Shown here piece by piece: positions 1-64,000 of a stretch of 64,000 nucleotides of DNA (positions are counted from its first letter, which is position 1; each line of letters begins with the position of its first letter). Under the pieces are notes generated by a model that saw nothing but the letters and a program-made list of their open reading frames with translations, was not told where the DNA came from and searched no databases. Both the position numbers and the translations under genes were made by a program. The DNA is from Leucoraja erinacea (lineage: Eukaryota). The stretch lies in the NCBI RefSeq assembly GCF_028641065.1, contig NC_073406.1, positions 13,764,001 through 13,828,000 on the forward strand. The letters are read 5' to 3'.

Positions 1-600
1 ATCATGGCCTGGTTCGGTAATTCGAAAGTTCAGGAACAAATAGCAGGCTGCAGAAAGTGGCGAGCTTTACCCAGTCCATCATGGGTTTTGACTGCCCCAT
101 TATCAAAGCTCTGTCTCAAGAAGGCAGTTAATATCCACACCACCCTGGCTAACCTCTCTTTGCAATGGTACCATCAGAAGGTACAGGAGCTTGAATAACA
201 TTACCTTCAGGTTGAAGAACAGCTTCTTCCTGTCAGCTAGCAGGATCTTTACAATCCTGCACAACCCGAACCACAACCCTACCTCAACATTGAACCTTGC
301 TCAACCTTACTCTATTAATGTTGCTCTACATATTTTGACTTGCACATCATGTTCTGGTTTCGCTAGAATAACTGATAGTTTATTATATATCTTTGTGTTG
401 TGTTGCTGCTTTTAATATGCCCGTAAAGCTGCAGCAAGATTTCATTGTTCTGGTCCCAGTGCATATAACAAATAAACTTGGTTTTTGATGTGCAATATTT
501 ACTGCATGTTGTCTGAGAATATGTGCCTATGATGCAGCTGTGAGCAAGATTTATATTCACCGTACTTGAGCATATGACAATAAACTTGACTTGATTTGAC
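1..600 (+). mobile_element. Degenerate Rex1/Babar-type LINE 3' fragment with 3' UTR
   Basis: Frameshifted match to the HP..LPSGRRYRS..RNSFFP C-terminus also seen at 51122-51613 and 61217-61639; ends in AATAAA plus (CTTGA)n-like tail near 580-600. Confidence 0.7.
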
Positions 601-784
601 TGGACTGGAACATGTAAATACTAAATACTTGTGGCCCAGCACCAATTATTTGACACAGTACACTTTCTATCCTACCAACCAGGAAAAAATACACTTATGC
701 CCACTATCTGAGAACATAGAACACAGAACAGAAAACAGTATAGCACAGGAATGGGCCCCTCAACCTAGTGTCTGTGTTGAATAT

Positions 785-1175
785 TTTACTGATTGTCTGC
801 CTCCTTGTCACGTTCCTCATAGCTAGCAATGAACCATTCTACATGTCCTTATCATCGTCTGCTTTGATCTGTCATTTTCACATCTTATCCTTCCATAACT
901 CTAGACACCCTCACCCCTGACTCTCATTCTGAAGAAGGGTCTCGACCAGAAACACCGCCCATTCCTTCGCTCTAGAGATGCTGTGGCCCTTGTGGCTAAG
1001 GGGATCAGGGGGTATGGAGAGAAGGCAGGTACGGGATACTGAGTTGGATGATCAGCCATGATCATATTGAATGGCGGTGCGGGCTCGAAGGGCCGAATGG
1101 CCTACTCCTGCACCTAATTTCCCAGTTTCTATGTTTCTATGTCCCACTGAGTTACCCCAGCATTTTGTGGCTATC
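785..1175 (+). mobile_element. Penelope-like element 3' module (degenerate hammerhead at 929-956), interrupted by a CR1 tail
   Basis: CTGAAGAAGGGTCTCGACCAGAAAC followed by the family tail agagatgctg, which resumes at 1141 (gtcccactgagttaccccagcattttgtg). Confidence 0.75.
985..1140 (+). mobile_element. CR1 (HER1-like) LINE 3' end nested in the PLE module
   Basis: Typical CR1 tail gggccgaatggcctactcctgcacct plus (TTTCTATG)n. Confidence 0.85.
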
Positions 1176-1350
1176 ACGATGCCAAGTTAAACTGACCTCA
1201 TCTGCCTCTTTCCTGTTAGCCAATTAATCTTCTATTGATATCAATAACATACCTTCTACATCTGAATTATTTTCCATAATAACCTTTGCTACAGCACCTT
1301 ATCCATGCCTTCTGGAAATCTAAGTGCACAGCACCCAGCAGCTTTTTGTT

Positions 1351-1388
1351 CTGTGTATTCTGAATACTCTGTGTATTCTGTGTATTCT
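1351..1388. repeat. Short degenerate 9-bp tandem (TGTGTATTC)n
   Basis: About four units visible. Confidence 0.7.
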
Positions 1389-1650
1389 GGGCAGTACAGT
1401 GTCGCAGCGGTAGAGTTGGTGCCTTAAAGCGCTTGCAGCGCTGGAGACCCGAGTTTGATCCTGACCGCATGGGTTTTCGAGATCTTTGGTTTCCTCCCAC
1501 ACTCCAAAGACATACAGGTTCGTAGGTTAATTGACTTGGTATATGTGTATATTGCCCCTAGTGTGCAGGATAGAGTCCGTGTGCTGGGGTCGCTGGTCGG
1601 CGCGGGCCAAAGGGCCTGTTTCTGCGCTTTATCTCTAAACTAAACTAACT
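1389..1650 (+). mobile_element. tRNA-derived V-SINE (HE1-like), internally deleted
   Basis: tRNA-like head, V-domain ggtttcctcccacactccaaagac, CR1-derived tail aagggcctgtttc, (CTAAA)n end. Confidence 0.85.
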
Positions 1651-1964
1651 ATAAACTAACCTAAGATGTCTGTCATCACATATTTCTTAACCAAATCTTC
1701 ACATTTGCCAGCTCTACTTTCAAGCCCTTATTTAAGTTGAAAATATAATTTTCAGATCCATACTTTTTTCACTCAAATTAAACATAAATTTCCATTGTAT
1801 TGTAATGACAGCTACCTGGGGCCACCTTCTTAGAGTAGTTGTTTTAAGAAACTATCCCCAAAGGAGATGCTAATCTAGGCTATCTTTGACCATCTGATTT
1901 TTCCAATCAATGGATAAAGTAGATTAAAATAACATATGAATACTACCATACCTTTCTGCTAAAC

Positions 1965-2325
1965 TCATATGTTCAGAAATTCTTGGAGCAGAATTAGGTC
2001 ATTTGGCACATCAAGTCTACTCTGCCATTCAACCATGGCTGATCCAACTTCAGCCTCTCACCCCCATTCTCCTGCCTTCTCCCCATAACCCCTGACACCC
2101 ATACTAACCAAGAATCTGTCAATCTCAGCCTTAAAAATATCCATTCACTTGGCCTCCATAACTGTCTGTGGTAATGAATTCCATAGATTCACCACCCTCT
2201 GACTAAAGGAATTCCGTCTCATCTCCTTTCTAAAGATATGTCCTTTTACTCTGAGGCTGTGGCCTCTGGTCCTAGATTTTCCCACTAGTGGAAAAATCCC
2301 CTCCACATTCACTCTATCGAGCCCT
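1965..2325 (-). mobile_element. CR1 LINE 3' fragment
   Basis: Reverse complement encodes RNSFSQRVVNLWNSLP-like motif plus CR1 3' UTR. Confidence 0.85.
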
Positions 2326-2659
2326 CCAATACATTATTCCATTGGATTCCATCATCTATGACATTATACTTAGAGGACCCACACACCACTCCCCCAAGTA
2401 CTTCTTTGCTTTATTATCTTACTTCATCACTAAAATTGTTTCTATATTGTTGATTCCTGAACTTTAGTCACCCCTCTCTATTGTGCTAAGACTATCATTG
2501 AATAGTGCCACCTCCTCCTTCCCCAGTTTCCTTCCTTCCTAAATGCATGATACTCTTCAATATTCTCCTCACCATCTACATTACCCAGTCACCATATAAT
2601 GGCTACATAATCATATTTGTGCTCTAAGTTCATCTCATTTATTTCAAATGTTTCAATTG

Positions 2660-2800
2660 ATTAGTACGAGTGTCAGAGGATATGGGAAGAAGGCGGTAGA
2701 TGGGGTTAGGAGGGAGAGATAGATCTGCCATGATTGAATGGCAGAGTAGACATGATGGGCCGAATGGCCTAATTCTGCTCCTATCACATGATCTTATGAA
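2660..2800 (+). mobile_element. CR1 LINE 3' tail
   Basis: gatgggccgaatggcctaattctgctcctatcac. Confidence 0.8.
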
Positions 2801-2899
2801 ATGCTATGTGCACACTCGGGTAGAGGGCATTTTGTTGCATACTTTTATTATTTTGGGGGCATCTGACCTAATTTAAATTAACGGTGAATAAACAGTTTA

Positions 2900-3305
2900 T
2901 AAGAGCTTCTATAACTATGTTAAAAGGCAGAGATTACCAAAGTTAAATCTAGATCCCCGACTGGCCGAAAGTGGGGAAACGATAACGGGAATAAAGGAAC
3001 AATAAAATGTTAAACAAATGCCTCGTATTTATTTTCACAGCAATAAACATAAGGAACACAGGGGGAATTGTGTTCAGTCAAGGTTCTGGAGAGAATAATG
3101 AACTCAAATTAATTAATATTAGTACAGAAAAAAAACACTTGTGAAATTAATGGGACTGAAAGCAAACAAATCCCATGGCCATGATGGCCTACATCTCTTT
3201 TAAAAGGATTCTAATGAATATTGTGAATGGTGGAAGATTTCTAAATTCCCTACGTTCTACACCAGTCCCCACAGATTGGGAGGTGGCAGCATAACCCAGT
3301 TATTC
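2900..3305 (+). mobile_element. Old CR1 ORF2 internal fragment
   Basis: Degenerate LK..KS.G.DGLH and DW..A..TP.F motifs. Confidence 0.6.
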
Positions 3306-3472
3306 CACTGAAGACCAAGCATTAATAGTGCAACACCCACCACATGCAGTATCAATCAGCGTTGCTAGGGAAGGGAGTGCTGTTATTTCATTTACTTACT
3401 TGTCTAATTTTGTATGTATTACCTTCTCTCAACCATGCAGTTTTCATTTGACTGGCAATCTAGCAAAATACT

Positions 3473-3799
3473 TTAGTTTATGAGTTTTTATACAGAGAGA
3501 TACAGCATGCAAACAGGCCCTTCAGCCCACCGAGTCTGCACTGACCAACGATCCCCGCACATTAACACTCCCGTACACACACTAGGGACAATTTATATTT
3601 ATATCAAGCCAATTAACCTACAAACCTGTACTTCTTTGGAGTGTGGGAGGAAACCAAAGATCTCTGAGAAAACCCAAATGGTTACGGGGAGAAAGTACAA
3701 ACTCCGTACAGGCAGCACCCATAGTCGCGATCGAACCCGGGTCTCTGGCGCTGAAGCGCTGTAAGGCAACAACTCTACCGCTGTGCCAGTGTGCCACCC
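3473..3799 (-). mobile_element. V-SINE (HE1-like), near full length
   Basis: Reverse complement of head, V-domain and CR1-like tail. Confidence 0.9.
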
Positions 3800-3951
3800 T
3801 GACTGTTAGCTTTTATCCTGCAAAGGAACCAGTCACCCCTGCCAGAACTAGTTAAATAACATCAACTGACTCAAAACCTGGGTATCCAACTTTATGGAGC
3901 CATAAGGGACTGCAGATGCTGGAATCCCGATTTAAAAAGCAAACTGCTGGA

Positions 3952-4250
3952 TGAGACAGTTTCTTCCCAGCTGTTATCAGGCAACTGAATCATCCTACCA
4001 ACAAAGAGAGAGCAGTCCTGAGCAACTATCTACCTCATTTAATGCCCTTGGACTATTTTTAATCGGACTTTACTGGTTTTTATCTGGCACTAAATGTTAT
4101 TCCCTTCATCATGTATCAGTACCCTATGGACGGCCCGACTGTAATCATGCACAGACTTTCAGTTGCCTGGTTAGCATGCAACAAAAAGCTTTTCACTGTA
4201 CATCAGTACTTGTGATAATAAACTTCTGTGAACTATCAAACCAACTAAAA
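3952..4250 (+). mobile_element. Rex1/Babar-type LINE 3' end (second copy at about 46849-47020)
   Basis: gacagtttcttcccagctgttatcag (DSFFPAVIR) plus a 3' UTR shared with the 46849 copy. Confidence 0.7.
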
Positions 4251-4287
4251 CTCACGGGTCATACAGCATCTGCGAGAGAAATGCATA

Positions 4288-4452
4288 GACTTACAAACTC
4301 GCAGGTCTTTGGGATGTGCGAGAAAAATGGAGCACCCGGAGAAAACCGGAGCATCATAGGGAGAACATGCAAACACCACACAGACAGCACCCCAGGTCAG
4401 GATCGAACCCGGGTCTCTGGTGCTGTGAGGTAGCAGCTCTACCAGCTGCACC
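4288..4452 (-). mobile_element. V-SINE 5' half
   Basis: Head and V-domain in reverse. Confidence 0.8.
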
Positions 4453-4889
4453 TTTCAGCCACCAGGTATCACTGCCTCCCTAAATGTAAATGACCCCTCT
4501 ATTTCTCATGTTTTCTTTCTTTCAACCATTTCCAAACGTTTCTTATGTTATAATCTTCCCATGAGAGAGAAAATAAATAGGACAGTTACCTTAATATCAG
4601 TAGAAGGAAAATGCTGGGATCTTTTACAACGAGCATGGTAACAGCACACTTGACACTTCAATGACTTCAATGGAAAGTAATTCTGAAGAGATGGCTTTTA
4701 AGTGTCGAAGCTGATATCACTCACTTTACACTGTTGGACAAAGTCATCACTTCAGACAGTAAAGGCTGACGCTGACTCGAGTTATAATTCTGAAATGCTT
4801 TTTTTAAAAGACTATTCATTCACAGGATGTGGGTGACAATACCAGTAATTATTGTCCATTTTCTGCAGCCGCTGATCAGAGACAATTAA

Positions 4890-5032
4890 GAGTCTGAAGA
4901 AGGTCCCCACCCGAAACGTCACCCATTCCTTCTCACCAGAAGTGATGTTAGAGAAATCAATATTCATACCACAGGGCTGTAAGCTGCCCAAGCAAACTAT
5001 GAGATGCTGTTCCTCCAATTTGCGTTTAGTCA
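4890..5032. mobile_element. PLE pieces: + strand hammerhead module (4894-4920) abutting a - strand GIY-YIG C-terminus
   Basis: CTGAAGAAGGTCCCCACCCGAAACGTC; minus strand reads KRKLEEQHLIVCLGSLQPCGMNIDFSN. Confidence 0.8.
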
Positions 5033-5167
5033 GTGAAATTCTTTGCATGCATACCTTGCAAATAGTCGCCCATAACGGGCGCTTACAAATCCCAACCCCA
5101 CCCCCCGCACGTGCCAGTTCCCCCTTTGTTCTTTCCCATCCCTGACCATTACTCGGGCCAACAGTTA

Positions 5168-5460
5168 GTCAAGTCAAGTCAAGTCAAGTCAAGAAGTTTA
5201 TTTGTCAAATACACATACGAGATGTGCAGTGAAATGAAAGTGGCAATGCTCGTGGACTTTTGTGCAAAAGACAAACAACAAAACAACCAAACAAATTATA
5301 AACACAATCATAACACACATATTCTTTTACATAATAAATAATGGAAGGAAAAACGTTCTGTAGAGTTAGCCCCTGGTGAGATAGGCGTTTACAGTCCGAA
5401 TTGCCTCTGGGAAGAAACTGCTTCTCAACCTCTCCGTTCTCACCGCATGGCAACGGAGGC
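5168..5460 (-). mobile_element. Rex1/Babar-type LINE 3' end with (CTTGA)n tail
   Basis: (GTCAA)n tail at 5168-5193; minus strand ...RLRSSFFPEAIRTVN. Confidence 0.75.
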
Positions 5461-7204
5461 TTGTTGTGTCTTGTCTTTGTTTTAAGCCAGCATCTGCAGT
5501 TCCTTCCCAAACATCTCCCTTCCCTGGCTGTGTTGCCTGCCTCTCTCTGCCCCTCCTATATCTGCGTCTCCTTCCACCATGCTGTGTCTAGTCGCTACTC
5601 CTCCTAACCCTGAATCTCCAGCCACCCTGCTGTGTCCAAACTCTCTTCAGCACAGTCTTCAACCTCCCTCTGTGTTCCCCCACTGCCCCAAATGAACAAT
5701 GCAGTGAATGTTTATACCGTATCTGTAGGGTTTTCACATCTCCCCTTGGAAGATTCCTTCTGAAAATCTAATTAGCATTGCTAAACTGTTTTGGATCATT
5801 TCCCACAATATGTTATGAGATTTGGAAAATTACCATTTGGATATGCAGGGAATAATCCTTTTGCTTGAAGTTGAATTTTTCAGGGAGTAATCCTTTTGCT
5901 TGAAGTTGATACCTTTTTTATTAATATCAAACTCTGAAATGCATTTCTTCTTTCCACAGGACTTCTGCTTGGGTAGGTGGGGCTTCTGCTTTTAGTTATG
6001 AAGGATATAATATCAGAATTCTTTGTTTCAATCGTTTAGTGGGCTCACACATCACAATCAATAAACACACCCATACCACTTATGGTTTTGTGGCCACAGT
6101 TCATAAGTTCATAAGTTCTAGGAGCAGAACTAGGCCATTCGGCCCATCGTTGCTACTCTACCATTCAATCATGGCTGATCTATCTTTCCCTTGTGTCTTC
6201 CTTTGCCAATTTTTTATGCATGTCTTTGGGAGAATGGTGGTGAACCAGCTTATTAAATTGTGGTAATCCACATGATAAAGGCCGTCCTGTGGTGTTGAGG
6301 GTTATGGTCCAGGATTAAGATGCAACAATTCAGATAGAAAACCAAGATGCATCTCCAAGCTGTTGTCACAACTATGTACACCTTGGAATTCCCTATAGAC
6401 TTTCTGTTACCTGATTAAAGTTGCCAAAGCTGCAAGGAATTTTAACTCTCAACAAGTCTCCTGATCTGGGACAATCAGTGGCTCTCAAACCGGTGTTCAG
6501 TGATCCCTGGGAGTTGGCAGAGATTTACTTGGAGTACCTCAAAATAAAGAACTCTGAGAAGATCCCTGGGGAAGCTACCTGTGACTGGTCTGCTGTTGCT
6601 CAAGGATGCGGCCTCCACGTGCCATCAGCCCAGGGTGAGAACAGGTTGTGTTGAGCGCATCTCATGCTAAATCACTCCGACTTGCTCAATAACAGGCTTC
6701 AATATTAAAAATATTTAAGTATTTCATGCTGGATCGCCCAATTGCAGGCCATTTTAATCCCCTTTTCCATTCCTATACTGTCTTGTCTGTCCTTCGTTTC
6801 TTGGTTTCTTGGTCCTCCAAAATATTCCAAATGGAATTTAAACTGGAGGTGGTGGAGGGAGGACTTAAGCCCTTGGCCTCTTCCAATGCCAGAGTGGGGC
6901 CACAGACCTGAATAAGTTGAACAGGTTATACTGTAGCTGGGCAAAGTCAAAACCATTGACCTTTGACTGGTTAAAGGGTCAGGCATTTGGAGGCATGTAC
7001 TCACGTTGCTGGGGCAGATTGAAACCAGCATGTCTGGGAGGTAGGAGTTGGAGCAAATTGAAAAGGAGGAAAGAAACCCACTAATGTAGAGATGATAATG
7101 AGAAACGTTTCAACAGAATGATCGCATCTAAACATCATTAAGCCAATGTCAAATTCTACACCGTTGCGCAGACAACGTTAGAAATGAAAAATATTCAAGA
7201 ATGG

Positions 7205-7615
7205 AGCATTTCCGATATGAGGAGCGACTAGATAGGCTGGTTTAGTTTTTTCTAGGAGCAAAGAAAGCTAATGAGGGAGGGAGCCTGAGGGAAGTGTCAA
7301 TGGTATAACAGGTGTAAACAAGGTAGACAGGAGAAAACATTCCCCAAATGCCAAAGTATCTAAACTTAGAGGGCAAAGGTTCCTAGTGAGACATAACATG
7401 TTTAGCAGGAAGATCAGGAAGAACTATTTCACTTAGAGGGTGATTGGGATCTGGAATGCATTGCTTGATGATGTGAGGGAGGCAGGTGTTAACATAGACA
7501 AGACGTCTCTGGACCAGGACTTGAATTGCATCAGTACAGAAAGCTACGGACCAGCAGCTGGTGAATGGGATCAGTATGAAGCGAGAAGGGCCTGTTAGTG
7601 TGCTTAGTGACTCAA
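7205..7615 (+). mobile_element. Old CR1 LINE 3' fragment
   Basis: YEERL..L, RKNYFT.RVIGIWNAL motifs, tail gaagggcctgtt. Confidence 0.8.
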
Positions 7616-8227
7616 TGGCAAGTATTTTTTAAAATTCAGCTGGTATTCAAACAGTTACATCCTGCATTACGCCAAAGTGGAAGGGAACTTTTTTTTCCAC
7701 AATGTGTTTCTATCATGACCACCTCTTGATTAATCACTTCTGCATTCATTCGCAGCCCTGCTGCCTGTGAGTTCTGCAGTCTCTCTCTGGCTGCACCACA
7801 GAGTAGCCATCCCTTCCCACTGCTCTACTCCTGCCACTTGACCCACTAATGTAGAGATAATAATGAGAAAAGTTCCAACTGAAGTTCCCAAGCTGAATTA
7901 TCGCAGCTAAACATCTTTAGGCCAATGTCGAATTCTACACAGTTGAGCAGACAACATTAGAAATGGAAAACAAATTCTTCACTGTCTGAAGTAGAAAAAC
8001 TGTGATTAATCCTGGGTTTAGATTGTAGGTCAATTCAACTTCTCTTTTTTAGATTCAGATTCAATTCAACTTCTCTTTTGCATTTAGGTGTTGACTATTC
8101 TGCTGCGTATTTTCAGCAATTTCTGGTTTGATTTCAAACTGATGTTTTTTCTATCTCCACACTTTGGTCAATCTGAATCAAGTAAAATCTGCAACCTAGT
8201 TTGAAGCAAACAAACGATACTTCATTA

Positions 8228-8453
8228 TGCCCCTGTCGCACTTAGGAAACCTGAACGGAAACCTCTGGAGACATTGCGCCCCACCCAAGGTTTCCGTGCG
8301 GTTCCCGGAGGTTGCAGGTGGTTGTCGGAGGTTGCAGGTAGTGGAAGCAGGTGGGGAGACTGAAAAAAATCTCCGGGAACCACACGGAAACCTTGGGTGG
8401 GGCACAAAGTCTCCAGAGGTTTCCGTTCAGGTTTCTTAAGTAGGACAGGGGCA
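8228..8453. mobile_element. PIF/Harbinger-type MITE with about 80-bp imperfect terminal inverted repeats
   Basis: TGCCCCTGTCGCACTTAGGAAACCTGAACGGAAACCTCTGGAGAC mirrored by GTCTCCAGAGGTTTCCGTTCAGGTTTCTTAAGTAGGACAGGGGCA; flanked by TTA and TAA. Confidence 0.85.
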
Positions 8454-8534
8454 TAAGGCTTGAGCCCACAGTAGGAATAATGAGCATTGTCAGGAGGTGT
8501 AGGAAAGAGCTGCAGATGCTGGTTTAAACAGATG

Positions 8535-9193
8535 CAACTTTTTCCATATCGTATCTCTGTCCGCACTGCGGCCTAACATTGTGGAGCTGGTGGTCCCTTG
8601 GTTAGGGACCGACTTCGGGAGCTCCAACTGCAGGAGCTTCGACCGCCCTGTTGCAGGGGTTTCGATCGCCGACTGCGGGAACATCAATCGCCCCGACAAC
8701 CGATGTTTCGATCACCCTGACCGCGGGAGGAAAGGAGGAAGAAGGTAAAAGTTGTTCGCCTTCCATCACGGTGGTGAATGTGAGGTCGCCGAAAAGCACG
8801 ATGGACATGCGGCCTGCACTGGCGGGGATGCAGAGGGAGTGCCGTGAGTGCAGTGTTCTCGGTGTTTTGTAGAGATATGGCTCCATGAAGACATCCCGGT
8901 GTCTAGTGCAAGTGTGGACAGCTTTCCGACTGTTCAGACGGACAGGGGCTGCAGAGAGAGTGACAGCAGTCGGTACAACTCTGGTCACATGGAGCATGTT
9001 TGGCCCGATGATTGAACTGATGGCAGTGGGTCTCCGCTTATGCTGAGATTCCCACACGCCACTGTGGCGGCTGTTTATGTTTAATCATTATGTAGTTTTG
9101 TATCTTATTGCTTTTTTTGGTATGACTGCATGGTCAATCAAATGTCACTGTACCTCAATACACCTGACAGTAAAGGACCATTGAACCATTGAA
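8535..9193 (+). mobile_element. CpG-rich non-coding retroposon ending in a Rex1-like tail, nested in a PLE module
   Basis: Ends (CCATTGAA)2; host PLE sequence gctggtttaaac (to 8529) resumes as gaagatagacac (9196); shares motifs with 39591-40100. Confidence 0.6.
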
Positions 9194-9194
9194 C

Positions 9195-9335
9195 GGAAGA
9201 TAGACACGAAAAGCTGGAGTAACTCAGCGGGTTAGACAGCATCTCTGAAGAAAAGGAGTCAGCAGAACATCACCTATTCCTTTTCTCCAGAGATGCTGAG
9301 TGACCCGCTGAGTTACTCCAGATTTTTGTCTCTAT
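9195..9335. mobile_element. Head-to-head inverted pair of PLE 3' tails
   Basis: ctggagtaactcagcgggt...cagcatctctg mirrored by cagagatgctg...acccgctgagttactccag. Confidence 0.8.
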
Positions 9336-10544
9336 TGTCAGGAGATGATGGCAATAAAAAAGGGAAGGAAAACAGTTAGAATTGTGACAGGCTCCTCGAG
9401 ACTTCAGCAATGACCCGACTTTTAGATTCTTGCCCAGGTGCGGTGATGTCACCCTTTCCCAAACATGTCCGCCATTCACTGTCATTGCTGCAAGCCAGTC
9501 CAGCAAGCAGCCTTCCATTGCATGTCCCAATACTTGGTCAATGTAAAGTAACAGGTATAACTGGAGTTACTGTAAAGTAACTGGAGTTACTCCAGCATTT
9601 TGTGTCTATCTTCTTTTTGAAATTAATATTAAATTAGTGATTAAAATAAATGTATCCCTCTATAAATTTTAATCAGGTATTTTAATCCTGTGCAATAACA
9701 TAAAAATAACATAAAAATGGAAAGATTCAGTGGGTCAGGCAGCCTCTGACAATGGCATTGATATTATTATTGTCACGGTTTACCAAGATGCATTGGAAAG
9801 CGTGCTAACCACACAAATCATACTATACGTGAGATCAATTAAGCTATACACAAGTACAGAAGGTGGTGCAAAGAGAAAAAATATTAGTGCAGAATATAGT
9901 GAGGTTTGCAGTTATAAAGAAAATGCAGATTTAAAAAAATGCAGGTCCTCAATTAATTTGGTTGGAAGATTGGGACTATACCTTTGGCTGATGGAAAGAC
10001 CATTCAGTAGTCGGCTAACAGCGAGGAAGAAAGTGTTCCTGATTCTGGTGGTACGTGCATTCAAGCATTTGTATTTTCCTCATTTAGAAAGGGAAACAGA
10101 GATAATATTTCAGATCAAAGAATAGTTCTGACAAAGGATCACACTTCCACTATCTATAATTTTTATTTCTCTATGAGCTGAGATAGCTTTACCAATTAGG
10201 TTTAAATCAGGCCAAAATGTACAGGAAGGAACTGCAGATGCCGGTTTACATCGAGGGTGGACACTAAATGCTTGAATAACTCAGCGGGATCAGACAGCAT
10301 TGTTGGTGAAAAGGAGTAGGTGGTATCGGTGATATCAGTTTATGGAGGGTACAGTTAAGTTATGAGGCAGGTAAGGTCAGAGACTCATAGCGTAGTTGCT
10401 CCCCCAGACACTGGACGATTACTGTGGGATCAATCTTTAGCAATGATGATTTGCTGCTTGGAAATATCCCATCGTTTGCACTATGGTTCAATCTGGAAGT
10501 TAGACCCAACCGTTCACACATGCCCAATATATTTGGCCATTTTA

Positions 10545-10862
10545 TCTAACTTCAAGTAACCCTTGCATTGCCATCTGGCTCCATCCCTCCCCAACCCAAG
10601 GCGTGCTAGCTTCAAAGCCATCTTGTTGAGTCGGTAACTCATTTTCACTCAGCTCACAGCTAACAATAGCCTGTTTCCTTTATCATTGTTACTTTTTTGC
10701 ATATCTTTCATTCATTTGTTCTGTATCTCCCTACATCACCATCTATATCTCTCGTTTTCCTTTCCCCCGACACTCAGTCTGAAGAAAGGTCTCAACCCGA
10801 AATTTCACCAGGGATGCTGTCTGTCGCGCTGAGTTACTCCAGCATTTTCGTCTACCTTCAAT
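10545..10862 (+). mobile_element. PLE 3' UTR with degenerate hammerhead (about 10779-10806)
   Basis: tctaacttcaagtaaccc ORF end, pyrimidine-rich UTR, ctgaagaaaggtctcaacccgaaa. Confidence 0.8.
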
Positions 10863-11280
10863 GTAATCCACGTTAAGAAATAAATGGACGGAAATTGGTG
10901 TAAATGGTCAGTGTTAAAGGAAAGCACCAAAATCTCGCTATATATTTCTTTGTTAAAAACAATCATTAACATTTCAACTTATTTCACAATAATGCAAGCA
11001 CATTACACACAGCATGTTCAGAACTGGCACTCAGGAAGTTTTTTTCATTTTTAATGTGATTTATATGAATGCCATAAAAAAACTATTAGAGAATACAAAA
11101 GTGTGGAGCAGTTCTCAATAAGGTTATATTTCGACAAAAATACTCAGAAGTCGCAATGAATCACAGAACACTGACTTAATTTCCTACTGTGTCTATAAAT
11201 GGGCTGGCACTTTGAGATAACTTGCAGGAAGCTCATCTGGGGTGAATGGGAGAAGGGGGCTGCATAGGAACAGGCCTTAC

Positions 11281-11281
<1 letters not shown>

Positions 11282-11320
<39 letters not shown>
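11282..11320. repeat. Poly-C tract (others: poly-G 12352-12376, poly-C about 13072-13106, C-rich 46630-46675)
   Basis: Direct reading. Confidence 0.95.
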
Positions 11321-11322
<2 letters not shown>

Positions 11323-11394
11323 AACCTCCTACCCGAACCCCCCTCCCCCCAGTCAACCATCAAGCATCCATTGACACTAATCTCATTTTCATTA

Positions 11395-11882
11395 GTCATA
11401 GAGTGATGAGGTATGGAAACAGGCCCTTCAGCCCAACTTGCCCACACCCGCCAACATGTCCAGGCTACGCTAGTCCCACCTGCTAGCATTTAGTCCACAT
11501 CCCTCTGGACTTGTCCTATCCATGTACCTGTTTAGTCTTCAAAGATTTCCTTCAACTCCCCCTAGATTCTGCCAGTCACTTACACCTTAGCAGAATTAAA
11601 GGATGTTCTTTTAGGAAGGAGATGAGGAGGAATTTCTTTAGTCAGAGGGTGATGATTCTGTGGAATTCTTTGCCACAGAAGGCTGTGGAGGCAAAGTCAG
11701 CGGATATATTTAAGGTAGAGATAGATAGATTCTTGATTGGTACGGGTGTCTGGGATAATGGGGAGGAGGCAGTAGAATGGGGTTAGGAGGGAGAGACAGA
11801 TCAATGATTGAATGGCAGAGTAGATTTGATGGGCCGAATGGTGTAATTCTACTCCTATCACTTATGATCTTATGATCTTATG
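11395..11882. mobile_element. Two CR1 3' fragments, - strand (11395-11530) and + strand (11590-11882)
   Basis: RIKGCSFRKEMRRNFFSQRVMILWNSLPQKAVEA in ORF 11511-11786; CR1 tails at both outer ends. Confidence 0.85.
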
Positions 11883-11937
11883 ATTACCCCTGACACCATT
11901 ACTAATCAAGAATCTGTCAATCAACAGCTTAAAAATA

Positions 11938-12033
11938 GGCTGAAGAAAGGTTCCAACCCGAACCGTCACCCATCCTTTTTCTCCAGAGATGCTGCCTGAC
12001 CCGCTGAGTTACTCTATCACTTTATGTCTATCC
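11938..12033 (+). mobile_element. PLE 3' module with degenerate hammerhead
   Basis: ctgaagaaaggttccaacccgaaccgtcacc plus family tail. Confidence 0.8.
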
Positions 12034-12889
12034 AAAATTCCATGACCTTTTACTCAAATCGTTTCCTCTGCACAATAATTGTGCCTCACAAGTGGACACA
12101 GAGAGTCGGGGAAATCCCAGCCTATTTAGAAAAGGGAGCCATCATTGGGTTTTATACAGCTGGTTGGTTTATCCTGCAAACCTATGAGTGATATTCTCTT
12201 TGCCGTAGCCGTGGTCAAACACTCAGCCTCTGTTCATGTCTGCAAACAGTAGTACAAATATTTTTTTTCCTTCCTGTCATTCTGCGGGTCCCGTCCACTG
12301 TATTGGTCACACGCAGTGGAAAGTTGATCCTCGGCTCTCTGTGCGTGGCAAGGGGGGGGGGGGGGGGGGGGGGGGGAGAGTGGGAAACCAAGGAAACAAT
12401 CAGCCGCTTTTGTTCCTGTAAGCAGGACACAGCGCACTGGTATCACAGCTAAAAACTTAATCAGCTACCAGGAGACAATGCAGAATCTGGGAACTTAGCC
12501 CTCTGCCCCACCACCATTTTCTGAATACAACTGTGTACCCTTTCACTCAGCAAACCAATTTCACCTTTCCATTCGGGTCGTTCCACATTAATATGCAGTG
12601 CCAAAGTGAGCCTTCATGATGTCAATCTTTAGGCGAGAGACTGAACATTAATTTCCCAACGATTTGAAAAAAATTAAACACATGCCTTCAGGGGACAATA
12701 TACTTCAAAGAGCATTCAATTTGAAACCATTTGGCTTCACAGAAACAGAAATAAATCCAACTACATTGGCACCATATCTACATTTATGCAAATCTGATGG
12801 GAAGCAGATTCTTGACGAATCCAGCATTTCCCCAACTTCCATTGACTTCTGGTGTAATCCATATTGGGAGATATCTGTTTAAGGGCAGC

Positions 12890-13070
12890 TCTTCCAGATG
12901 CAAGCAGAGTGAGGCCACACACAAATTGGCAGAAGAACACCTCATATTCTGTTTGGGTAGATTACTATCCAATAGTATGAACATTGAATTATCCAAATCT
13001 AGATAACTACAAAACTCTTCCCCCCCCTTCCTTCTTCCCTCCTCCCTCCCCCCTCCCTATTCCACCTCCC

Positions 13071-13109
<39 letters not shown>

Positions 13110-13180
13110 TCCCCTGCCCCCCCCTGTCTGGACTCATTTCTATTTCTCCCCTTCCCTTCCACCTTCTTCCAGCTTTCACT
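12890..13180 (+). mobile_element. PLE GIY-YIG C-terminus and start of 3' UTR
   Basis: CKQSEATHKLAEEHLIFCLGRLLSNSMNIELS. Confidence 0.8.
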
Positions 13181-14009
13181 CGGAAATAGCTCTAACTGTT
13201 ACACTGTGTGGGTCAATATTTATTGCCCACCTCTATTTGCCTTTGTGAGGGTGATAGTGATCATTCTTGTAGTACCGTGGTGTGTTTGGTGAAGGGACTT
13301 CTACAGTTCATGATTAACACCCAGCAACACTTGGGAAGAACATGGAAATATTCCCAAGAGGGCAGGATGCGATTTGTAGGAGTGTGGGGAATGTTTGGTG
13401 CGGAAGGGAATGGGAGGAACTTCTAGGTTCACTTCTCAATGGAATGAAGCGGTGTAACAATTCAGTTCTATCCTTGTTACACCTTGGTGTATCATCAAAT
13501 CGTTCAGGGGAGAGCTTGTGAGGCAATTGGAAAAGACACCTGCGATAAACAGCTCAGTTCCAGCTGAAAGAATCCTCAGGATCTGTACATCTGAATCTTT
13601 AATCATACCCTTGAGTTGCTTTATCATATGATTAGATCCATATAATGTTGTATTCCCAAATGTAAACACTGACTGTTTTTAGGAGGAACTGATATTACAG
13701 TATCTGAGGGTAAATCTCATGCAGATTGAATCTTGAAACATCTAATTATTTTAATGCTCACATGGTGTAATTTCAATGCCAAGTTGATAGACATGGAGAC
13801 ACAGCACAGAGCTCACACAACGATTACTACTGCACAAAGCAGACATTCATCTTTTCTTCAAGTGTTTATCTAATTCCCTTCTCGTAAAAGTTCACAAGTA
13901 TCAGCAGCACCACCCTTGTTGCTTGCAGTTTGTGGGGGGAAAACTCAGATCACTTCAGTTCTTTTAGGCTTATCTTAAAACTTCTATTGCCTTGCTTCTA
14001 TGATACATT

Positions 14010-14292
14010 AGGAATCTAGGATGAGGATTTAAAAAGAATCAGTGGGGTAACTTTTTCACACAAAGGGTGGTGGGTGCATTGAACAAGCTGCCAGAGGAGG
14101 TAGTTGAGGCAGGGACTATCCTAACATTTAATAAACAGTTAGACAGGTGGATAGGACAGGTTTGGATGGATATGGGCCAAATGCAGGCAGGTGGGACTAG
14201 TGTAGCTGGGACATGTTGGCTGGTGTGGGCAAGTTGAGCCGAAGAGCCTGTTTCCACGTTGTATCACCCTATGACTCTCTATCTCTATGACT
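14010..14292 (+). mobile_element. CR1 LINE 3' fragment
   Basis: GNFFTQRVVGALNKLPEEVVEAGT, CR1 tail. Confidence 0.85.
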
Positions 14293-14461
14293 AATGTCTT
14301 ACTATCCTTAATAATCTAGCAGGTATGAAATCACAGTTAAACAATTCTTATTCAGACTACTTGCTTCATTTATCCAGCTCTTCTGAAGTATAAGTTTTCA
14401 TTTATGACATTTTTCACATTGTTGTAAAATCCTTCCTAAAGTATACACAATATTTCCACAC

Positions 14462-14751
14462 TAGTTTGGTTTGGTTTTTAGTTTAGAGATACCGCTCAGA
14501 AATAGGCCCTTTAGCCCACCGAGTCCATGCCAGCCAGCAATTCCCACACGCTAACTCTGTCCTACGCACATTGGGGACAATTTACAATTATACCAAGCCA
14601 ATTGACCTACAAACCTGTACATCTTTGGAGCACCCGGAGAAAGCTCACAGGGAGAATGTACAAACTCCGTATCCATAGCACCCATAGTCAGGATTGAACC
14701 AGGGTTTCTGATGCTGTACGGCAACTCTACCGCTGAGCCACAGTGTTACCC
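14462..14751 (-). mobile_element. V-SINE (HE1-like)
   Basis: Reverse head and tail with (TTTAG)n. Confidence 0.85.
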
Positions 14752-15004
14752 ACGCCCCACGTAGTTATATATTCTTCTCTACCACTGTGCACTGTGCACC
14801 ACTTCCACTCCAAAAAGGATTGCCATTCGGAAGAACTTTTGCATAAATGCTTTGCCAACTGATGTGCAGTTTGGGGGGCTGATTTTTACTTTGAATATTG
14901 GTGACATTTTCAGAGATTTCTCTTTATTTTTCCCTTCTTTCCAATTTCTTGACCATCTCCTCTTTTACTCTGATGTTGGAAGCCTTCCCACATTGTGGTA
15001 AGAT

Positions 15005-15730
15005 AAAACATAGAACACAGCAGAGAAACGGGCCCTTTGGCCCACAATGTTTGTGCCAAACATGATGCCTAGTTAAACTAATCCGATCTGTCTGTACACA
15101 ATCCATATCCCTCTATTCTCTGCAAGTCCATGTGTCTGTCTACAAGCCTCTTAAACACTGCTATCATATCTGCCTCCATCACCATCCGAGGCAATGCATT
15201 CCAGGACCCCAACACTCTCTGTGTAAAAAACTTGTCTCACGCATCTCCATTAATCTTTCCCCCCTCTCACCTTATAACCATGCCCTCTAGCATTGGGCAT
15301 TTCCACCTTGGGGAAAAATGTTCTGACCCTATCTATGGCTCTCATAATATTATATACCTATCAAATTTCACCTCAACCTCCGACATTCCAGAGAAAACAA
15401 TCCAAGACTATCCAACCTCATCCTGTTGCTGAAACCCTCTATTCAGCTAGCATTCTGGTTAACCTCAGTGATTCAGTGTGGAAACAGGCCCTTCGGCTCA
15501 ACTTGCCCACACCTGTCAACATGTCCCAGCTACAAAAATCCCACCTGCCCATGTTTGGTCCATATCCCTCCAAACCTGTCCTATCCATGTACCTGTCTAA
15601 CCTTTTCTTAAATGTTGAGATATGGGGCAATTGCTGGCAGATGGGACTAGTGTAGATGAAGCAGATTGGTCGGCATGGGCAAGTTGGGCCAAAGGGCTTC
15701 TTTTCATGCTGCATGACTCTATGACTCTAT
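15005..15730. mobile_element. Cluster of CR1 3' fragments (- 15005-15460, - 15470-15620, + 15622-15730)
   Basis: FFTQRVLGSWNALP-like reverse motif; three CR1 tails. Confidence 0.8.
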
Positions 15731-15734
15731 AACT

Positions 15735-15905
15735 GCAAAGATGCACAGGTTTGTAGACTAATTGGCTTGGTAAAATTGTAAATTGTCCCCAGGGTGTGTA
15801 GGATAGTGTTAGTGTGCGGGGGTCGCTGATCAGTGCATACTCGGTGGGACAAAGGGCTGTTTCCGCACTGTATGTCTAAACTAAACTAAACAAAACTAAA
15901 GAAAA
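15735..15905 (+). mobile_element. V-SINE 3' half
   Basis: caaagatgcacaggtttgtag...(CTAAA)n. Confidence 0.8.
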
Positions 15906-16299
15906 CTAAGACCCTAACTTGTGGGTTAGTAGTTCAGGTTGTTGGTATTGTTTCCTCTGACTTATCACCAGACTCAACAACAGACTTTATAATCATCCAC
16001 AAAGCAGCGAGCCTGTAATGAGATGCCAGTAATTTGGGAGTTAAATCATTCAGAGACTAGTTGGTATCTTATGGTTTATGTAATCCCTTTAATCCGATTA
16101 TAGTCTCCGACCTCACTAACAGGTACGGAAACACAAGAACACAGTGTCTTACTATAAGTGTACTGATCTGATCAGTCACAAGCTGGTCTTTCATGACTAT
16201 AAATCTCAAGCAAATCAGTAGATTTTAAAATTTAACTATTTGTGTGTGATCACTTGTTTTTACACTTGGTGTTGTCACTGCTGCTAGTGGGGTTAGTAC

Positions 16300-16556
16300 A
16301 GGGCCTGTCCCACTTGGGCGTCATTTGCAGGTAATTTACGCTATATCATTTACGCATCATTTACGTATCACGACGCACGACGCGCGCATCATGCCGCGCA
16401 CGTGATACGCGCATGGTGCGCATTACGTGCACATGGTGCGTGATGACGTAGGCAGTGACGCGCAGTTGCGCATGGCACCCCAGGATTTTGGAATGTACAA
16501 AATCTTTGCGCGCCATCTTCGTGACGCGCACATGACGCCCAAGTGGGACAGGCCCT
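16300..16556. mobile_element. CpG-rich PIF/Harbinger-type MITE
   Basis: Perfect 25-bp TIR AGGGCCTGTCCCACTTGGGCGTCAT / ATGACGCCCAAGTGGGACAGGCCCT; flanks TAC and TGC. Confidence 0.85.
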
Positions 16557-17053
16557 TGCCTCATATGCAGGATAATTCCGAGTGGGTTTCCTTGCATTCC
16601 TTCTGATCTACAACTTGGCTGACTGCTTTGACAAGTTTCAGGGAGAATGCAGTTTAGTACGAGGAGCAGCGATTTTGTAGATCGAGGGAATTGTTGCAGG
16701 AGGGAGGTTGGGGGGTTACAGACACTGGAAGCAAAAAATTGTGTTGGATGCAAATTGGTGGTGGGTGGAGGGTGATTAGGAGTGAAAACAGGAATTACTG
16801 GAGTCATTCTGCATGTCAGGCAGCATCTGTCCACTGCATGTCAGGCAGCATCTGTGGGAAGAGAAACACATTTAACATGTCAGGTTGAAGAGCAACTACT
16901 GAATGCAGATGCAGGAGTGGTGGAAGGTGTGGACCAGTGGACTCTGTTTGTGCTCTGCCCAGTGGGTGCAGAGGTATGGAAATAGATGAGATGTGGTCAA
17001 GGACTTTGTCCGCTATGGTGGTAAAATTGGAGCGTCATACAAAAGCCACATTA

Positions 17054-17514
17054 GGAGCGGCACGGTGGCGCACCGGTAGAGTTGCTGCCTCGCAGCGCCA
17101 GAGACCCGAGATCGATCCTCGCTATGGATGTTGCCTGTACGGAGTTTGTACGTTCTCCCTGTGACAGCATGGGGTTTCCCCGGGTGCTCCCGTTTCCTCC
17201 CACATTCCAAAGATGTACAGGGTTGTAGGTTGTGTAGGAAGGAACTGCAGATGCTGGTTTAAATTGAAGGGAGACACAAAATGCTGGAGTAACTCAGCGG
17301 GACAGGCGGCATCTCTGGAGACAATGAATGGGTGACGTTTCGGGTGTCGACCCTTCTTCCTTTGTTTGGTTTGTAGGTTAATTGGCTTCTGAAAAAAAAT
17401 TGTAAATTGTCCCTAGTGTGTAGGATAGTGCTGGTGTACAGAGATCGCTGGTCGGTGTAGACTCGGTGGGCCAAAGGGTATGTTTACCGTGCTGTATCTC
17501 TAAACTAAACTAAA
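17054..17514 (+). mobile_element. V-SINE interrupted by a - strand PLE module (17232-17367)
   Basis: SINE head 17054, V-domain about 17190; GG(G/T)TTGTAGGTT repeated at 17220-17231 and 17368-17379 around the insert. Confidence 0.85.
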
Positions 17515-18529
17515 TCACAGGGAGAACATGCAAACTCTGCACAGACAGCACCTAAGCTCAGTATTGAAGCTGGGTTGCTGAAGCTGTGGTGCAATGATTT
17601 TATTCCAGATTTCCTCTGGACTTCCTTCCACACTTCAACACATTTTGCCTGTTCTCAATCAAATAGGATACTGAACAATTCCTAATCTAATAGGTCTTTA
17701 TTATATTACTAACATTTCAAGAAATAATGAACTATGTTTTTCAGACCAAATCTTGAAATGCATCATTATTCAGTATGTTGGGAGTCAACTTTGAGTTTAT
17801 TATTCTTTTCTTGCCATGTTTCTTTATTTTATGATGTTTAAACTTCCAGAAAGATGAAATATCTTAATTCAGTGCTCAGACAAACAGAAATTCCCCTTAT
17901 TTTTCCGTCTTGCTAATGGCCAACTGTGTGTGTCCTGGGCTTGATGTTGTTATATGTGGCATACCTGAAATACAGCTCTAATCTTCAATGAAAGACTTTC
18001 AGTTCTGGCTGACACAGAATACACCCTGCTTTATAGCAAAGTATATCGCAGACTGCTTTTAAATGTAACAATGTAAGCTGGGAAGCTGCAGCTTTCAAAC
18101 TCCACTTTCACCTTTGCCGCCAAACCCACACAGGTCCTTTTTGTTTTCCCTCCTGATCTATAACTGGATTAGGTTTCCAGTATCGCTTTGTAAAATTCAA
18201 ACCTTTACCACACAAGCAGAGCCTTCTGAAAGGGACACCTGAATCCATTTGACTCCTCTAAGTTCAACAGCAGACAAAGTGTTTGTGTAAATTAGCTGGG
18301 TCACGAAGAAACTCTTTCAGCCAAAAATGGTGTCTGTACTTCACCTCCATCTATCCAGGCCAACTTGTCTTTGAGTTGCTTCAGCAAATGGTTGTGCTTT
18401 TGCTGCTGTCTGCTTGGGGTCGTTCGGTAATGATCTCCCCTCCAAGTCTAGTAGATTTGAACTTAAACAACTCTTCAAAAATCGAACAAGTAATTTGGCT
18501 GATACTCCAGTGAACAAGTAAACAAACTG

Positions 18530-18745
18530 CTGTAGGAAGAAACCGCAGATGCTGGTTTAAAGTGAAGATAGGCGCAAAATGCTGGAGTAACTCAGCAGGA
18601 CAGGCAGCATCTCTGAGAAGGAATGGGTGATGTTTTGGGTCGGGTCGGGTCTGAAGAAGGGTCTCGACCCGAAACGTCACCCATTCCTTCAATCCGGAGA
18701 TGTTGCTTGTCTCGTTGAGTTAATCCAGCATTTTGTGTCTATCTT
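18530..18745. mobile_element. Head-to-head inverted PLE tail pair
   Basis: About 75-bp inverted arms flanking a hammerhead core. Confidence 0.85.
18647..18682 (+). ncRNA. Minimal type-I hammerhead ribozyme motif (PLE-type)
   Basis: GGGT-CTGAAGA-A-GGGTCTCGACCC-GAAAC-GTC-ACCC: intact core, helix II hairpin, palindromic ACGT in place of helix III, 4-bp helix I. Confidence 0.75.
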
Positions 18746-18949
18746 AAAGAAACTGCTGTGCCATTAATGTAAAGTGCAATGGTATAGCTCTTTTATGTGC
18801 AATAGAACATAGAACTGTACAGTACAGTGTAGAAAGCAACTGCAGATGCTGGTTTACACTGAAGATAGACATAAAATGCCAGATTAACTCAGCAGGTCTG
18901 GAGAAAAGGAATAGTTGTCATTTGAAGTCTAAACCCTTCTTCACACTAT

Positions 18950-19345
18950 GACCCTCTTTGTCTGTGCCAACCATGATGCCAATTTAAACATGACATCTGC
19001 CTGCACATGATCCATATCCCCCCCCTAATCCCCAGTCTATTTATGTGTTTGTTTAAATGTCTCTTAAATGTTGCTGTTGTATCTGCTTCCACCACCATCA
19101 CTGGCAACATGTTCCGGGCAGCTACTAAACTTTGTGTAAAAAAATCTTTCCTTGCAACTTTCTTCTTCTCACCTTAAAGTGTGTCTCCAATTCTCACCTT
19201 TAGTATTTAGCATTTCCACCACAGAAAAAATCTATCTTACCTATCTATGCCCTAAGCTTCTCAGGTTTTTATATACTTCAATCTACAGGTCACCCCTCAG
19301 CTTTAACATGCTCCAGATAAAGCAACCAAAGTCTGTCCGCCCTCT
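18950..19345 (-). mobile_element. Old CR1 3' fragment
   Basis: Reverse FFTQ..V.A.NMLPVMVVEADT motif. Confidence 0.75.
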
Positions 19346-19684
19346 CCTTAATTAATGATGCAGGGCACGACATACACGGTGACTCCTTTCTTCATTGCCA
19401 CACCTGTGATACTGGGAAAGCTGAGAATTATAGCTAGTAATCTGCGAGGAAAGGCAAAGTGTTCTTAACAAGGAAATGTAATAACATCGCTTAACACAAC
19501 ATAATAGCCAGAGATATGGTCATTAAAATGAGGGATTGAATCTGTATACTTAATTAGCTAAAATATTCAATTGCAACTGCACTATTTTAAAGGAGGACAG
19601 GGAGGATTCCCCAGTTTCATGGACAGTATTTATGCCTTATTCAAGAAAATGAAACACATTATGTGTTCAGTTGTTTTGTTCTTT

Positions 19685-19848
19685 AAAGTTTAGCGATACT
19701 GCAGGTAAACAGGCCCTTCAGCCCACCGAATCCCCGCCGACCAGCAATCACCCCATACTTTAACACTATCCTACACACTGGAGGCAATTTTACAATTTTA
19801 CCAAAGCCAATTACCGACATACATGTAAGTCTTTGGAACGTGGGAGAG
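19685..19848 (-). mobile_element. V-SINE 3' half
   Basis: aaacaggcccttcagcccaccga...ccaattacc. Confidence 0.8.
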
Positions 19849-19914
19849 TAAATGGACAGTAAACGGAGGAGCCATGGAGAGTGTTATAGAGCAGAGGGAC
19901 GGAGGCAGAAAGGT

Positions 19915-20880
19915 ATACCTGTAGATACATAGTTCCCTGAAAGTGGTGACAATGTTACTCAGGGCATGAAGCAGGCAATTGGCAAACTTGCCCTCATTGG
20001 GAAAGGTATTGATTACAGAAGTTGAGACATCATGCTACAGCAAACATTGGTGAGACCACGTTTGTAGTATTGTGTGCAGTTCTGATCATCCAACAATAGG
20101 ATGGACATCATTAAGTTGGAAAGGGTGTGTAAATGATCTGCCAGGATGTTACCAGGACTCAAAGAATTGAGTTATAAGGAGAGACTGGGACTTTCCCCTT
20201 GGTGTATAGGAGGCTAAGGGGTGACATTGTAGAGGTATATAAAAATTGTGAGAGGTATAGATAAGATGCATGGTCACAGTCCATTCCCCAGGGTGGGAAC
20301 AGCAGAACTATGCACCAAAGTGGCGCAGCGGTAGAACTGCAGCCTTTCAACACTAGAGACCTGAGTTTGATCCTTACTACTGGTGCTGTCTCTACAGAGT
20401 TTGTACATTCTCCCTGTGACTGCCTGGGTTTTCTCCGGTTTCCTCCCACATTCCAAAGATGTGCAGGTCTGCAGGTTAATTGGCTAATTAGGCTAATTAG
20501 GATGTGAAACTGAGATAACATAGAACTAGTGTACGGGTGATTGATGGTCGAAGCAGCCTCGGTGGGCTGAAGAGCTTGTTCCCACTGTATCTCTAAACTA
20601 AACTAAACTAAGTTAGAGGACATAGGTTTAAGGTGAAAGGGGGAAATTTTAATAGAGACCCAAGGGATCAGTTCTTCACACAGAGGGTCGGACATATATG
20701 AAATGAGCTGCTGGAGGAAAACGTTGGGGAAGATACAATAACAACATTTAAAGATGTGGATAGGAAAGGTTTACAGGAATATGGCATAAGCACCTTGAAT
20801 TTGGAGCAGCTCAACTATAAAACCCAGTTGACAAAGACAGGTTAGGCCGAAGGGCCTGTTTTCATGCTGCATGACCCCAT
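19915..20880 (+). mobile_element. CR1 LINE 3' fragment interrupted by a V-SINE
   Basis: LVRP.L.YCVQF, LERV, RRLRGDIVEVYKI, FFTQRV motifs; tail at about 20845. Confidence 0.85.
20311..20612 (+). mobile_element. V-SINE nested in CR1
   Basis: gtggcgcagcggtagaactgc head, V-domain, (CTAAA)n. Confidence 0.85.
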
Positions 20881-22396
20881 AACACTGACATGGGGAAGGG
20901 TACATGGTAAAGGACTGCACTACTGCCCACTCTCTCTACCTGTGTGCAAGGTATTGTGGTGCCCACAGTGGCCTCATCGGGCACCTCACAACCCACAGGA
21001 CGACATGGAAGTAACTTAACCTCAACCCTGAGGGACCGTTTAAATAGAGGGATTTATTACATTGCTTTAAATGAACTGCGTTACATCAGTTGCACAAAGA
21101 CGGTGAACACTTAAGGAGTTGCCACCAATTCCGCTGTCGTCAGATTTTCTTTTCCCGAAACCACCTACTGTGAGTCTGTATCACAAGGGCCTGTCCTTTC
21201 ACATGACAGCGGGTGGGGGAACCACACTGACAATCCAGCTGGTGAAGGGAAAGCAGACGATACACCTGAGATTCTGCGACGATTCTGTAGAACAGGGCAG
21301 TACATGAAGGAATTAACTGATCCCAGCCTTCGATATTTAAATTCAATTGTCCTTCCCTCTCTGAGTAAGGGAACAGATGCATGTGCTTCTACTCAGTGTA
21401 GAGGCAGCCCCAGGGCAGTCCACACACGCTACAGTTTTCAAAGGGACCTGAATCAACTGTTAGAATCTAGCATATGTCCCAAGGTCCTTGAACGAGGCAG
21501 GAGATGATACAATTCTAAACTAAAGTCTGTATCAAAACAGATGTGATTTGAGACCACATAGAATGAATATAATTACTAAACTCTTCTCCTGCTGAATAGC
21601 TACATGCAGATTTGACTGTGAGCCAGATCTCAATTTATTATGGGGGAGGTGGGACTTTTGCAGCCAGACAGGTTGCTTCTCTATGGGTCCAGGGTGTGGG
21701 ATATCCTTGTGAAGAGGTTTGCCAGTGACATTTGGCAGTGAGGTGAAAGCCAACAACAACTTTGGAAGGGAGGGGGCATTTCATAAATGAATGTAGAAGG
21801 CAGAAGAATGAGCTCATCAGAGAGAAGGGACAAAGGATATGGGAAATGGCAAGTTTTGGCAATGCTTGTGATTTAATGTACGTGTCTTGAAAATGAGGCG
21901 ATGAGCTTGGGGAGCAGGTAGACATGTGGGAGTACCACGCAGTTGCCATTACTGGAACCAGGGTTGAGGACGAACAATAAATAAAAATTTTAATTAAAAA
22001 CAAATGCAGATGCTGGAAAACCGAAGAAATCAGCAAGTCTGGGGGCATCTGCGGGAAGGTCACAGGCACGATACCTTTCCACAGATGCTGCCTGATTTTT
22101 TTCCCGGCATTTTCTGTTTCTATTGAACCTGCGATGCAACAGCTCAGCCCAAGCCTTCAAGAAATTGCGGAAAGTTGTAGCTGTAGCCCAGTCCTTCATA
22201 CAAACCAGCTTGTCCCCACCATCGACTCCATTAATACATCACGCTGCCACAGAAAAGCAACCAACATAATGAATCACCAAAGATAGACACAAAATTCTGG
22301 TGTAACTCACCCATTCCTTCCTGAAACTGGCCCACTCAGTTACTTCCTGGAGTAACTGAGTGGGACAGGCAGCATCTCTGGAGAGAAGGAATGGGT

Positions 22397-22463
22397 GACG
22401 TTTCATGTCGAGACCCTTCTTCGGATTCAATGAGTGACGTTTCGGGTCGAGACCCTTCTTCAG
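22397..22463 (-). ncRNA. Tandem pair of minimal hammerhead motifs within a PLE tail (22280-22465)
   Basis: Minus strand CTGAAGAAGGGTCTCGACCCGAAACGTC-actcattgaat-CCGAAGAAGGGTCTCGACATGAAACGTC. Confidence 0.7.
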
Positions 22464-22961
22464 TATACAAGAGGGGTGGAAGATTGCAACCTTCACGTGT
22501 TTCGACTAATGCAATCAAGTAGACGTGCACAAACAGAAGATCAAATAGAACAAGTTGTCCTACAACTTTAAGCTATGCATGCCACACGAAAGAAGAAGTA
22601 TACAAGAGAGAGTTTGAGCTAACGGAATCAAGTGATATGGGGTACGGGGTACTGATTTTGGATGATCAGCCATGATAATATTGAATGGCAGTGCTGGTTC
22701 GAAGGGCTGAATGACCTAATCCTGCACCTATTTTTGATGTTTCTATGCTAACAGAATTTAGAGAGATACAGCAGAGAAACTGGTCCTTCGGCCCATGGAG
22801 TCCATGCCAGCCATCAACTGGACCACTTTGGTCAGGTTAAGAGTTACAACCTCATGGCTCTACTTTACAGACATGGAGCATCTCAATGACTGGTCTCTTC
22901 CTGTGACTATCTTTCTAGGATCAGCTAAGAGGCAGAGAAAGAGGCAAAAGTCCTTTTTTTT

Positions 22962-23205
22962 AAAGTTTAGTTTAGAGATACAGTGCTGAGACAGGCCCTT
23001 CGGCTCACCGAGTCTGCTCCGACCAGCGATCCCCTGCACATAACACTATCTTACAATCGGGACAATTTTTACCAAGCCAATTAACCTACAAACCTGTACC
23101 TCTTTGCAGTGAGGGAGGAAACCAAATTTCTCGGAGAAACCCCATGCAGGTCACAGGGAGAACGTACAAACTATACAGACAAGCACACACGTAGCCCGGG
23201 TCTCT
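22962..23205 (-). mobile_element. V-SINE, 5' truncated
   Basis: (TTTAG)n, V-domain in reverse. Confidence 0.85.
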
Positions 23206-23859
23206 TTCCTTGGTGGAAGTTAATTGACCACAGTATGAAGAATGCTGCTTTCTGCATTGAAATGTGTTAACTACATTGTGTTTTCCCTGTATATAATTAA
23301 AGTGGCTGGATGAGTAAGTGAGATCTACTCTGGTGCAAAAGTATAGAATACACAGTTCATCATCCTCATGTACACTCACTCTCAATTAAAAACTGCTTCT
23401 GGAAATTTATTGCAAAATGCATACTGTGAATATTTAAAGGTCTACATCTGTTTGGTCTTGTTAGGTCTGCGTGTGTGTATTTAGCAAAACTGTTGAGTAC
23501 ACATTTTGTCTCATCGTATATTAGTGCATTTATTCATAATTAAGAGAGGAGGATATTGAGCTGAGTGGGCCATTATTCTTTTTACTATAAATAAATGTGC
23601 CATTAAAATTGTAGACATTAAATAACAACATTGGCTAATCAATTACTGCAGCACAGTGGAGACAGCAGAATAGATATGTTATGCATGTAAGGGGAGATAC
23701 AGGAACACTTGGGGTTGCAACTATACCAAAAGATGTCTTTATAATCCCAGAACATTTCAAAGCCATTTTCAGCTTATGTTTAAAATGCAGTCACTGCTCT
23801 AATGTAGAATGTTTAAAGCAATCTCCACCATCCTGGAAATTTAGTCTCAAAATTCTGCG

Positions 23860-24148
23860 TCACGGAGATGCATCAGTAGAGTCGCTGCCTTACAGCGCTT
23901 GCAGCGCCAGAGACCCGGGTTCGATCGCGAATACGGGCACTGTCTGTACATAGTTTGTACGTTCTCCCCGTGACCTGCATGGGTTTTCTCAGAGATCTTC
24001 GGTTTCCTCCCACACTCCAAAGACGTACAAGTATGTAGGTTAATTAGCATGGTGTACGTGTAAATTGTCCCTAGTGTGTTTAGGGTCGGTGCAGACTCGG
24101 TGGACCGAAGGGGCCTATTTTCTCGCTGTATCTCTAAACCAAGCTAAA
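23860..24148 (+). mobile_element. V-SINE (HE1-like)
   Basis: B-box ggttcgatc, V-domain, CR1-like tail. Confidence 0.9.
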
Positions 24149-24629
24149 AAGGAGGATATTAGAGTACATTCTGGACACTAGCATCATTTGCTTTGGTTAA
24201 AGACTATGGGATGTGATCAGTATGGTCTGGAGTACGTTAGCTGTACGTGTCCAGCCAAATGTGAGTGCTGTACATAGATACTCCTGCGGCATCTACAACA
24301 GATGGGCCGAGGATTAGTCAGTGCATCACTCATGAAAGATCAGCATGGCACAGGCATCTCCGAGGATAATCTGCACTCGGTTCACTTGCCCAACTTCAGC
24401 ACAAGGGGAGAACAAAAACAGCCAATAATAATCGCAACCCTATATCTTTTAGATAGGTAGCCAGGTTGAAGGTTTGCCAACTGCAGGAACATGAGCGAAG
24501 CTGGCGCTGATGAGATGGCTATTCACGTTCCTCAGGTGAATCGTGCAGTCAATGAAGGCATCGGCTGGTCCTGCTTCTTTCATCTTTAATTTTGTTTTAA
24601 ATTATTCGAGTTCCATACCAACTACCTAT

Positions 24630-24998
24630 CCAGTCAAGAGTCAAGAACGTTTTATTGTTGTATGTCCCACAACTGAACAATGAGATTCTTACTTGCAGCA
24701 GCACAATAGATATGTGAAGATAGTACTCTGTAAACGCCATAAATAAACAACAAACAAAAATATATTGCTTCAGTATATAAGAAACAAACAATAATAGTGC
24801 AAAGGCAAAAACAATTCCCCCACGTCTAGGTAGTTCAGAGCTTATTTGGAGGTTGAAGTGTTTAATAGTCGGATTGGTGTAAGGAAGAAGCTGCTGCTGA
24901 ACTTGAACATGATCAGTTTTCAGGCTCCAATACCTTCTTCCCGATGGCAGGAGTGAAATGAGAGTATGGCCAGGGTGGTGTGGGTCTCGGACGATGCC
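24630..24998 (-). mobile_element. Rex1/Babar-type LINE 3' end
   Basis: Minus strand DPHHPGHTLISLLPSGRRYWSLK. Confidence 0.85.
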
Positions 24999-25025
24999 AG
25001 TTTAGTTTAGTTCAGTTTAGAGATA

Positions 25026-25368
25026 CATAGAAACGTAGAAAATAGGTGCAGTAGGAGGCCATTCGGCCCTTCGAGCCAGTACCGCAATTCATTGTGATCA
25101 TGGCTGATCGTCCCAAATCAATAACCCGTGCCTGCCTTCTCCCCATATCCCATGATTCCACTAGCCCCTGGAGCTCTATCTAACTATCTCTTAAATCCAT
25201 CCAGCAATTTGGCCTCCACTGCCCTCTGTGGCAGGGAATTCCACAAATTCTCAACTCTCTGGGTGAAAAAGTTTTTTCTCACCACAGTCTTAAATGGCCT
25301 CCCTTTTATTCTAAGACTGTGGCCCCTGGTTCTGGACTCGCCCAAAATTGGGAACATTTTTCCTGCAT
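25026..25368 (-). mobile_element. Well-preserved CR1 3' fragment
   Basis: ORF 25184-25375 SRTRGHSLRIKGRPFKTVVRKNFFTQRVENLWNSLP. Confidence 0.9.
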
Positions 25369-25627
25369 ACAGCATGGATACTAGCTGCCTTTTTGAGGCA
25401 GTGACTCCTGTAGATCCCTTCGAGTGGCCATTACCTGCGTAAGGAAGACTGGGGGGTGGGGGTTCCTGCCCCTGACTCTATTGGCTTTACCTGTAGGAAA
25501 CTCCGGGCATATTAACAATGCTTTGCAACTTTATGGCTCAATTCAGACAAACTCAGGACATCTCAGAGTGCTCCATCCTGTGTAAGAAACCAATCCACTA
25601 AGATTTGTTCAATCAGAAAGGAATGAT

Positions 25628-25805
25628 GGAAGATCGACACAAAAGCTGGCGTAACTCAGGGAGTCAGGCAGCATCTGGAGTCTGAAGAAGGATCTCAACC
25701 CGAAACATCACCCATTCCTTTTCACCAGAGAATCTGCCTGTCCCGCTGAGTTACTCCAGCATTTTGTGTCTATCTTCAGTTTAAACCAGCATCTGCAGTT
25801 CCTCC
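25628..25805. mobile_element. Head-to-head PLE tail pair with degenerate hammerhead (25682-25709)
   Basis: Inverted arms around ctgaagaaggatctcaacccgaaacatc. Confidence 0.8.
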
Positions 25806-26114
25806 CCACGCAGGGTAATGATGGAAGTGTTTGTTCTGGTCCATAAAACTTGGGTCATCTGATATCTACATCAGAGCACTGCAGAGCGAGTGAAAATACT
25901 AAGCCCATCGTGAATAAGCCTGAGGCAAAATGTTCACAAAGTTGCCTTGAAAATCAATGAAATATCTCCTGGAAATATAAAATAAGTACAGGGCTTTTAT
26001 TTTTTAAACCAGCATCCCTTGTCATTGATGTTGCCCGGCTCGCTGAGTGTTTCCAGCATTTTCTCGCTTTATGGAAGTTTATTTCTCAGTCACCAGACAT
26101 GTTGCACCAATTTT

Positions 26115-26212
26115 AGTCTGAAGAAGGGCCTCAACCCGAAATGTCACCCATTCCTTCTCTCCAGAGATGCTGCCTGTCCCGCTGAGTTACTCTGGCCATT
26201 TGAGTCTATCTT
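26115..26212 (+). mobile_element. PLE 3' module
   Basis: ctgaagaagggcctcaacccgaaatgtcacc. Confidence 0.8.
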
Positions 26213-27714
26213 ATGGATTTTCCCTGGAAAGACTTGTCCACTACCACGAATCATGGACAACGAGGACAAAGGCATCAGGCAAACTCAGCAGAGTCTGCAT
26301 CTGTCCAAGTTCATCCAGGTACCAGTTAACAAACACCCAGCTCTTGATGAAACCTCACCTCCTGGTAAACTCCCATTTTTTAACTCCCAAGTACCATAAG
26401 TGTACCAGCTCCCTTGTGATGCTCATGGAAGTTACACCAGCAGCAATGCATGACACCAAGACTCTTGCCTCCAACGACAGAACAATTAAGTGAAGACACA
26501 ACAACCATCAAACTAAAAGCAAATGATTCCTTCCTTCGGCACCTTAAGGAACATGAAGGCAAAATTAATTTGACAGCTCCTGTAAATGCTCCCTTGCTGT
26601 CAGCAAACAGCATAGTTTGTCAGCAGCCTGCATGCGGCAGGTTGCAATTGGGGATTGCGACAAGATGTGAGCACTTTCACTTAAATGCGTTTCAATGTAA
26701 TTCTAATATTAAAGAGAAGGTCATGCCCATTTTGAATGGGTCCAGCGTTCAAATTCAATTCCAGGGAGCCTTACAGCACAGAAATAGGCCCTTCGGCCCA
26801 TCTAGTCCACGCCGACCATAAACCACCCCTTTTCACAAATGCCTATTTATTCTCCAGTATCCTCCCCAATTTCGCATCCCCCCCCCCCCCCACCCCCTGA
26901 TTCTACCACTCACCTACACACTGAGAGCTAGTTAAAGCAGACAAATAAACTTGCCAACCGCGTGTCTTTAGGAAGTGGGAGACATTTGCAGTAGCGGAGC
27001 TACACAGTCACAGAGAGATCCACACAGACAACATGGAGGCCGGATTGAACCCGAGTCACTGGAGCTGTGAGGCAGCGGTTCTACCAGCTGTGCCAAAACA
27101 CCAACCCCTAAGTTCACATTAAAGCAAGGATAACAAAGCAGATTATCTAATCTTTTGAGTCCACAATATTATTATTTTGCTTTACTTTCATGTTTGAAGT
27201 ATTGGATGGAAATTCTGCTTTGCTGTGAAATGCCGATGTCTGCGTCTCGCAACAGTTTTGTCTCTGTGAATCTGTCAGTTTGTTCCAACTCTACATTACC
27301 AATCGAATCTGGGTTCTCCAGGATTACGCTGGGAAATTGCTTCATCTGGACACAGGTTCATAAAGCTCCGTAGTTTCATTGGCAATTGTAGAGCGAAGAT
27401 TGATGAGGCAAAGGGGAAGATAATTGACTTTTATTTTATTATTTTCCGTTAATGTTTCAATTATTACTGTATTTGTAGTTAACCTTTAGTTAACTTGTAG
27501 CTGCTTTTATCATTGACTTCAATTTTAATACCTTTGAAATGTCTCTAAATGTCAAAAATCAATAGATTTCACAGCCAGTGCATTCTTCTCTCAGTTCTGT
27601 CAGCTATCACCGGCTATCAGGATTATTTTGAGAATGTGCACTGCTCATCACACTGTCCATTGCTCTATGGCCACGACATTGTAGTTCGGGTGTGAAGGAC
27701 CAGTGGGACAAGAT

Positions 27715-27930
27715 TTAATAGGTGGCTGAGGGGCAATTTTTCACACAGATAGCATTGGGTATATAGAATGAGCTGTTAGAGGAGATACAGTAGTCGAGGC
27801 AGGTACAATAACAACAATTAAAAGACATTTGGACAGGTACCTGGATAGGAAAGGTTTAGAGGGATATGAGCCACCTTGGTTGGCATGGGCAACTTGGGCC
27901 AAAGGGCCTGTTTCCATGCAGTATGACACT
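27715..27930 (+). mobile_element. CR1 3' fragment
   Basis: LRGNFFTQ...KRHLDRYLDRKGLEGY. Confidence 0.8.
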
Positions 27931-28187
27931 GTGGCTCGTGACTCTAAGGCTTGCGTCCAAGGTAAGTTTCTTCTTCTCCTTGTGGGTTCTGAGGTAGCTG
28001 ATGAGACCAATGTGGGAAGCACAAACCAGAGGAGGGGCAGATGTTAGAACAGATGTACTCTTACACCCATTTGGCTGGACATCTAATATGCTTCTAACAC
28101 ATGGACCAAAGTTTTTCAATGAGATCCCAAATTATCCTACTCCACTTTGAGGTGCCATGGGCCAGAGATTCCCAGGAATCGGATAAT

Positions 28188-28610
28188 ATAGAACATAGAA
28201 CGACACGGGAATGGTCTCTTCAAACCACAATGTTTGTGCCGAACATGAAGGTAAGTTAAACTGATCTCATCTGCCTGTACATAATTCATATTCCTCTATC
28301 CCCTGTATTTCCTTGTGCCTATCTAAAAGCCTGTTAAACACCACGAGTGTATCTGCCTCCACTAACACCCCTGGCAATGCGTTCCAAGCCCCTACTATCG
28401 TATCTGCCTTCACCACTGCCCCTACTCTCTGTGTAAAAACTTCTCCCGCAATCTTCATTCAACTTCCCCCCTCTCACCCTATAGCTATGCCCTCTAGTGT
28501 TTGACATTTGCACTCTGGGAGAAAGGTTCTGACTGTCAACCCTATCTATGGCTCTCATAATTTGATATACTCTATCAAGTCTCCCCTCAACCTCTGACAT
28601 TCCAGAGAGA
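28188..28610 (-). mobile_element. CR1 3' fragment
   Basis: YQIMRAIDRVDSQNLSPRVQMSNTRGHSYRVRG; WNALPGVLVEADT. Confidence 0.85.
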
Positions 28611-28650
28611 GATGTTACACTTTATCTGGGGCCAGGCAGCTTTGAATGTC

Positions 28651-28941
28651 TAGTTTTAGTTTAGTTTAGAGGTACAGCGTGTAAACAGGCCCACCGAGTC
28701 CGTGCCGACCAGAGATCCCCGCACACTAACATTATCCTACACACACATTTATACCAAGCAAATTAACCGACAAACCTGTATGTCTTTGGGGTGTGGGGGG
28801 AAACCAAAGATCTCGGAGAAAACCCATGCTGGTCACAGGGAGAACGTACAAACTCCATACAGACAGCACCCGTAGTCAGGATCGAACCCAGGTCTCTGGC
28901 GTTGTGAGGCAACAACTCTACCGCTGCAGCACCGTGTTGCC
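28651..28941 (-). mobile_element. V-SINE, near full length
   Basis: Head, V-domain and tail in reverse. Confidence 0.9.
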
Positions 28942-29074
28942 GCGAATGCTTAGACTGCTGTAAGTAAGAATTTAATTGTTCCATTTCGGGTCATACAACA
29001 ATAAAACACTCTTGACTTTTGACACTGTGCAGTGGCAGCCTCTAGCCATCAGCCGATACAAGGTTTCATATTAC

Positions 29075-29232
29075 TGAAGGAGAGCTGTCTTTCAAATGTG
29101 GTTAAAATTTGGTTTTGACTGGCATAAACTGTTGACAAAGCACAGGGGAACCTTGGGGTCCTGACAAATATTTACCCTTAAATATTAGCTAAAATAAAGA
29201 TTACCTGCCCATTTATCACATTGCTATTCAAT
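29075..29232 (+). mobile_element. Possible ancient Deu-domain SINE remnant (similar remnants about 19600, 23750, 49290, 49600, 55960)
   Basis: caaatatttaccct...agattacctgcccatttatcacattgct resembles the DeuSINE/SacSINE1 body as I recall it; heavily diverged. Confidence 0.45.
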
Positions 29233-29293
29233 GATTCAGTGATAGTTTACTGTCACGGGTACCTAGGTACAGTGAAATGCTTTGTTTTGCATA

Positions 29294-29510
29294 GTGACAT
29301 AGTGGTGCAGTTGTAGAGTTGCTGCCTCACAGCGCCAGAGACCTGGGTTCGATCCTGACTTTGGGTGCTGTCTGTACGGATGTTCGTACTATTGGTAAAA
29401 ATATAACTTGTTCCGAATGTATTTGGATAGTGCTAGTGCGCGAGGATCGGTGGTTGGCACGGACTCGGTGGGCCGAAGGGCCTGTTTCTGCGCTGTATCT
29501 CTAAACTAAA
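29294..29510 (+). mobile_element. V-SINE with central deletion
   Basis: Head with ggttcgatcc and tail gggccgaagggcctgtttc. Confidence 0.85.
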
Positions 29511-31398
29511 ATCATACAGCAGACATGTGCAGAGTTCAAATAGTGTCTGCCTTGTTCCTAGCATTTCAGTGACTGACAGTACCTTGCCGGCTGTAAAATA
29601 GTTCAGATTACCCAAGGTTGTGAAATGCGCAACAGAAATGAAAGTGTTTCTTTAGTATACAGCCCAGGGAGGCAATGTTAGCTTCTGACGGTTCGAGATG
29701 TGAAACTGTGTTCTGAGAGCCACCTTAAGGTAGGAGGGAGATCAGGATAGGGAGATCACAGAAAGGACATTCTCCACTCTATTCTTCCTGCTTCTGAGGG
29801 TGAAAGGGCAAGGAAAGGCACAAGTATGATGAGGATCTCTGGAAGGTTCGTGGATTTGTAGAAAGCAACAAACAGAGGTTACTCCTTCCACCATTTACAA
29901 CAGTACATATCTGAAAACTGAATCCCAACAAAACATTTATTTGAAAGATAGTAATTGAATGTGTACAGTTACACTCTGGGCAAATACTACAAAACAGCTC
30001 TCCCACAACAGCTTTAACTTGCATTTATATCCTTGCATTGATGCAACCTGTCAAGATACTGGTTTCCCAATTTTCGTCCCCAAATTCCTAACACATGAAA
30101 ATTGACATATTTCCAAAAAGATTGGTACAAACTCGAAGCCGATCTCCAAGGTGGCAACAGGCCCAGAATTACAGTAACCGCACAGTTCCTCCGGTCTTTA
30201 CTCAACTTGCATGAGAAATATGCTGAAATTATTGAAATGTTAAGAAAATTGCAAACCATGATTGCCAAAAAGAAAGCAATAGAAAGCAATTTCCACCTGA
30301 TGGATCCCAGAAATAATCCTTTAAAGGGGTTTCAGTCAGTGATTGATTACAAATGTCAAATAGCTCAATAAGTTAGCATGAAAAATTGCTGGAGGAAAGT
30401 GAGAACTGATGGAGAGGAGCTTGAGCTAGGAGCTTGAGCTAGTGGCAGAGCCTGGAGTATTGGTAAACAAAGCAAGAGTTGCGAAGGGGAGGAAAGCACT
30501 CTATTACAATGCACTGCAGATCAGCACAGGATCAGTCACTCAGTAGGTGGTGCATGAATTAACTGAGAGAGTGAACATAAGCAATGTCAGAGCAAGGACA
30601 AACACAAGTTAAAGCAGCTATGAAAGACCATTGAGATTAAGACGAGTAGTATTTGCCTTGAGTATAACTGTGCATATTCAATTACTATCTTTCAAATAAG
30701 TGTTTCATATCAGCCTCAACTTAACAAGCATTTCAACCACTTTCATAAAGTTTGAAGAAATTCACACGAGGACATTTATGAAGTACATGAAATCCACTTC
30801 AATTTTACAAAAAAGTTAGAACACGGAACATAGCACATAGAACAGTACAGCACAAGAATGGGTCTCTTGGCCCACAATGTCTGTGTAGAACATGATGCCA
30901 GGGTAAACTAGTCTCATCTGCCTGCACGTTTTTACACCTCAGTCCATTCTCTGCATATTGGAGTCATAGAGTCTCTATGATATCTATATGAGATTAATTA
31001 GAGTAGGAAAGAACTGAAGATGCTGGTTTAAATCGAAGATAGACTCAAAATGCGGCAGTAACGCAGCATCTCTGGAGAGAAGGAGTGGGTGACATTTTTC
31101 GGGTCAAGACCCTTCTTCAGACTGATTCTTCAAGATTATTTTGTATCAGCTCTTGGTTAAATTCACAGACAAAATTCCTGAATGCAGGACATTGATGTAG
31201 CCAGTACAAGTTGCACCCAAAATTGCATTTTATTTGAAGATGCATTTTGTCTCAAATTTGTACTCAAACTCCTTTGCCTAATTCCAAATGCAAAATCGAC
31301 CAGAATCTAATATAATCAGACATTAAATAACATTTATTTTCAATTTAAAATAATATTCCTTGATTTATTTAAGAATAGCAAATTTGCCTATTATAATT

Positions 31399-31692
31399 GG
31401 GTGGCACTGTAGTGTAGCTGGTAGATCCACTGCCTTATAGTGCCAGAGAACTGGGTTTGATCCTGACCTTGGGTCCGGTCTGTGTAAAGTTTGTACATTT
31501 TCCCTGTGACCTTGTGGGTATATATATATATATATAAACGTTAGTGCTTTTGCAGGTTAATTGGCCTCTGTGTGTAGGAAGGATAAGAGAGCGGAATAAC
31601 ATTGATCTAGTGTGAGTGGGTGATCAATGGTCAGAATGGACTCGATGAGTTTAAGGGCCTATTTCCATGTTGTATCTCCAAACTAAGCTAAA
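31399..31692 (+). mobile_element. V-SINE with V-domain replaced by foreign (TA)n-containing sequence
   Basis: Head and tail normal; 31519-31550 is non-SINE. Confidence 0.8.
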
Positions 31693-31804
31693 AATTGATT
31701 TATTACAGAGAGTTATACACTGAAAATGACTTAAGAAACGGTACAAGAGAAATGTTCTAGTTATATTGGAATACTGTTGCATAGTAAATTGAAATAAAAT
31801 AATA

Positions 31805-32765
31805 GACCATAGAACAAACAGTACAGCACAAGAACAGATACTTTGGCCCACAATATCTGTACCAAACATAATGCCAAGACCTTAACATTTACATGCATAT
31901 AACCCATATCTCTCCATTCCTGTATTTGCATATCCCTTTCCAAAACTATTTTAAATGTCATTAACGTCTCTGCTACAACCACCTCTAGCGACGGCACATT
32001 CCAAACTCTCACAACCCTCGGTGTAAAACACTTGCCCCTCACATTCCCTTTAATCTTTACCCCTTCTCACCTTAAAGATATGCCTTCTAGCATTAGAATT
32101 TTCCATGCCACATCTATAATCTAGACAGAAATGTAGATGGGTTGGTGAGTAAGTTGGCTGAAGACACCAAAATTGGAAGACTTGCATATAGTGAGGAATG
32201 CGGTCAAAAGATACAGCAGGAGAAAGATCACCTGCAGAAATGGATGGAGAAATGGTATGTTCATTTATCCTGAGCATGTTTGAGAGGTTGAATGCAAGGA
32301 GAGAGGATACAGTTAATTGTGAGACCCTTGATAGCATTGATGTGCAGAGGGATCTTGGAGTCCAAGTTCGATGCTCAATAACGGTGGCAGTATGATATGC
32401 TTGCCTTCACTCCTACAGGCATTGAATATGAGAGTGAGGAAGTCATGTTGCAGCTCTATAAGACTTTGGTTAGACCGCACTTTGGTGTTGTATTGCGTGC
32501 GGTTCTAGTTTTAGTCGCCTCGTTACGGGAAAGATGTGGAGGGTGGGACTGATTCCAACATTACAGTAAAAGAAAAGATGATCAAGAAGAATGGAAATAA
32601 GTGAAAAAGAAAGAGAAATCTCTGAAAATGTCATCTGTACTGTCCTGTTCTTTGTTCTATCTCTGCCCATTTCTGTAGCTGATGTCCACGGTATAGTTTG
32701 CCACCCTTCCTCACAGTCCGCGACCACAGCAATCTTGCTGTCATCTGCAAACTTACCAACAGATC
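31805..32765. mobile_element. Rearranged old CR1 fragments (- 31805-32110, + 32130-32545, - 32680-32765)
   Basis: RGKCFTPRVVRVWN; QRDLGVQV; YKTLVRPHL; GKFADDSKI. Confidence 0.8.
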
Positions 32766-33907
32766 CATCTATGTTTACGTCCAAGTATATATTCATAGTT
32801 AAAATGTATTTAAATGTTTCTATTAATATCTTTGTCCCCCCCAATAATTTTTTTTTAAATTGCCTCATAGAAGGCCCACCATAAGACCAATAAGCAAAAC
32901 CTAGCAATGGTAATACATTCTATCCTGGGCCATGAGCATTTTTATGGTGGGGATAAGGATCAGGTGCACTAAAAAACTCACCAAAACATCTTGTGGAAGC
33001 TTGCCATGTGCTAGGTCCAAGTAGCATGGACATTCCATAATGTTTTCCTCCTTTTCCAGAAACTGAATTGACAAAACAGCGAAGCAGTGAAATTTGCAGA
33101 TCTGTATGTCAATCTAAAATTGCACAATCTAATAATATATATATATATACAGTATATATATATGTGTATGTGTGTGTGTATATAAACGTTAGTGCTTTCG
33201 CATTTAGTTAAACAATAAGTGGCTATCCCTACACTAATTACTGCACCACAGGTGAAGTAATAATGTCGATGATTGTTCACCTGGTGCTGGTGGAGTTCTG
33301 CTTTGTATTCAAGCTGACCTGCAGTCAAAAGATTAATAGTTTTATATTAGAGGTTTTTTAATAATATATCATTTCATCACAATGAACTGATGGGAGAAAG
33401 TGACACAATGCAACATTAATTTGTGTAAAATAAATGATTTTTTTTCCCCCTAACTCCATTTCAAATTTAATCTAAAATATTCTAATTTGGAGGTTTAAAA
33501 TCCCCAAAGGTTTGCTGGATGCAGCTGCCTTAATTACTTAGTGAGGGCAGAGATGGAATTGTTAATATTGCTGATTGGAGATATTCAGGACAGACTACAC
33601 AAGGGAATCAATTCCCTAATTATTTTAATATAACTTTTTATTAAAGTATTAAAGAAAATGTACTCTCTTGAGGAACAAGGTACATCAAATTTACATTTAT
33701 AAGACTTGGCAGTGTTGCGACTCATTTCAACCCTTCTACAGGCTGTGCAACTGTCTTGTTAAATTGAGGATCAAGGCGAAACTTAGAGAGTGACACGCTC
33801 CACATTTAATCACCCATTCTATCTGGGATCTGACTCAATAGATACCAGTTATAGTAGCAGACCAATTATGGTATCGCTGAGATAAGGTGGAACCAACAGC
33901 TTTGCAT

Positions 33908-34038
33908 TGTGTAGGAAGGAACTGCAGATTCTGGTGTAAACCGAAGATAGACACAAAAAGCTGGAGTAACTCAGCGTATCAGACAGCATCTCTGGAGAAA
34001 GGGAATAGGTGGCGTTTTGGGTAGAGAACCTTCTTCAT
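33908..34038 (-). mobile_element. PLE 3' module
   Basis: Reverse family tail and degenerate hammerhead. Confidence 0.75.
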
Positions 34039-34083
34039 TGTTTTTGTCCCTTTGAAGGTATCATGGCCTTTTGAATTTTCTCA

Positions 34084-34570
34084 GTTTAGTTTTAGTTTAG
34101 AGATACAGCATGGAAACAGGCCATTCGGCCCACCAAGCCCAAGCAACCATCAATCACCCATTCATACTACAGATAGGCACGAAGTGCAGGAGTAACTCTG
34201 TGGGTCAGTCATCATCATGGAGAAAAAGGATGGTGATCTTTTGGGTCGGGACCCTTCTTCACTGCCGTAGCCACTGTGTTAATCCAGCACTTTGTGTCTA
34301 TCTCTGGGACAAACCAGCATCTGGGTTCTTTGTTTCTACATGTTCACACTAGTTCTATGTTATCCCACTTTCTCAACAACGCCCTACACACTAGGGGCAA
34401 TTTATAGAATCCAATTAACTTACGAACCTGCACATCTTTGCGATATGGGAGGAAACCGGAGCACCCGGATGAAACCCATGCAGTCACAGAGAGAATGTGG
34501 AAACGTGCAAACTCCACACAAGATCAGAATCAAACCCGAGTCTCTGACTCCATGAGGTAGCACCCACTTG
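34084..34570 (-). mobile_element. V-SINE interrupted by an inverted PLE tail pair (about 34170-34342)
   Basis: SINE tail 34084-34165, resumes about 34345. Confidence 0.75.
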
Positions 34571-34952
34571 CATTCCTATTTTGTGCCACCGACTTGTATT
34601 CATTATTTGCACACACCTAGTTAGATGCGGTGCCTCCGTGTGATGGTCCACTGAGCTAGAAAGTGACATCAAACAGCTTGCAGCGTTCATTCTGATGCCA
34701 GTTGGACCACATTATATATCATTGACCTCAATCATTCACACGGCGGGAGTGAAGGGGCGAGAGCAGCTTTAGCATTGGTTAGAGGGCTTGACACTTCAGC
34801 GACTGCCAGGAGGTCTGAGATAACCGTCTCCTGCAGGATCGATCTCTTCTTCAAGCTTTCAGTGTTGATGGCGTCTACTCACCTTATGTCCCAGCCCCAT
34901 TATCTCCCTCGCTGACCCAAACTGCCTGTCATCTCTCACACTTCTATCAAGA

Positions 34953-35452
34953 CCCACCACACTAGCACTCTCCACCAACACACCACATCAACACACCACA
35001 CCACACCTGCACACCACACCTGCACACCACACCACACCTGCACACCGCACACCAGCACACCACACCTGCACACCACACCTGCACACCACACCACACCTGC
35101 ACACCACACCACACACACCACACCTGCACACCACACCTGCACCACCACACCAACACACCATACCTGCACACCACACTACTACACCACACCACCACACCTG
35201 CACACCACACCAGTACACCACACTCACACAGTACACCACACTAGTACACCAATACACAATACCAGCATCCAACAGACAACACCTGCACACAAGACTGGCA
35301 CACGGTAGCACACCACACCAGTACACCACACCAGTACACCAACACATAATACCAGCATCCCAACACACATGGCCAGCACTAACACCAACACCAGCACTAA
35401 CACCTGAACATCACACCAGCTAACACCAGCACACAGAACTAGCACACCACAT
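34953..35452. repeat. Low-complexity (CACAC/CTGCACAC) tandem array
   Basis: Direct reading; explains the V/C/W/G-rich ORFs. Confidence 0.9.
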
Positions 35453-35454
35453 CA

Positions 35455-35810
35455 GTTTGGTTCCAAACCATTTTAACTCCTCTTCCCACACCCATACTAA
35501 CCTTTCTGTCCTGGACCTCCTCCAATACCAGAGTGAGGCTACATGCAAACAAGAGGAACAGCACATCATATTTCACTTGGGTACTTCCACTTACAACCCA
35601 ATCTTATGAACATTAAAATATCCAATATTAGATAACTACCAAACCTCTTCCCCCCACCCTTCTTCCCCACCATCCTTTCTTTTCCCCCTCTTTCGTCTGT
35701 GCCTCATCTGGGCATACCTAATTCTGCCCTCCCCCTCCCCCTCCACTGTGTTACTCCAGCTCTTTGTGGCTTTTTTTTGTAAACCAGCATCTGCAGTTCC
35801 TTGGTTGCAC
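35455..35810 (+). mobile_element. PLE GIY-YIG C-terminal fragment and tail
   Basis: HFNS..H...LSVL.LLQYQSEATCKQEEQHIIFHLG. Confidence 0.8.
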
Positions 35811-37219
35811 AAACGAGCTCACCATGTTGGCACAGCCAGCCAGTTCCAACTTCAAGGCACCACAACAAAACTTCCCATGTGTTCTCAGTTAACATTTTAA
35901 ATCAATTAGTTTATTTCACTGAGTCTATGCTGGTAATCAATATCCAAAACCAAAATGTGTAGAAATTAACTGCAGATGCTGAAGATAGACAAAAGTGCTG
36001 GAGTAACTCAGCGGGACAGGCAGCATCTCTGGAGAAAAAGGATGGGTCGGGACCCTTCTTCAGACTGAAGGTAGAGGGGAGGGAACGAGAGGTAAGAAAA
36101 GGCCAGAACAAAGTGTCTATCTCAAACCAATGTGGTTTTTTTTTGTGAAAATACAGATGAACAATTCTCTAATTAATTGAAAGAAGAGAAATCTGATAAC
36201 ACTGAGGATTTCTGCCACACAATCCTCGGCCTCTCCTGTGCCTCGACTGGGTTCCATCTGCACCCAGTGTACCAATGTTCACATCTTGCCACAGTTGTAA
36301 GAAACAACTCCCTCCATTTCTGGCGGTACTGTCTGAGTATTTTCAGTCATCCAACAAGAAGCATTGCTTTGTTACCTGGAATAAATGAACATTGTAAATT
36401 ACGTGTAGATTTCCTGTATAGCCTTGATGACAAATGGAAAAAAATGTTCCAATTTCTCTGTTATTTCACACTTGACAAGTTCCACCCCAAAACAAGGCTA
36501 CTTGTCTCTTTATTCACTTCTCCCCCATTAGTGATACGAATGTTACATTCTGCAGCTTCTTGTAGCTTTTAACCAAATGTGCAGCTTTAACTCCCCAGTG
36601 AAATACAAATTACAAACCAGAGTCAAATGTTTTGTGCAACTAATATTATTTTAGAAAGCAAAATGACACAGTGATTCTGCATTGGATGATTGGGGACTGT
36701 ATTTCAAACATTCCATTACTCCATATTTCTGCTAAAATTACTTCAGTGTTATTTCAGATTTCTGGAGGGTATATGAATTTATGTATGAAACATTGCACAG
36801 CTGAGAATATGAGAAGAACAAGAGTCTTTGAGATTGCTCTGAAGAATGAGAGGAAAAGTGAACAGTGAAACACCTGAGGAGACACTTCCTCGGAATCCTT
36901 CCCAGCCCCACATCCCACCTAGCAGCCTACATCAGTCTGGAGATCTACAGTAAATGAGGACCAATTCACCAGAATGTGGACTCAAATGGCACCTGTTATA
37001 CTCCACGCATTCACTGAGCTTCCCCCCCGGCTTGTAGCAATCTGACCTCTGAAGCAGATTCAAGATCATTTCCCTGAGCTTCAGCTCACGGTCGAGACAG
37101 GCAGTGCAATGCAGTCCTCAAGTTACCCCTCAGCCTCCTGCGTTCCAATGTGAATATTTCAGTGATTATGTTCCAGTGAGGAGCTTATCCAGTCTCTCCT
37201 TATATCCGCCTTATCCAAT

Positions 37220-37247
37220 CTGAAGAAGGGTCTCGACCCGAAACGTC
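37220..37247 (+). ncRNA. Minimal hammerhead motif in a PLE module (37218-37312)
   Basis: Exact CTGAAGAAGGGTCTCGACCCGAAACGTC; helix I pairing poor. Confidence 0.65.
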
Positions 37248-37760
37248 ACCTATTCCATTCTCCAGAGACGCTGCCTGACCCGCTGAGTTACTTCAGCTTT
37301 TTGTGTCTATCCTTAAAAAACTACAGCCATCCATTCCAGGCACCATCCCGGTGAAAATCTTAAGCCCCTGTCCCACTTTCACGACCTAATTCACGGCCTC
37401 TGCCGAGTTTGCCCTTGACTCACACTCGCAGCATGGTCGCCACGAGGTCGTAGGAGGTCGTAGGTAGGTCGTGATGCTAGTCGTAGGTACTCGTGGCATC
37501 AAGTAGGTCGCGGCGTATTTTCTAGCCTCATTAAAAATGTCCACGAGTAAAAAAAAGGTCGGCATGAAAAAAATCGATACTTTTTACTCGTACGTAGGTC
37601 GTAGGTGGTCGGAGGCAGTCAACGGTGATAAATTTGGGGTGAAAAAAAGGTCAGTAGAAATAAAAGGTTATTTAAACAGCAGACCGTCACCTCTGTCACT
37701 CCAGGGCATGTTCATTCATAGCTGGAGAGTGTTTTTGGAGAGGAGACTTGTGTTGTAGAG

Positions 37761-38176
37761 ATGGCACCAAAAGGGCAGCAGCGCAGGGGAGGGCACAACC
37801 CTAAAAACAATAGGCCATGCAGGTGTTGCCCACCCAAGAGGAAGAGTGGCAGGAGGAGATGCCACAGGGGGTGATAGTGCAGGAGGAGGTAGCTCTGCAT
37901 GAGAGACCCCTGGGGGAGGAGACCAGGGTGGTGGTATATGTCCCCACCACCACTCCATCCTTCACTGCCTCATTTGAAGGCAGCAAAGCAGCCCTTTCTC
38001 CTGTGTCTGGCACATCATCAGAGGCAGATGCCCCATCGGTGGTGAGGGAGGGCTGGAGGGAGGTTATGCCCTACACCTTCACCAGGCAGCAGGAGGGAGA
38101 CATTGAGGAATGGTTCCAGCAGAATGCCACCCTGTACAATAAGGAAAATGAGGGGTACAGGGACAGGGACAAGAAT
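37761..38176 (+). pseudogene. Truncated Harbinger Myb/SANT(MADF)-like DNA-binding protein gene
   Basis: MAPKGQQRRGG start (frameshifted), acidic linker, then FTRQQEGDIEEWFQQNATLYNKENEGYRDRDK resembling the MADF N-terminus. Confidence 0.7.
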
Positions 38177-38404
38177 GGCATGCTTGCCTACCACTGCCCC
38201 ACATGTGTGCTTAAAGTTCCATCTTTTGTCAAAGTCCAGCGCCACTCTCTTCCAGTCATCTGGTGTACTGGTATAGTCCATCACATCATCTCCATTCACC
38301 CATTGAGATCTCTTCTTGTGCTTCACCCTTGCTCTTCCCCTTCTGCCTTTCTTAAAAGGCTGCTGAAGCAAAACAGCTACTGCAAACAGCAGTAAGACGT
38401 ACAT
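38177..38404 (-). pseudogene. Deleted Harbinger (HARBI1-like DDE) transposase gene
   Basis: STPDDWKRVALDFDKRWNFKHTCGAVVGKH matches the W..ia..F...wnFP.c.GAiDGKH motif; catalytic D replaced by V. Confidence 0.85.
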
Positions 38405-38777
38405 GGTCGAAGCCAGTCTTCACCATAGTCGAAACAGGTCTTCTTCATTGTCCTTTGAAGGTCTTCAACATAGCGGTGGGAGGCCTCCAACATAGTCGTA
38501 GGAGGTCGTAGACATGGTTGTGGAAGATCTTAGGAGGTCGTACACATAGTCGTGGAAGGTCGTAGGAGGTTGTAGGTTACCTCGACCTTGATTTCTTTAG
38601 GTCATTTAAGGTCATCAGAGGTCGCGAATTAGGTCGTGAAAGTGGGAAAGGGGCTTGATGCACTCTCTCCATTATTACCAGTCTTGCTGAAGTGTGGAGA
38701 CCAGAACGGTATATAATACCATAATTGTGCACTAACCTATGTTTTGTATATATTCCTAATCAACATATCTCTCAGAG

Positions 38778-39058
38778 CACCTCATATTCCGCCTGGGTTG
38801 CTTGCGTCCGAATGGCATGAACGTTGAATTCTCCCAGTTTTGCTAGCCCTTGCTGTCTCCTCCCCTTCCTTAACCATAGAGCTGTCTCCTCCCATCCCCC
38901 CGCCCTCGGGCTCCTCCTCCTCCCCCTTTTTCCTTCCTTCTCCCCCCCACCCCCCATCAGTCTGAAGAAGGGTTTCGGCCCGAAACGTCGCCTATTTCCT
39001 CCGCTCCATAGATGCTGCTGCACCCGCTGAGTTTCTCCAGCATTTTTGTGTACCTTTA
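38778..39058 (+). mobile_element. 5'-truncated Penelope-like element with 11-bp TSD
   Basis: HLIFRLGCLRPNGMNVEFSQFC* then 3' UTR; ATCTCTCAGAG at 38767-38777 and 39059-39069. Confidence 0.9.
38962..38989 (+). ncRNA. Minimal hammerhead motif, variant helix II
   Basis: CTGAAGA-A-GGGT-TTCG-GCCC-GAAAC-GTC. Confidence 0.75.
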
Positions 39059-39139
39059 ATCTCTCAGAGATGCCAAGATCCTGTACATTGCTGCTATTCC
39101 ACAGAGTATTCATGCCAAATGCATTTTAAATGCAGTGAA

Positions 39140-39430
39140 AGACCAACCCTTCAGATCTCATTCCAATTTCTTTCCTCTCACCTTAATCCCATGTCCTTAG
39201 ATTCTAGACTCCCCTGCTAAGGGAATAACACTGTGACCATCTATCCTATCTATGTCTTCATAACTTTATAAACCTCTCTCAGGTTATCCCTCAGCTTCCT
39301 GTGTTCCAGCGAGAATAGACCCAGCTTATCTCTCCTTAACCTCCTTTCTAATGAACATCCGGGTGAAGCTCTTATGCACTTTCTCTATTGCTGCCACATT
39401 CTTCCTGTAGTGTGGTAACCAGAACTCCAA
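39140..39430 (-). mobile_element. Old CR1 fragment
   Basis: Reverse RKLRDNLREVYKVM..IDRID motif. Confidence 0.75.
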
Positions 39431-39590
39431 TTGCGCTATAAAGCATGTTTGGTATCACCCAGTCAATTATGGATCTAATTCACCAACAAGATTTAGTAAC
39501 TTCTTTAAGAAACTCAAATTTATTGCAACTGTACAAAACACTAATTAGAGCACACTTGGAATACTGCATGCCATTCTGATTTTTGACCAC

Positions 39591-40100
39591 CGGGTGGTGC
39601 CCGTAATGGCGCCCGTAATGGCCTCCTCGCCAACAGTCTGCCCCATTTCATCTCTGTTTTTGTTATTTTGAGTGTGTCTTAAGGGTATGTTTTAGTGTTT
39701 CTTGGTATGTTTTATGTGGGGAGTGGGGGGAATTGGGGGAAACTTTTTTCAGCCACTTAACTCGAAGGAGATGCGATTTTTTTCCATGTCGCATCTCCGC
39801 CCCCCCCTGCGGCCTAAGAACATGGAGCGGTGCGGCACAGAGCTTCAAGCCATGGGCGCAGCGCAAACCTACCATCGCGGAGCCGGTGAACCTTTGCCGA
39901 GGATCGCCAGCGAAAGCGTTCCGACCGCTGGGCCTGTGGACTTTAACACCGTGAAGCCGCGGTCTCCGGTAAGAAGAAGCCGACTCGGGAGCTCCATGCC
40001 GCGAAGTGTTCTGATCCATCCCGACGCGAGGGCTTTGGACATCGGACCGTCGTCAGCGGCGAATGCTGAGGACAGAGGCATTGGGTTGGACAGAGGCATT
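39591..40100 (+). mobile_element. CpG-rich interspersed repeat, probably a LINE 5' UTR-like retroposon head
   Basis: Shares gat...ttttccat.tcg.atctc and ctgcggcctaa...tggagc with 8531-8590. Confidence 0.5.
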
Positions 40101-41185
40101 GTGAACCGAATCCTATTCATGTGTTGTACTGCTCTATGTTCTATATCGTACATCTGCATAGAATATCTTCTATGTTGCTTTACCCAGCTTAAATTGAAGT
40201 AATGAAGTAATGAAGCGATGGGCTGAGTTTCAAAGTAAACATCTTTTCCTTGAATAATTGTCTGCATTGACAAGATTTGTAACTCAAGTCTAGAGTGTTT
40301 CATTGTCATATGTCCAGAACAGAACAATGAAATTCTTGCTTCCAGCAGCACAACAAAATACATAAACATAGTACTCTACAAACACATATTTCTGCCCAGT
40401 TTAACACAACACGGATAAGGCAATATGACCAAACTTTAGCAGAAATCAGAATAACCTGATTTTGGCCAAGTGTCGAAAGTCCCTGTTGGTGAAATGTTCG
40501 CTATTTTATAGGCCTTTATATAGAACAGATGTTATTTAATTGGCAATGATAAACTCAAAAATCCCCCACCTGGAGCAAGATGCAGGCTTCAATGCTGCAA
40601 CAACAGCCAACTGTAACCTGCAAGTGTGAGCTCCTTGAAAAACTAAATGTGGAATGACAGGATTACACCTATCACATTAATCATGTCTAATTATGCCAAT
40701 ATTAAAGGAGAATTAATTGCCTTATCTAAAGAAATTAGATTCTGGGAGAATATTCTAACGTTTCCTTGCAGCGAAACAAGATGTCTCCTTATGTCTCCTT
40801 GTCACTATTACAGGTATCAATCATTCCTTCAACTATTATTTATGAGTTAATTTACTAATGGAACAAGATTAAGGCAATGAGGCAGCATTTTCCACTGCCT
40901 AAATTCCCCATTGTTTCGCTGTTAAGCAGAAACTCGGTTCTCCCAACCCCAGCGGGTTCATGACTCTCCCGATTCCAGCAATTTGTTTTGTTTAAAAAAA
41001 AAAATGACGGGTTTAAACTTTTGTTTTATTAGAGGTTGAAACGAGCAGACCATTTCCTCGCTGAAGCCCCCTGATGTTTAGCAGTGCTGCTCGGTGAATT
41101 AATGAGTGTAACGTGAACTGAGATTTAATTTTATAAGATTGAAGACGCTCGCAAAATGATGTGCTCCTAATTATCTTGAATGACA

Positions 41186-41332
41186 TTCCAACCACATTCC
41201 AAAGACATGCAGGTTTGTAGGTAAATTGGCTTCGAAAAGTGTAGGGTAGAACTAGTGCATGTGTGATCACTGGTCGGTTTGGACTCTGTGGGCCAAAGGA
41301 CCTCTTTCCACACCGTATCTATAAACTAAACT
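41186..41332 (+). mobile_element. V-SINE 3' half
   Basis: ccacattccaaagacatgcaggtttgtag...taaactaaac. Confidence 0.8.
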
Positions 41333-41849
41333 TTTATGGAAGTTGTGACAGAATATTTTAAGGGAGAAAAAAATGTAAAATATGGTTTATTTTAATAGAG
41401 GCAAAGTCTTTCATTAGTACAATGCCATTCCCAAGTGACCTCAGGTTTTTGAATGGATTAAGAAAACGTACTTCATATTTTCTAACGACGACTAATCTAA
41501 ATATGATCTTTTAAACTGGAACTCACGTTACTTTCTATTTCAATGACATTGGTCGATGTGGGACTTTCTTTTGAATTCATTTAGGGGATGTGGCTATTAC
41601 TGACAAGCCACTTTATAATTACCTTGAGAATAGTGGCGAATTATCGTCTTGAATTGTTGCAGTCAGTCAGTGTGCTGAAAGTACACTCACAGTGTTCTCA
41701 CACAGACAGTTGAAGGATTTTCATCAAGCAAGAAGAAAATAGTGATAGATTTCCAAACAATGACGGTGAGATTGAGAGTTGTGGGTGATGGCATTCCCAC
41801 ACAGCTAACATCCTTGTTCACCATGTCAGGCATTTGGGACACAGCATAT

Positions 41850-42153
41850 TTCTCTAATTTCACGTAACCTTTGCATTCCCTCTCTCTGTCCACCCCTCCC
41901 CCACCCTAGTCATCTTGCTAGTCTCACTGTTCTTATCCCTTCGTTTTCACCTCCTCCTCCACCAACAACGGACCATTGTGGACTCTTTGGCCATCGCTGC
42001 TGTCTGATCTGTTCGGCACCTTTTCATATCTCTAGTTTCCCTCTACCTTGACTCTCAGTCTGAAGAAGGGTCTCGACCCGAAACGTCACCTATTTCTTTT
42101 CTCCAGAGATGCTGCCTGACCCGCTGAGTGTTACTCCAGCTTTTTGTGTCTAT
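41850..42153 (+). mobile_element. PLE 3' UTR with intact hammerhead core (42060-42087)
   Basis: Exact CTGAAGAAGGGTCTCGACCCGAAACGTC. Confidence 0.85.
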
Positions 42154-43229
42154 TACAAACCTTTACCGTGGTGCATTTTATAGATGGTGCACACTGCAGC
42201 CAAGGAGCATCAGTGGTGGAGGGAGTGAATTTTTTTTGTGATCAGATGTAAAATTGTGAATCTAGGCACCATGTCTGATATTAGCATTCAGTGTGCAGGT
42301 TCTGTCTTCGCTGCATGGACAGTTGTAAAGGCTGCAGCTTTCAGATAAGTGTTATACATTCACACAGGGCTATCTTACTTATTTATCTATAAATAAGGTG
42401 TTTATTTTATGAAATGTGGATCTGAATCAAACTCATTCAGATCCCTTTCTATAAAAAAAAAGCAGAAAATGTTGGAAGCACTCAACAAGTCAGGCTGCAT
42501 CTATGATGAGAGAAACGGGGTCTATATTTTAGGTCAACAATCCTTGAACAGAACGAGAAAAATTAGAAAACAAGTGTTTTTTAGGTTGTAAAGAGATAGA
42601 GGGTTGGAGGGAACAAAAGCAATGTCTATGGTCAGGTGGAGACCAAAGTTCTCAAGATAATTAGCATCTCCTATTCCATCCGACCATGTTACATGGACTT
42701 TCAGGGACTGAACATTAAATTCGACTGTGTCAGGAAACCAGCTGTTTTTATTCTCTCGACAGATGTTCATGGATAATTCAAGTTCAGTTTGTTTCTTTGT
42801 TTCTTTCATGCCTCTAATCTGGATGATTATCTTGACAACTGGTCTCTATCCTATCACAGACAATCTGCTGGAGGAACTCATGGGGTCAGGCAGCATAACA
42901 ACCCCGGATCCTAATGCAAACACCAATTTTCTTGGATTATTTGGTGCTTCAGATCAGGATCCGGAGTTCCTATTGTCCCTGGTTTCCGAGTTTCTATTTT
43001 CCCAGCTTAGGTTTTGTTGTGGATATATTACACTTGATTCCCTCTTCAGTCAATGATGTATATTATAGCCTCAGCAATGATCCCCCTGGTACCCAATGAA
43101 ATACTAAGTCAATAATAAACTATCAATTACTATGGGACTATCCCATCGTTTAAGCAACAGTTAAACAGGTTCCATTGACTCAGTGAGAACGTCTTTAAAA
43201 GTGAGGAAAATTGAGATCTCTATGGCACA

Positions 43230-43595
43230 ACAGCAACGTACTGAACAGGGAGGAGGTGGAATGTTGGGATCTCTCCTATAGTGGCTACTGTGTGGACCAT
43301 CTACAACATGGTCTTCATTTACTCACCCAGGCTTTTCCGCCAGCACGTCCCAAACCCATTACCTCTACCAACAAGAACGACAAGGCCAGCTGGCGTGCGT
43401 GACCACCACCTCTTGTAGGTTCCCTCCCAAATCACACACCGATCAGTCCTGAAAATGCGTCACCAGTCCTCCATCGTTGTTGGGTCGAAATCCTGGTAAT
43501 TCCACATCAGTCCCGTGGGACACCTTCACCTAAGGTTCGGCACTCAAGAAGGTGGCTCACCATCACCTTCTCAAGAGCAATTAAGGACGTGGACC
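43230..43595 (+). mobile_element. Ancient CR1/L2-group LINE 3' fragment (reverse copies about 6220-6320 and 41570-41840)
   Basis: gggtcgaaatcctgg...aagaaggtggctcaccatcaccttctcaag (KKVAHHHLLK). Confidence 0.55.
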
Positions 43596-43893
43596 AAAAA
43601 TGCAAATACAAAAAATATTTGAATGGGATCTTGGCATACGCCAAAACTGCAGTTGATAACACTATGCCTATGGATATCCATCTCACCAGCCCAAGATGCA
43701 GATCACCTGTTCCTGGGGATTCATAGGTTTTAATTTCTCTAAAACAGTTATATTGTTATATTCTCCAATGTTGTTATATTGTCTGGAAAGTCTAGTCCAG
43801 ATACTGGTTCCATTGACTTCAAGAAGGTCTTTAAAAGTAGATAGGGCATGATATATTTGCAGAGGTGTGATCATGGGTCGCGACTTCCCTTTG

Positions 43894-44002
43894 ATTTCTA
43901 TGGAAGAGATGTTTGATAGTATTGGCAATCAGGCTGCAGAGATTAGCATTTCTATGGAAGAGATGTTTGATAGTATTGGCAATCAGGCTGCAGAGATTAG
44001 CA
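43894..44002. repeat. Perfect 54-bp tandem duplication
   Basis: atttctatggaagagatgtttgatagtattggcaatcaggctgcagagattagc twice. Confidence 0.95.
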
Positions 44003-44224
44003 CTCCAGTATTGATGTTTAACAATGTTTTACTGTGTACCTGATATCTTATTGCCCGATTGCCTTCCCATAGAGAGGCATTATATCTCCAGTGGAGAGCA
44101 TCAAGATGAAAGCATTTTCTACTGTGCACACACACACACACACACACACACTCAGTTCTGCGCCTCCACAGAAGGCTGGTATTTGTCATCTCCTTACCTC
44201 TGGCATCAGATATCACCTACAGTG

Positions 44225-45180
44225 AGGGTGTGGTGAAGGTAAAGGTGTATGTTTTGTGCATGTGTATGTGCCTGTGCATGTGTCACTGTGTGTGTGAGTT
44301 TTGTGTGTATGTGCTTGCGATGAGCACGTGTGATCGTATGTGTGTTCCTATGTGCCTTTGCGTTCATATAATAGTATGGATTTGTTTGCATGTTTGTGCA
44401 TGTGTGTGTGTTTGTATGTATTTGGGTGTACTTGTGTGAGCGTGTGTGTGTGTGAGAGGGAGAGAGTGTGTTTATGTGAGTGTGTGTCACAGAATCAGAG
44501 TTATAGAGCTATATACAGCATGGAAACAAACCCTTTGGCCCACCTTGTCAATACCATCCAACATGGCACACTGAGCCAGTCCCATTTACCTGCATTTGCC
44601 CCACATTCCTCTATATCTTTCCTGTCCAGATATCTGTCCAAATGTCATTTGAAAGTCATAATTGTATCCGCTTCCAAAGACTCCTCTGGAGGCTTATACC
44701 AGATATTGACTTCCCTCTCAGTGAAAAGGTTGCCCCTCAGGTCCGTTTTAAATCTCTCCTCTTTCAAGTTAAACCTTTGCCCTCCAATATTTGAATCCTC
44801 GACCCCAGTAAAAAGATTGCCACCGTTCACTTGTGAGTATGAGCGTGCGTGTTTGCATCCATGAGCTTGTGTGTGAGAGCAAGAGTGAATGTTTGTATGT
44901 GAGTGTTTAGTTTACTTCTGTGTGTTTTTGTGCATGCATGTGTGCGTTTGAGTGTATTTGTGTGTGTTTGTGTATGTGTGAGTGTTTGTGTGTGTCTGTG
45001 TGCGCTTGTGTGGTGTTTTATGTGTGTGAGTGTGTATTTGTGTGCGAGTTCTTGTGTTTGTGTGCATCACCATGTGTGCGTGTATTTGTGTGTGAGTGAG
45101 ACTATGTATGAAACTGCATATGCGTGAATGTGTGAGAGTCTGTGTGTGTGTGTTTGTGAGAGTGTGCATGCACATGTGCG
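44225..45180. repeat. Degenerate (TG)n field split by a - strand CR1 3' fragment (44490-44830)
   Basis: TG-rich sequence on both sides; FKTDLRGNLFTEREVNIWYKPPEE; (CA)n at 44126-44151. Confidence 0.9.
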
Positions 45181-45609
45181 TTCTCTGCCCGTTTGCCTGC
45201 TGCTGTTCACGTGCATCTATGTGCATCATATGTAGTGCAGGAGCTCCCAGGAGTTGTGGATCTATCCACAAGACGTGGTCACCTCAGGCAAGTCGAGTCT
45301 TCAATACTGACCTCTGACTGCCCCTGAAGTCGGTGTCTTGGAGTGAGGTCCACCATGGAGCGAAGGGTTGGAGCCACTTTCAAGTCGTGTTCATGCCCCA
45401 ATTGAACTTTTCCATTGATCCAGAAGATGCATGTCCCAGATTATTAATATTCTGAAATCGATGAAACAAATTTAAATTTATCTGTTGGGGATTTGAAGCC
45501 ACAACTCTGAATCAACAGTTCGGAACTCAACATTAAGCTCAGAAAATTAACCACTTTGTCCCATACTTTCTCTTTGATTATCTGTTCCAGAGGAATAGAG
45601 GCAGGCTAG

Positions 45610-46205
45610 ATGAAAGGGCAAGGATAGGCAGATGGAGTATAATGCGAAAAGAATATCAAGCCATCCACTTTGATGGGCAAAATAAAAAAGATTAAAATGT
45701 GTTAATGTTCAGAGGAACCGAAATTTCCTTGTAAATGAACCACTATAAGTAACCATACAGGTATGGCAAGCAATTAAGATGGCAAATAGTATTCCGGCTT
45801 TAAGTGCTAGGGCATTGGATTATACGAAGTAAGGTTGTATTATTGGAGTGATAAGGAGGCTTGGTGAGAGTACAAATGGCACATTGTGCCTAAGTCAGTC
45901 CCTCTACAAAAGAAAGAGTACACTTGCTAGAAAGGGAATGTAACAAAGATTAAGCAGATTGATTTCAGGGATTGATTTGTCGCATAAGGAGAGATTAGGC
46001 AGACTAAGTTATTCTCCGCTTTATTGAAGGAGAGCTAATCTCGGACAAACCTTACTGGGCTTGAGCATCAGGTGCAGAGGATGTTTCTATGCTTGAGGAG
46101 TCCAGGAGTGGGGCGCACAGTTGACGAATAAAGGGGAAATTGCTTTGGACTGTGACGAGGAGAATATTCCTCACAGAGTCATGGACCATCAATTCACAGA
46201 ATTGT
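45610..46205 (+). mobile_element. Old CR1 ORF2 3' fragment
   Basis: WQMEYN..K, LVR, IKGKLLWTVTRRIFLT motifs. Confidence 0.7.
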
Positions 46206-46782
46206 ACAGTGCAGAGCCGGCTGTACTTATTGAGAAGGCTCTGCTCCTTCAACTTCTGCAGTAAGATGCTGCAGATGTTCTACCAATCGGTGGTAGCCAG
46301 TGCCATCTTCTTCGCTGCCGTGTGCTGGGGCAGCAGAGCGAGGGCCGCGGGCACCAATAGGATCAACAAACTCATCAAGAAGGCCGGTTCCGTCCTGGGG
46401 GTGGAGTTGGATTCATGGCAGGTGGTCTTGGAGGAAAGGATGCTCCTCAAACTGCGAAGCATCTTGGACAATACAGCTCACCCCTTCCATGACACACTGG
46501 TCAACCTGAGGAGTACCTTAAGCAACAGACTGGTTCCACCAAGATAAGTAGAGAATGCCACAGGAGATCTTTCTTCCTTGTGGCTATCAAACTGTATAAC
46601 TCCTCCCCCTTCTGTCAGGTGAACTGACTCCCCCTCCCCCCCTCCCCCCTCCCCCCCCCCCCCCTCCCCCCCCCCAATCTTTGCACGTCTTTACTTTCAT
46701 GTTTCATGTATTTTGTGTTTCATGACTGTTGGCAGATCAATTTTCCTACTGGAATAAATAAAGTTCTATCGTATAGTATCGT
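46206..46782 (+). mobile_element. Rex1/Babar-type LINE 3' fragment
   Basis: QSRLYLLRRLCSFNFCSKMLQMFYQSVVASAIFFAAVCWG...ILDNTAHPFH; AATAAA plus (TATCG)n tail. Confidence 0.85.
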
Positions 46783-47021
46783 AGAAAGAAGCCCTTCGGA
46801 CCACTGAGTCCACACCGACAATCAGCATTTATACCAATCCTACATTAAGGACAGTTTCTTCCCAGCTGTTATCAGACAACTGAACCATCCTACCAACAAT
46901 TAGAGAGCAGTCCTGAGCTACTATGTACTGTACCTCATTGGAGACCCTTTGATCAGACTATTGGATGTTATCGTGCACTAAACGTTATTCCCTTTATCAT
47001 GTATCTGTACTCTGTGAATGG

Positions 47022-47250
47022 CTTTTGTGTGAAAAAGTTGCCCCTCAGGTTCCTATTAAATCTTTTCCCTCGCACAAGTCTATTTCCTCTGATTTTTGAT
47101 TCCCCTACTTTGGGTAAAAGACTCTGCTCATCTACCCTATCTATTCCTCTCATGATCCTATATACCTCTATAAGATCACCCATCCTAGCCTGCCAAACTG
47201 CTCCCTATAGCTTAGGCCCACCAGTCCTTGCAACATCCTCATAAAGTTCT
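47022..47250 (-). mobile_element. CR1 fragment
   Basis: GDLIEVYRIMRGIDRVD...NLRGNFFTQ. Confidence 0.85.
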
Positions 47251-47721
47251 CTACTCTGGTCGGCTGTGGAAGCTCAGTCATTATTTTCATTCAGTACAGA
47301 GACTGGTACTTTTCCCGGGGCTTTACAGGAATCATGAGGTATGGCTCATAGAAAATGGCTCTGAGGTGGAAGAGTAAACATGATCCTGTGGGAACCTGAA
47401 ACGTCACCTATCCATGTTTGTCAGAGATGCTGCCTGACTCACTAGGTTATTCCAGCACTTTGTGTCATTCATTTTAACTGGGTGTCAGTGATACCTCCTG
47501 TTTCAAAAACCCAAGAGACCGTATTGACCACAAGGTATCAGCCATTGTCCTCTTCTTTAATGGTTACCTCTTCACAATGATGCGCAATACTTTAAGAATT
47601 GTGGTTGAGTTATTTGTACATCAGATTAAAATTTTCTTTCAAAAATGCTGCTCATTCAATTTTACAAGTGTGAAGAAAGACATTATTTCTTTTTCACAGT
47701 TATATTGTGCTAGAATTATTT

Positions 47722-48192
47722 TTAAATTAATATTACAATTTTGGAAAAACCCAACAACCCCCACAATCTAAGTGTGGATTATGGAGATGTCGGAGACCTT
47801 ACATTTGGAAAAAATGAGACTTGGCTTAATTGACAAACCAGAATTATTTGCTAGAATATGGTCTCCATTTCTTGATTTTCTGAAAGGGTAAATTGATCCA
47901 ATACGGAGGCCTGACTGAAACTTGAATCCAGGATTGGATGAATGGTTACGTTTTATAATCTATGGACCTATCTCCAAAGCTGTATTATTGGTAATTTATT
48001 CTATTTTTTAAATCTTTTTTTTCCTTTCTTTCTATCTATAAAAAAAATAAACAAATAGAAGCTATGTTAATATGCAATTGGTAAACGAGGACCCCAGCTA
48101 TTTTGATAACTGAGATCCCAGCTATTAACAATATGTAATTGATAAACAAATTGTGTTTTGATTACAATATGTATATGCTTCTAATAAAAATA
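47722..48192 (+). mobile_element. L1-clade LINE 3' end
   Basis: KLILQFWKNPTTPTI*VWIMEMSETLHLEKMRL...FARIWSPFLDFLKG* resembles fish L1 ORF2 C-terminus; T-rich UTR, AATAAA at 48183. Confidence 0.75.
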
Positions 48193-48402
48193 TTATACAC
48201 AAATTATTTTAATCGTTCCTTCTAAATCCTGAGAAATAAATATCTCCAGGGTGATACAACATTGTAACATGAGATTTTTCTCCAAATTTTCCAGCTAGTC
48301 TAAAATTCATCTGTATCACAATACTGCCACCTACTGATGAGATCCCTATATACTTCTATACCACATCCTGAATTAGTCACTACAGAGTTATTTTCTTGTG
48401 TC

Positions 48403-48856
48403 ACTCAGCGGGTCAGACAGCATCTATGGAAAAAAGGAATAGGGGACGTTTCGGGTCGAGGCCATTCTTCAGAAGAAGAGTTCTTCTGGAAGGGGTGTCA
48501 TTCTGGAATAGGTGACATTTCGTGTTGAGACCCCTCTGAAGAAGAAGGGTCTCAACCCGAAACGTCACCAATTCCTTCTCTCCAGAGATGCTGTCTGAGT
48601 CATTGACTTACTCCAGCTTTTTGTGTCTATCTTAAACCAGCATCTACAGTTGCTTCCAACACAGTTATTTTCTTCCTGTCTTAGCCAGTCCCTCAGGACC
48701 GAGGATGTCTTTCTTCTACACTGTTGATCTTCAGTCCAAAGAAGGGTCTCGACCTGATATACGCCATCCATTCCTTCTCTCCAGAGATGCTGGCAGTCCC
48801 ACTGGGTAAATCCAGCAATTTGTGTCTATCTTTGGTGTAAACCAGCACCTGCAATG
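48403..48856. mobile_element. Cluster of four PLE modules (two - strand, two + strand)
   Basis: Hammerhead-like cores at 48445-48472 (-), about 48513-48533 (-, partial), 48536-48566 (+), about 48735-48765 (+, decayed). Confidence 0.8.
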
Positions 48857-49834
48857 GAATGGAATACTTTATGGAATAGAATACAAAGCACATTGAAATT
48901 CCTTGCTTGCATTCCTTTGCTCCCCTTGTGCTTCCCCCTCCCTCACGATGGTCCCCCCATGCTCTCATCAATCGCCGACCTTGGGTCGACCCACGAGGCT
49001 TCGCCGCCGCCGCGAGGCTTCACCCCCACCGAGGCCCCATCGTTGCGAGGCACCACCACAGCCACAGAGGCTCTACCACCACCACCGAATCCCCAATGCT
49101 GCCGTTGAGGCACCAACGCCACCGAGGTTTCACCGCCGTCGGCGAGGTTTTACAGTGGCTTTACCAATGCCGAGGCCCCACATCAAGAGTTCTTTCCTGC
49201 TCACATTGTATCAAGTGGCCATTTGCTGTGCCACACCTCCCCACCTGCCACAATAGGGAGGACTTCTCCTCACACAGATGCACCTTCAAAGCTCATCACT
49301 GTTTGTAAGCATTCATGCATTGAGTGGAAGTAGCTTAAAGGCAAGTTCTTTCTTATATCAATGGTTCCTCTATTTGTTTCTCAACTCCCTCATTGAAAAC
49401 CTAAAGCACAGGTTTGCAATATATTTCCAATTGATTCGTCTGAGTTCTGATGTGAAAAGTTTTCTGACTCTTCTTTGTGTTGAAAATACTCTTGTGAACT
49501 GATGCAAAATATTTTATGAATTTGTCATATGCCTCAACATCTTAAATTAAGCTCGGGGATTTTGATGATTTGAAAGGATTTTGAGTTATTTCAAAGAAAG
49601 GAAGAACTTGTTTCATGTAGCACTTTTCACAGCTTCAGGACCTTGCACCAAAGAACTTTTGAAATGTTGCATTGTTCCCACAAGAGCTCACTGCAGGCCA
49701 CACCTGAATATTTAGCCCAGGAAATGATATTAGCCCCGGGCACAGAATGACTTCCAGCATGGAAGCATCATGTAAAACAGAACTGTAACTCCAAGTGACC
49801 CCAGGAAATAATAATTCACAGTTAATATGCACTA

Positions 49835-50143
49835 CTTTAGACTCTCGACTTTAGAGATTCAGCGTGGAAAAAGGCCCTTCGGCCCACCGAGTCCACACCG
49901 ATCGGCGACCCCGCCCATACAAACACTATCCCAAACACTAGGGACAAATTACAATTTTACCCAAGCCAATTAACCTGAATGTCTTTGGAGAGTGGGAGGA
50001 ACCTGGAGCAGCCGGACAAAACCCACATGGTCACAGGGAGAACGCACACACTCCATACAGACGGCACCCGTAGACAGGATCGAACCCAGGGTCTCTGGGG
50101 CGATAAGGCAGTAACTCTACTGCTGTGCCGTTGTGCTGCCCCA
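49835..50143 (-). mobile_element. V-SINE, full length
   Basis: Head, V-domain and tail in reverse. Confidence 0.9.
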
Positions 50144-50970
50144 AATATCATAACCAACAAATTGTCAGTTTAGATGTAGCTTTGTTTCCTGTTTTGTTTG
50201 AAGTGATAAATAAAGGATCAACACCTGCCTGACTCAATGGAGAGAGCAGGGTCCCATGAATGACATTCCTGTTCATCTGCAGATCCACCACATTTAATTC
50301 TAGACACGTCTATACACACCTGTCCAAGACATTCAAGATACCAAAGTGTGATTTTTAACCTCCACCTGATTCTGAGCCCACTAGACATAAATTGATCAGC
50401 ATATCCAACCGATAGCCAACATGGCCACACTATCTTTCCCTGCAGAAAGTGAGTTAAAATTACCCAAGCGTGAGATGGGCTCTGCTATAGTTCCCACCCT
50501 TTAGTTGATGATCATTGCTCTGCATTGGAGAGGAAAATGCAGACTGTATGACTGTTTTGTGGCACTGCTTCATTCAGCAATTCCTGCATGCTTATTTCAG
50601 ATATACCGTAGTCCTTCCACACTGAATCTTGGCAACATCTTACTGGGATAAAGAACCTTACTCTGATTTCACCTGCCCCTTGACTCCGTATCAGGTCACC
50701 AGATGTGTCTCTCTCTCAGAAATATTCCCTATTTTTTACCCATCCATCTCCACCCACTGCCCCGCTAAAACTAACTTGTTTTCTCGCCTTTCCAAATCAG
50801 GTCTTCACATTGAAGTGTTAAGTGTGACTTTCCACAGATGCTGCCTGACCTGATGAGTGGCTCCAACAGTTTCTATTTTTAAGTCAAACCACATTGTCTG
50901 GTATTTTCAGATAATTATCTTGCACTTACTCATCTCTTACTTGGATTTCCACTTTAGTTCAGCATGCACT

Positions 50971-51778
50971 ATCAGATTCAGATTCAATTTTAATTGTCAT
51001 TGTCAGTGTACAGTACAGAGACAACGAAATGCATTTAGCATCTCCCTTGAAGAGCGACATAGCAAACGATTGAATAAAAAATAAATAATAAGTGTCCGGG
51101 GGGGGGGGTGATGATTGGCAGTCACCGAGGTACGTTGTTGAGTAGAGTGACAGCCGCCGGAAAGAAGCTGTTCCTCGACCTGCTGGTTCGGCAACGGAGA
51201 GACCTGTAGCGCCTCCCGGATGGTAGGAGGGTAAACAGTCCATGGTTGGGGTGAGAGCAGTCCTTGGCGATGCTGAGCGCCCTCCGCAGACAGCGCTTGC
51301 TTTGGACAGACTCAATGGAGGGGAGCGTGGAACTGGTGATGCGTTGGGCAATTTTCACCACCCTCTGCAGTGCCTTCCGGTCGGAGACAGAGCAGTTGCC
51401 ATACCATACTGTGATGCAGTTGGTAAGGATGCTCTCGATGGTGCAGCGGTAGAAGTTCACCAGGATCTGAGGAGACAGATGGACCTTCTTCAGTCTCCTC
51501 GGGAAGAAGAGACGCTGATGAGCCTTCTTGATCAGAGTAGAGGTATTGTGGGTCCAAGAGAGGTCATCGGAGATGTTGACTCCCAGGAACCTGAAGCTAT
51601 AAACATGTTCCACCTCCGTCCCGTTAATGTGGATGGGGGTGTGCGTGCCGCCTCTGGACTTCCTGAAGTCTACAATGAGCTCCTTGGTCTTCTTGGAGTT
51701 AAGGGCCAGGTTGTTGTCAGCGCACCATGCTGCTAAGTGCTGGACCTCCTCCCTGTAGGCCAGCTCATCGTTGTCATT
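50971..51778 (-). mobile_element. Well-preserved Rex1/Babar-type LINE 3' fragment
   Basis: 163-aa ORF FRFLGVNISDDLSWTHNT...AHQRLFF...FYRCTIESILTNCITVWYG...LLPSGRRYRSL; (TGAATC)n tail. Confidence 0.9.
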
Positions 51779-52019
51779 TAATTCTTCACCATATCAGAGA
51801 TATCTTCCATCCTCCCTTGCACCTTCCACTTGGGGTTAACATTTGCTTCATCTGTAACTATTCCCAGTTGCGGTGAAAGGTCATCAATCTGAGACATTAC
51901 CCTCCGTTTCTCTCTCCACGGATGCTGCTCAACCTGCTGAGTATTTCCAACATTTTATCATTTTATTTCATAAATGCACAACCTGTTCAAGATGTATTCA
52001 AGATGGATTTCAATTAGTG

Positions 52020-52370
52020 ATAGGCACAAGGAACTGCAGATGCTGGTTTACAAAAAAAAAAATTAAATATGCTGGAGTAACTCAAAGGGTCAGGTAGCAT
52101 CTCTGGAACAATTTCAACATAAATAGTCAGAGCAATTTAGACTGATTGTAGTAGGGATGGAGATATCTGGAAGGAAGATAAGGGTGGGCGTGGGAAACAA
52201 AACCAGGCAAGGGGTAATTGGTGATGCTATGGTTAGCGTGGAAAATAGTGTAAACGTGGACAAAGGATATAGATCCTGAAGAAGGGTCTCAACACGAAAT
52301 GCCAGCCATTCCTTCTCTCCAGAGGTGCTGCCTGTCCTGCTGAGTTACTCCAGCTTTTTGTGTCTACCCT
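52020..52370. mobile_element. Head-to-head PLE pair
   Basis: - strand tail 52020-52110; + strand module 52276-52370. Confidence 0.7.
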
Positions 52371-52394
52371 CAGAATATAGATCAGATGGAAAGC

Positions 52395-54290
52395 TTGGTG
52401 GTATTCAGGTAAATGGAATATATTCCAGACAAATGCAAGGTGATGCCTTTTTGGAAGTCAATTAGGAGCAGGACATAAGCAGTAAATAGTAGAGACCTAA
52501 GGAATGTTGATGAACAGAGAACATGGGATTCAAGTCCATAGTTCCAATTGTTAGGAAGGTGGATAAGCCCTGTGGCACGTTTGCCTTCATAGTTCAGGGT
52601 ATAGAATATAAAAGTTGGGATGTTATGTTGAAATATTGCAAATCATTGATTAGGTTGAGTGCACCTCTGGTCTGCACACTCTAGGAAGGATGTGATTGTA
52701 CTGGGGAGAGTGCAAAGGATGCTTCCTGGATGTGAGAGATATAGGGAGATTAGATAGGCTGAGCTTGTTTTCCACAGAACAAAGAAGGTGAATTAATAGA
52801 GGACTATAAAAATATAAGAGGTACAGTTAGTTCAGTAGGTCAGTATCATTTTCACAGAATAGATAGAAAATAAGGTTATAGGTAGGTAGGTTTAAGGCAA
52901 GAGGAAAGAATTTGAGAGGAAAGGTTTTTTTTCATCCTGCCAGATGAATTGGTGAAATCAGATAAAATCACCACATTTAAGAGGCACTTAGCCAGGAATA
53001 GTCAAGGCATTGAAGGATGTGACATCACACAGAGAAATGGAATTAGTGTGGATAGGCAAAACAGTTGACACAAATGTGGTGTCCGAAGGGCATGTTTCTA
53101 TGTTGTGCAATTCACAGAATCGTACAACACAGAAATAAGTCCTTTGGCTTACCTAGTCCATGCTAACCTTGACGCGTGCCCATGGTAATGACATTTGCTT
53201 GCAATAGACCTGCATCCCACTTTGCTTTTTCTATCCAAAGACCTATCCAAATGCCTTTGTAATTGTATCCACCTCTGTCACCTTCTCAGATAACTTGTTG
53301 CAGATACCCACTTCCCTCTGTGTGAAAAACGTACCCCTCAGATCTCTTCAACTGTCTACTTTCGAACCTTAAACTCCCCTGCCATGGCCAGAAAAAAACT
53401 TTTATACCTTATGTATGTCTCTCATAATTTTATAAATCTCTAGGTCACCCCTGAGCATCTTCTAGATCCAATAAGAATAAACCTGGACTATCCAATCTCT
53501 CTTTATAACTACAGCCCTCCATACCAGACAATACCCTGGTGCATCCCTTCTGCACTCTCTCTATTACCACCACATCTGTAGTATGGTGACCTGAACTGTA
53601 CACAATATTCTAAATGGGGTCTGACCAATGTTTTGTACAGCTGCAACTTACAGAATAATGAAAGGCATAGAGTGGATGTGGAAAGGATGTTTACACTGGC
53701 GGGAGTGTCTAGGACCAGAGGTCATAGCCTCAGAATTAAAGGGTGCTCTTTTAGAAAGGAGGTGAGAAGGAACTTCTTTAGTCAGAGGGTAGTTAATCTG
53801 TGGAACTCATTGCCACGGAGGGCTGTGGAGGCCCAGTCAGTGGATATTTTTAAGGCAGATAGACAATTTCTTGATTAGCATGGGTGTCAAGGGTTATGGG
53901 GAGAAGGCAGGCAAGTGGGATTAGGAGGCAGAGATCAGCCTAATTTGAATGGCGGAGTAGACTCAATGGGCCAAATGGCCTATTTCTACTATAACTTGTG
54001 ACATCTAACTTTTATCCTCAATGCCTCAGCCAACGAAAGCTAGGATGCCAAATGTCTTGTCACCACTTTCAGGAACCTATGGACTGTATGCCATGGTCTC
54101 TCTGTAAATCAACGATCCTCTGGTCCCTGCTATTTACTGCGTATGGCTTGCCAGAAATTCCTTCGCAAAGTGCATTACCTCACACTTCTTGGGATTAAAT
54201 CCCATCACCCACTGCTCCGGCCAACTTTCTAGCTGATCTATGTCTCTCTGTATCCTTGGATAATATTTTTAACTATCCACTACTCCACAT
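52395..54290. mobile_element. Nested CR1 fragments (+ 52395-53110, - 53115-53650, younger + 53665-54000, - 54005-54290)
   Basis: SRTRGHSLRIKGCSFRKEVRRNFFSQRVVNLWNSLP in ORF 53633-53878; degenerate CR1 motifs either side. Confidence 0.8.
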
Positions 54291-54493
54291 GTTGTATGCG
54301 CTATGACTCTACTGGAATATATTCTGGACTAATAATCCAATGTGGTATGAAAGGAGTGTTGCAATAATTTTTGAATTAAAAATGAAGTCCAAACTTGTGT
54401 AGATATAAAAAGATCCTCTGGTTTTATTTGGCGAGATACATTTTCCATGATTTCTGACCAGCATTTATCACTTGACTGAAACAGGTGAAGCAA

Positions 54494-54800
54494 GGGCACA
54501 GTGGAGCAGCGGTAGAGTTACTGCCTTACTACACCAGAGACCCAGTTTCAATCCTGACTACGGTTGACGTCAGTATAGAATTTGTACGTTCACCTTGTGA
54601 CCGCATTGATTTTCTCCGAGTGCTCTGATTTCCTCCCACACTCTAAAGATGTGCAGGTTTGTAGGTTAATTTGTCTTTGGTAAAAATGGAAAATTGTCCC
54701 TAGTGTGTAGGATGGTGCTAGTGTATGGAGATCACTGGTCGGTGCAAACTCACTGGGCCGAAGGGCCTGTTTCCGCGCTGCATCTCTAAATTAAACTAAG
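54494..54800 (+). mobile_element. V-SINE, full length
   Basis: Head, V-domain, CR1-like tail. Confidence 0.9.
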
Positions 54801-54801
54801 A

Positions 54802-55357
54802 TAATAATAATAACTTTATTTATAAAGCACTTTTAGGCAACATCAGTTACCACAAAGTGCTGTACAAGGGAAATCAACAAAAGTTATCACAAAACTAAAA
54901 CCATTAAAACGACAGGACTATAAAAACAGTAAAAAATTAAAAGACATTAAAAGCACTAAAACAGGAACAATGTCTCAGCCAGTGTCGAAAGCCAGTGAAT
55001 AAAAGTGCGTTTTTAGGGAGGATTTAAAGATGGACAGTGAAGGGGCCTGTCTGATCTGCAGCGGCAAGGTGTTCCAAAGTGCCGGTGCAGCAACAGAAAA
55101 GGCTCTATCCCCTCTGAGCTTCCGCTTAGACCTTGGTACCTCAAGGAGCAGCTGATCCGCTGACCTGAGGCACCGGGTAGGAGCATATAGGTGGAGCAGC
55201 TCAGAGAGGTAAGGCGGGGCGAGGCCATTCAAAGATTTAAAAACAAATAAAAGAATTTTAAAATGAACTCGAAAGTGCACTGGAAGCCAGTGAAGGGAGG
55301 CCAAAATTGGGGTAATGTGCTCCCTCTTTCGAGTTCCGGTTAAAAGGCGAGCGGCAT
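54802..55357 (-). mobile_element. L2-clade LINE 3' fragment
   Basis: ASLHWLPVHFRVHFKILL...GLAPPYLSELL...GDRAFSVAAPALWNTLP; (TTA)n tail. Confidence 0.9.
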
Positions 55358-56119
55358 GATAGTGTCATTATCTCATTCATATCTATAGGTCCCTGCTTTG
55401 TTCAAATTAACTGTTGATGTTTGCAACAATACAAAAGTGAGCACAATTCGGGCTATGGATATAAAAATCACATGTTAGTGTACACTGATTCAGAGACAGG
55501 AGTCCATCACACACAATGTGCTGCTTACTGTCAGAGCACAATGTACATTATGTACATAATCACAATAATACACACAGGTAAACATTTCATGGTAGTGAAA
55601 TTGTCAATGAATTTGAGCAACTTTCTTAAAAATGAAATTGCAATACTAACTTTGAAATGTTCCTTTTCCTGTGATGTTCTGAATATTATGCACTACCAAT
55701 TATTCTAATGCTGAACCACGTTCATAAATATCAGGATCAGAGGTGACAAATGAACCACATAATTCAAAAGGAAGTGATTCACTCTGATCTTAACAGATTG
55801 AAAATCAGATGGGTTTTATGCTGGTTTTCAAGTTCGATTGTCACCTGTAGGTTAGAGATAAAACTAGCTCAAACTATGTGGATAGACGGTTTGTTGTGGA
55901 TTTTGAGACATTAAAGGAAAAGCAATTTAATTCATTCATTTTTATGAGTTAATGTTGACGTTTCCTACAGTTTCCAACATAGCAGTGACTAGACTTCAAT
56001 GTCTGTGAAGTACATGAGGGCTTCTAAGGATGATGAGAGGCACCATATAAATGCAATCCTTTCTTTTGTTGTCTTAAAACTGTTTGATGAATGAAAACCA
56101 CCACCTGTATTCAGAATGG

Positions 56120-57900
56120 GAAGGGACCAAAGAGCAGGAATTTACAGATGAGTCAGCTTAACACCAGTAACAGGAAAACTGTTAGAAGCTATATTAAAGA
56201 ACTTATAGCAGGGGGCACTTAGAAACAAAGTAATCAAGCCGTCAATATGATTAAAAGAAAAATCATGTTTGGCTAAGTTATTGCCTTGATAATAGGAGAC
56301 AGAGGGATGATGATAAAGGTTGTTTTATGAGTGGAATACTGTGAGCAGTGGTGTAGAAAGGGGATCAGTGCTGGGGCCTTTGACATTAACAACCCAAATG
56401 TGAATGCTGGAAGTATCATTGGTAAGTTTGCAGATGATATGAAAGTTGGTTGTGTTGGCAATGTTGAAGAGGATAATTTTAGGCGACAAAATGAGATTGA
56501 TCAGTTGGGCAGGGCAATGACAGATAGAATTTAATCCTGACAAGAGTGAATTGTTGCATTTTATGAGGTCTAATAAGAGTACGATAGATAGTCAAGTCAT
56601 GTTTATTGTGACTGATACCCTGAATGACAGGGATCCAGGGAGCATTGAGAAACGAAGGAACATTGGTATTGAAGTTCAAAGATTCCCAAACCTGTTGGCA
56701 CAGGTAGACGGGGTGAAGAAGGCATACAGGATGCTAACCTTCATGAGTTAGGGCCTAGCGTATATGAAAAGGTACAGGGTAGGTACAAAGTTGGTAGTTA
56801 GTAATTAGACCACAGTTGGAGTACTGTGTGTAGTTCTAGTCACTGCACAATAGGAAGCATGTGGTTAAACTGGAGACAGTACAGAGGAGAGTCACCTAAA
56901 AATTGATCAGGTTCAAAACTTTCAGAGGCACTGGATAGACTGAGTTTGGCTTCCTTGAGGCAAAGGAGGTTGACGGAGTACCTGATTTGGCGTGCACAAA
57001 ATTACGAAAGATATAGGTAGGGTAGATAGTTATATGTTTTCTCATGACGGAGGTGTCACGAATGGATGTAGATATAAGGCAAAGCATAAGAGGGGATCTG
57101 AGGAAGAATATTTTCACCCAGAGGGTGGTTGCAATCTGGAACACATGTCCTGAGGAGGTACTAGAGGCAAATACGTTCACAAATAAAAAGAACAAAATGA
57201 GGATTTGAATCACCAAGACATCTGGGCTCCAGACCAAGTGCTGGTAAATGGGATTTGTTCAGACAGGACCCTATGGTTGGCATGCTGGGCTGAAGGGCCT
57301 GTTTCCATTTCTTATGACTCCATATAAAGGTAACGCACTGCATATAGAAGGGGGTTGGTGAAGGCACAAAACTTAGATTTTTAGAAGGCAGTTTATAAGG
57401 TTCCACATTGAAGGTGATTACAGAAAATAAAAGTTCCTGGTGTGAGAAGTAACATTTTGAATAGCAGACTGGCTAGCTAATGGGAAGCAGAATGTAGTTG
57501 TAAATGGTTCTTTTTGTTGGTGGGCAAGAGCGATGTGTCACTTGTTATCGATGCTAAGGCTTCAACCTTTTACAATGCATGCAGATGATTTTGATAACAG
57601 CACAGAGGAATGGCCAGAAGGAAAAGTGTGAAGAGAAACAAGAAGAATGACAAGGAGATAGTGTAGGATTCAGTGCAAATAGGGTATAAAGTAAGAAAAT
57701 GCGAATTTCTATTCTGGAAAATGTCTATTTTGGTGCAAAAAATAAAAATGATCCTGATCAGAGCTTTGAGGCACAGAGGCATATCCTGGTGCATAACTCG
57801 CAAAGAGTTAGTATGCAGGTTGCACAAATAGCTACAGACTCTTGCTGTTAATGTGAGGGGAACTGAATATAGGAACAGGAAGGTTATGAAGAGTTGAGGT
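56120..57900 (+). mobile_element. Old CR1 ORF2 fragments (about 56120-57325 and 57370-57900)
   Basis: IGKFADDMKVG, FNPDK.E..HF, LEYCV.F, LRKNIFTQRVVAIWN. Confidence 0.8.
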
Positions 57901-59410
57901 GAGAGTGGACTTGAGAGTCTGAGAGCTTCTCTCGCTCGTCTCACAGGCTTGTATCAAAATAATCCACAAGCTCCCGGGACTAATACAAAAATATATACAG
58001 CTGTACATTAGCCACGCTCAGCAGGTAACAATATCCTTTTTTTTTAAAAAGAATCCATCAAATGAGAAAAAGAGAACGTATTTAACACTGCAGTGGAGGC
58101 AGTTACAAAACTGAAACAAAATAAAGGAACATAAAAGGTCCCAAAGTGCAGGAAGGAAAGTGCTTGTGATTTATGAATTGTATTGCAATTCCTTGGTTCC
58201 CGCTGAGGTCCCTGTGTTTATTTTGTGCAATAGTGTTTGTGGGTTATGGTACATGAATGCTGAAGCATAGTTTCCGAAGTGGAACCTACCACAGTATGTG
58301 TGAATGTGTAGCTTTAAACTGCTGCTGTGAAGATGGAGGCAGCTTGACGCAAAGAATCAAATGAGGGATGGAAGGACAGGAACCTGTGATAATAAAGAGG
58401 CAACTTGTCAGCAGAATTTTTACCTTGCACACGTGGAAAGTAATATTGCCGATGTCTCCTGATAATTCAGTGGGAGAAACGTAATCAAGCATCGCTTATT
58501 AGTTTAACTGTTTCTCGAGAAAGCAAAAAGCAATCCTACCAAAGACGGCTATCTCTCATCTATGAATCTTTTGTTCCAATGCATAAAACAGATCATCCAG
58601 GTGTTTAATGAGAAAAAGCAAGGCAGCCTCTCAGACCCTTTGTGAATACAATTACAGAATTAGATCTGCCGGACTGGCAGGTGCACAGATTAACTTGACA
58701 CTAAGCAGCATACTTTGCTGAAATAATGCAGCTGTCTCTCACAGAATAAATTCGTCAAAAATTCTATTTCACGGAGAGAAATCATTCGATTTTTGTACTA
58801 CAGGTGCTTGTTTGCTCCACTTATGGCAGCAGATTTGACAACTTCCATGGCAGAAGCAACGGGAGCACTGTGGTAATTCATCAGGGCTTGAGACAAGCTC
58901 TTGATTATAGTATTACAGCATTAACATGATTAACCACTGCAGTACAGTGTAGGTTGTCATTCACAAGCAAGAGGTGCAACTTGGCATGTAATGCCCGGAT
59001 GATCAACATTAGAGCAAAACGTTATTAATCAATTGACGGCAATCATTGTTCCAGTCACTTCACACCCAATGAACATTATTGAGAGAGATTTATGGACATT
59101 CTCTAAGCACTTTGAAGGAGCCAATATTATTTTGTCAATATAATTAGGGATTGGCTGTGATTTTATGTGGTGAAATACATGGCTATTACAATATAATGCA
59201 AATTACACAAGACACAAGGTTCAGTGTTGTTTTTCTCATGATGCTTTCAAAATGGATCTACAATTGTATGAACATTTGTTTTGACCTGCGGTTAGTGCCA
59301 CCTCCTCACCACCCACACATTCTGGTCCTTGTGAAATTACATAATAATTAGCCAAAATGCTGCTTGAAATGGCGTGAAGGTGGATTCCACCTGGAGGCAG
59401 CAATGATTGT

Positions 59411-59775
59411 ACAGGCTAGATGCAGGAAAAATGTTCCTGATGTTGGGGAAGTCCAGAACCAGGGGTCAGTGTAAGAATAAGGGGTAGGCCATTTAGGACT
59501 GAGATGAGGAAAACGTTTTTCACCCAGAGAGTTGTGAATCTGTGGAATTCTCTGCCACTAAAGGCATGTTTTCAAGAGAGTTAGATATAGCTCTTAGGGC
59601 TAACTGGATGTTTTCAAGAGAGTTAGATATAGCTCTTAGGGCTAACAGAATCAAGGGATATGGGGAGTAAGCAGAAACGGGGTACTGAATGTTGATGATC
59701 AGCCATGATCATATTGAATGGCAGTGCTGACTTGAAGGGCCGAATGGCCTACTCCTGCACCTATTTTCTTTGTTT
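59411..59775 (+). mobile_element. CR1 3' fragment with internal 39-bp duplication
   Basis: FFTQRVVNLWNSLP motif; repeat at 59566-59604 and 59608-59646. Confidence 0.9.
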
Positions 59776-60487
59776 TCCTGGAACCACAAATAGCTTCACG
59801 TGTTTGCCTCATGCCAGTCAAAACAGGAAACCACCCCTTGAAGGAGATACTCTCTCCGAATAGCCAGACAGCCATAACTCATATGATGGCTGCCATGCGG
59901 AGCAGGCATTAGGAGAGAGCTCCAGATTTCACTCAGATAAACACAAGAAGCCACACGAATGAGATACACGCGAGGGAGGTCCTGCATACAGCGTAGGGAG
60001 TAGGCATTCTGCCAAGTTGCCGTTCGAAGTCTGGCAAAGAGTGATTACAGCAGTCTCCTCAAGGAGTGGGAATACCTTTACAATGGAGCAATGCATGAAG
60101 AAAATAACTTATTAATGCATATATACTGTATACTCTTACATACTAATGCGCACCTCATGGGAGACTCAAGAGGCTGCAGATGATGGAATCTTGAGCAAAA
60201 AGCAAACTCAGCAGGGAAATGAACAGTCATCAGTATGAAGAAAGGCTCTTCATGCCCATTGTTTGAGGAGGAGTCCATCACCAATCTCTCATCGGCGGTA
60301 GTTCAGACCATGAATTCTACTGGTGGTGATAGAGGTCACACAAAATCTTGCAGGTTCCATGGCCTCTCACACTGATCCAGATAAGTTTGGTGTCTGCCAA
60401 AAAGGAGCTTGGAGGCAGTCTACAGTTTGCATGTTCTGCAACCAAATGTGTTTCCTGCAACATCACAAAGTCATGTGGTTTGGTCTG

Positions 60488-60845
60488 TTTCTCTAACTTC
60501 AAGTAACCCTTCAAGTAACCCTTGCTTTCCCTCTCTCTCTCCTTCCCTTCCCCACCCTAGTCCTCCTATTACTAATTCACTGTCGTCCTGATTTATTTTG
60601 GTGTGCCTCAATGTCACCTTCCCCTCAGCCAAAAATGAGCCATTCTACATTTCCTCGATCGTCAGCTGCTTTAATCAGTCCTTTACATACTTTACATTCT
60701 TGTTCTACCTTTCCATATCTCTAGTTTCCCCATCCCCTGACTCTCAATCTGAAGAAAGGTCTCGACCCGAAACATCACCCATTCCTTCTCTCCAGAGATG
60801 CTGCCTGTCCCGTTCATTTACTCCGGCATTTTGTGTCTATCTTTG
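60488..60845 (+). mobile_element. PLE 3' UTR with degenerate hammerhead (60749-60776)
   Basis: ctgaagaaaggtctcgacccgaaacatc plus family tail. Confidence 0.85.
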
Positions 60846-61159
60846 ACCGATTTCTGTGTGGTATAACACCATGCAGAAATGCTTTAAATGCATTTTTTTT
60901 TTTTTAAGTTCCTGGTTTATGTTTTAATGAAACAGTTTCGTAAAGATTGTCAAAGCAAATACTGATGTCAGATAACATCATGAAGTCCATTCTGAAGGTG
61001 CTAATGATGAGTGGCCATAATACAAGTGAATTAGTTGCGGGACATTGACTAAAAGACAAAAGGACCAATGAGCACTTGAAAGTTCCAAAACATCCATAGA
61101 AGCAAAACATGTTTGCAATAGAATGTGAGGTGGTTCACATGAGTCCCTTTCAATAGTAT

Positions 61160-61765
61160 CTCCGATGATCTTTCCTGGACCCAGCACACCGATGCAATTA
61201 TAAAGAAGGCATATCAGTGACTCTACTTCCTGAGATTACAGAGATTCGGCAGGTCGAAAAGGATTCTCCTAAACCTCTACAGGTGCACGGTAGAGAGTAT
61301 TCTGACTGGTTGCATCGTGGCTTGGTTCGGCAACTTGAACGTGTAGCAGCGGAAAAGACTACAAAAACTTGTGACCAGTCCATCACCGGCTTTGACCTCC
61401 CCACTGTCGAAGGGATCTATTGTAGTCACTGCCTCAAACTCATCAAAGATCCACACCATCCTGGCCACACAATCATCTCACCATTGCCATCAGGAAGAGG
61501 ATACAGGAGCCTGAAAACTGTATTGTCCAGGTTCAGGAACAGCTTCTTCCCTACAGCCATCAGGCTATTAAACACGACAACAAATAAGCTCCGAACTGCA
61601 AAAGACCATTATTATTGCACTATCTTTGTTAATCATTGAACTTTTATTTTCTCTTCCCCCATTATGTACTATGTTTACATACTCACATATTCTGTTGTGC
61701 TGCAACAAGTAAGAATTTCATTGTCTCATCCGTGACAGATGACAATAAAACACCCTTGACTCTTA
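61160..61765 (+). mobile_element. Rex1/Babar-type LINE 3' fragment
   Basis: IKDPHHPGHTIISPLPSGRGYRSLKTVLSRFRNSFFPTAIRLLN; AATAAA and cttgactctt tail. Confidence 0.85.
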
Positions 61766-64000
61766 ACCCAGGAAGAAAAGGAACAGCTCAGCTTGAAAGA
61801 GAAACAAGGCTACCAACTAAAAAAATTATAAAAAATGGCATGGTGTAATAGCTTAGGAAACAGTTACTCACATGTAAGATCAAATAAACAATACATGTAA
61901 AAGCATAGAGAGCAAGTGCAACTAGAATAAAGAGAATGTATTTAAAGGACCGAGTATGAAGAAGTGCGACTCAAACGGTCTCAAGGATTTGGAGGGGGGC
62001 AGCCTCCAAGATTTTGAGAAATAGGCTACAATTATTGTTCTATTGCATAAGTGTGCATAGGTAGTTTAGGTATTACTTTGGCATTGGGCTTGGTTGAGCG
62101 TTTATGCTGGTGTTATAGGATAAGTACTTTGTGTGTTTTAACAGTAACTACATTTATTGGGCTCACAACCAATGTATCTCTGCCAACAGTGGCTTGTTAA
62201 GAGTTACAACATAGTTTCTTGAGTTATTTTAAATTACATTTTGAAAGTGAAATGAAACTTTGAATTGGCAAATCTTAACGATCTGAAATGTCAGCTCAGA
62301 GTCAACATCGATGTCCCCTCACCTGCTGAGTATTTCTAGTAATTGCTGTAAACCTTACAGTACATTAAACTAGGTGACAGGAAATGAGGATCCTCAAATG
62401 GTTCAAATATGTCATTAAGATATTATGAAGGCAATGTTTCAGTGGCCTTTTGCTATCTGATCATTAATACATCGGGTGATATATATAGATAATTACTTTT
62501 GCCGACTTTTCTTATTCATAGGAGGTTCAGCAAACCGAATAAAGGAGTAATTGTGGTGAATTTTCCAGAAGTGTATCTGTTTATTAAAATCTAATACTGG
62601 ACAATGTGAGAAGGGATCTCATTACAGGCATGAAATGGGTAGAAAGATATTTTACAACTTCCATATAATATACTTAATAAATGTTCAGAAGCCAAGATTC
62701 AGCCTAAATCAATATTTTTATTCATATTGTAAACCATTCTGCATAGATCTCATAGGTCAGGTTTTGAATGCAAACCAGCTTAAAACGTGCAGTATCATCC
62801 AAGATTCACAATTCACCTTGTATGTTGTCTCTCTCATTTTTATGGAATTCTTTCACTCTCCGCTCCCACCCACAGCCCCGTTTCCTCAACGGACCCTGCC
62901 CCTCACCCACAAATTATGAAGATAAAATGTCCAAAATTAATAACCCCCGAATAAGACTGCAGTGAAAAGCTTCATTTAAATCAAGTGATCACAATGACCA
63001 AATGTTATAATGATGGTCATTTAAAATAAAAACTTACGACATCAGCTATATAACCTTGTTCACTGGAATAAAATATAAAACAACAAAATTAGCAAGTGGA
63101 TGCTGCTAAATTCCTCGCCTGACCCCTTCAATATGAAGAACATGTATTTCCATATTTTAAAAAAATAAAGCCGCATTCCAAACACCGTAAATTATTTCAA
63201 AGCCACAGTAAGAATACTTTTAAGTTAAAATATAAATGAATTCTCACTGTGTGTCTTCCGGAAATCTTAGTTTTATTCTATTGCAAAAATAAAATCAATT
63301 CCACCAAGCTACAGAGAAAAAATAACAAAATCCCTGTGGTTTTATGATTCAAAGCCATTGGAGGGCATTATGAGAAGGTAAGGAGGTTTTAATAGATCCT
63401 GCTATAAAAAGCAATCTCACCTTTTAAGTTATATCAATATTCTGGCCTTTTACAAGGTTAATAGAGGAGACAGATGAAATTGCATTACTTTGTTCAATGT
63501 TAACACTTATGGTTCAGATAGGTGAAAGGCTACATAAATGTACATCACCAATAATAATTGCCTGTCACAATTAAATATTATTCCTTGACCATTAAACACC
63601 TGTCATTTTGATTATTTTTCCAGTATTTACATCCAATAGCACACTGGTCATGGATTGTAAATTTGACTAACTTGATTGTTTATTACTGATATCTTGAATG
63701 GATCGAAGATATCTTCAAATTTTTACTAATGTTTTTAACCAATTGAATGAATATCCAGCTAAATGAATCCAAACTGAAATAAATATCCAGCTAAATGGTT
63801 TTAGCAATTCAATTTAAATCAGCTCATAGAAGTGTCAAATGACAGTGTGCAGAAAATGGAATGTTCAAGGTTTTGTGAGTAAAATAGGTTTTGAGGAAAA
63901 CTTAGACAAGATGTCAGCTGCTCGGCAAAGTACCAGCAAAGGCTCAACACTTCAACTTTTTTCCCATTCACATCAGATCCACCCTCCCACAGTGAATCAC

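Follow-up and report, generated by a model that had tools for sequence, protein, structure and literature searches.

The window analysed here is a stretch of 64,000 nt of the Leucoraja erinacea genome, through which is scattered a short repeat that, on its sequence, is the hammerhead-plus-tail of the pLTR of Neptune-type Penelope-like elements (PLEs). The typical copy is a stub of 100-135 bases, dispersed across the genome. The recurring 28-nt motif reported in the preliminary description was recovered at all four of its exact sites (18651, 22436-22463 on the minus strand, 37220 and 42060) and, with ≤3 mismatches allowed, 12 times in the window versus 0 times in 100 shuffles. Every decayed site listed there is also present, several of them on the minus strand (17332-17359, about 31091-31120, 34011-34038, 34235-34262 and 48445-48472, and a site at about 36045-36064 whose core carries a deletion). 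By profile search we counted 24 copies with a whole core and 31 with a tail in the 64 kb, i.e. about one core per 2.7 kb, in keeping with the earlier estimate of about one copy per 3 kb; this density is ordinary among the small chromosomes of the genome. An Rfam scan of the window returned 0 families at the gathering threshold.

End positions were counted from the C of CUGA. The 3′ ends of the copies fall at two sites, T1 (about +90-96) and T2 (about +127-130), so that the shared tail noticed earlier stands but its single length range of 60-100 nt is replaced by these two discrete lengths. The features of the window are the following.

891..983, plus strand: decayed copy, core at 929-956, UTR upstream; another repeat interrupts the tail
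4890..4940, plus strand: decayed stub, core and start of the tail only
9189..9341, both strands: head-to-head pair, both arms tail-only, starting at +34 and +22
10223..10329, minus strand: tail-only copy from +18 to T2
10745..10870, plus strand: copy whose upstream pyrimidine UTR is related yet distinct; tail with an internal deletion
11937..12032, plus strand: solo stub from -3 to T1
17231..17359, minus strand: solo stub from +2 to T2
18527..18748, both strands: head-to-head pair; minus arm 18527-18642, from +14 to T2; plus arm 18649-18748, from -2 to T1, with an intact hammerhead at 18651-18678
18827..18947, minus strand: decayed stub from -3 to T2
22347..22463, minus strand: two same-strand cores 39 nt apart and a partial tail; 22436-22463 intact, 22397-22424 with core and helix II broken
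25629..25812, both strands: head-to-head pair; minus arm 25629-25676 (+47 to T1), plus arm from 25679 (-3 to T2)
26115..26212, plus strand: solo stub from -3 to T1
31003..31125, minus strand: solo stub from -5 to T2
33907..34037, minus strand: solo stub from +1 to T2
34171..34323, both strands: decayed head-to-head pair; minus arm, to 34261, starting at +1; plus arm 34271-34323, tail only
35956..36112, minus strand: copy retaining some of the A-type UTR; a short-repeat deletion cuts through the core's second half
37216..37314, plus strand: solo stub from -4 to T1, intact hammerhead at 37220-37247
38775..38846, plus strand: last 23 codons and stop of a 5′-truncated PLE RT-GIY-YIG ORF, young B/Y-type subfamily
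38847..38961, plus strand: short pyrimidine-rich 3′ UTR, B/Y subfamily, with the terminal boundary motif TCAGT
38962..38989, plus strand: intact minimal hammerhead, B/Y variant, helix II with a U-G pair and a UUCG loop; predicted cut after 38989
38990..39057, plus strand: tail as far as the first 3′ end (T1)
41848..42151, plus strand: long A-type copy; last ORF codons, 3′ UTR of about 200 nt, intact hammerhead at 42060-42087, tail to T1
47393-47477, plus strand: tail-only copy similar to 10223..10329
48400..48853, both strands: stub cluster; minus 48400-48481 and 48505-48537, plus 48541-48664 (+2 to T2) and 48727-48853 (from -5)
52028-52112, minus strand: tail-only copy near the 52276 stub
52276..52373, plus strand: stub starting at 0
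60511..60843, plus strand: long A-type copy; 3′ UTR, decayed hammerhead at 60749-60776, tail to T1

Head-to-head pairing, of which the preliminary description made no mention, is common among these copies. Many copies have no ORF, as stated there, but the copy at 38962 carries the last 23 endonuclease codons; the copies at 42060 and 60749 have at least 200 nt of 3′ UTR upstream. The peptide of 38775-38846 is identical at 17/23 residues (E 3e-12) to the C-terminus of a 1193-aa open frame (locus L203), one of the near-full-length RT-endonuclease parents present elsewhere in the genome, in which a hammerhead lies 118 nt after the stop. In general, the module is the terminal repeat of the RT-GIY-YIG elements, lying about 100-260 nt past the stop and a second time about 170 nt ahead of the ATG, and a connection to the end of a PLE ORF exists in each of the subfamilies examined. 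Among 30 loci picked by a match to the N-terminal part of the protein, 11 have a partial-tandem pLTR, in which a second set of ORF end, UTR and hammerhead precedes the ORF. Matches of the linked ORF to RVT_1 (E 3e-6) and GIY-YIG (E 5e-4) both lie below the curated Pfam cut-off, and homologues carry RVT_1, PF26215 and GIY-YIG. A C-x4-C-x2-C linker and CCHH residues are visible in the parent proteins, which would place them in the Neptune clade by the CX2-5CxxC linker and CCHH criteria given in the accessible text of Craig et al. 2021 (PMC8557442).

As far as sequence can tell, the motif is a minimal type-I hammerhead with a palindromic helix III derived from a PLE, as was first proposed, and the descriptor, the covariation and the link to the parent agree on it. 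The core (CUGANGA, GAAA and UH, with an extra base before helix II) was matched 25 times in sense and once in antisense orientation at 80 related loci. Helices I and II covary among distant relatives (57/60 cells paired in 10 sequences, two-sided changes in 4/6 pairs, a score of 0.71 versus ≤0.16 when slid), where the five distant rows had been picked by a descriptor demanding helix II and not helix I; within this genome helix variation is one-sided only (U-A to U-G). The active fold is absent from the predicted minimum-energy structures of monomer and dimer, and any cleavage by the ribozyme would probably take place in the parent RNA and require a dimer or the help of a protein. Most stub ribozymes would be inert, the fold being kept in only 5 of the 24 window cores by the strict minimal-hammerhead descriptor (18651, 22463 on the minus strand, 37220, 38962 and 42060), and, in read-through RNA, the ribozyme would base-pair with any head-to-head partner.

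To map the 5′ ends we considered a sample of 1.43 Mb with 667 copies. Precisely, 184 of the 302 copies reaching -1 stop at -5..-1, within five bases upstream of CUGA, at a stop hazard of 0.17 per base versus 0.003-0.04 in all other zones; a simulation of uniform truncation is flat, with no peak at the boundary, and the 5′ ends are hence non-random. The boundary is blurred over -8 to +5, with another 203/667 copies ending at +5..+31. It is the same in subfamilies with differing upstream UTRs. Sequence depth, in reads or contigs of three organisms, rises about 40- to 200-fold from -19..-12 to -3..+4, a step which is inflated since the reference has core mutations of its own. TCAGT is not conserved ahead of the hammerheads of distant relatives. 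A shared upstream flank or hidden subfamily behind the boundary was rejected: the upstream flanks of non-inverted stubs are unrelated, with 5/64 clustering, and the several copies with other UTRs among the 51 ending at -13..-45 leave the peak at -5..-1 unexplained.

The stubs also bear signatures of insertion. TSD-like repeats of at least 7 nt abut 9 of 30 young solo stubs versus 1.4% of shuffled pairings (22/92 versus 2.75% in a looser set), and TSDs often abut the 5′ boundary directly. Head-to-head pairs number 118 and hold 234 of the 667 copies; 79 of them join T1 with T2, and in these only 2/158 arms extend past -12. We consider it likely that each stub is a whole insertion, flanked by TSDs, of the end module of its parent, halted at a fixed boundary; this answer is missed by the earlier alternative of either extreme truncations or a SINE-like element. 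It is likewise likely that the pile-up of starts marks the beginning of the copied RNA.

The reading we prefer, with a probability of roughly 0.55, is that reverse transcription begins at either tail site and ends by run-off on an RNA that itself begins a few bases upstream of the ribozyme core. In this case the RT of the element would start at T1 or T2, and the template end just ahead of the core would reflect either transcription initiated at the initiator-like TCAGT or the stop of a nuclease at the edge of the protein-bound ribozyme, with roughly even odds between the two. Long pLTR-ORF-pLTR copies would derive from templates, longer or circular, that lack this RNA end. Two internal RT start sites and a tail rule are already described, in the accessible part of Frangieh et al. 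2024 (PMC11167929), for PAc, the Poseidon element of Anolis carolinensis.

Alternatively, the RT could start at T1 or T2 on long templates and stall or abort just past the unwound hammerhead, either where the pyrimidine tract begins or at the quasi-palindrome TCAG-T-CTGA, the stubs being ordinary 5′ truncations with a hot spot. The hazard is in fact elevated within the ribozyme (0.016 per base at +5..+31, 0.042 at 0..+4) and just upstream (0.02-0.03 at -30..-6), more like a difficult region than a single point, short and long copies have alleles in common, and heavy 5′ truncation is the norm for PLEs in what we could consult of PMC8557442. Against this, a copy that passes from the 5′ UTR back to -1 crosses the same site a second time, and 11 of 12 such copies continue 73 to 700+ nt upstream, with a single stop at -2, whereas 32/63 copies of the same families stop at the first crossing; this favours an RNA beginning there over a stalled polymerase, in a set that is small (n = 12), selected by protein search and may include tandems from separate insertions. 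The constancy of the boundary under different upstream UTRs also speaks against a stall, which we judge unlikely.

Less probable still is a self-propagating SINE-like element, in which stubs with an internal Pol II promoter are re-copied by the PLE protein and form their own lineages. The discrete length, the TSDs and the very high copy number would suit it, non-autonomous PLE derivatives have already been published, and the Penelope pLTR has an internal promoter according to the available portion of PMC2377424. Moreover, 0 of 147 A-type T2 ends continue into a shared 5′ UTR, hence no full-length A-type parent was seen. However, long A-type copies are continuous into a degenerate ORF, up to residue 815 of 1193, and a comparison of 38 long with 208 short A-type copies found no allele position at p<0.01 and 0 alleles private to the short ones, with limited power. 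Neither shared transduced flanks nor stub-sized RNA ends in poly(A) and single-cell reads were found. The same subfamily alleles in short and long copies, together with the link of the examined subfamilies to a PLE ORF, count against the separate SINE-like family suggested previously.

The pyrimidine tract and CAG before the core are compatible with a 3′ splice site, so the stubs could be copies of spliced RNAs. Base frequencies in the solo stubs (70/87 at -2, then 43/70 at -3) resemble those of exon ends. The intron of the Drosophila virilis Penelope ends at helix I, as stated in the consulted part of PMC4209133. But 0 of 110 solo stubs have an element-derived upstream exon joined at -1, no forward joint to the site is among the best-supported RNA joints listed, and TSDs often touch the boundary itself, which makes splicing very improbable.

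The reading to which we give least credence, next to none, derives the stubs from RNA cleaved by the ribozyme, and it is already largely refuted as their source. The start of one near-full-length copy (L188) coincides exactly with the predicted cut, +28, and the B family has clean-class starts about 2.4-fold more often at +28 than at +31 (hand tally among the matches listed). Its genome-wide junction patterns number 154 (+26), 189 (+27), 390 (+28), 162 (+29) and 214 (+31); the joint A-family pattern is 845. In both families the flanks are unequally weighted in these patterns, and micro-deletions and palindromic joints contaminate the counts. The main boundary, however, lies about 30 nt upstream of the predicted cut, and the 5′ ends have no clear peak at the cleavage site, only 14/667 copies starting at +27..+31. 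The base at +28 in the B family is G, and its excess matches a general bias, G-first starts being favoured 1.9-fold everywhere; the A family has no excess in its clean classes (10 versus 4 among the matches listed, with about 3.5:1 expected without a spike).

As for RNA, about 54,000 of the 12.9 million reads of one run touch the module at 85% likeness, and 77-96% of reads at the module run on into unlike sequence, hence they are mostly host read-through. Discrete RNA starts or ends were not found in raw poly(A) and single-cell reads, from libraries that are by design not cap-revealing and possibly from another species. A cap-derived extra G was not significant (41 versus 33 expected of 132; best p 0.057 in another set).

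More tentatively, and with clear doubt, we propose that the main germline substrate of the PLE RT is a discrete hammerhead-headed RNA of 100-140 nt, whose strong-stop-like cDNAs would insert directly, either one by one or as twin-primed T1+T2 palindromes. If so, hundreds of thousands of ribozyme micro-insertions would arise from this RNA, which would begin either at an initiator or where the PLE protein has its footprint on the ribozyme; the ribozyme module would set the 5′ end of the element RNA without cutting, and stubs could re-transcribe themselves.

Both hammerheads in PLEs and PLE copies that are truncated or inverted have already been published. The accessible part of Cervera and De la Pena 2014 (PMC4209133) describes metazoan PLE pLTR hammerheads with the same CUGANGA core, an extra base ahead of helix II, the G10.1-C11.1 pair, loopless palindromic helix III and terminal-repeat location, mostly as single motifs from truncated PLEs with some close opposite-strand pairs; here, differently, helix II has 4 bp and helix I just 2 bp, and that part contains neither a 5′-end map nor a chondrichthyan case. 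The Neptune-clade EN+ PLEs of PMC8557442 share the RT and C-terminal GIY-YIG, the linker and CCHH, as well as the partial-tandem pLTR, inverted 5′-truncated partner and optional 30-40-bp tail, but the sections consulted treat truncation in general terms, whereas here the boundary is sharp, at the front edge of the ribozyme, and stubs dominate. PAc likewise has two 3′ ends about 35 nt apart past the hammerhead, and RNA reads that stop at the cleavage site are absent there too. Its ribozyme was dispensable for insertion in vitro. PAc differs in belonging to the Poseidon clade, without the linker Zn finger, and in an ORF that starts inside helix II (here about 170 nt separate the core from the ATG), and the 5′ boundary is not addressed in the available text of PMC11167929. 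Non-LTR retrozymes (PMC7229834; bioRxiv 10.64898/2026.07.22.740005) are also non-coding, hammerhead-bearing and related to PLE pLTRs, but form head-to-tail tandems with a ribozyme per unit, mostly canonical type I, while the stubs lie scattered, as monomers flanked by TSDs or as head-to-head pairs, and carry a minimal ribozyme. Identity with retrozymes was rejected: among 234 anchored copies only 10 are directly preceded by a neighbour on the same strand, and the one tandem of the window has a broken second core.

Our search, outside which lay subscription journals, Repbase and bioRxiv supplements, found no published description of the 5′ boundary. These data bear on how PLEs transpose and on the role of their weak hammerheads, as several hundred thousand dated insertions record where copying starts and stops in vivo. 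Hammerhead modules are a sizeable, mostly inert share of this genome and its RNA: a single exact 31-mer occurs 10,833 times genome-wide, more than the 4,000 coelacanth and 9,000 Xenopus motifs given in the consulted part of PMC4209133.

The 28-nt motif that the preliminary description had reported as exact at four places of the window was confirmed at all four, and a search allowing at most 3 mismatches returned 12 matches, against 0 in 100 shuffles. The scatter of about 20 copies was likewise recovered, in this case by a profile search that found 31 tail-bearing and 24 core-bearing copies of the module, i.e. the hammerhead core followed by the tail of the terminal repeat (pLTR) of a Penelope-like element (PLE). 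BLAST with the window copies gave 44 pieces (24 plus, 20 minus), five window cores passed a strict minimal-hammerhead descriptor, and an Rfam scan gave nothing at the gathering score. A single exact 31-mer was present 10,833 times in the 2.19-Gb genome (control, 0). Density was sampled in 27 blocks of 50 kb, taken at round-number positions of contigs C1-C39. Seven large chromosomes had 77 tail copies in 350 kb, the smaller ones 648 in 1,000 kb; the window density is therefore typical of small chromosomes. Extrapolation from the core rate of the large chromosomes alone (59 per 350 kb) gives a genome total of roughly 370,000 cores. Other features of the window are:

17059-17510, 20314-20486, 23884-24085, 28745-28948, 54495-54797 and others: second abundant family, some 350-400 nt long and headed by a tRNA-like segment
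51122-51793 (-), 46125-46547 (+), 54975-55364 (-), 61169-61639 (+): fragments resembling C-terminal portions of reverse-transcriptase ORFs from other LINEs
37814-38419: a pair of overlapping reading frames

We take the second abundant family to resemble an elasmobranch tRNA-derived SINE, and the overlapping frames presumably resemble remains of a PIF/Harbinger-type DNA transposon; a Pfam search of 38021-38419 gave no match. The LINE-like fragments at 51122-51793 (-) and 46125-46547 (+) matched PF09004.

The motif consists, in order, of CUGAAGA, one additional A, helix II (4 bp, closed by a 4-nt loop), GAAA, the self-complementary ACGU, and C or U before the predicted cut, with a helix I of 2 bp, a layout that agrees with the minimal motif of Cervera and De la Pena in the available text of PMC4209133. 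On 80 related metagenome loci the descriptor gave 25 matches on the ORF strand and 1 on the opposite strand; a match lay within 700 nt past the ORF in 11 of the 40 loci having post-ORF sequence (shuffles, 0). Covariation in helix II, which the preliminary description had named as one check on the ribozyme, was present: in 10 aligned copies, whose distant rows were pre-selected for helix II, 57 of 60 cells pair, with two-sided changes in both helices. For neither monomer nor dimer is the predicted minimum-energy fold the active one, which would fit the low or protein-assisted activity published in the available parts of PMC4209133 and PMC11167929.

An ORF end sits 5' of the window copy at 38962 and of a second locus, L007, and its peptide gave 82,220 first-look candidates across the genome. 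Longer loci encode a reverse transcriptase (RT), a C-x4-C-x2-C linker and a GIY-YIG domain that carries CCHH residues, and they have the hammerhead about 100-120 nt past the stop; the longest open frame (L203, 1193 aa) has a C-terminus identical to the window peptide at 17 of 23 residues. Pfam support for this protein is real, yet under the curated cut-offs, and its named vertebrate homologues come from sharks and rays, which points to a cartilaginous fish as the host. Judged by domain criteria alone, as the available text of PMC8557442 gives them, the predicted parent is of Neptune or Nematis type. Among 30 loci chosen through an N-terminal protein match, 11 have ORF end, UTR and hammerhead repeated 5' of the ORF; there the tail passes into the 5' UTR and the core is followed by the ATG at a distance of about 170 nt, which is the pLTR-ORF-pLTR layout. 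The A subfamily, dominant in the window, has a longer UTR, and its long copies, whose 5' ends are staggered, adjoin coding sequence of a degenerate GIY-YIG domain. A same-strand coding match abuts the A-type UTR at 10 of 29 other loci in one set, and in a second set 5 of 5 loci join coding sequence, reaching as far as residue 815. Against the references, A copies have a median identity of 0.87-0.88 and those of the B/Y subfamily one of 0.91-0.94, hence A is older. At least two more PLE subfamilies were seen in the window, at 10745-10778, 891-928 and 60511-60700; each has a pyrimidine-rich UTR of its own, and they share the boundary motif and hammerhead.

The ends of copies were numbered from the C of CUGA, considering the 667 copies in 1.434 Mb (from 758 tail matches before filters) with an alignment score ≥60 that reached +75. 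Their 3' ends form two peaks, T1 and T2, at about +90-96 and +127-130, a pattern that PMC11167929, in its available part, links with two internal sites at which the RT starts. Precisely, 94 copies have their 5' end upstream of -12, 280 at -12..+4, 189 at +5..+26, 14 at +27..+31 and 90 later. The preliminary description had set randomly spread 5' breakpoints against a discrete element; the ends are not random, since 184 of the 302 copies reaching -1 end at -5..-1, just 5' of CUGA (hazard 0.17 per base versus 0.003-0.04 elsewhere), while a uniform-truncation simulation (1,425 truncations) was flat, at 10-14 per base. The upstream flanks of the short copies (stubs, 100-135 bases) are unrelated to each other, and target-site-like repeats of at least 7 nt adjoin 9 of 30 young solo stubs (chance, 1.4%). 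Head-to-head pairs number 118 and take in 234 of the 667 copies; 79 of them combine T1 and T2, about 55 being expected from solo frequencies, and only 2 of the 158 arms of these T1+T2 pairs pass -12. A large depth step at the boundary was found in reads and contigs of three organisms, with an imperfect reference whose own core mutations inflate the step. The separate SINE-like lineage proposed for the stubs was not borne out: in a comparison of limited power, between 208 short and 38 long A-type copies, no allele was private to the short ones.

Some minor features of the ends were also recorded. Over all sampled copies, G is the first base of 5' ends at +5..+60 at 1.9 times the expected frequency, a bias lacking in the simulation. 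Short tandem repeats of +8..+38 (helix II through the cut site) occur where the two arms of several young head-to-head pairs meet (blocks C30b and C36) and suggest repeated template jumps inside the ribozyme. In three metagenome contigs from distant relatives of the PLE, the start lies within 20 nt of a hammerhead (L288:10, L332:4, L364:19), as if in other animals, too, assembly broke at this boundary.

We rejected the ribozyme cut as the source of the boundary, which lies about 30 nt upstream of it. In a hand tally of GA-/GG-type flank classes, B-family starts were about 2.4-fold more frequent at +28 than at +31 (24 of 100 rows listed of 390, and 18 of 100 listed of 214, respectively); the A family gave 10 versus 4, about 3.5:1 being expected without a spike. 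Set against the general 1.9-fold G-first bias, the B-family excess at +28 is not robust. One young copy, L188 (G000:C12:56126275-56129430, minus), extends across the 5' UTR into the ORF and starts exactly at the predicted cut (+28), a single case that could be due to chance. No splice at the boundary was visible in 110 solo stubs, none of which had an upstream exon of the element joined at -1.

A pure stall of the RT at the boundary would make stubs, and at the first crossing 32 of 63 B/Y copies do stop; it would also predict an equal stop when copying passes the 5' UTR and meets the boundary again. Contrary to this, 11 of 12 copies returning through the 5' UTR go on far upstream, and the twelfth (L205, its inverted 5' part) stops at -2. 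We therefore favour a stub template that begins at the boundary, and consider a pure stall rather unlikely. Such a template could come from a promoter at the boundary, with RNA initiating at TCAGT, which precedes the core and agrees with an initiator consensus. The Penelope pLTR contains an internal promoter according to the available text of PMC2377424. Against a promoter count the lack of any significant signal of a cap-derived G at stub starts and the lack of TCAGT conservation in distant relatives. Alternatively, an exonuclease might trim the RNA back to the edge of the protein-bound ribozyme.

Hammerheads in PLEs have been published, as have single motifs from truncation, inverted partners and tails (PMC4209133, PMC8557442, available parts), and retrozymes are tandem, unlike the stubs here, in what is accessible of PMC7229834 and bioRxiv 10.64898/2026.07.22.740005. 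The literature covered, which excluded Repbase, subscription journals and preprint supplements, held no report of a 5' boundary at the ribozyme edge and nothing on hammerhead PLEs in cartilaginous fish. We regard this boundary as one testable mechanistic feature of an otherwise known kind of element.

RNA read depth parallels the genomic stubs, the majority of reads continuing into host sequence, and no cluster of RNA starts or ends was called in the raw reads. Single-cell reads had a strand bias of about 12:1 to 35:1 over UTR and core and about 3:1 over the tail (read set X22 on L086:1660-1870; X22 and X23 on L193:835-1034), a bias that might stem from 3' ends or priming sites lying immediately 3' of the module; in bulk reads the strands were even at the module. 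A 66-nt tandem repeat in DNA blocks C35 and C36 (L263-L272) corresponds to +20..+85 of the module, covering the tail and half of the core but not CUGA, and its joint, 1804 to 1739, was carried by 832 reads of a single RNA run; this repeat is a minisatellite derived from the tail.
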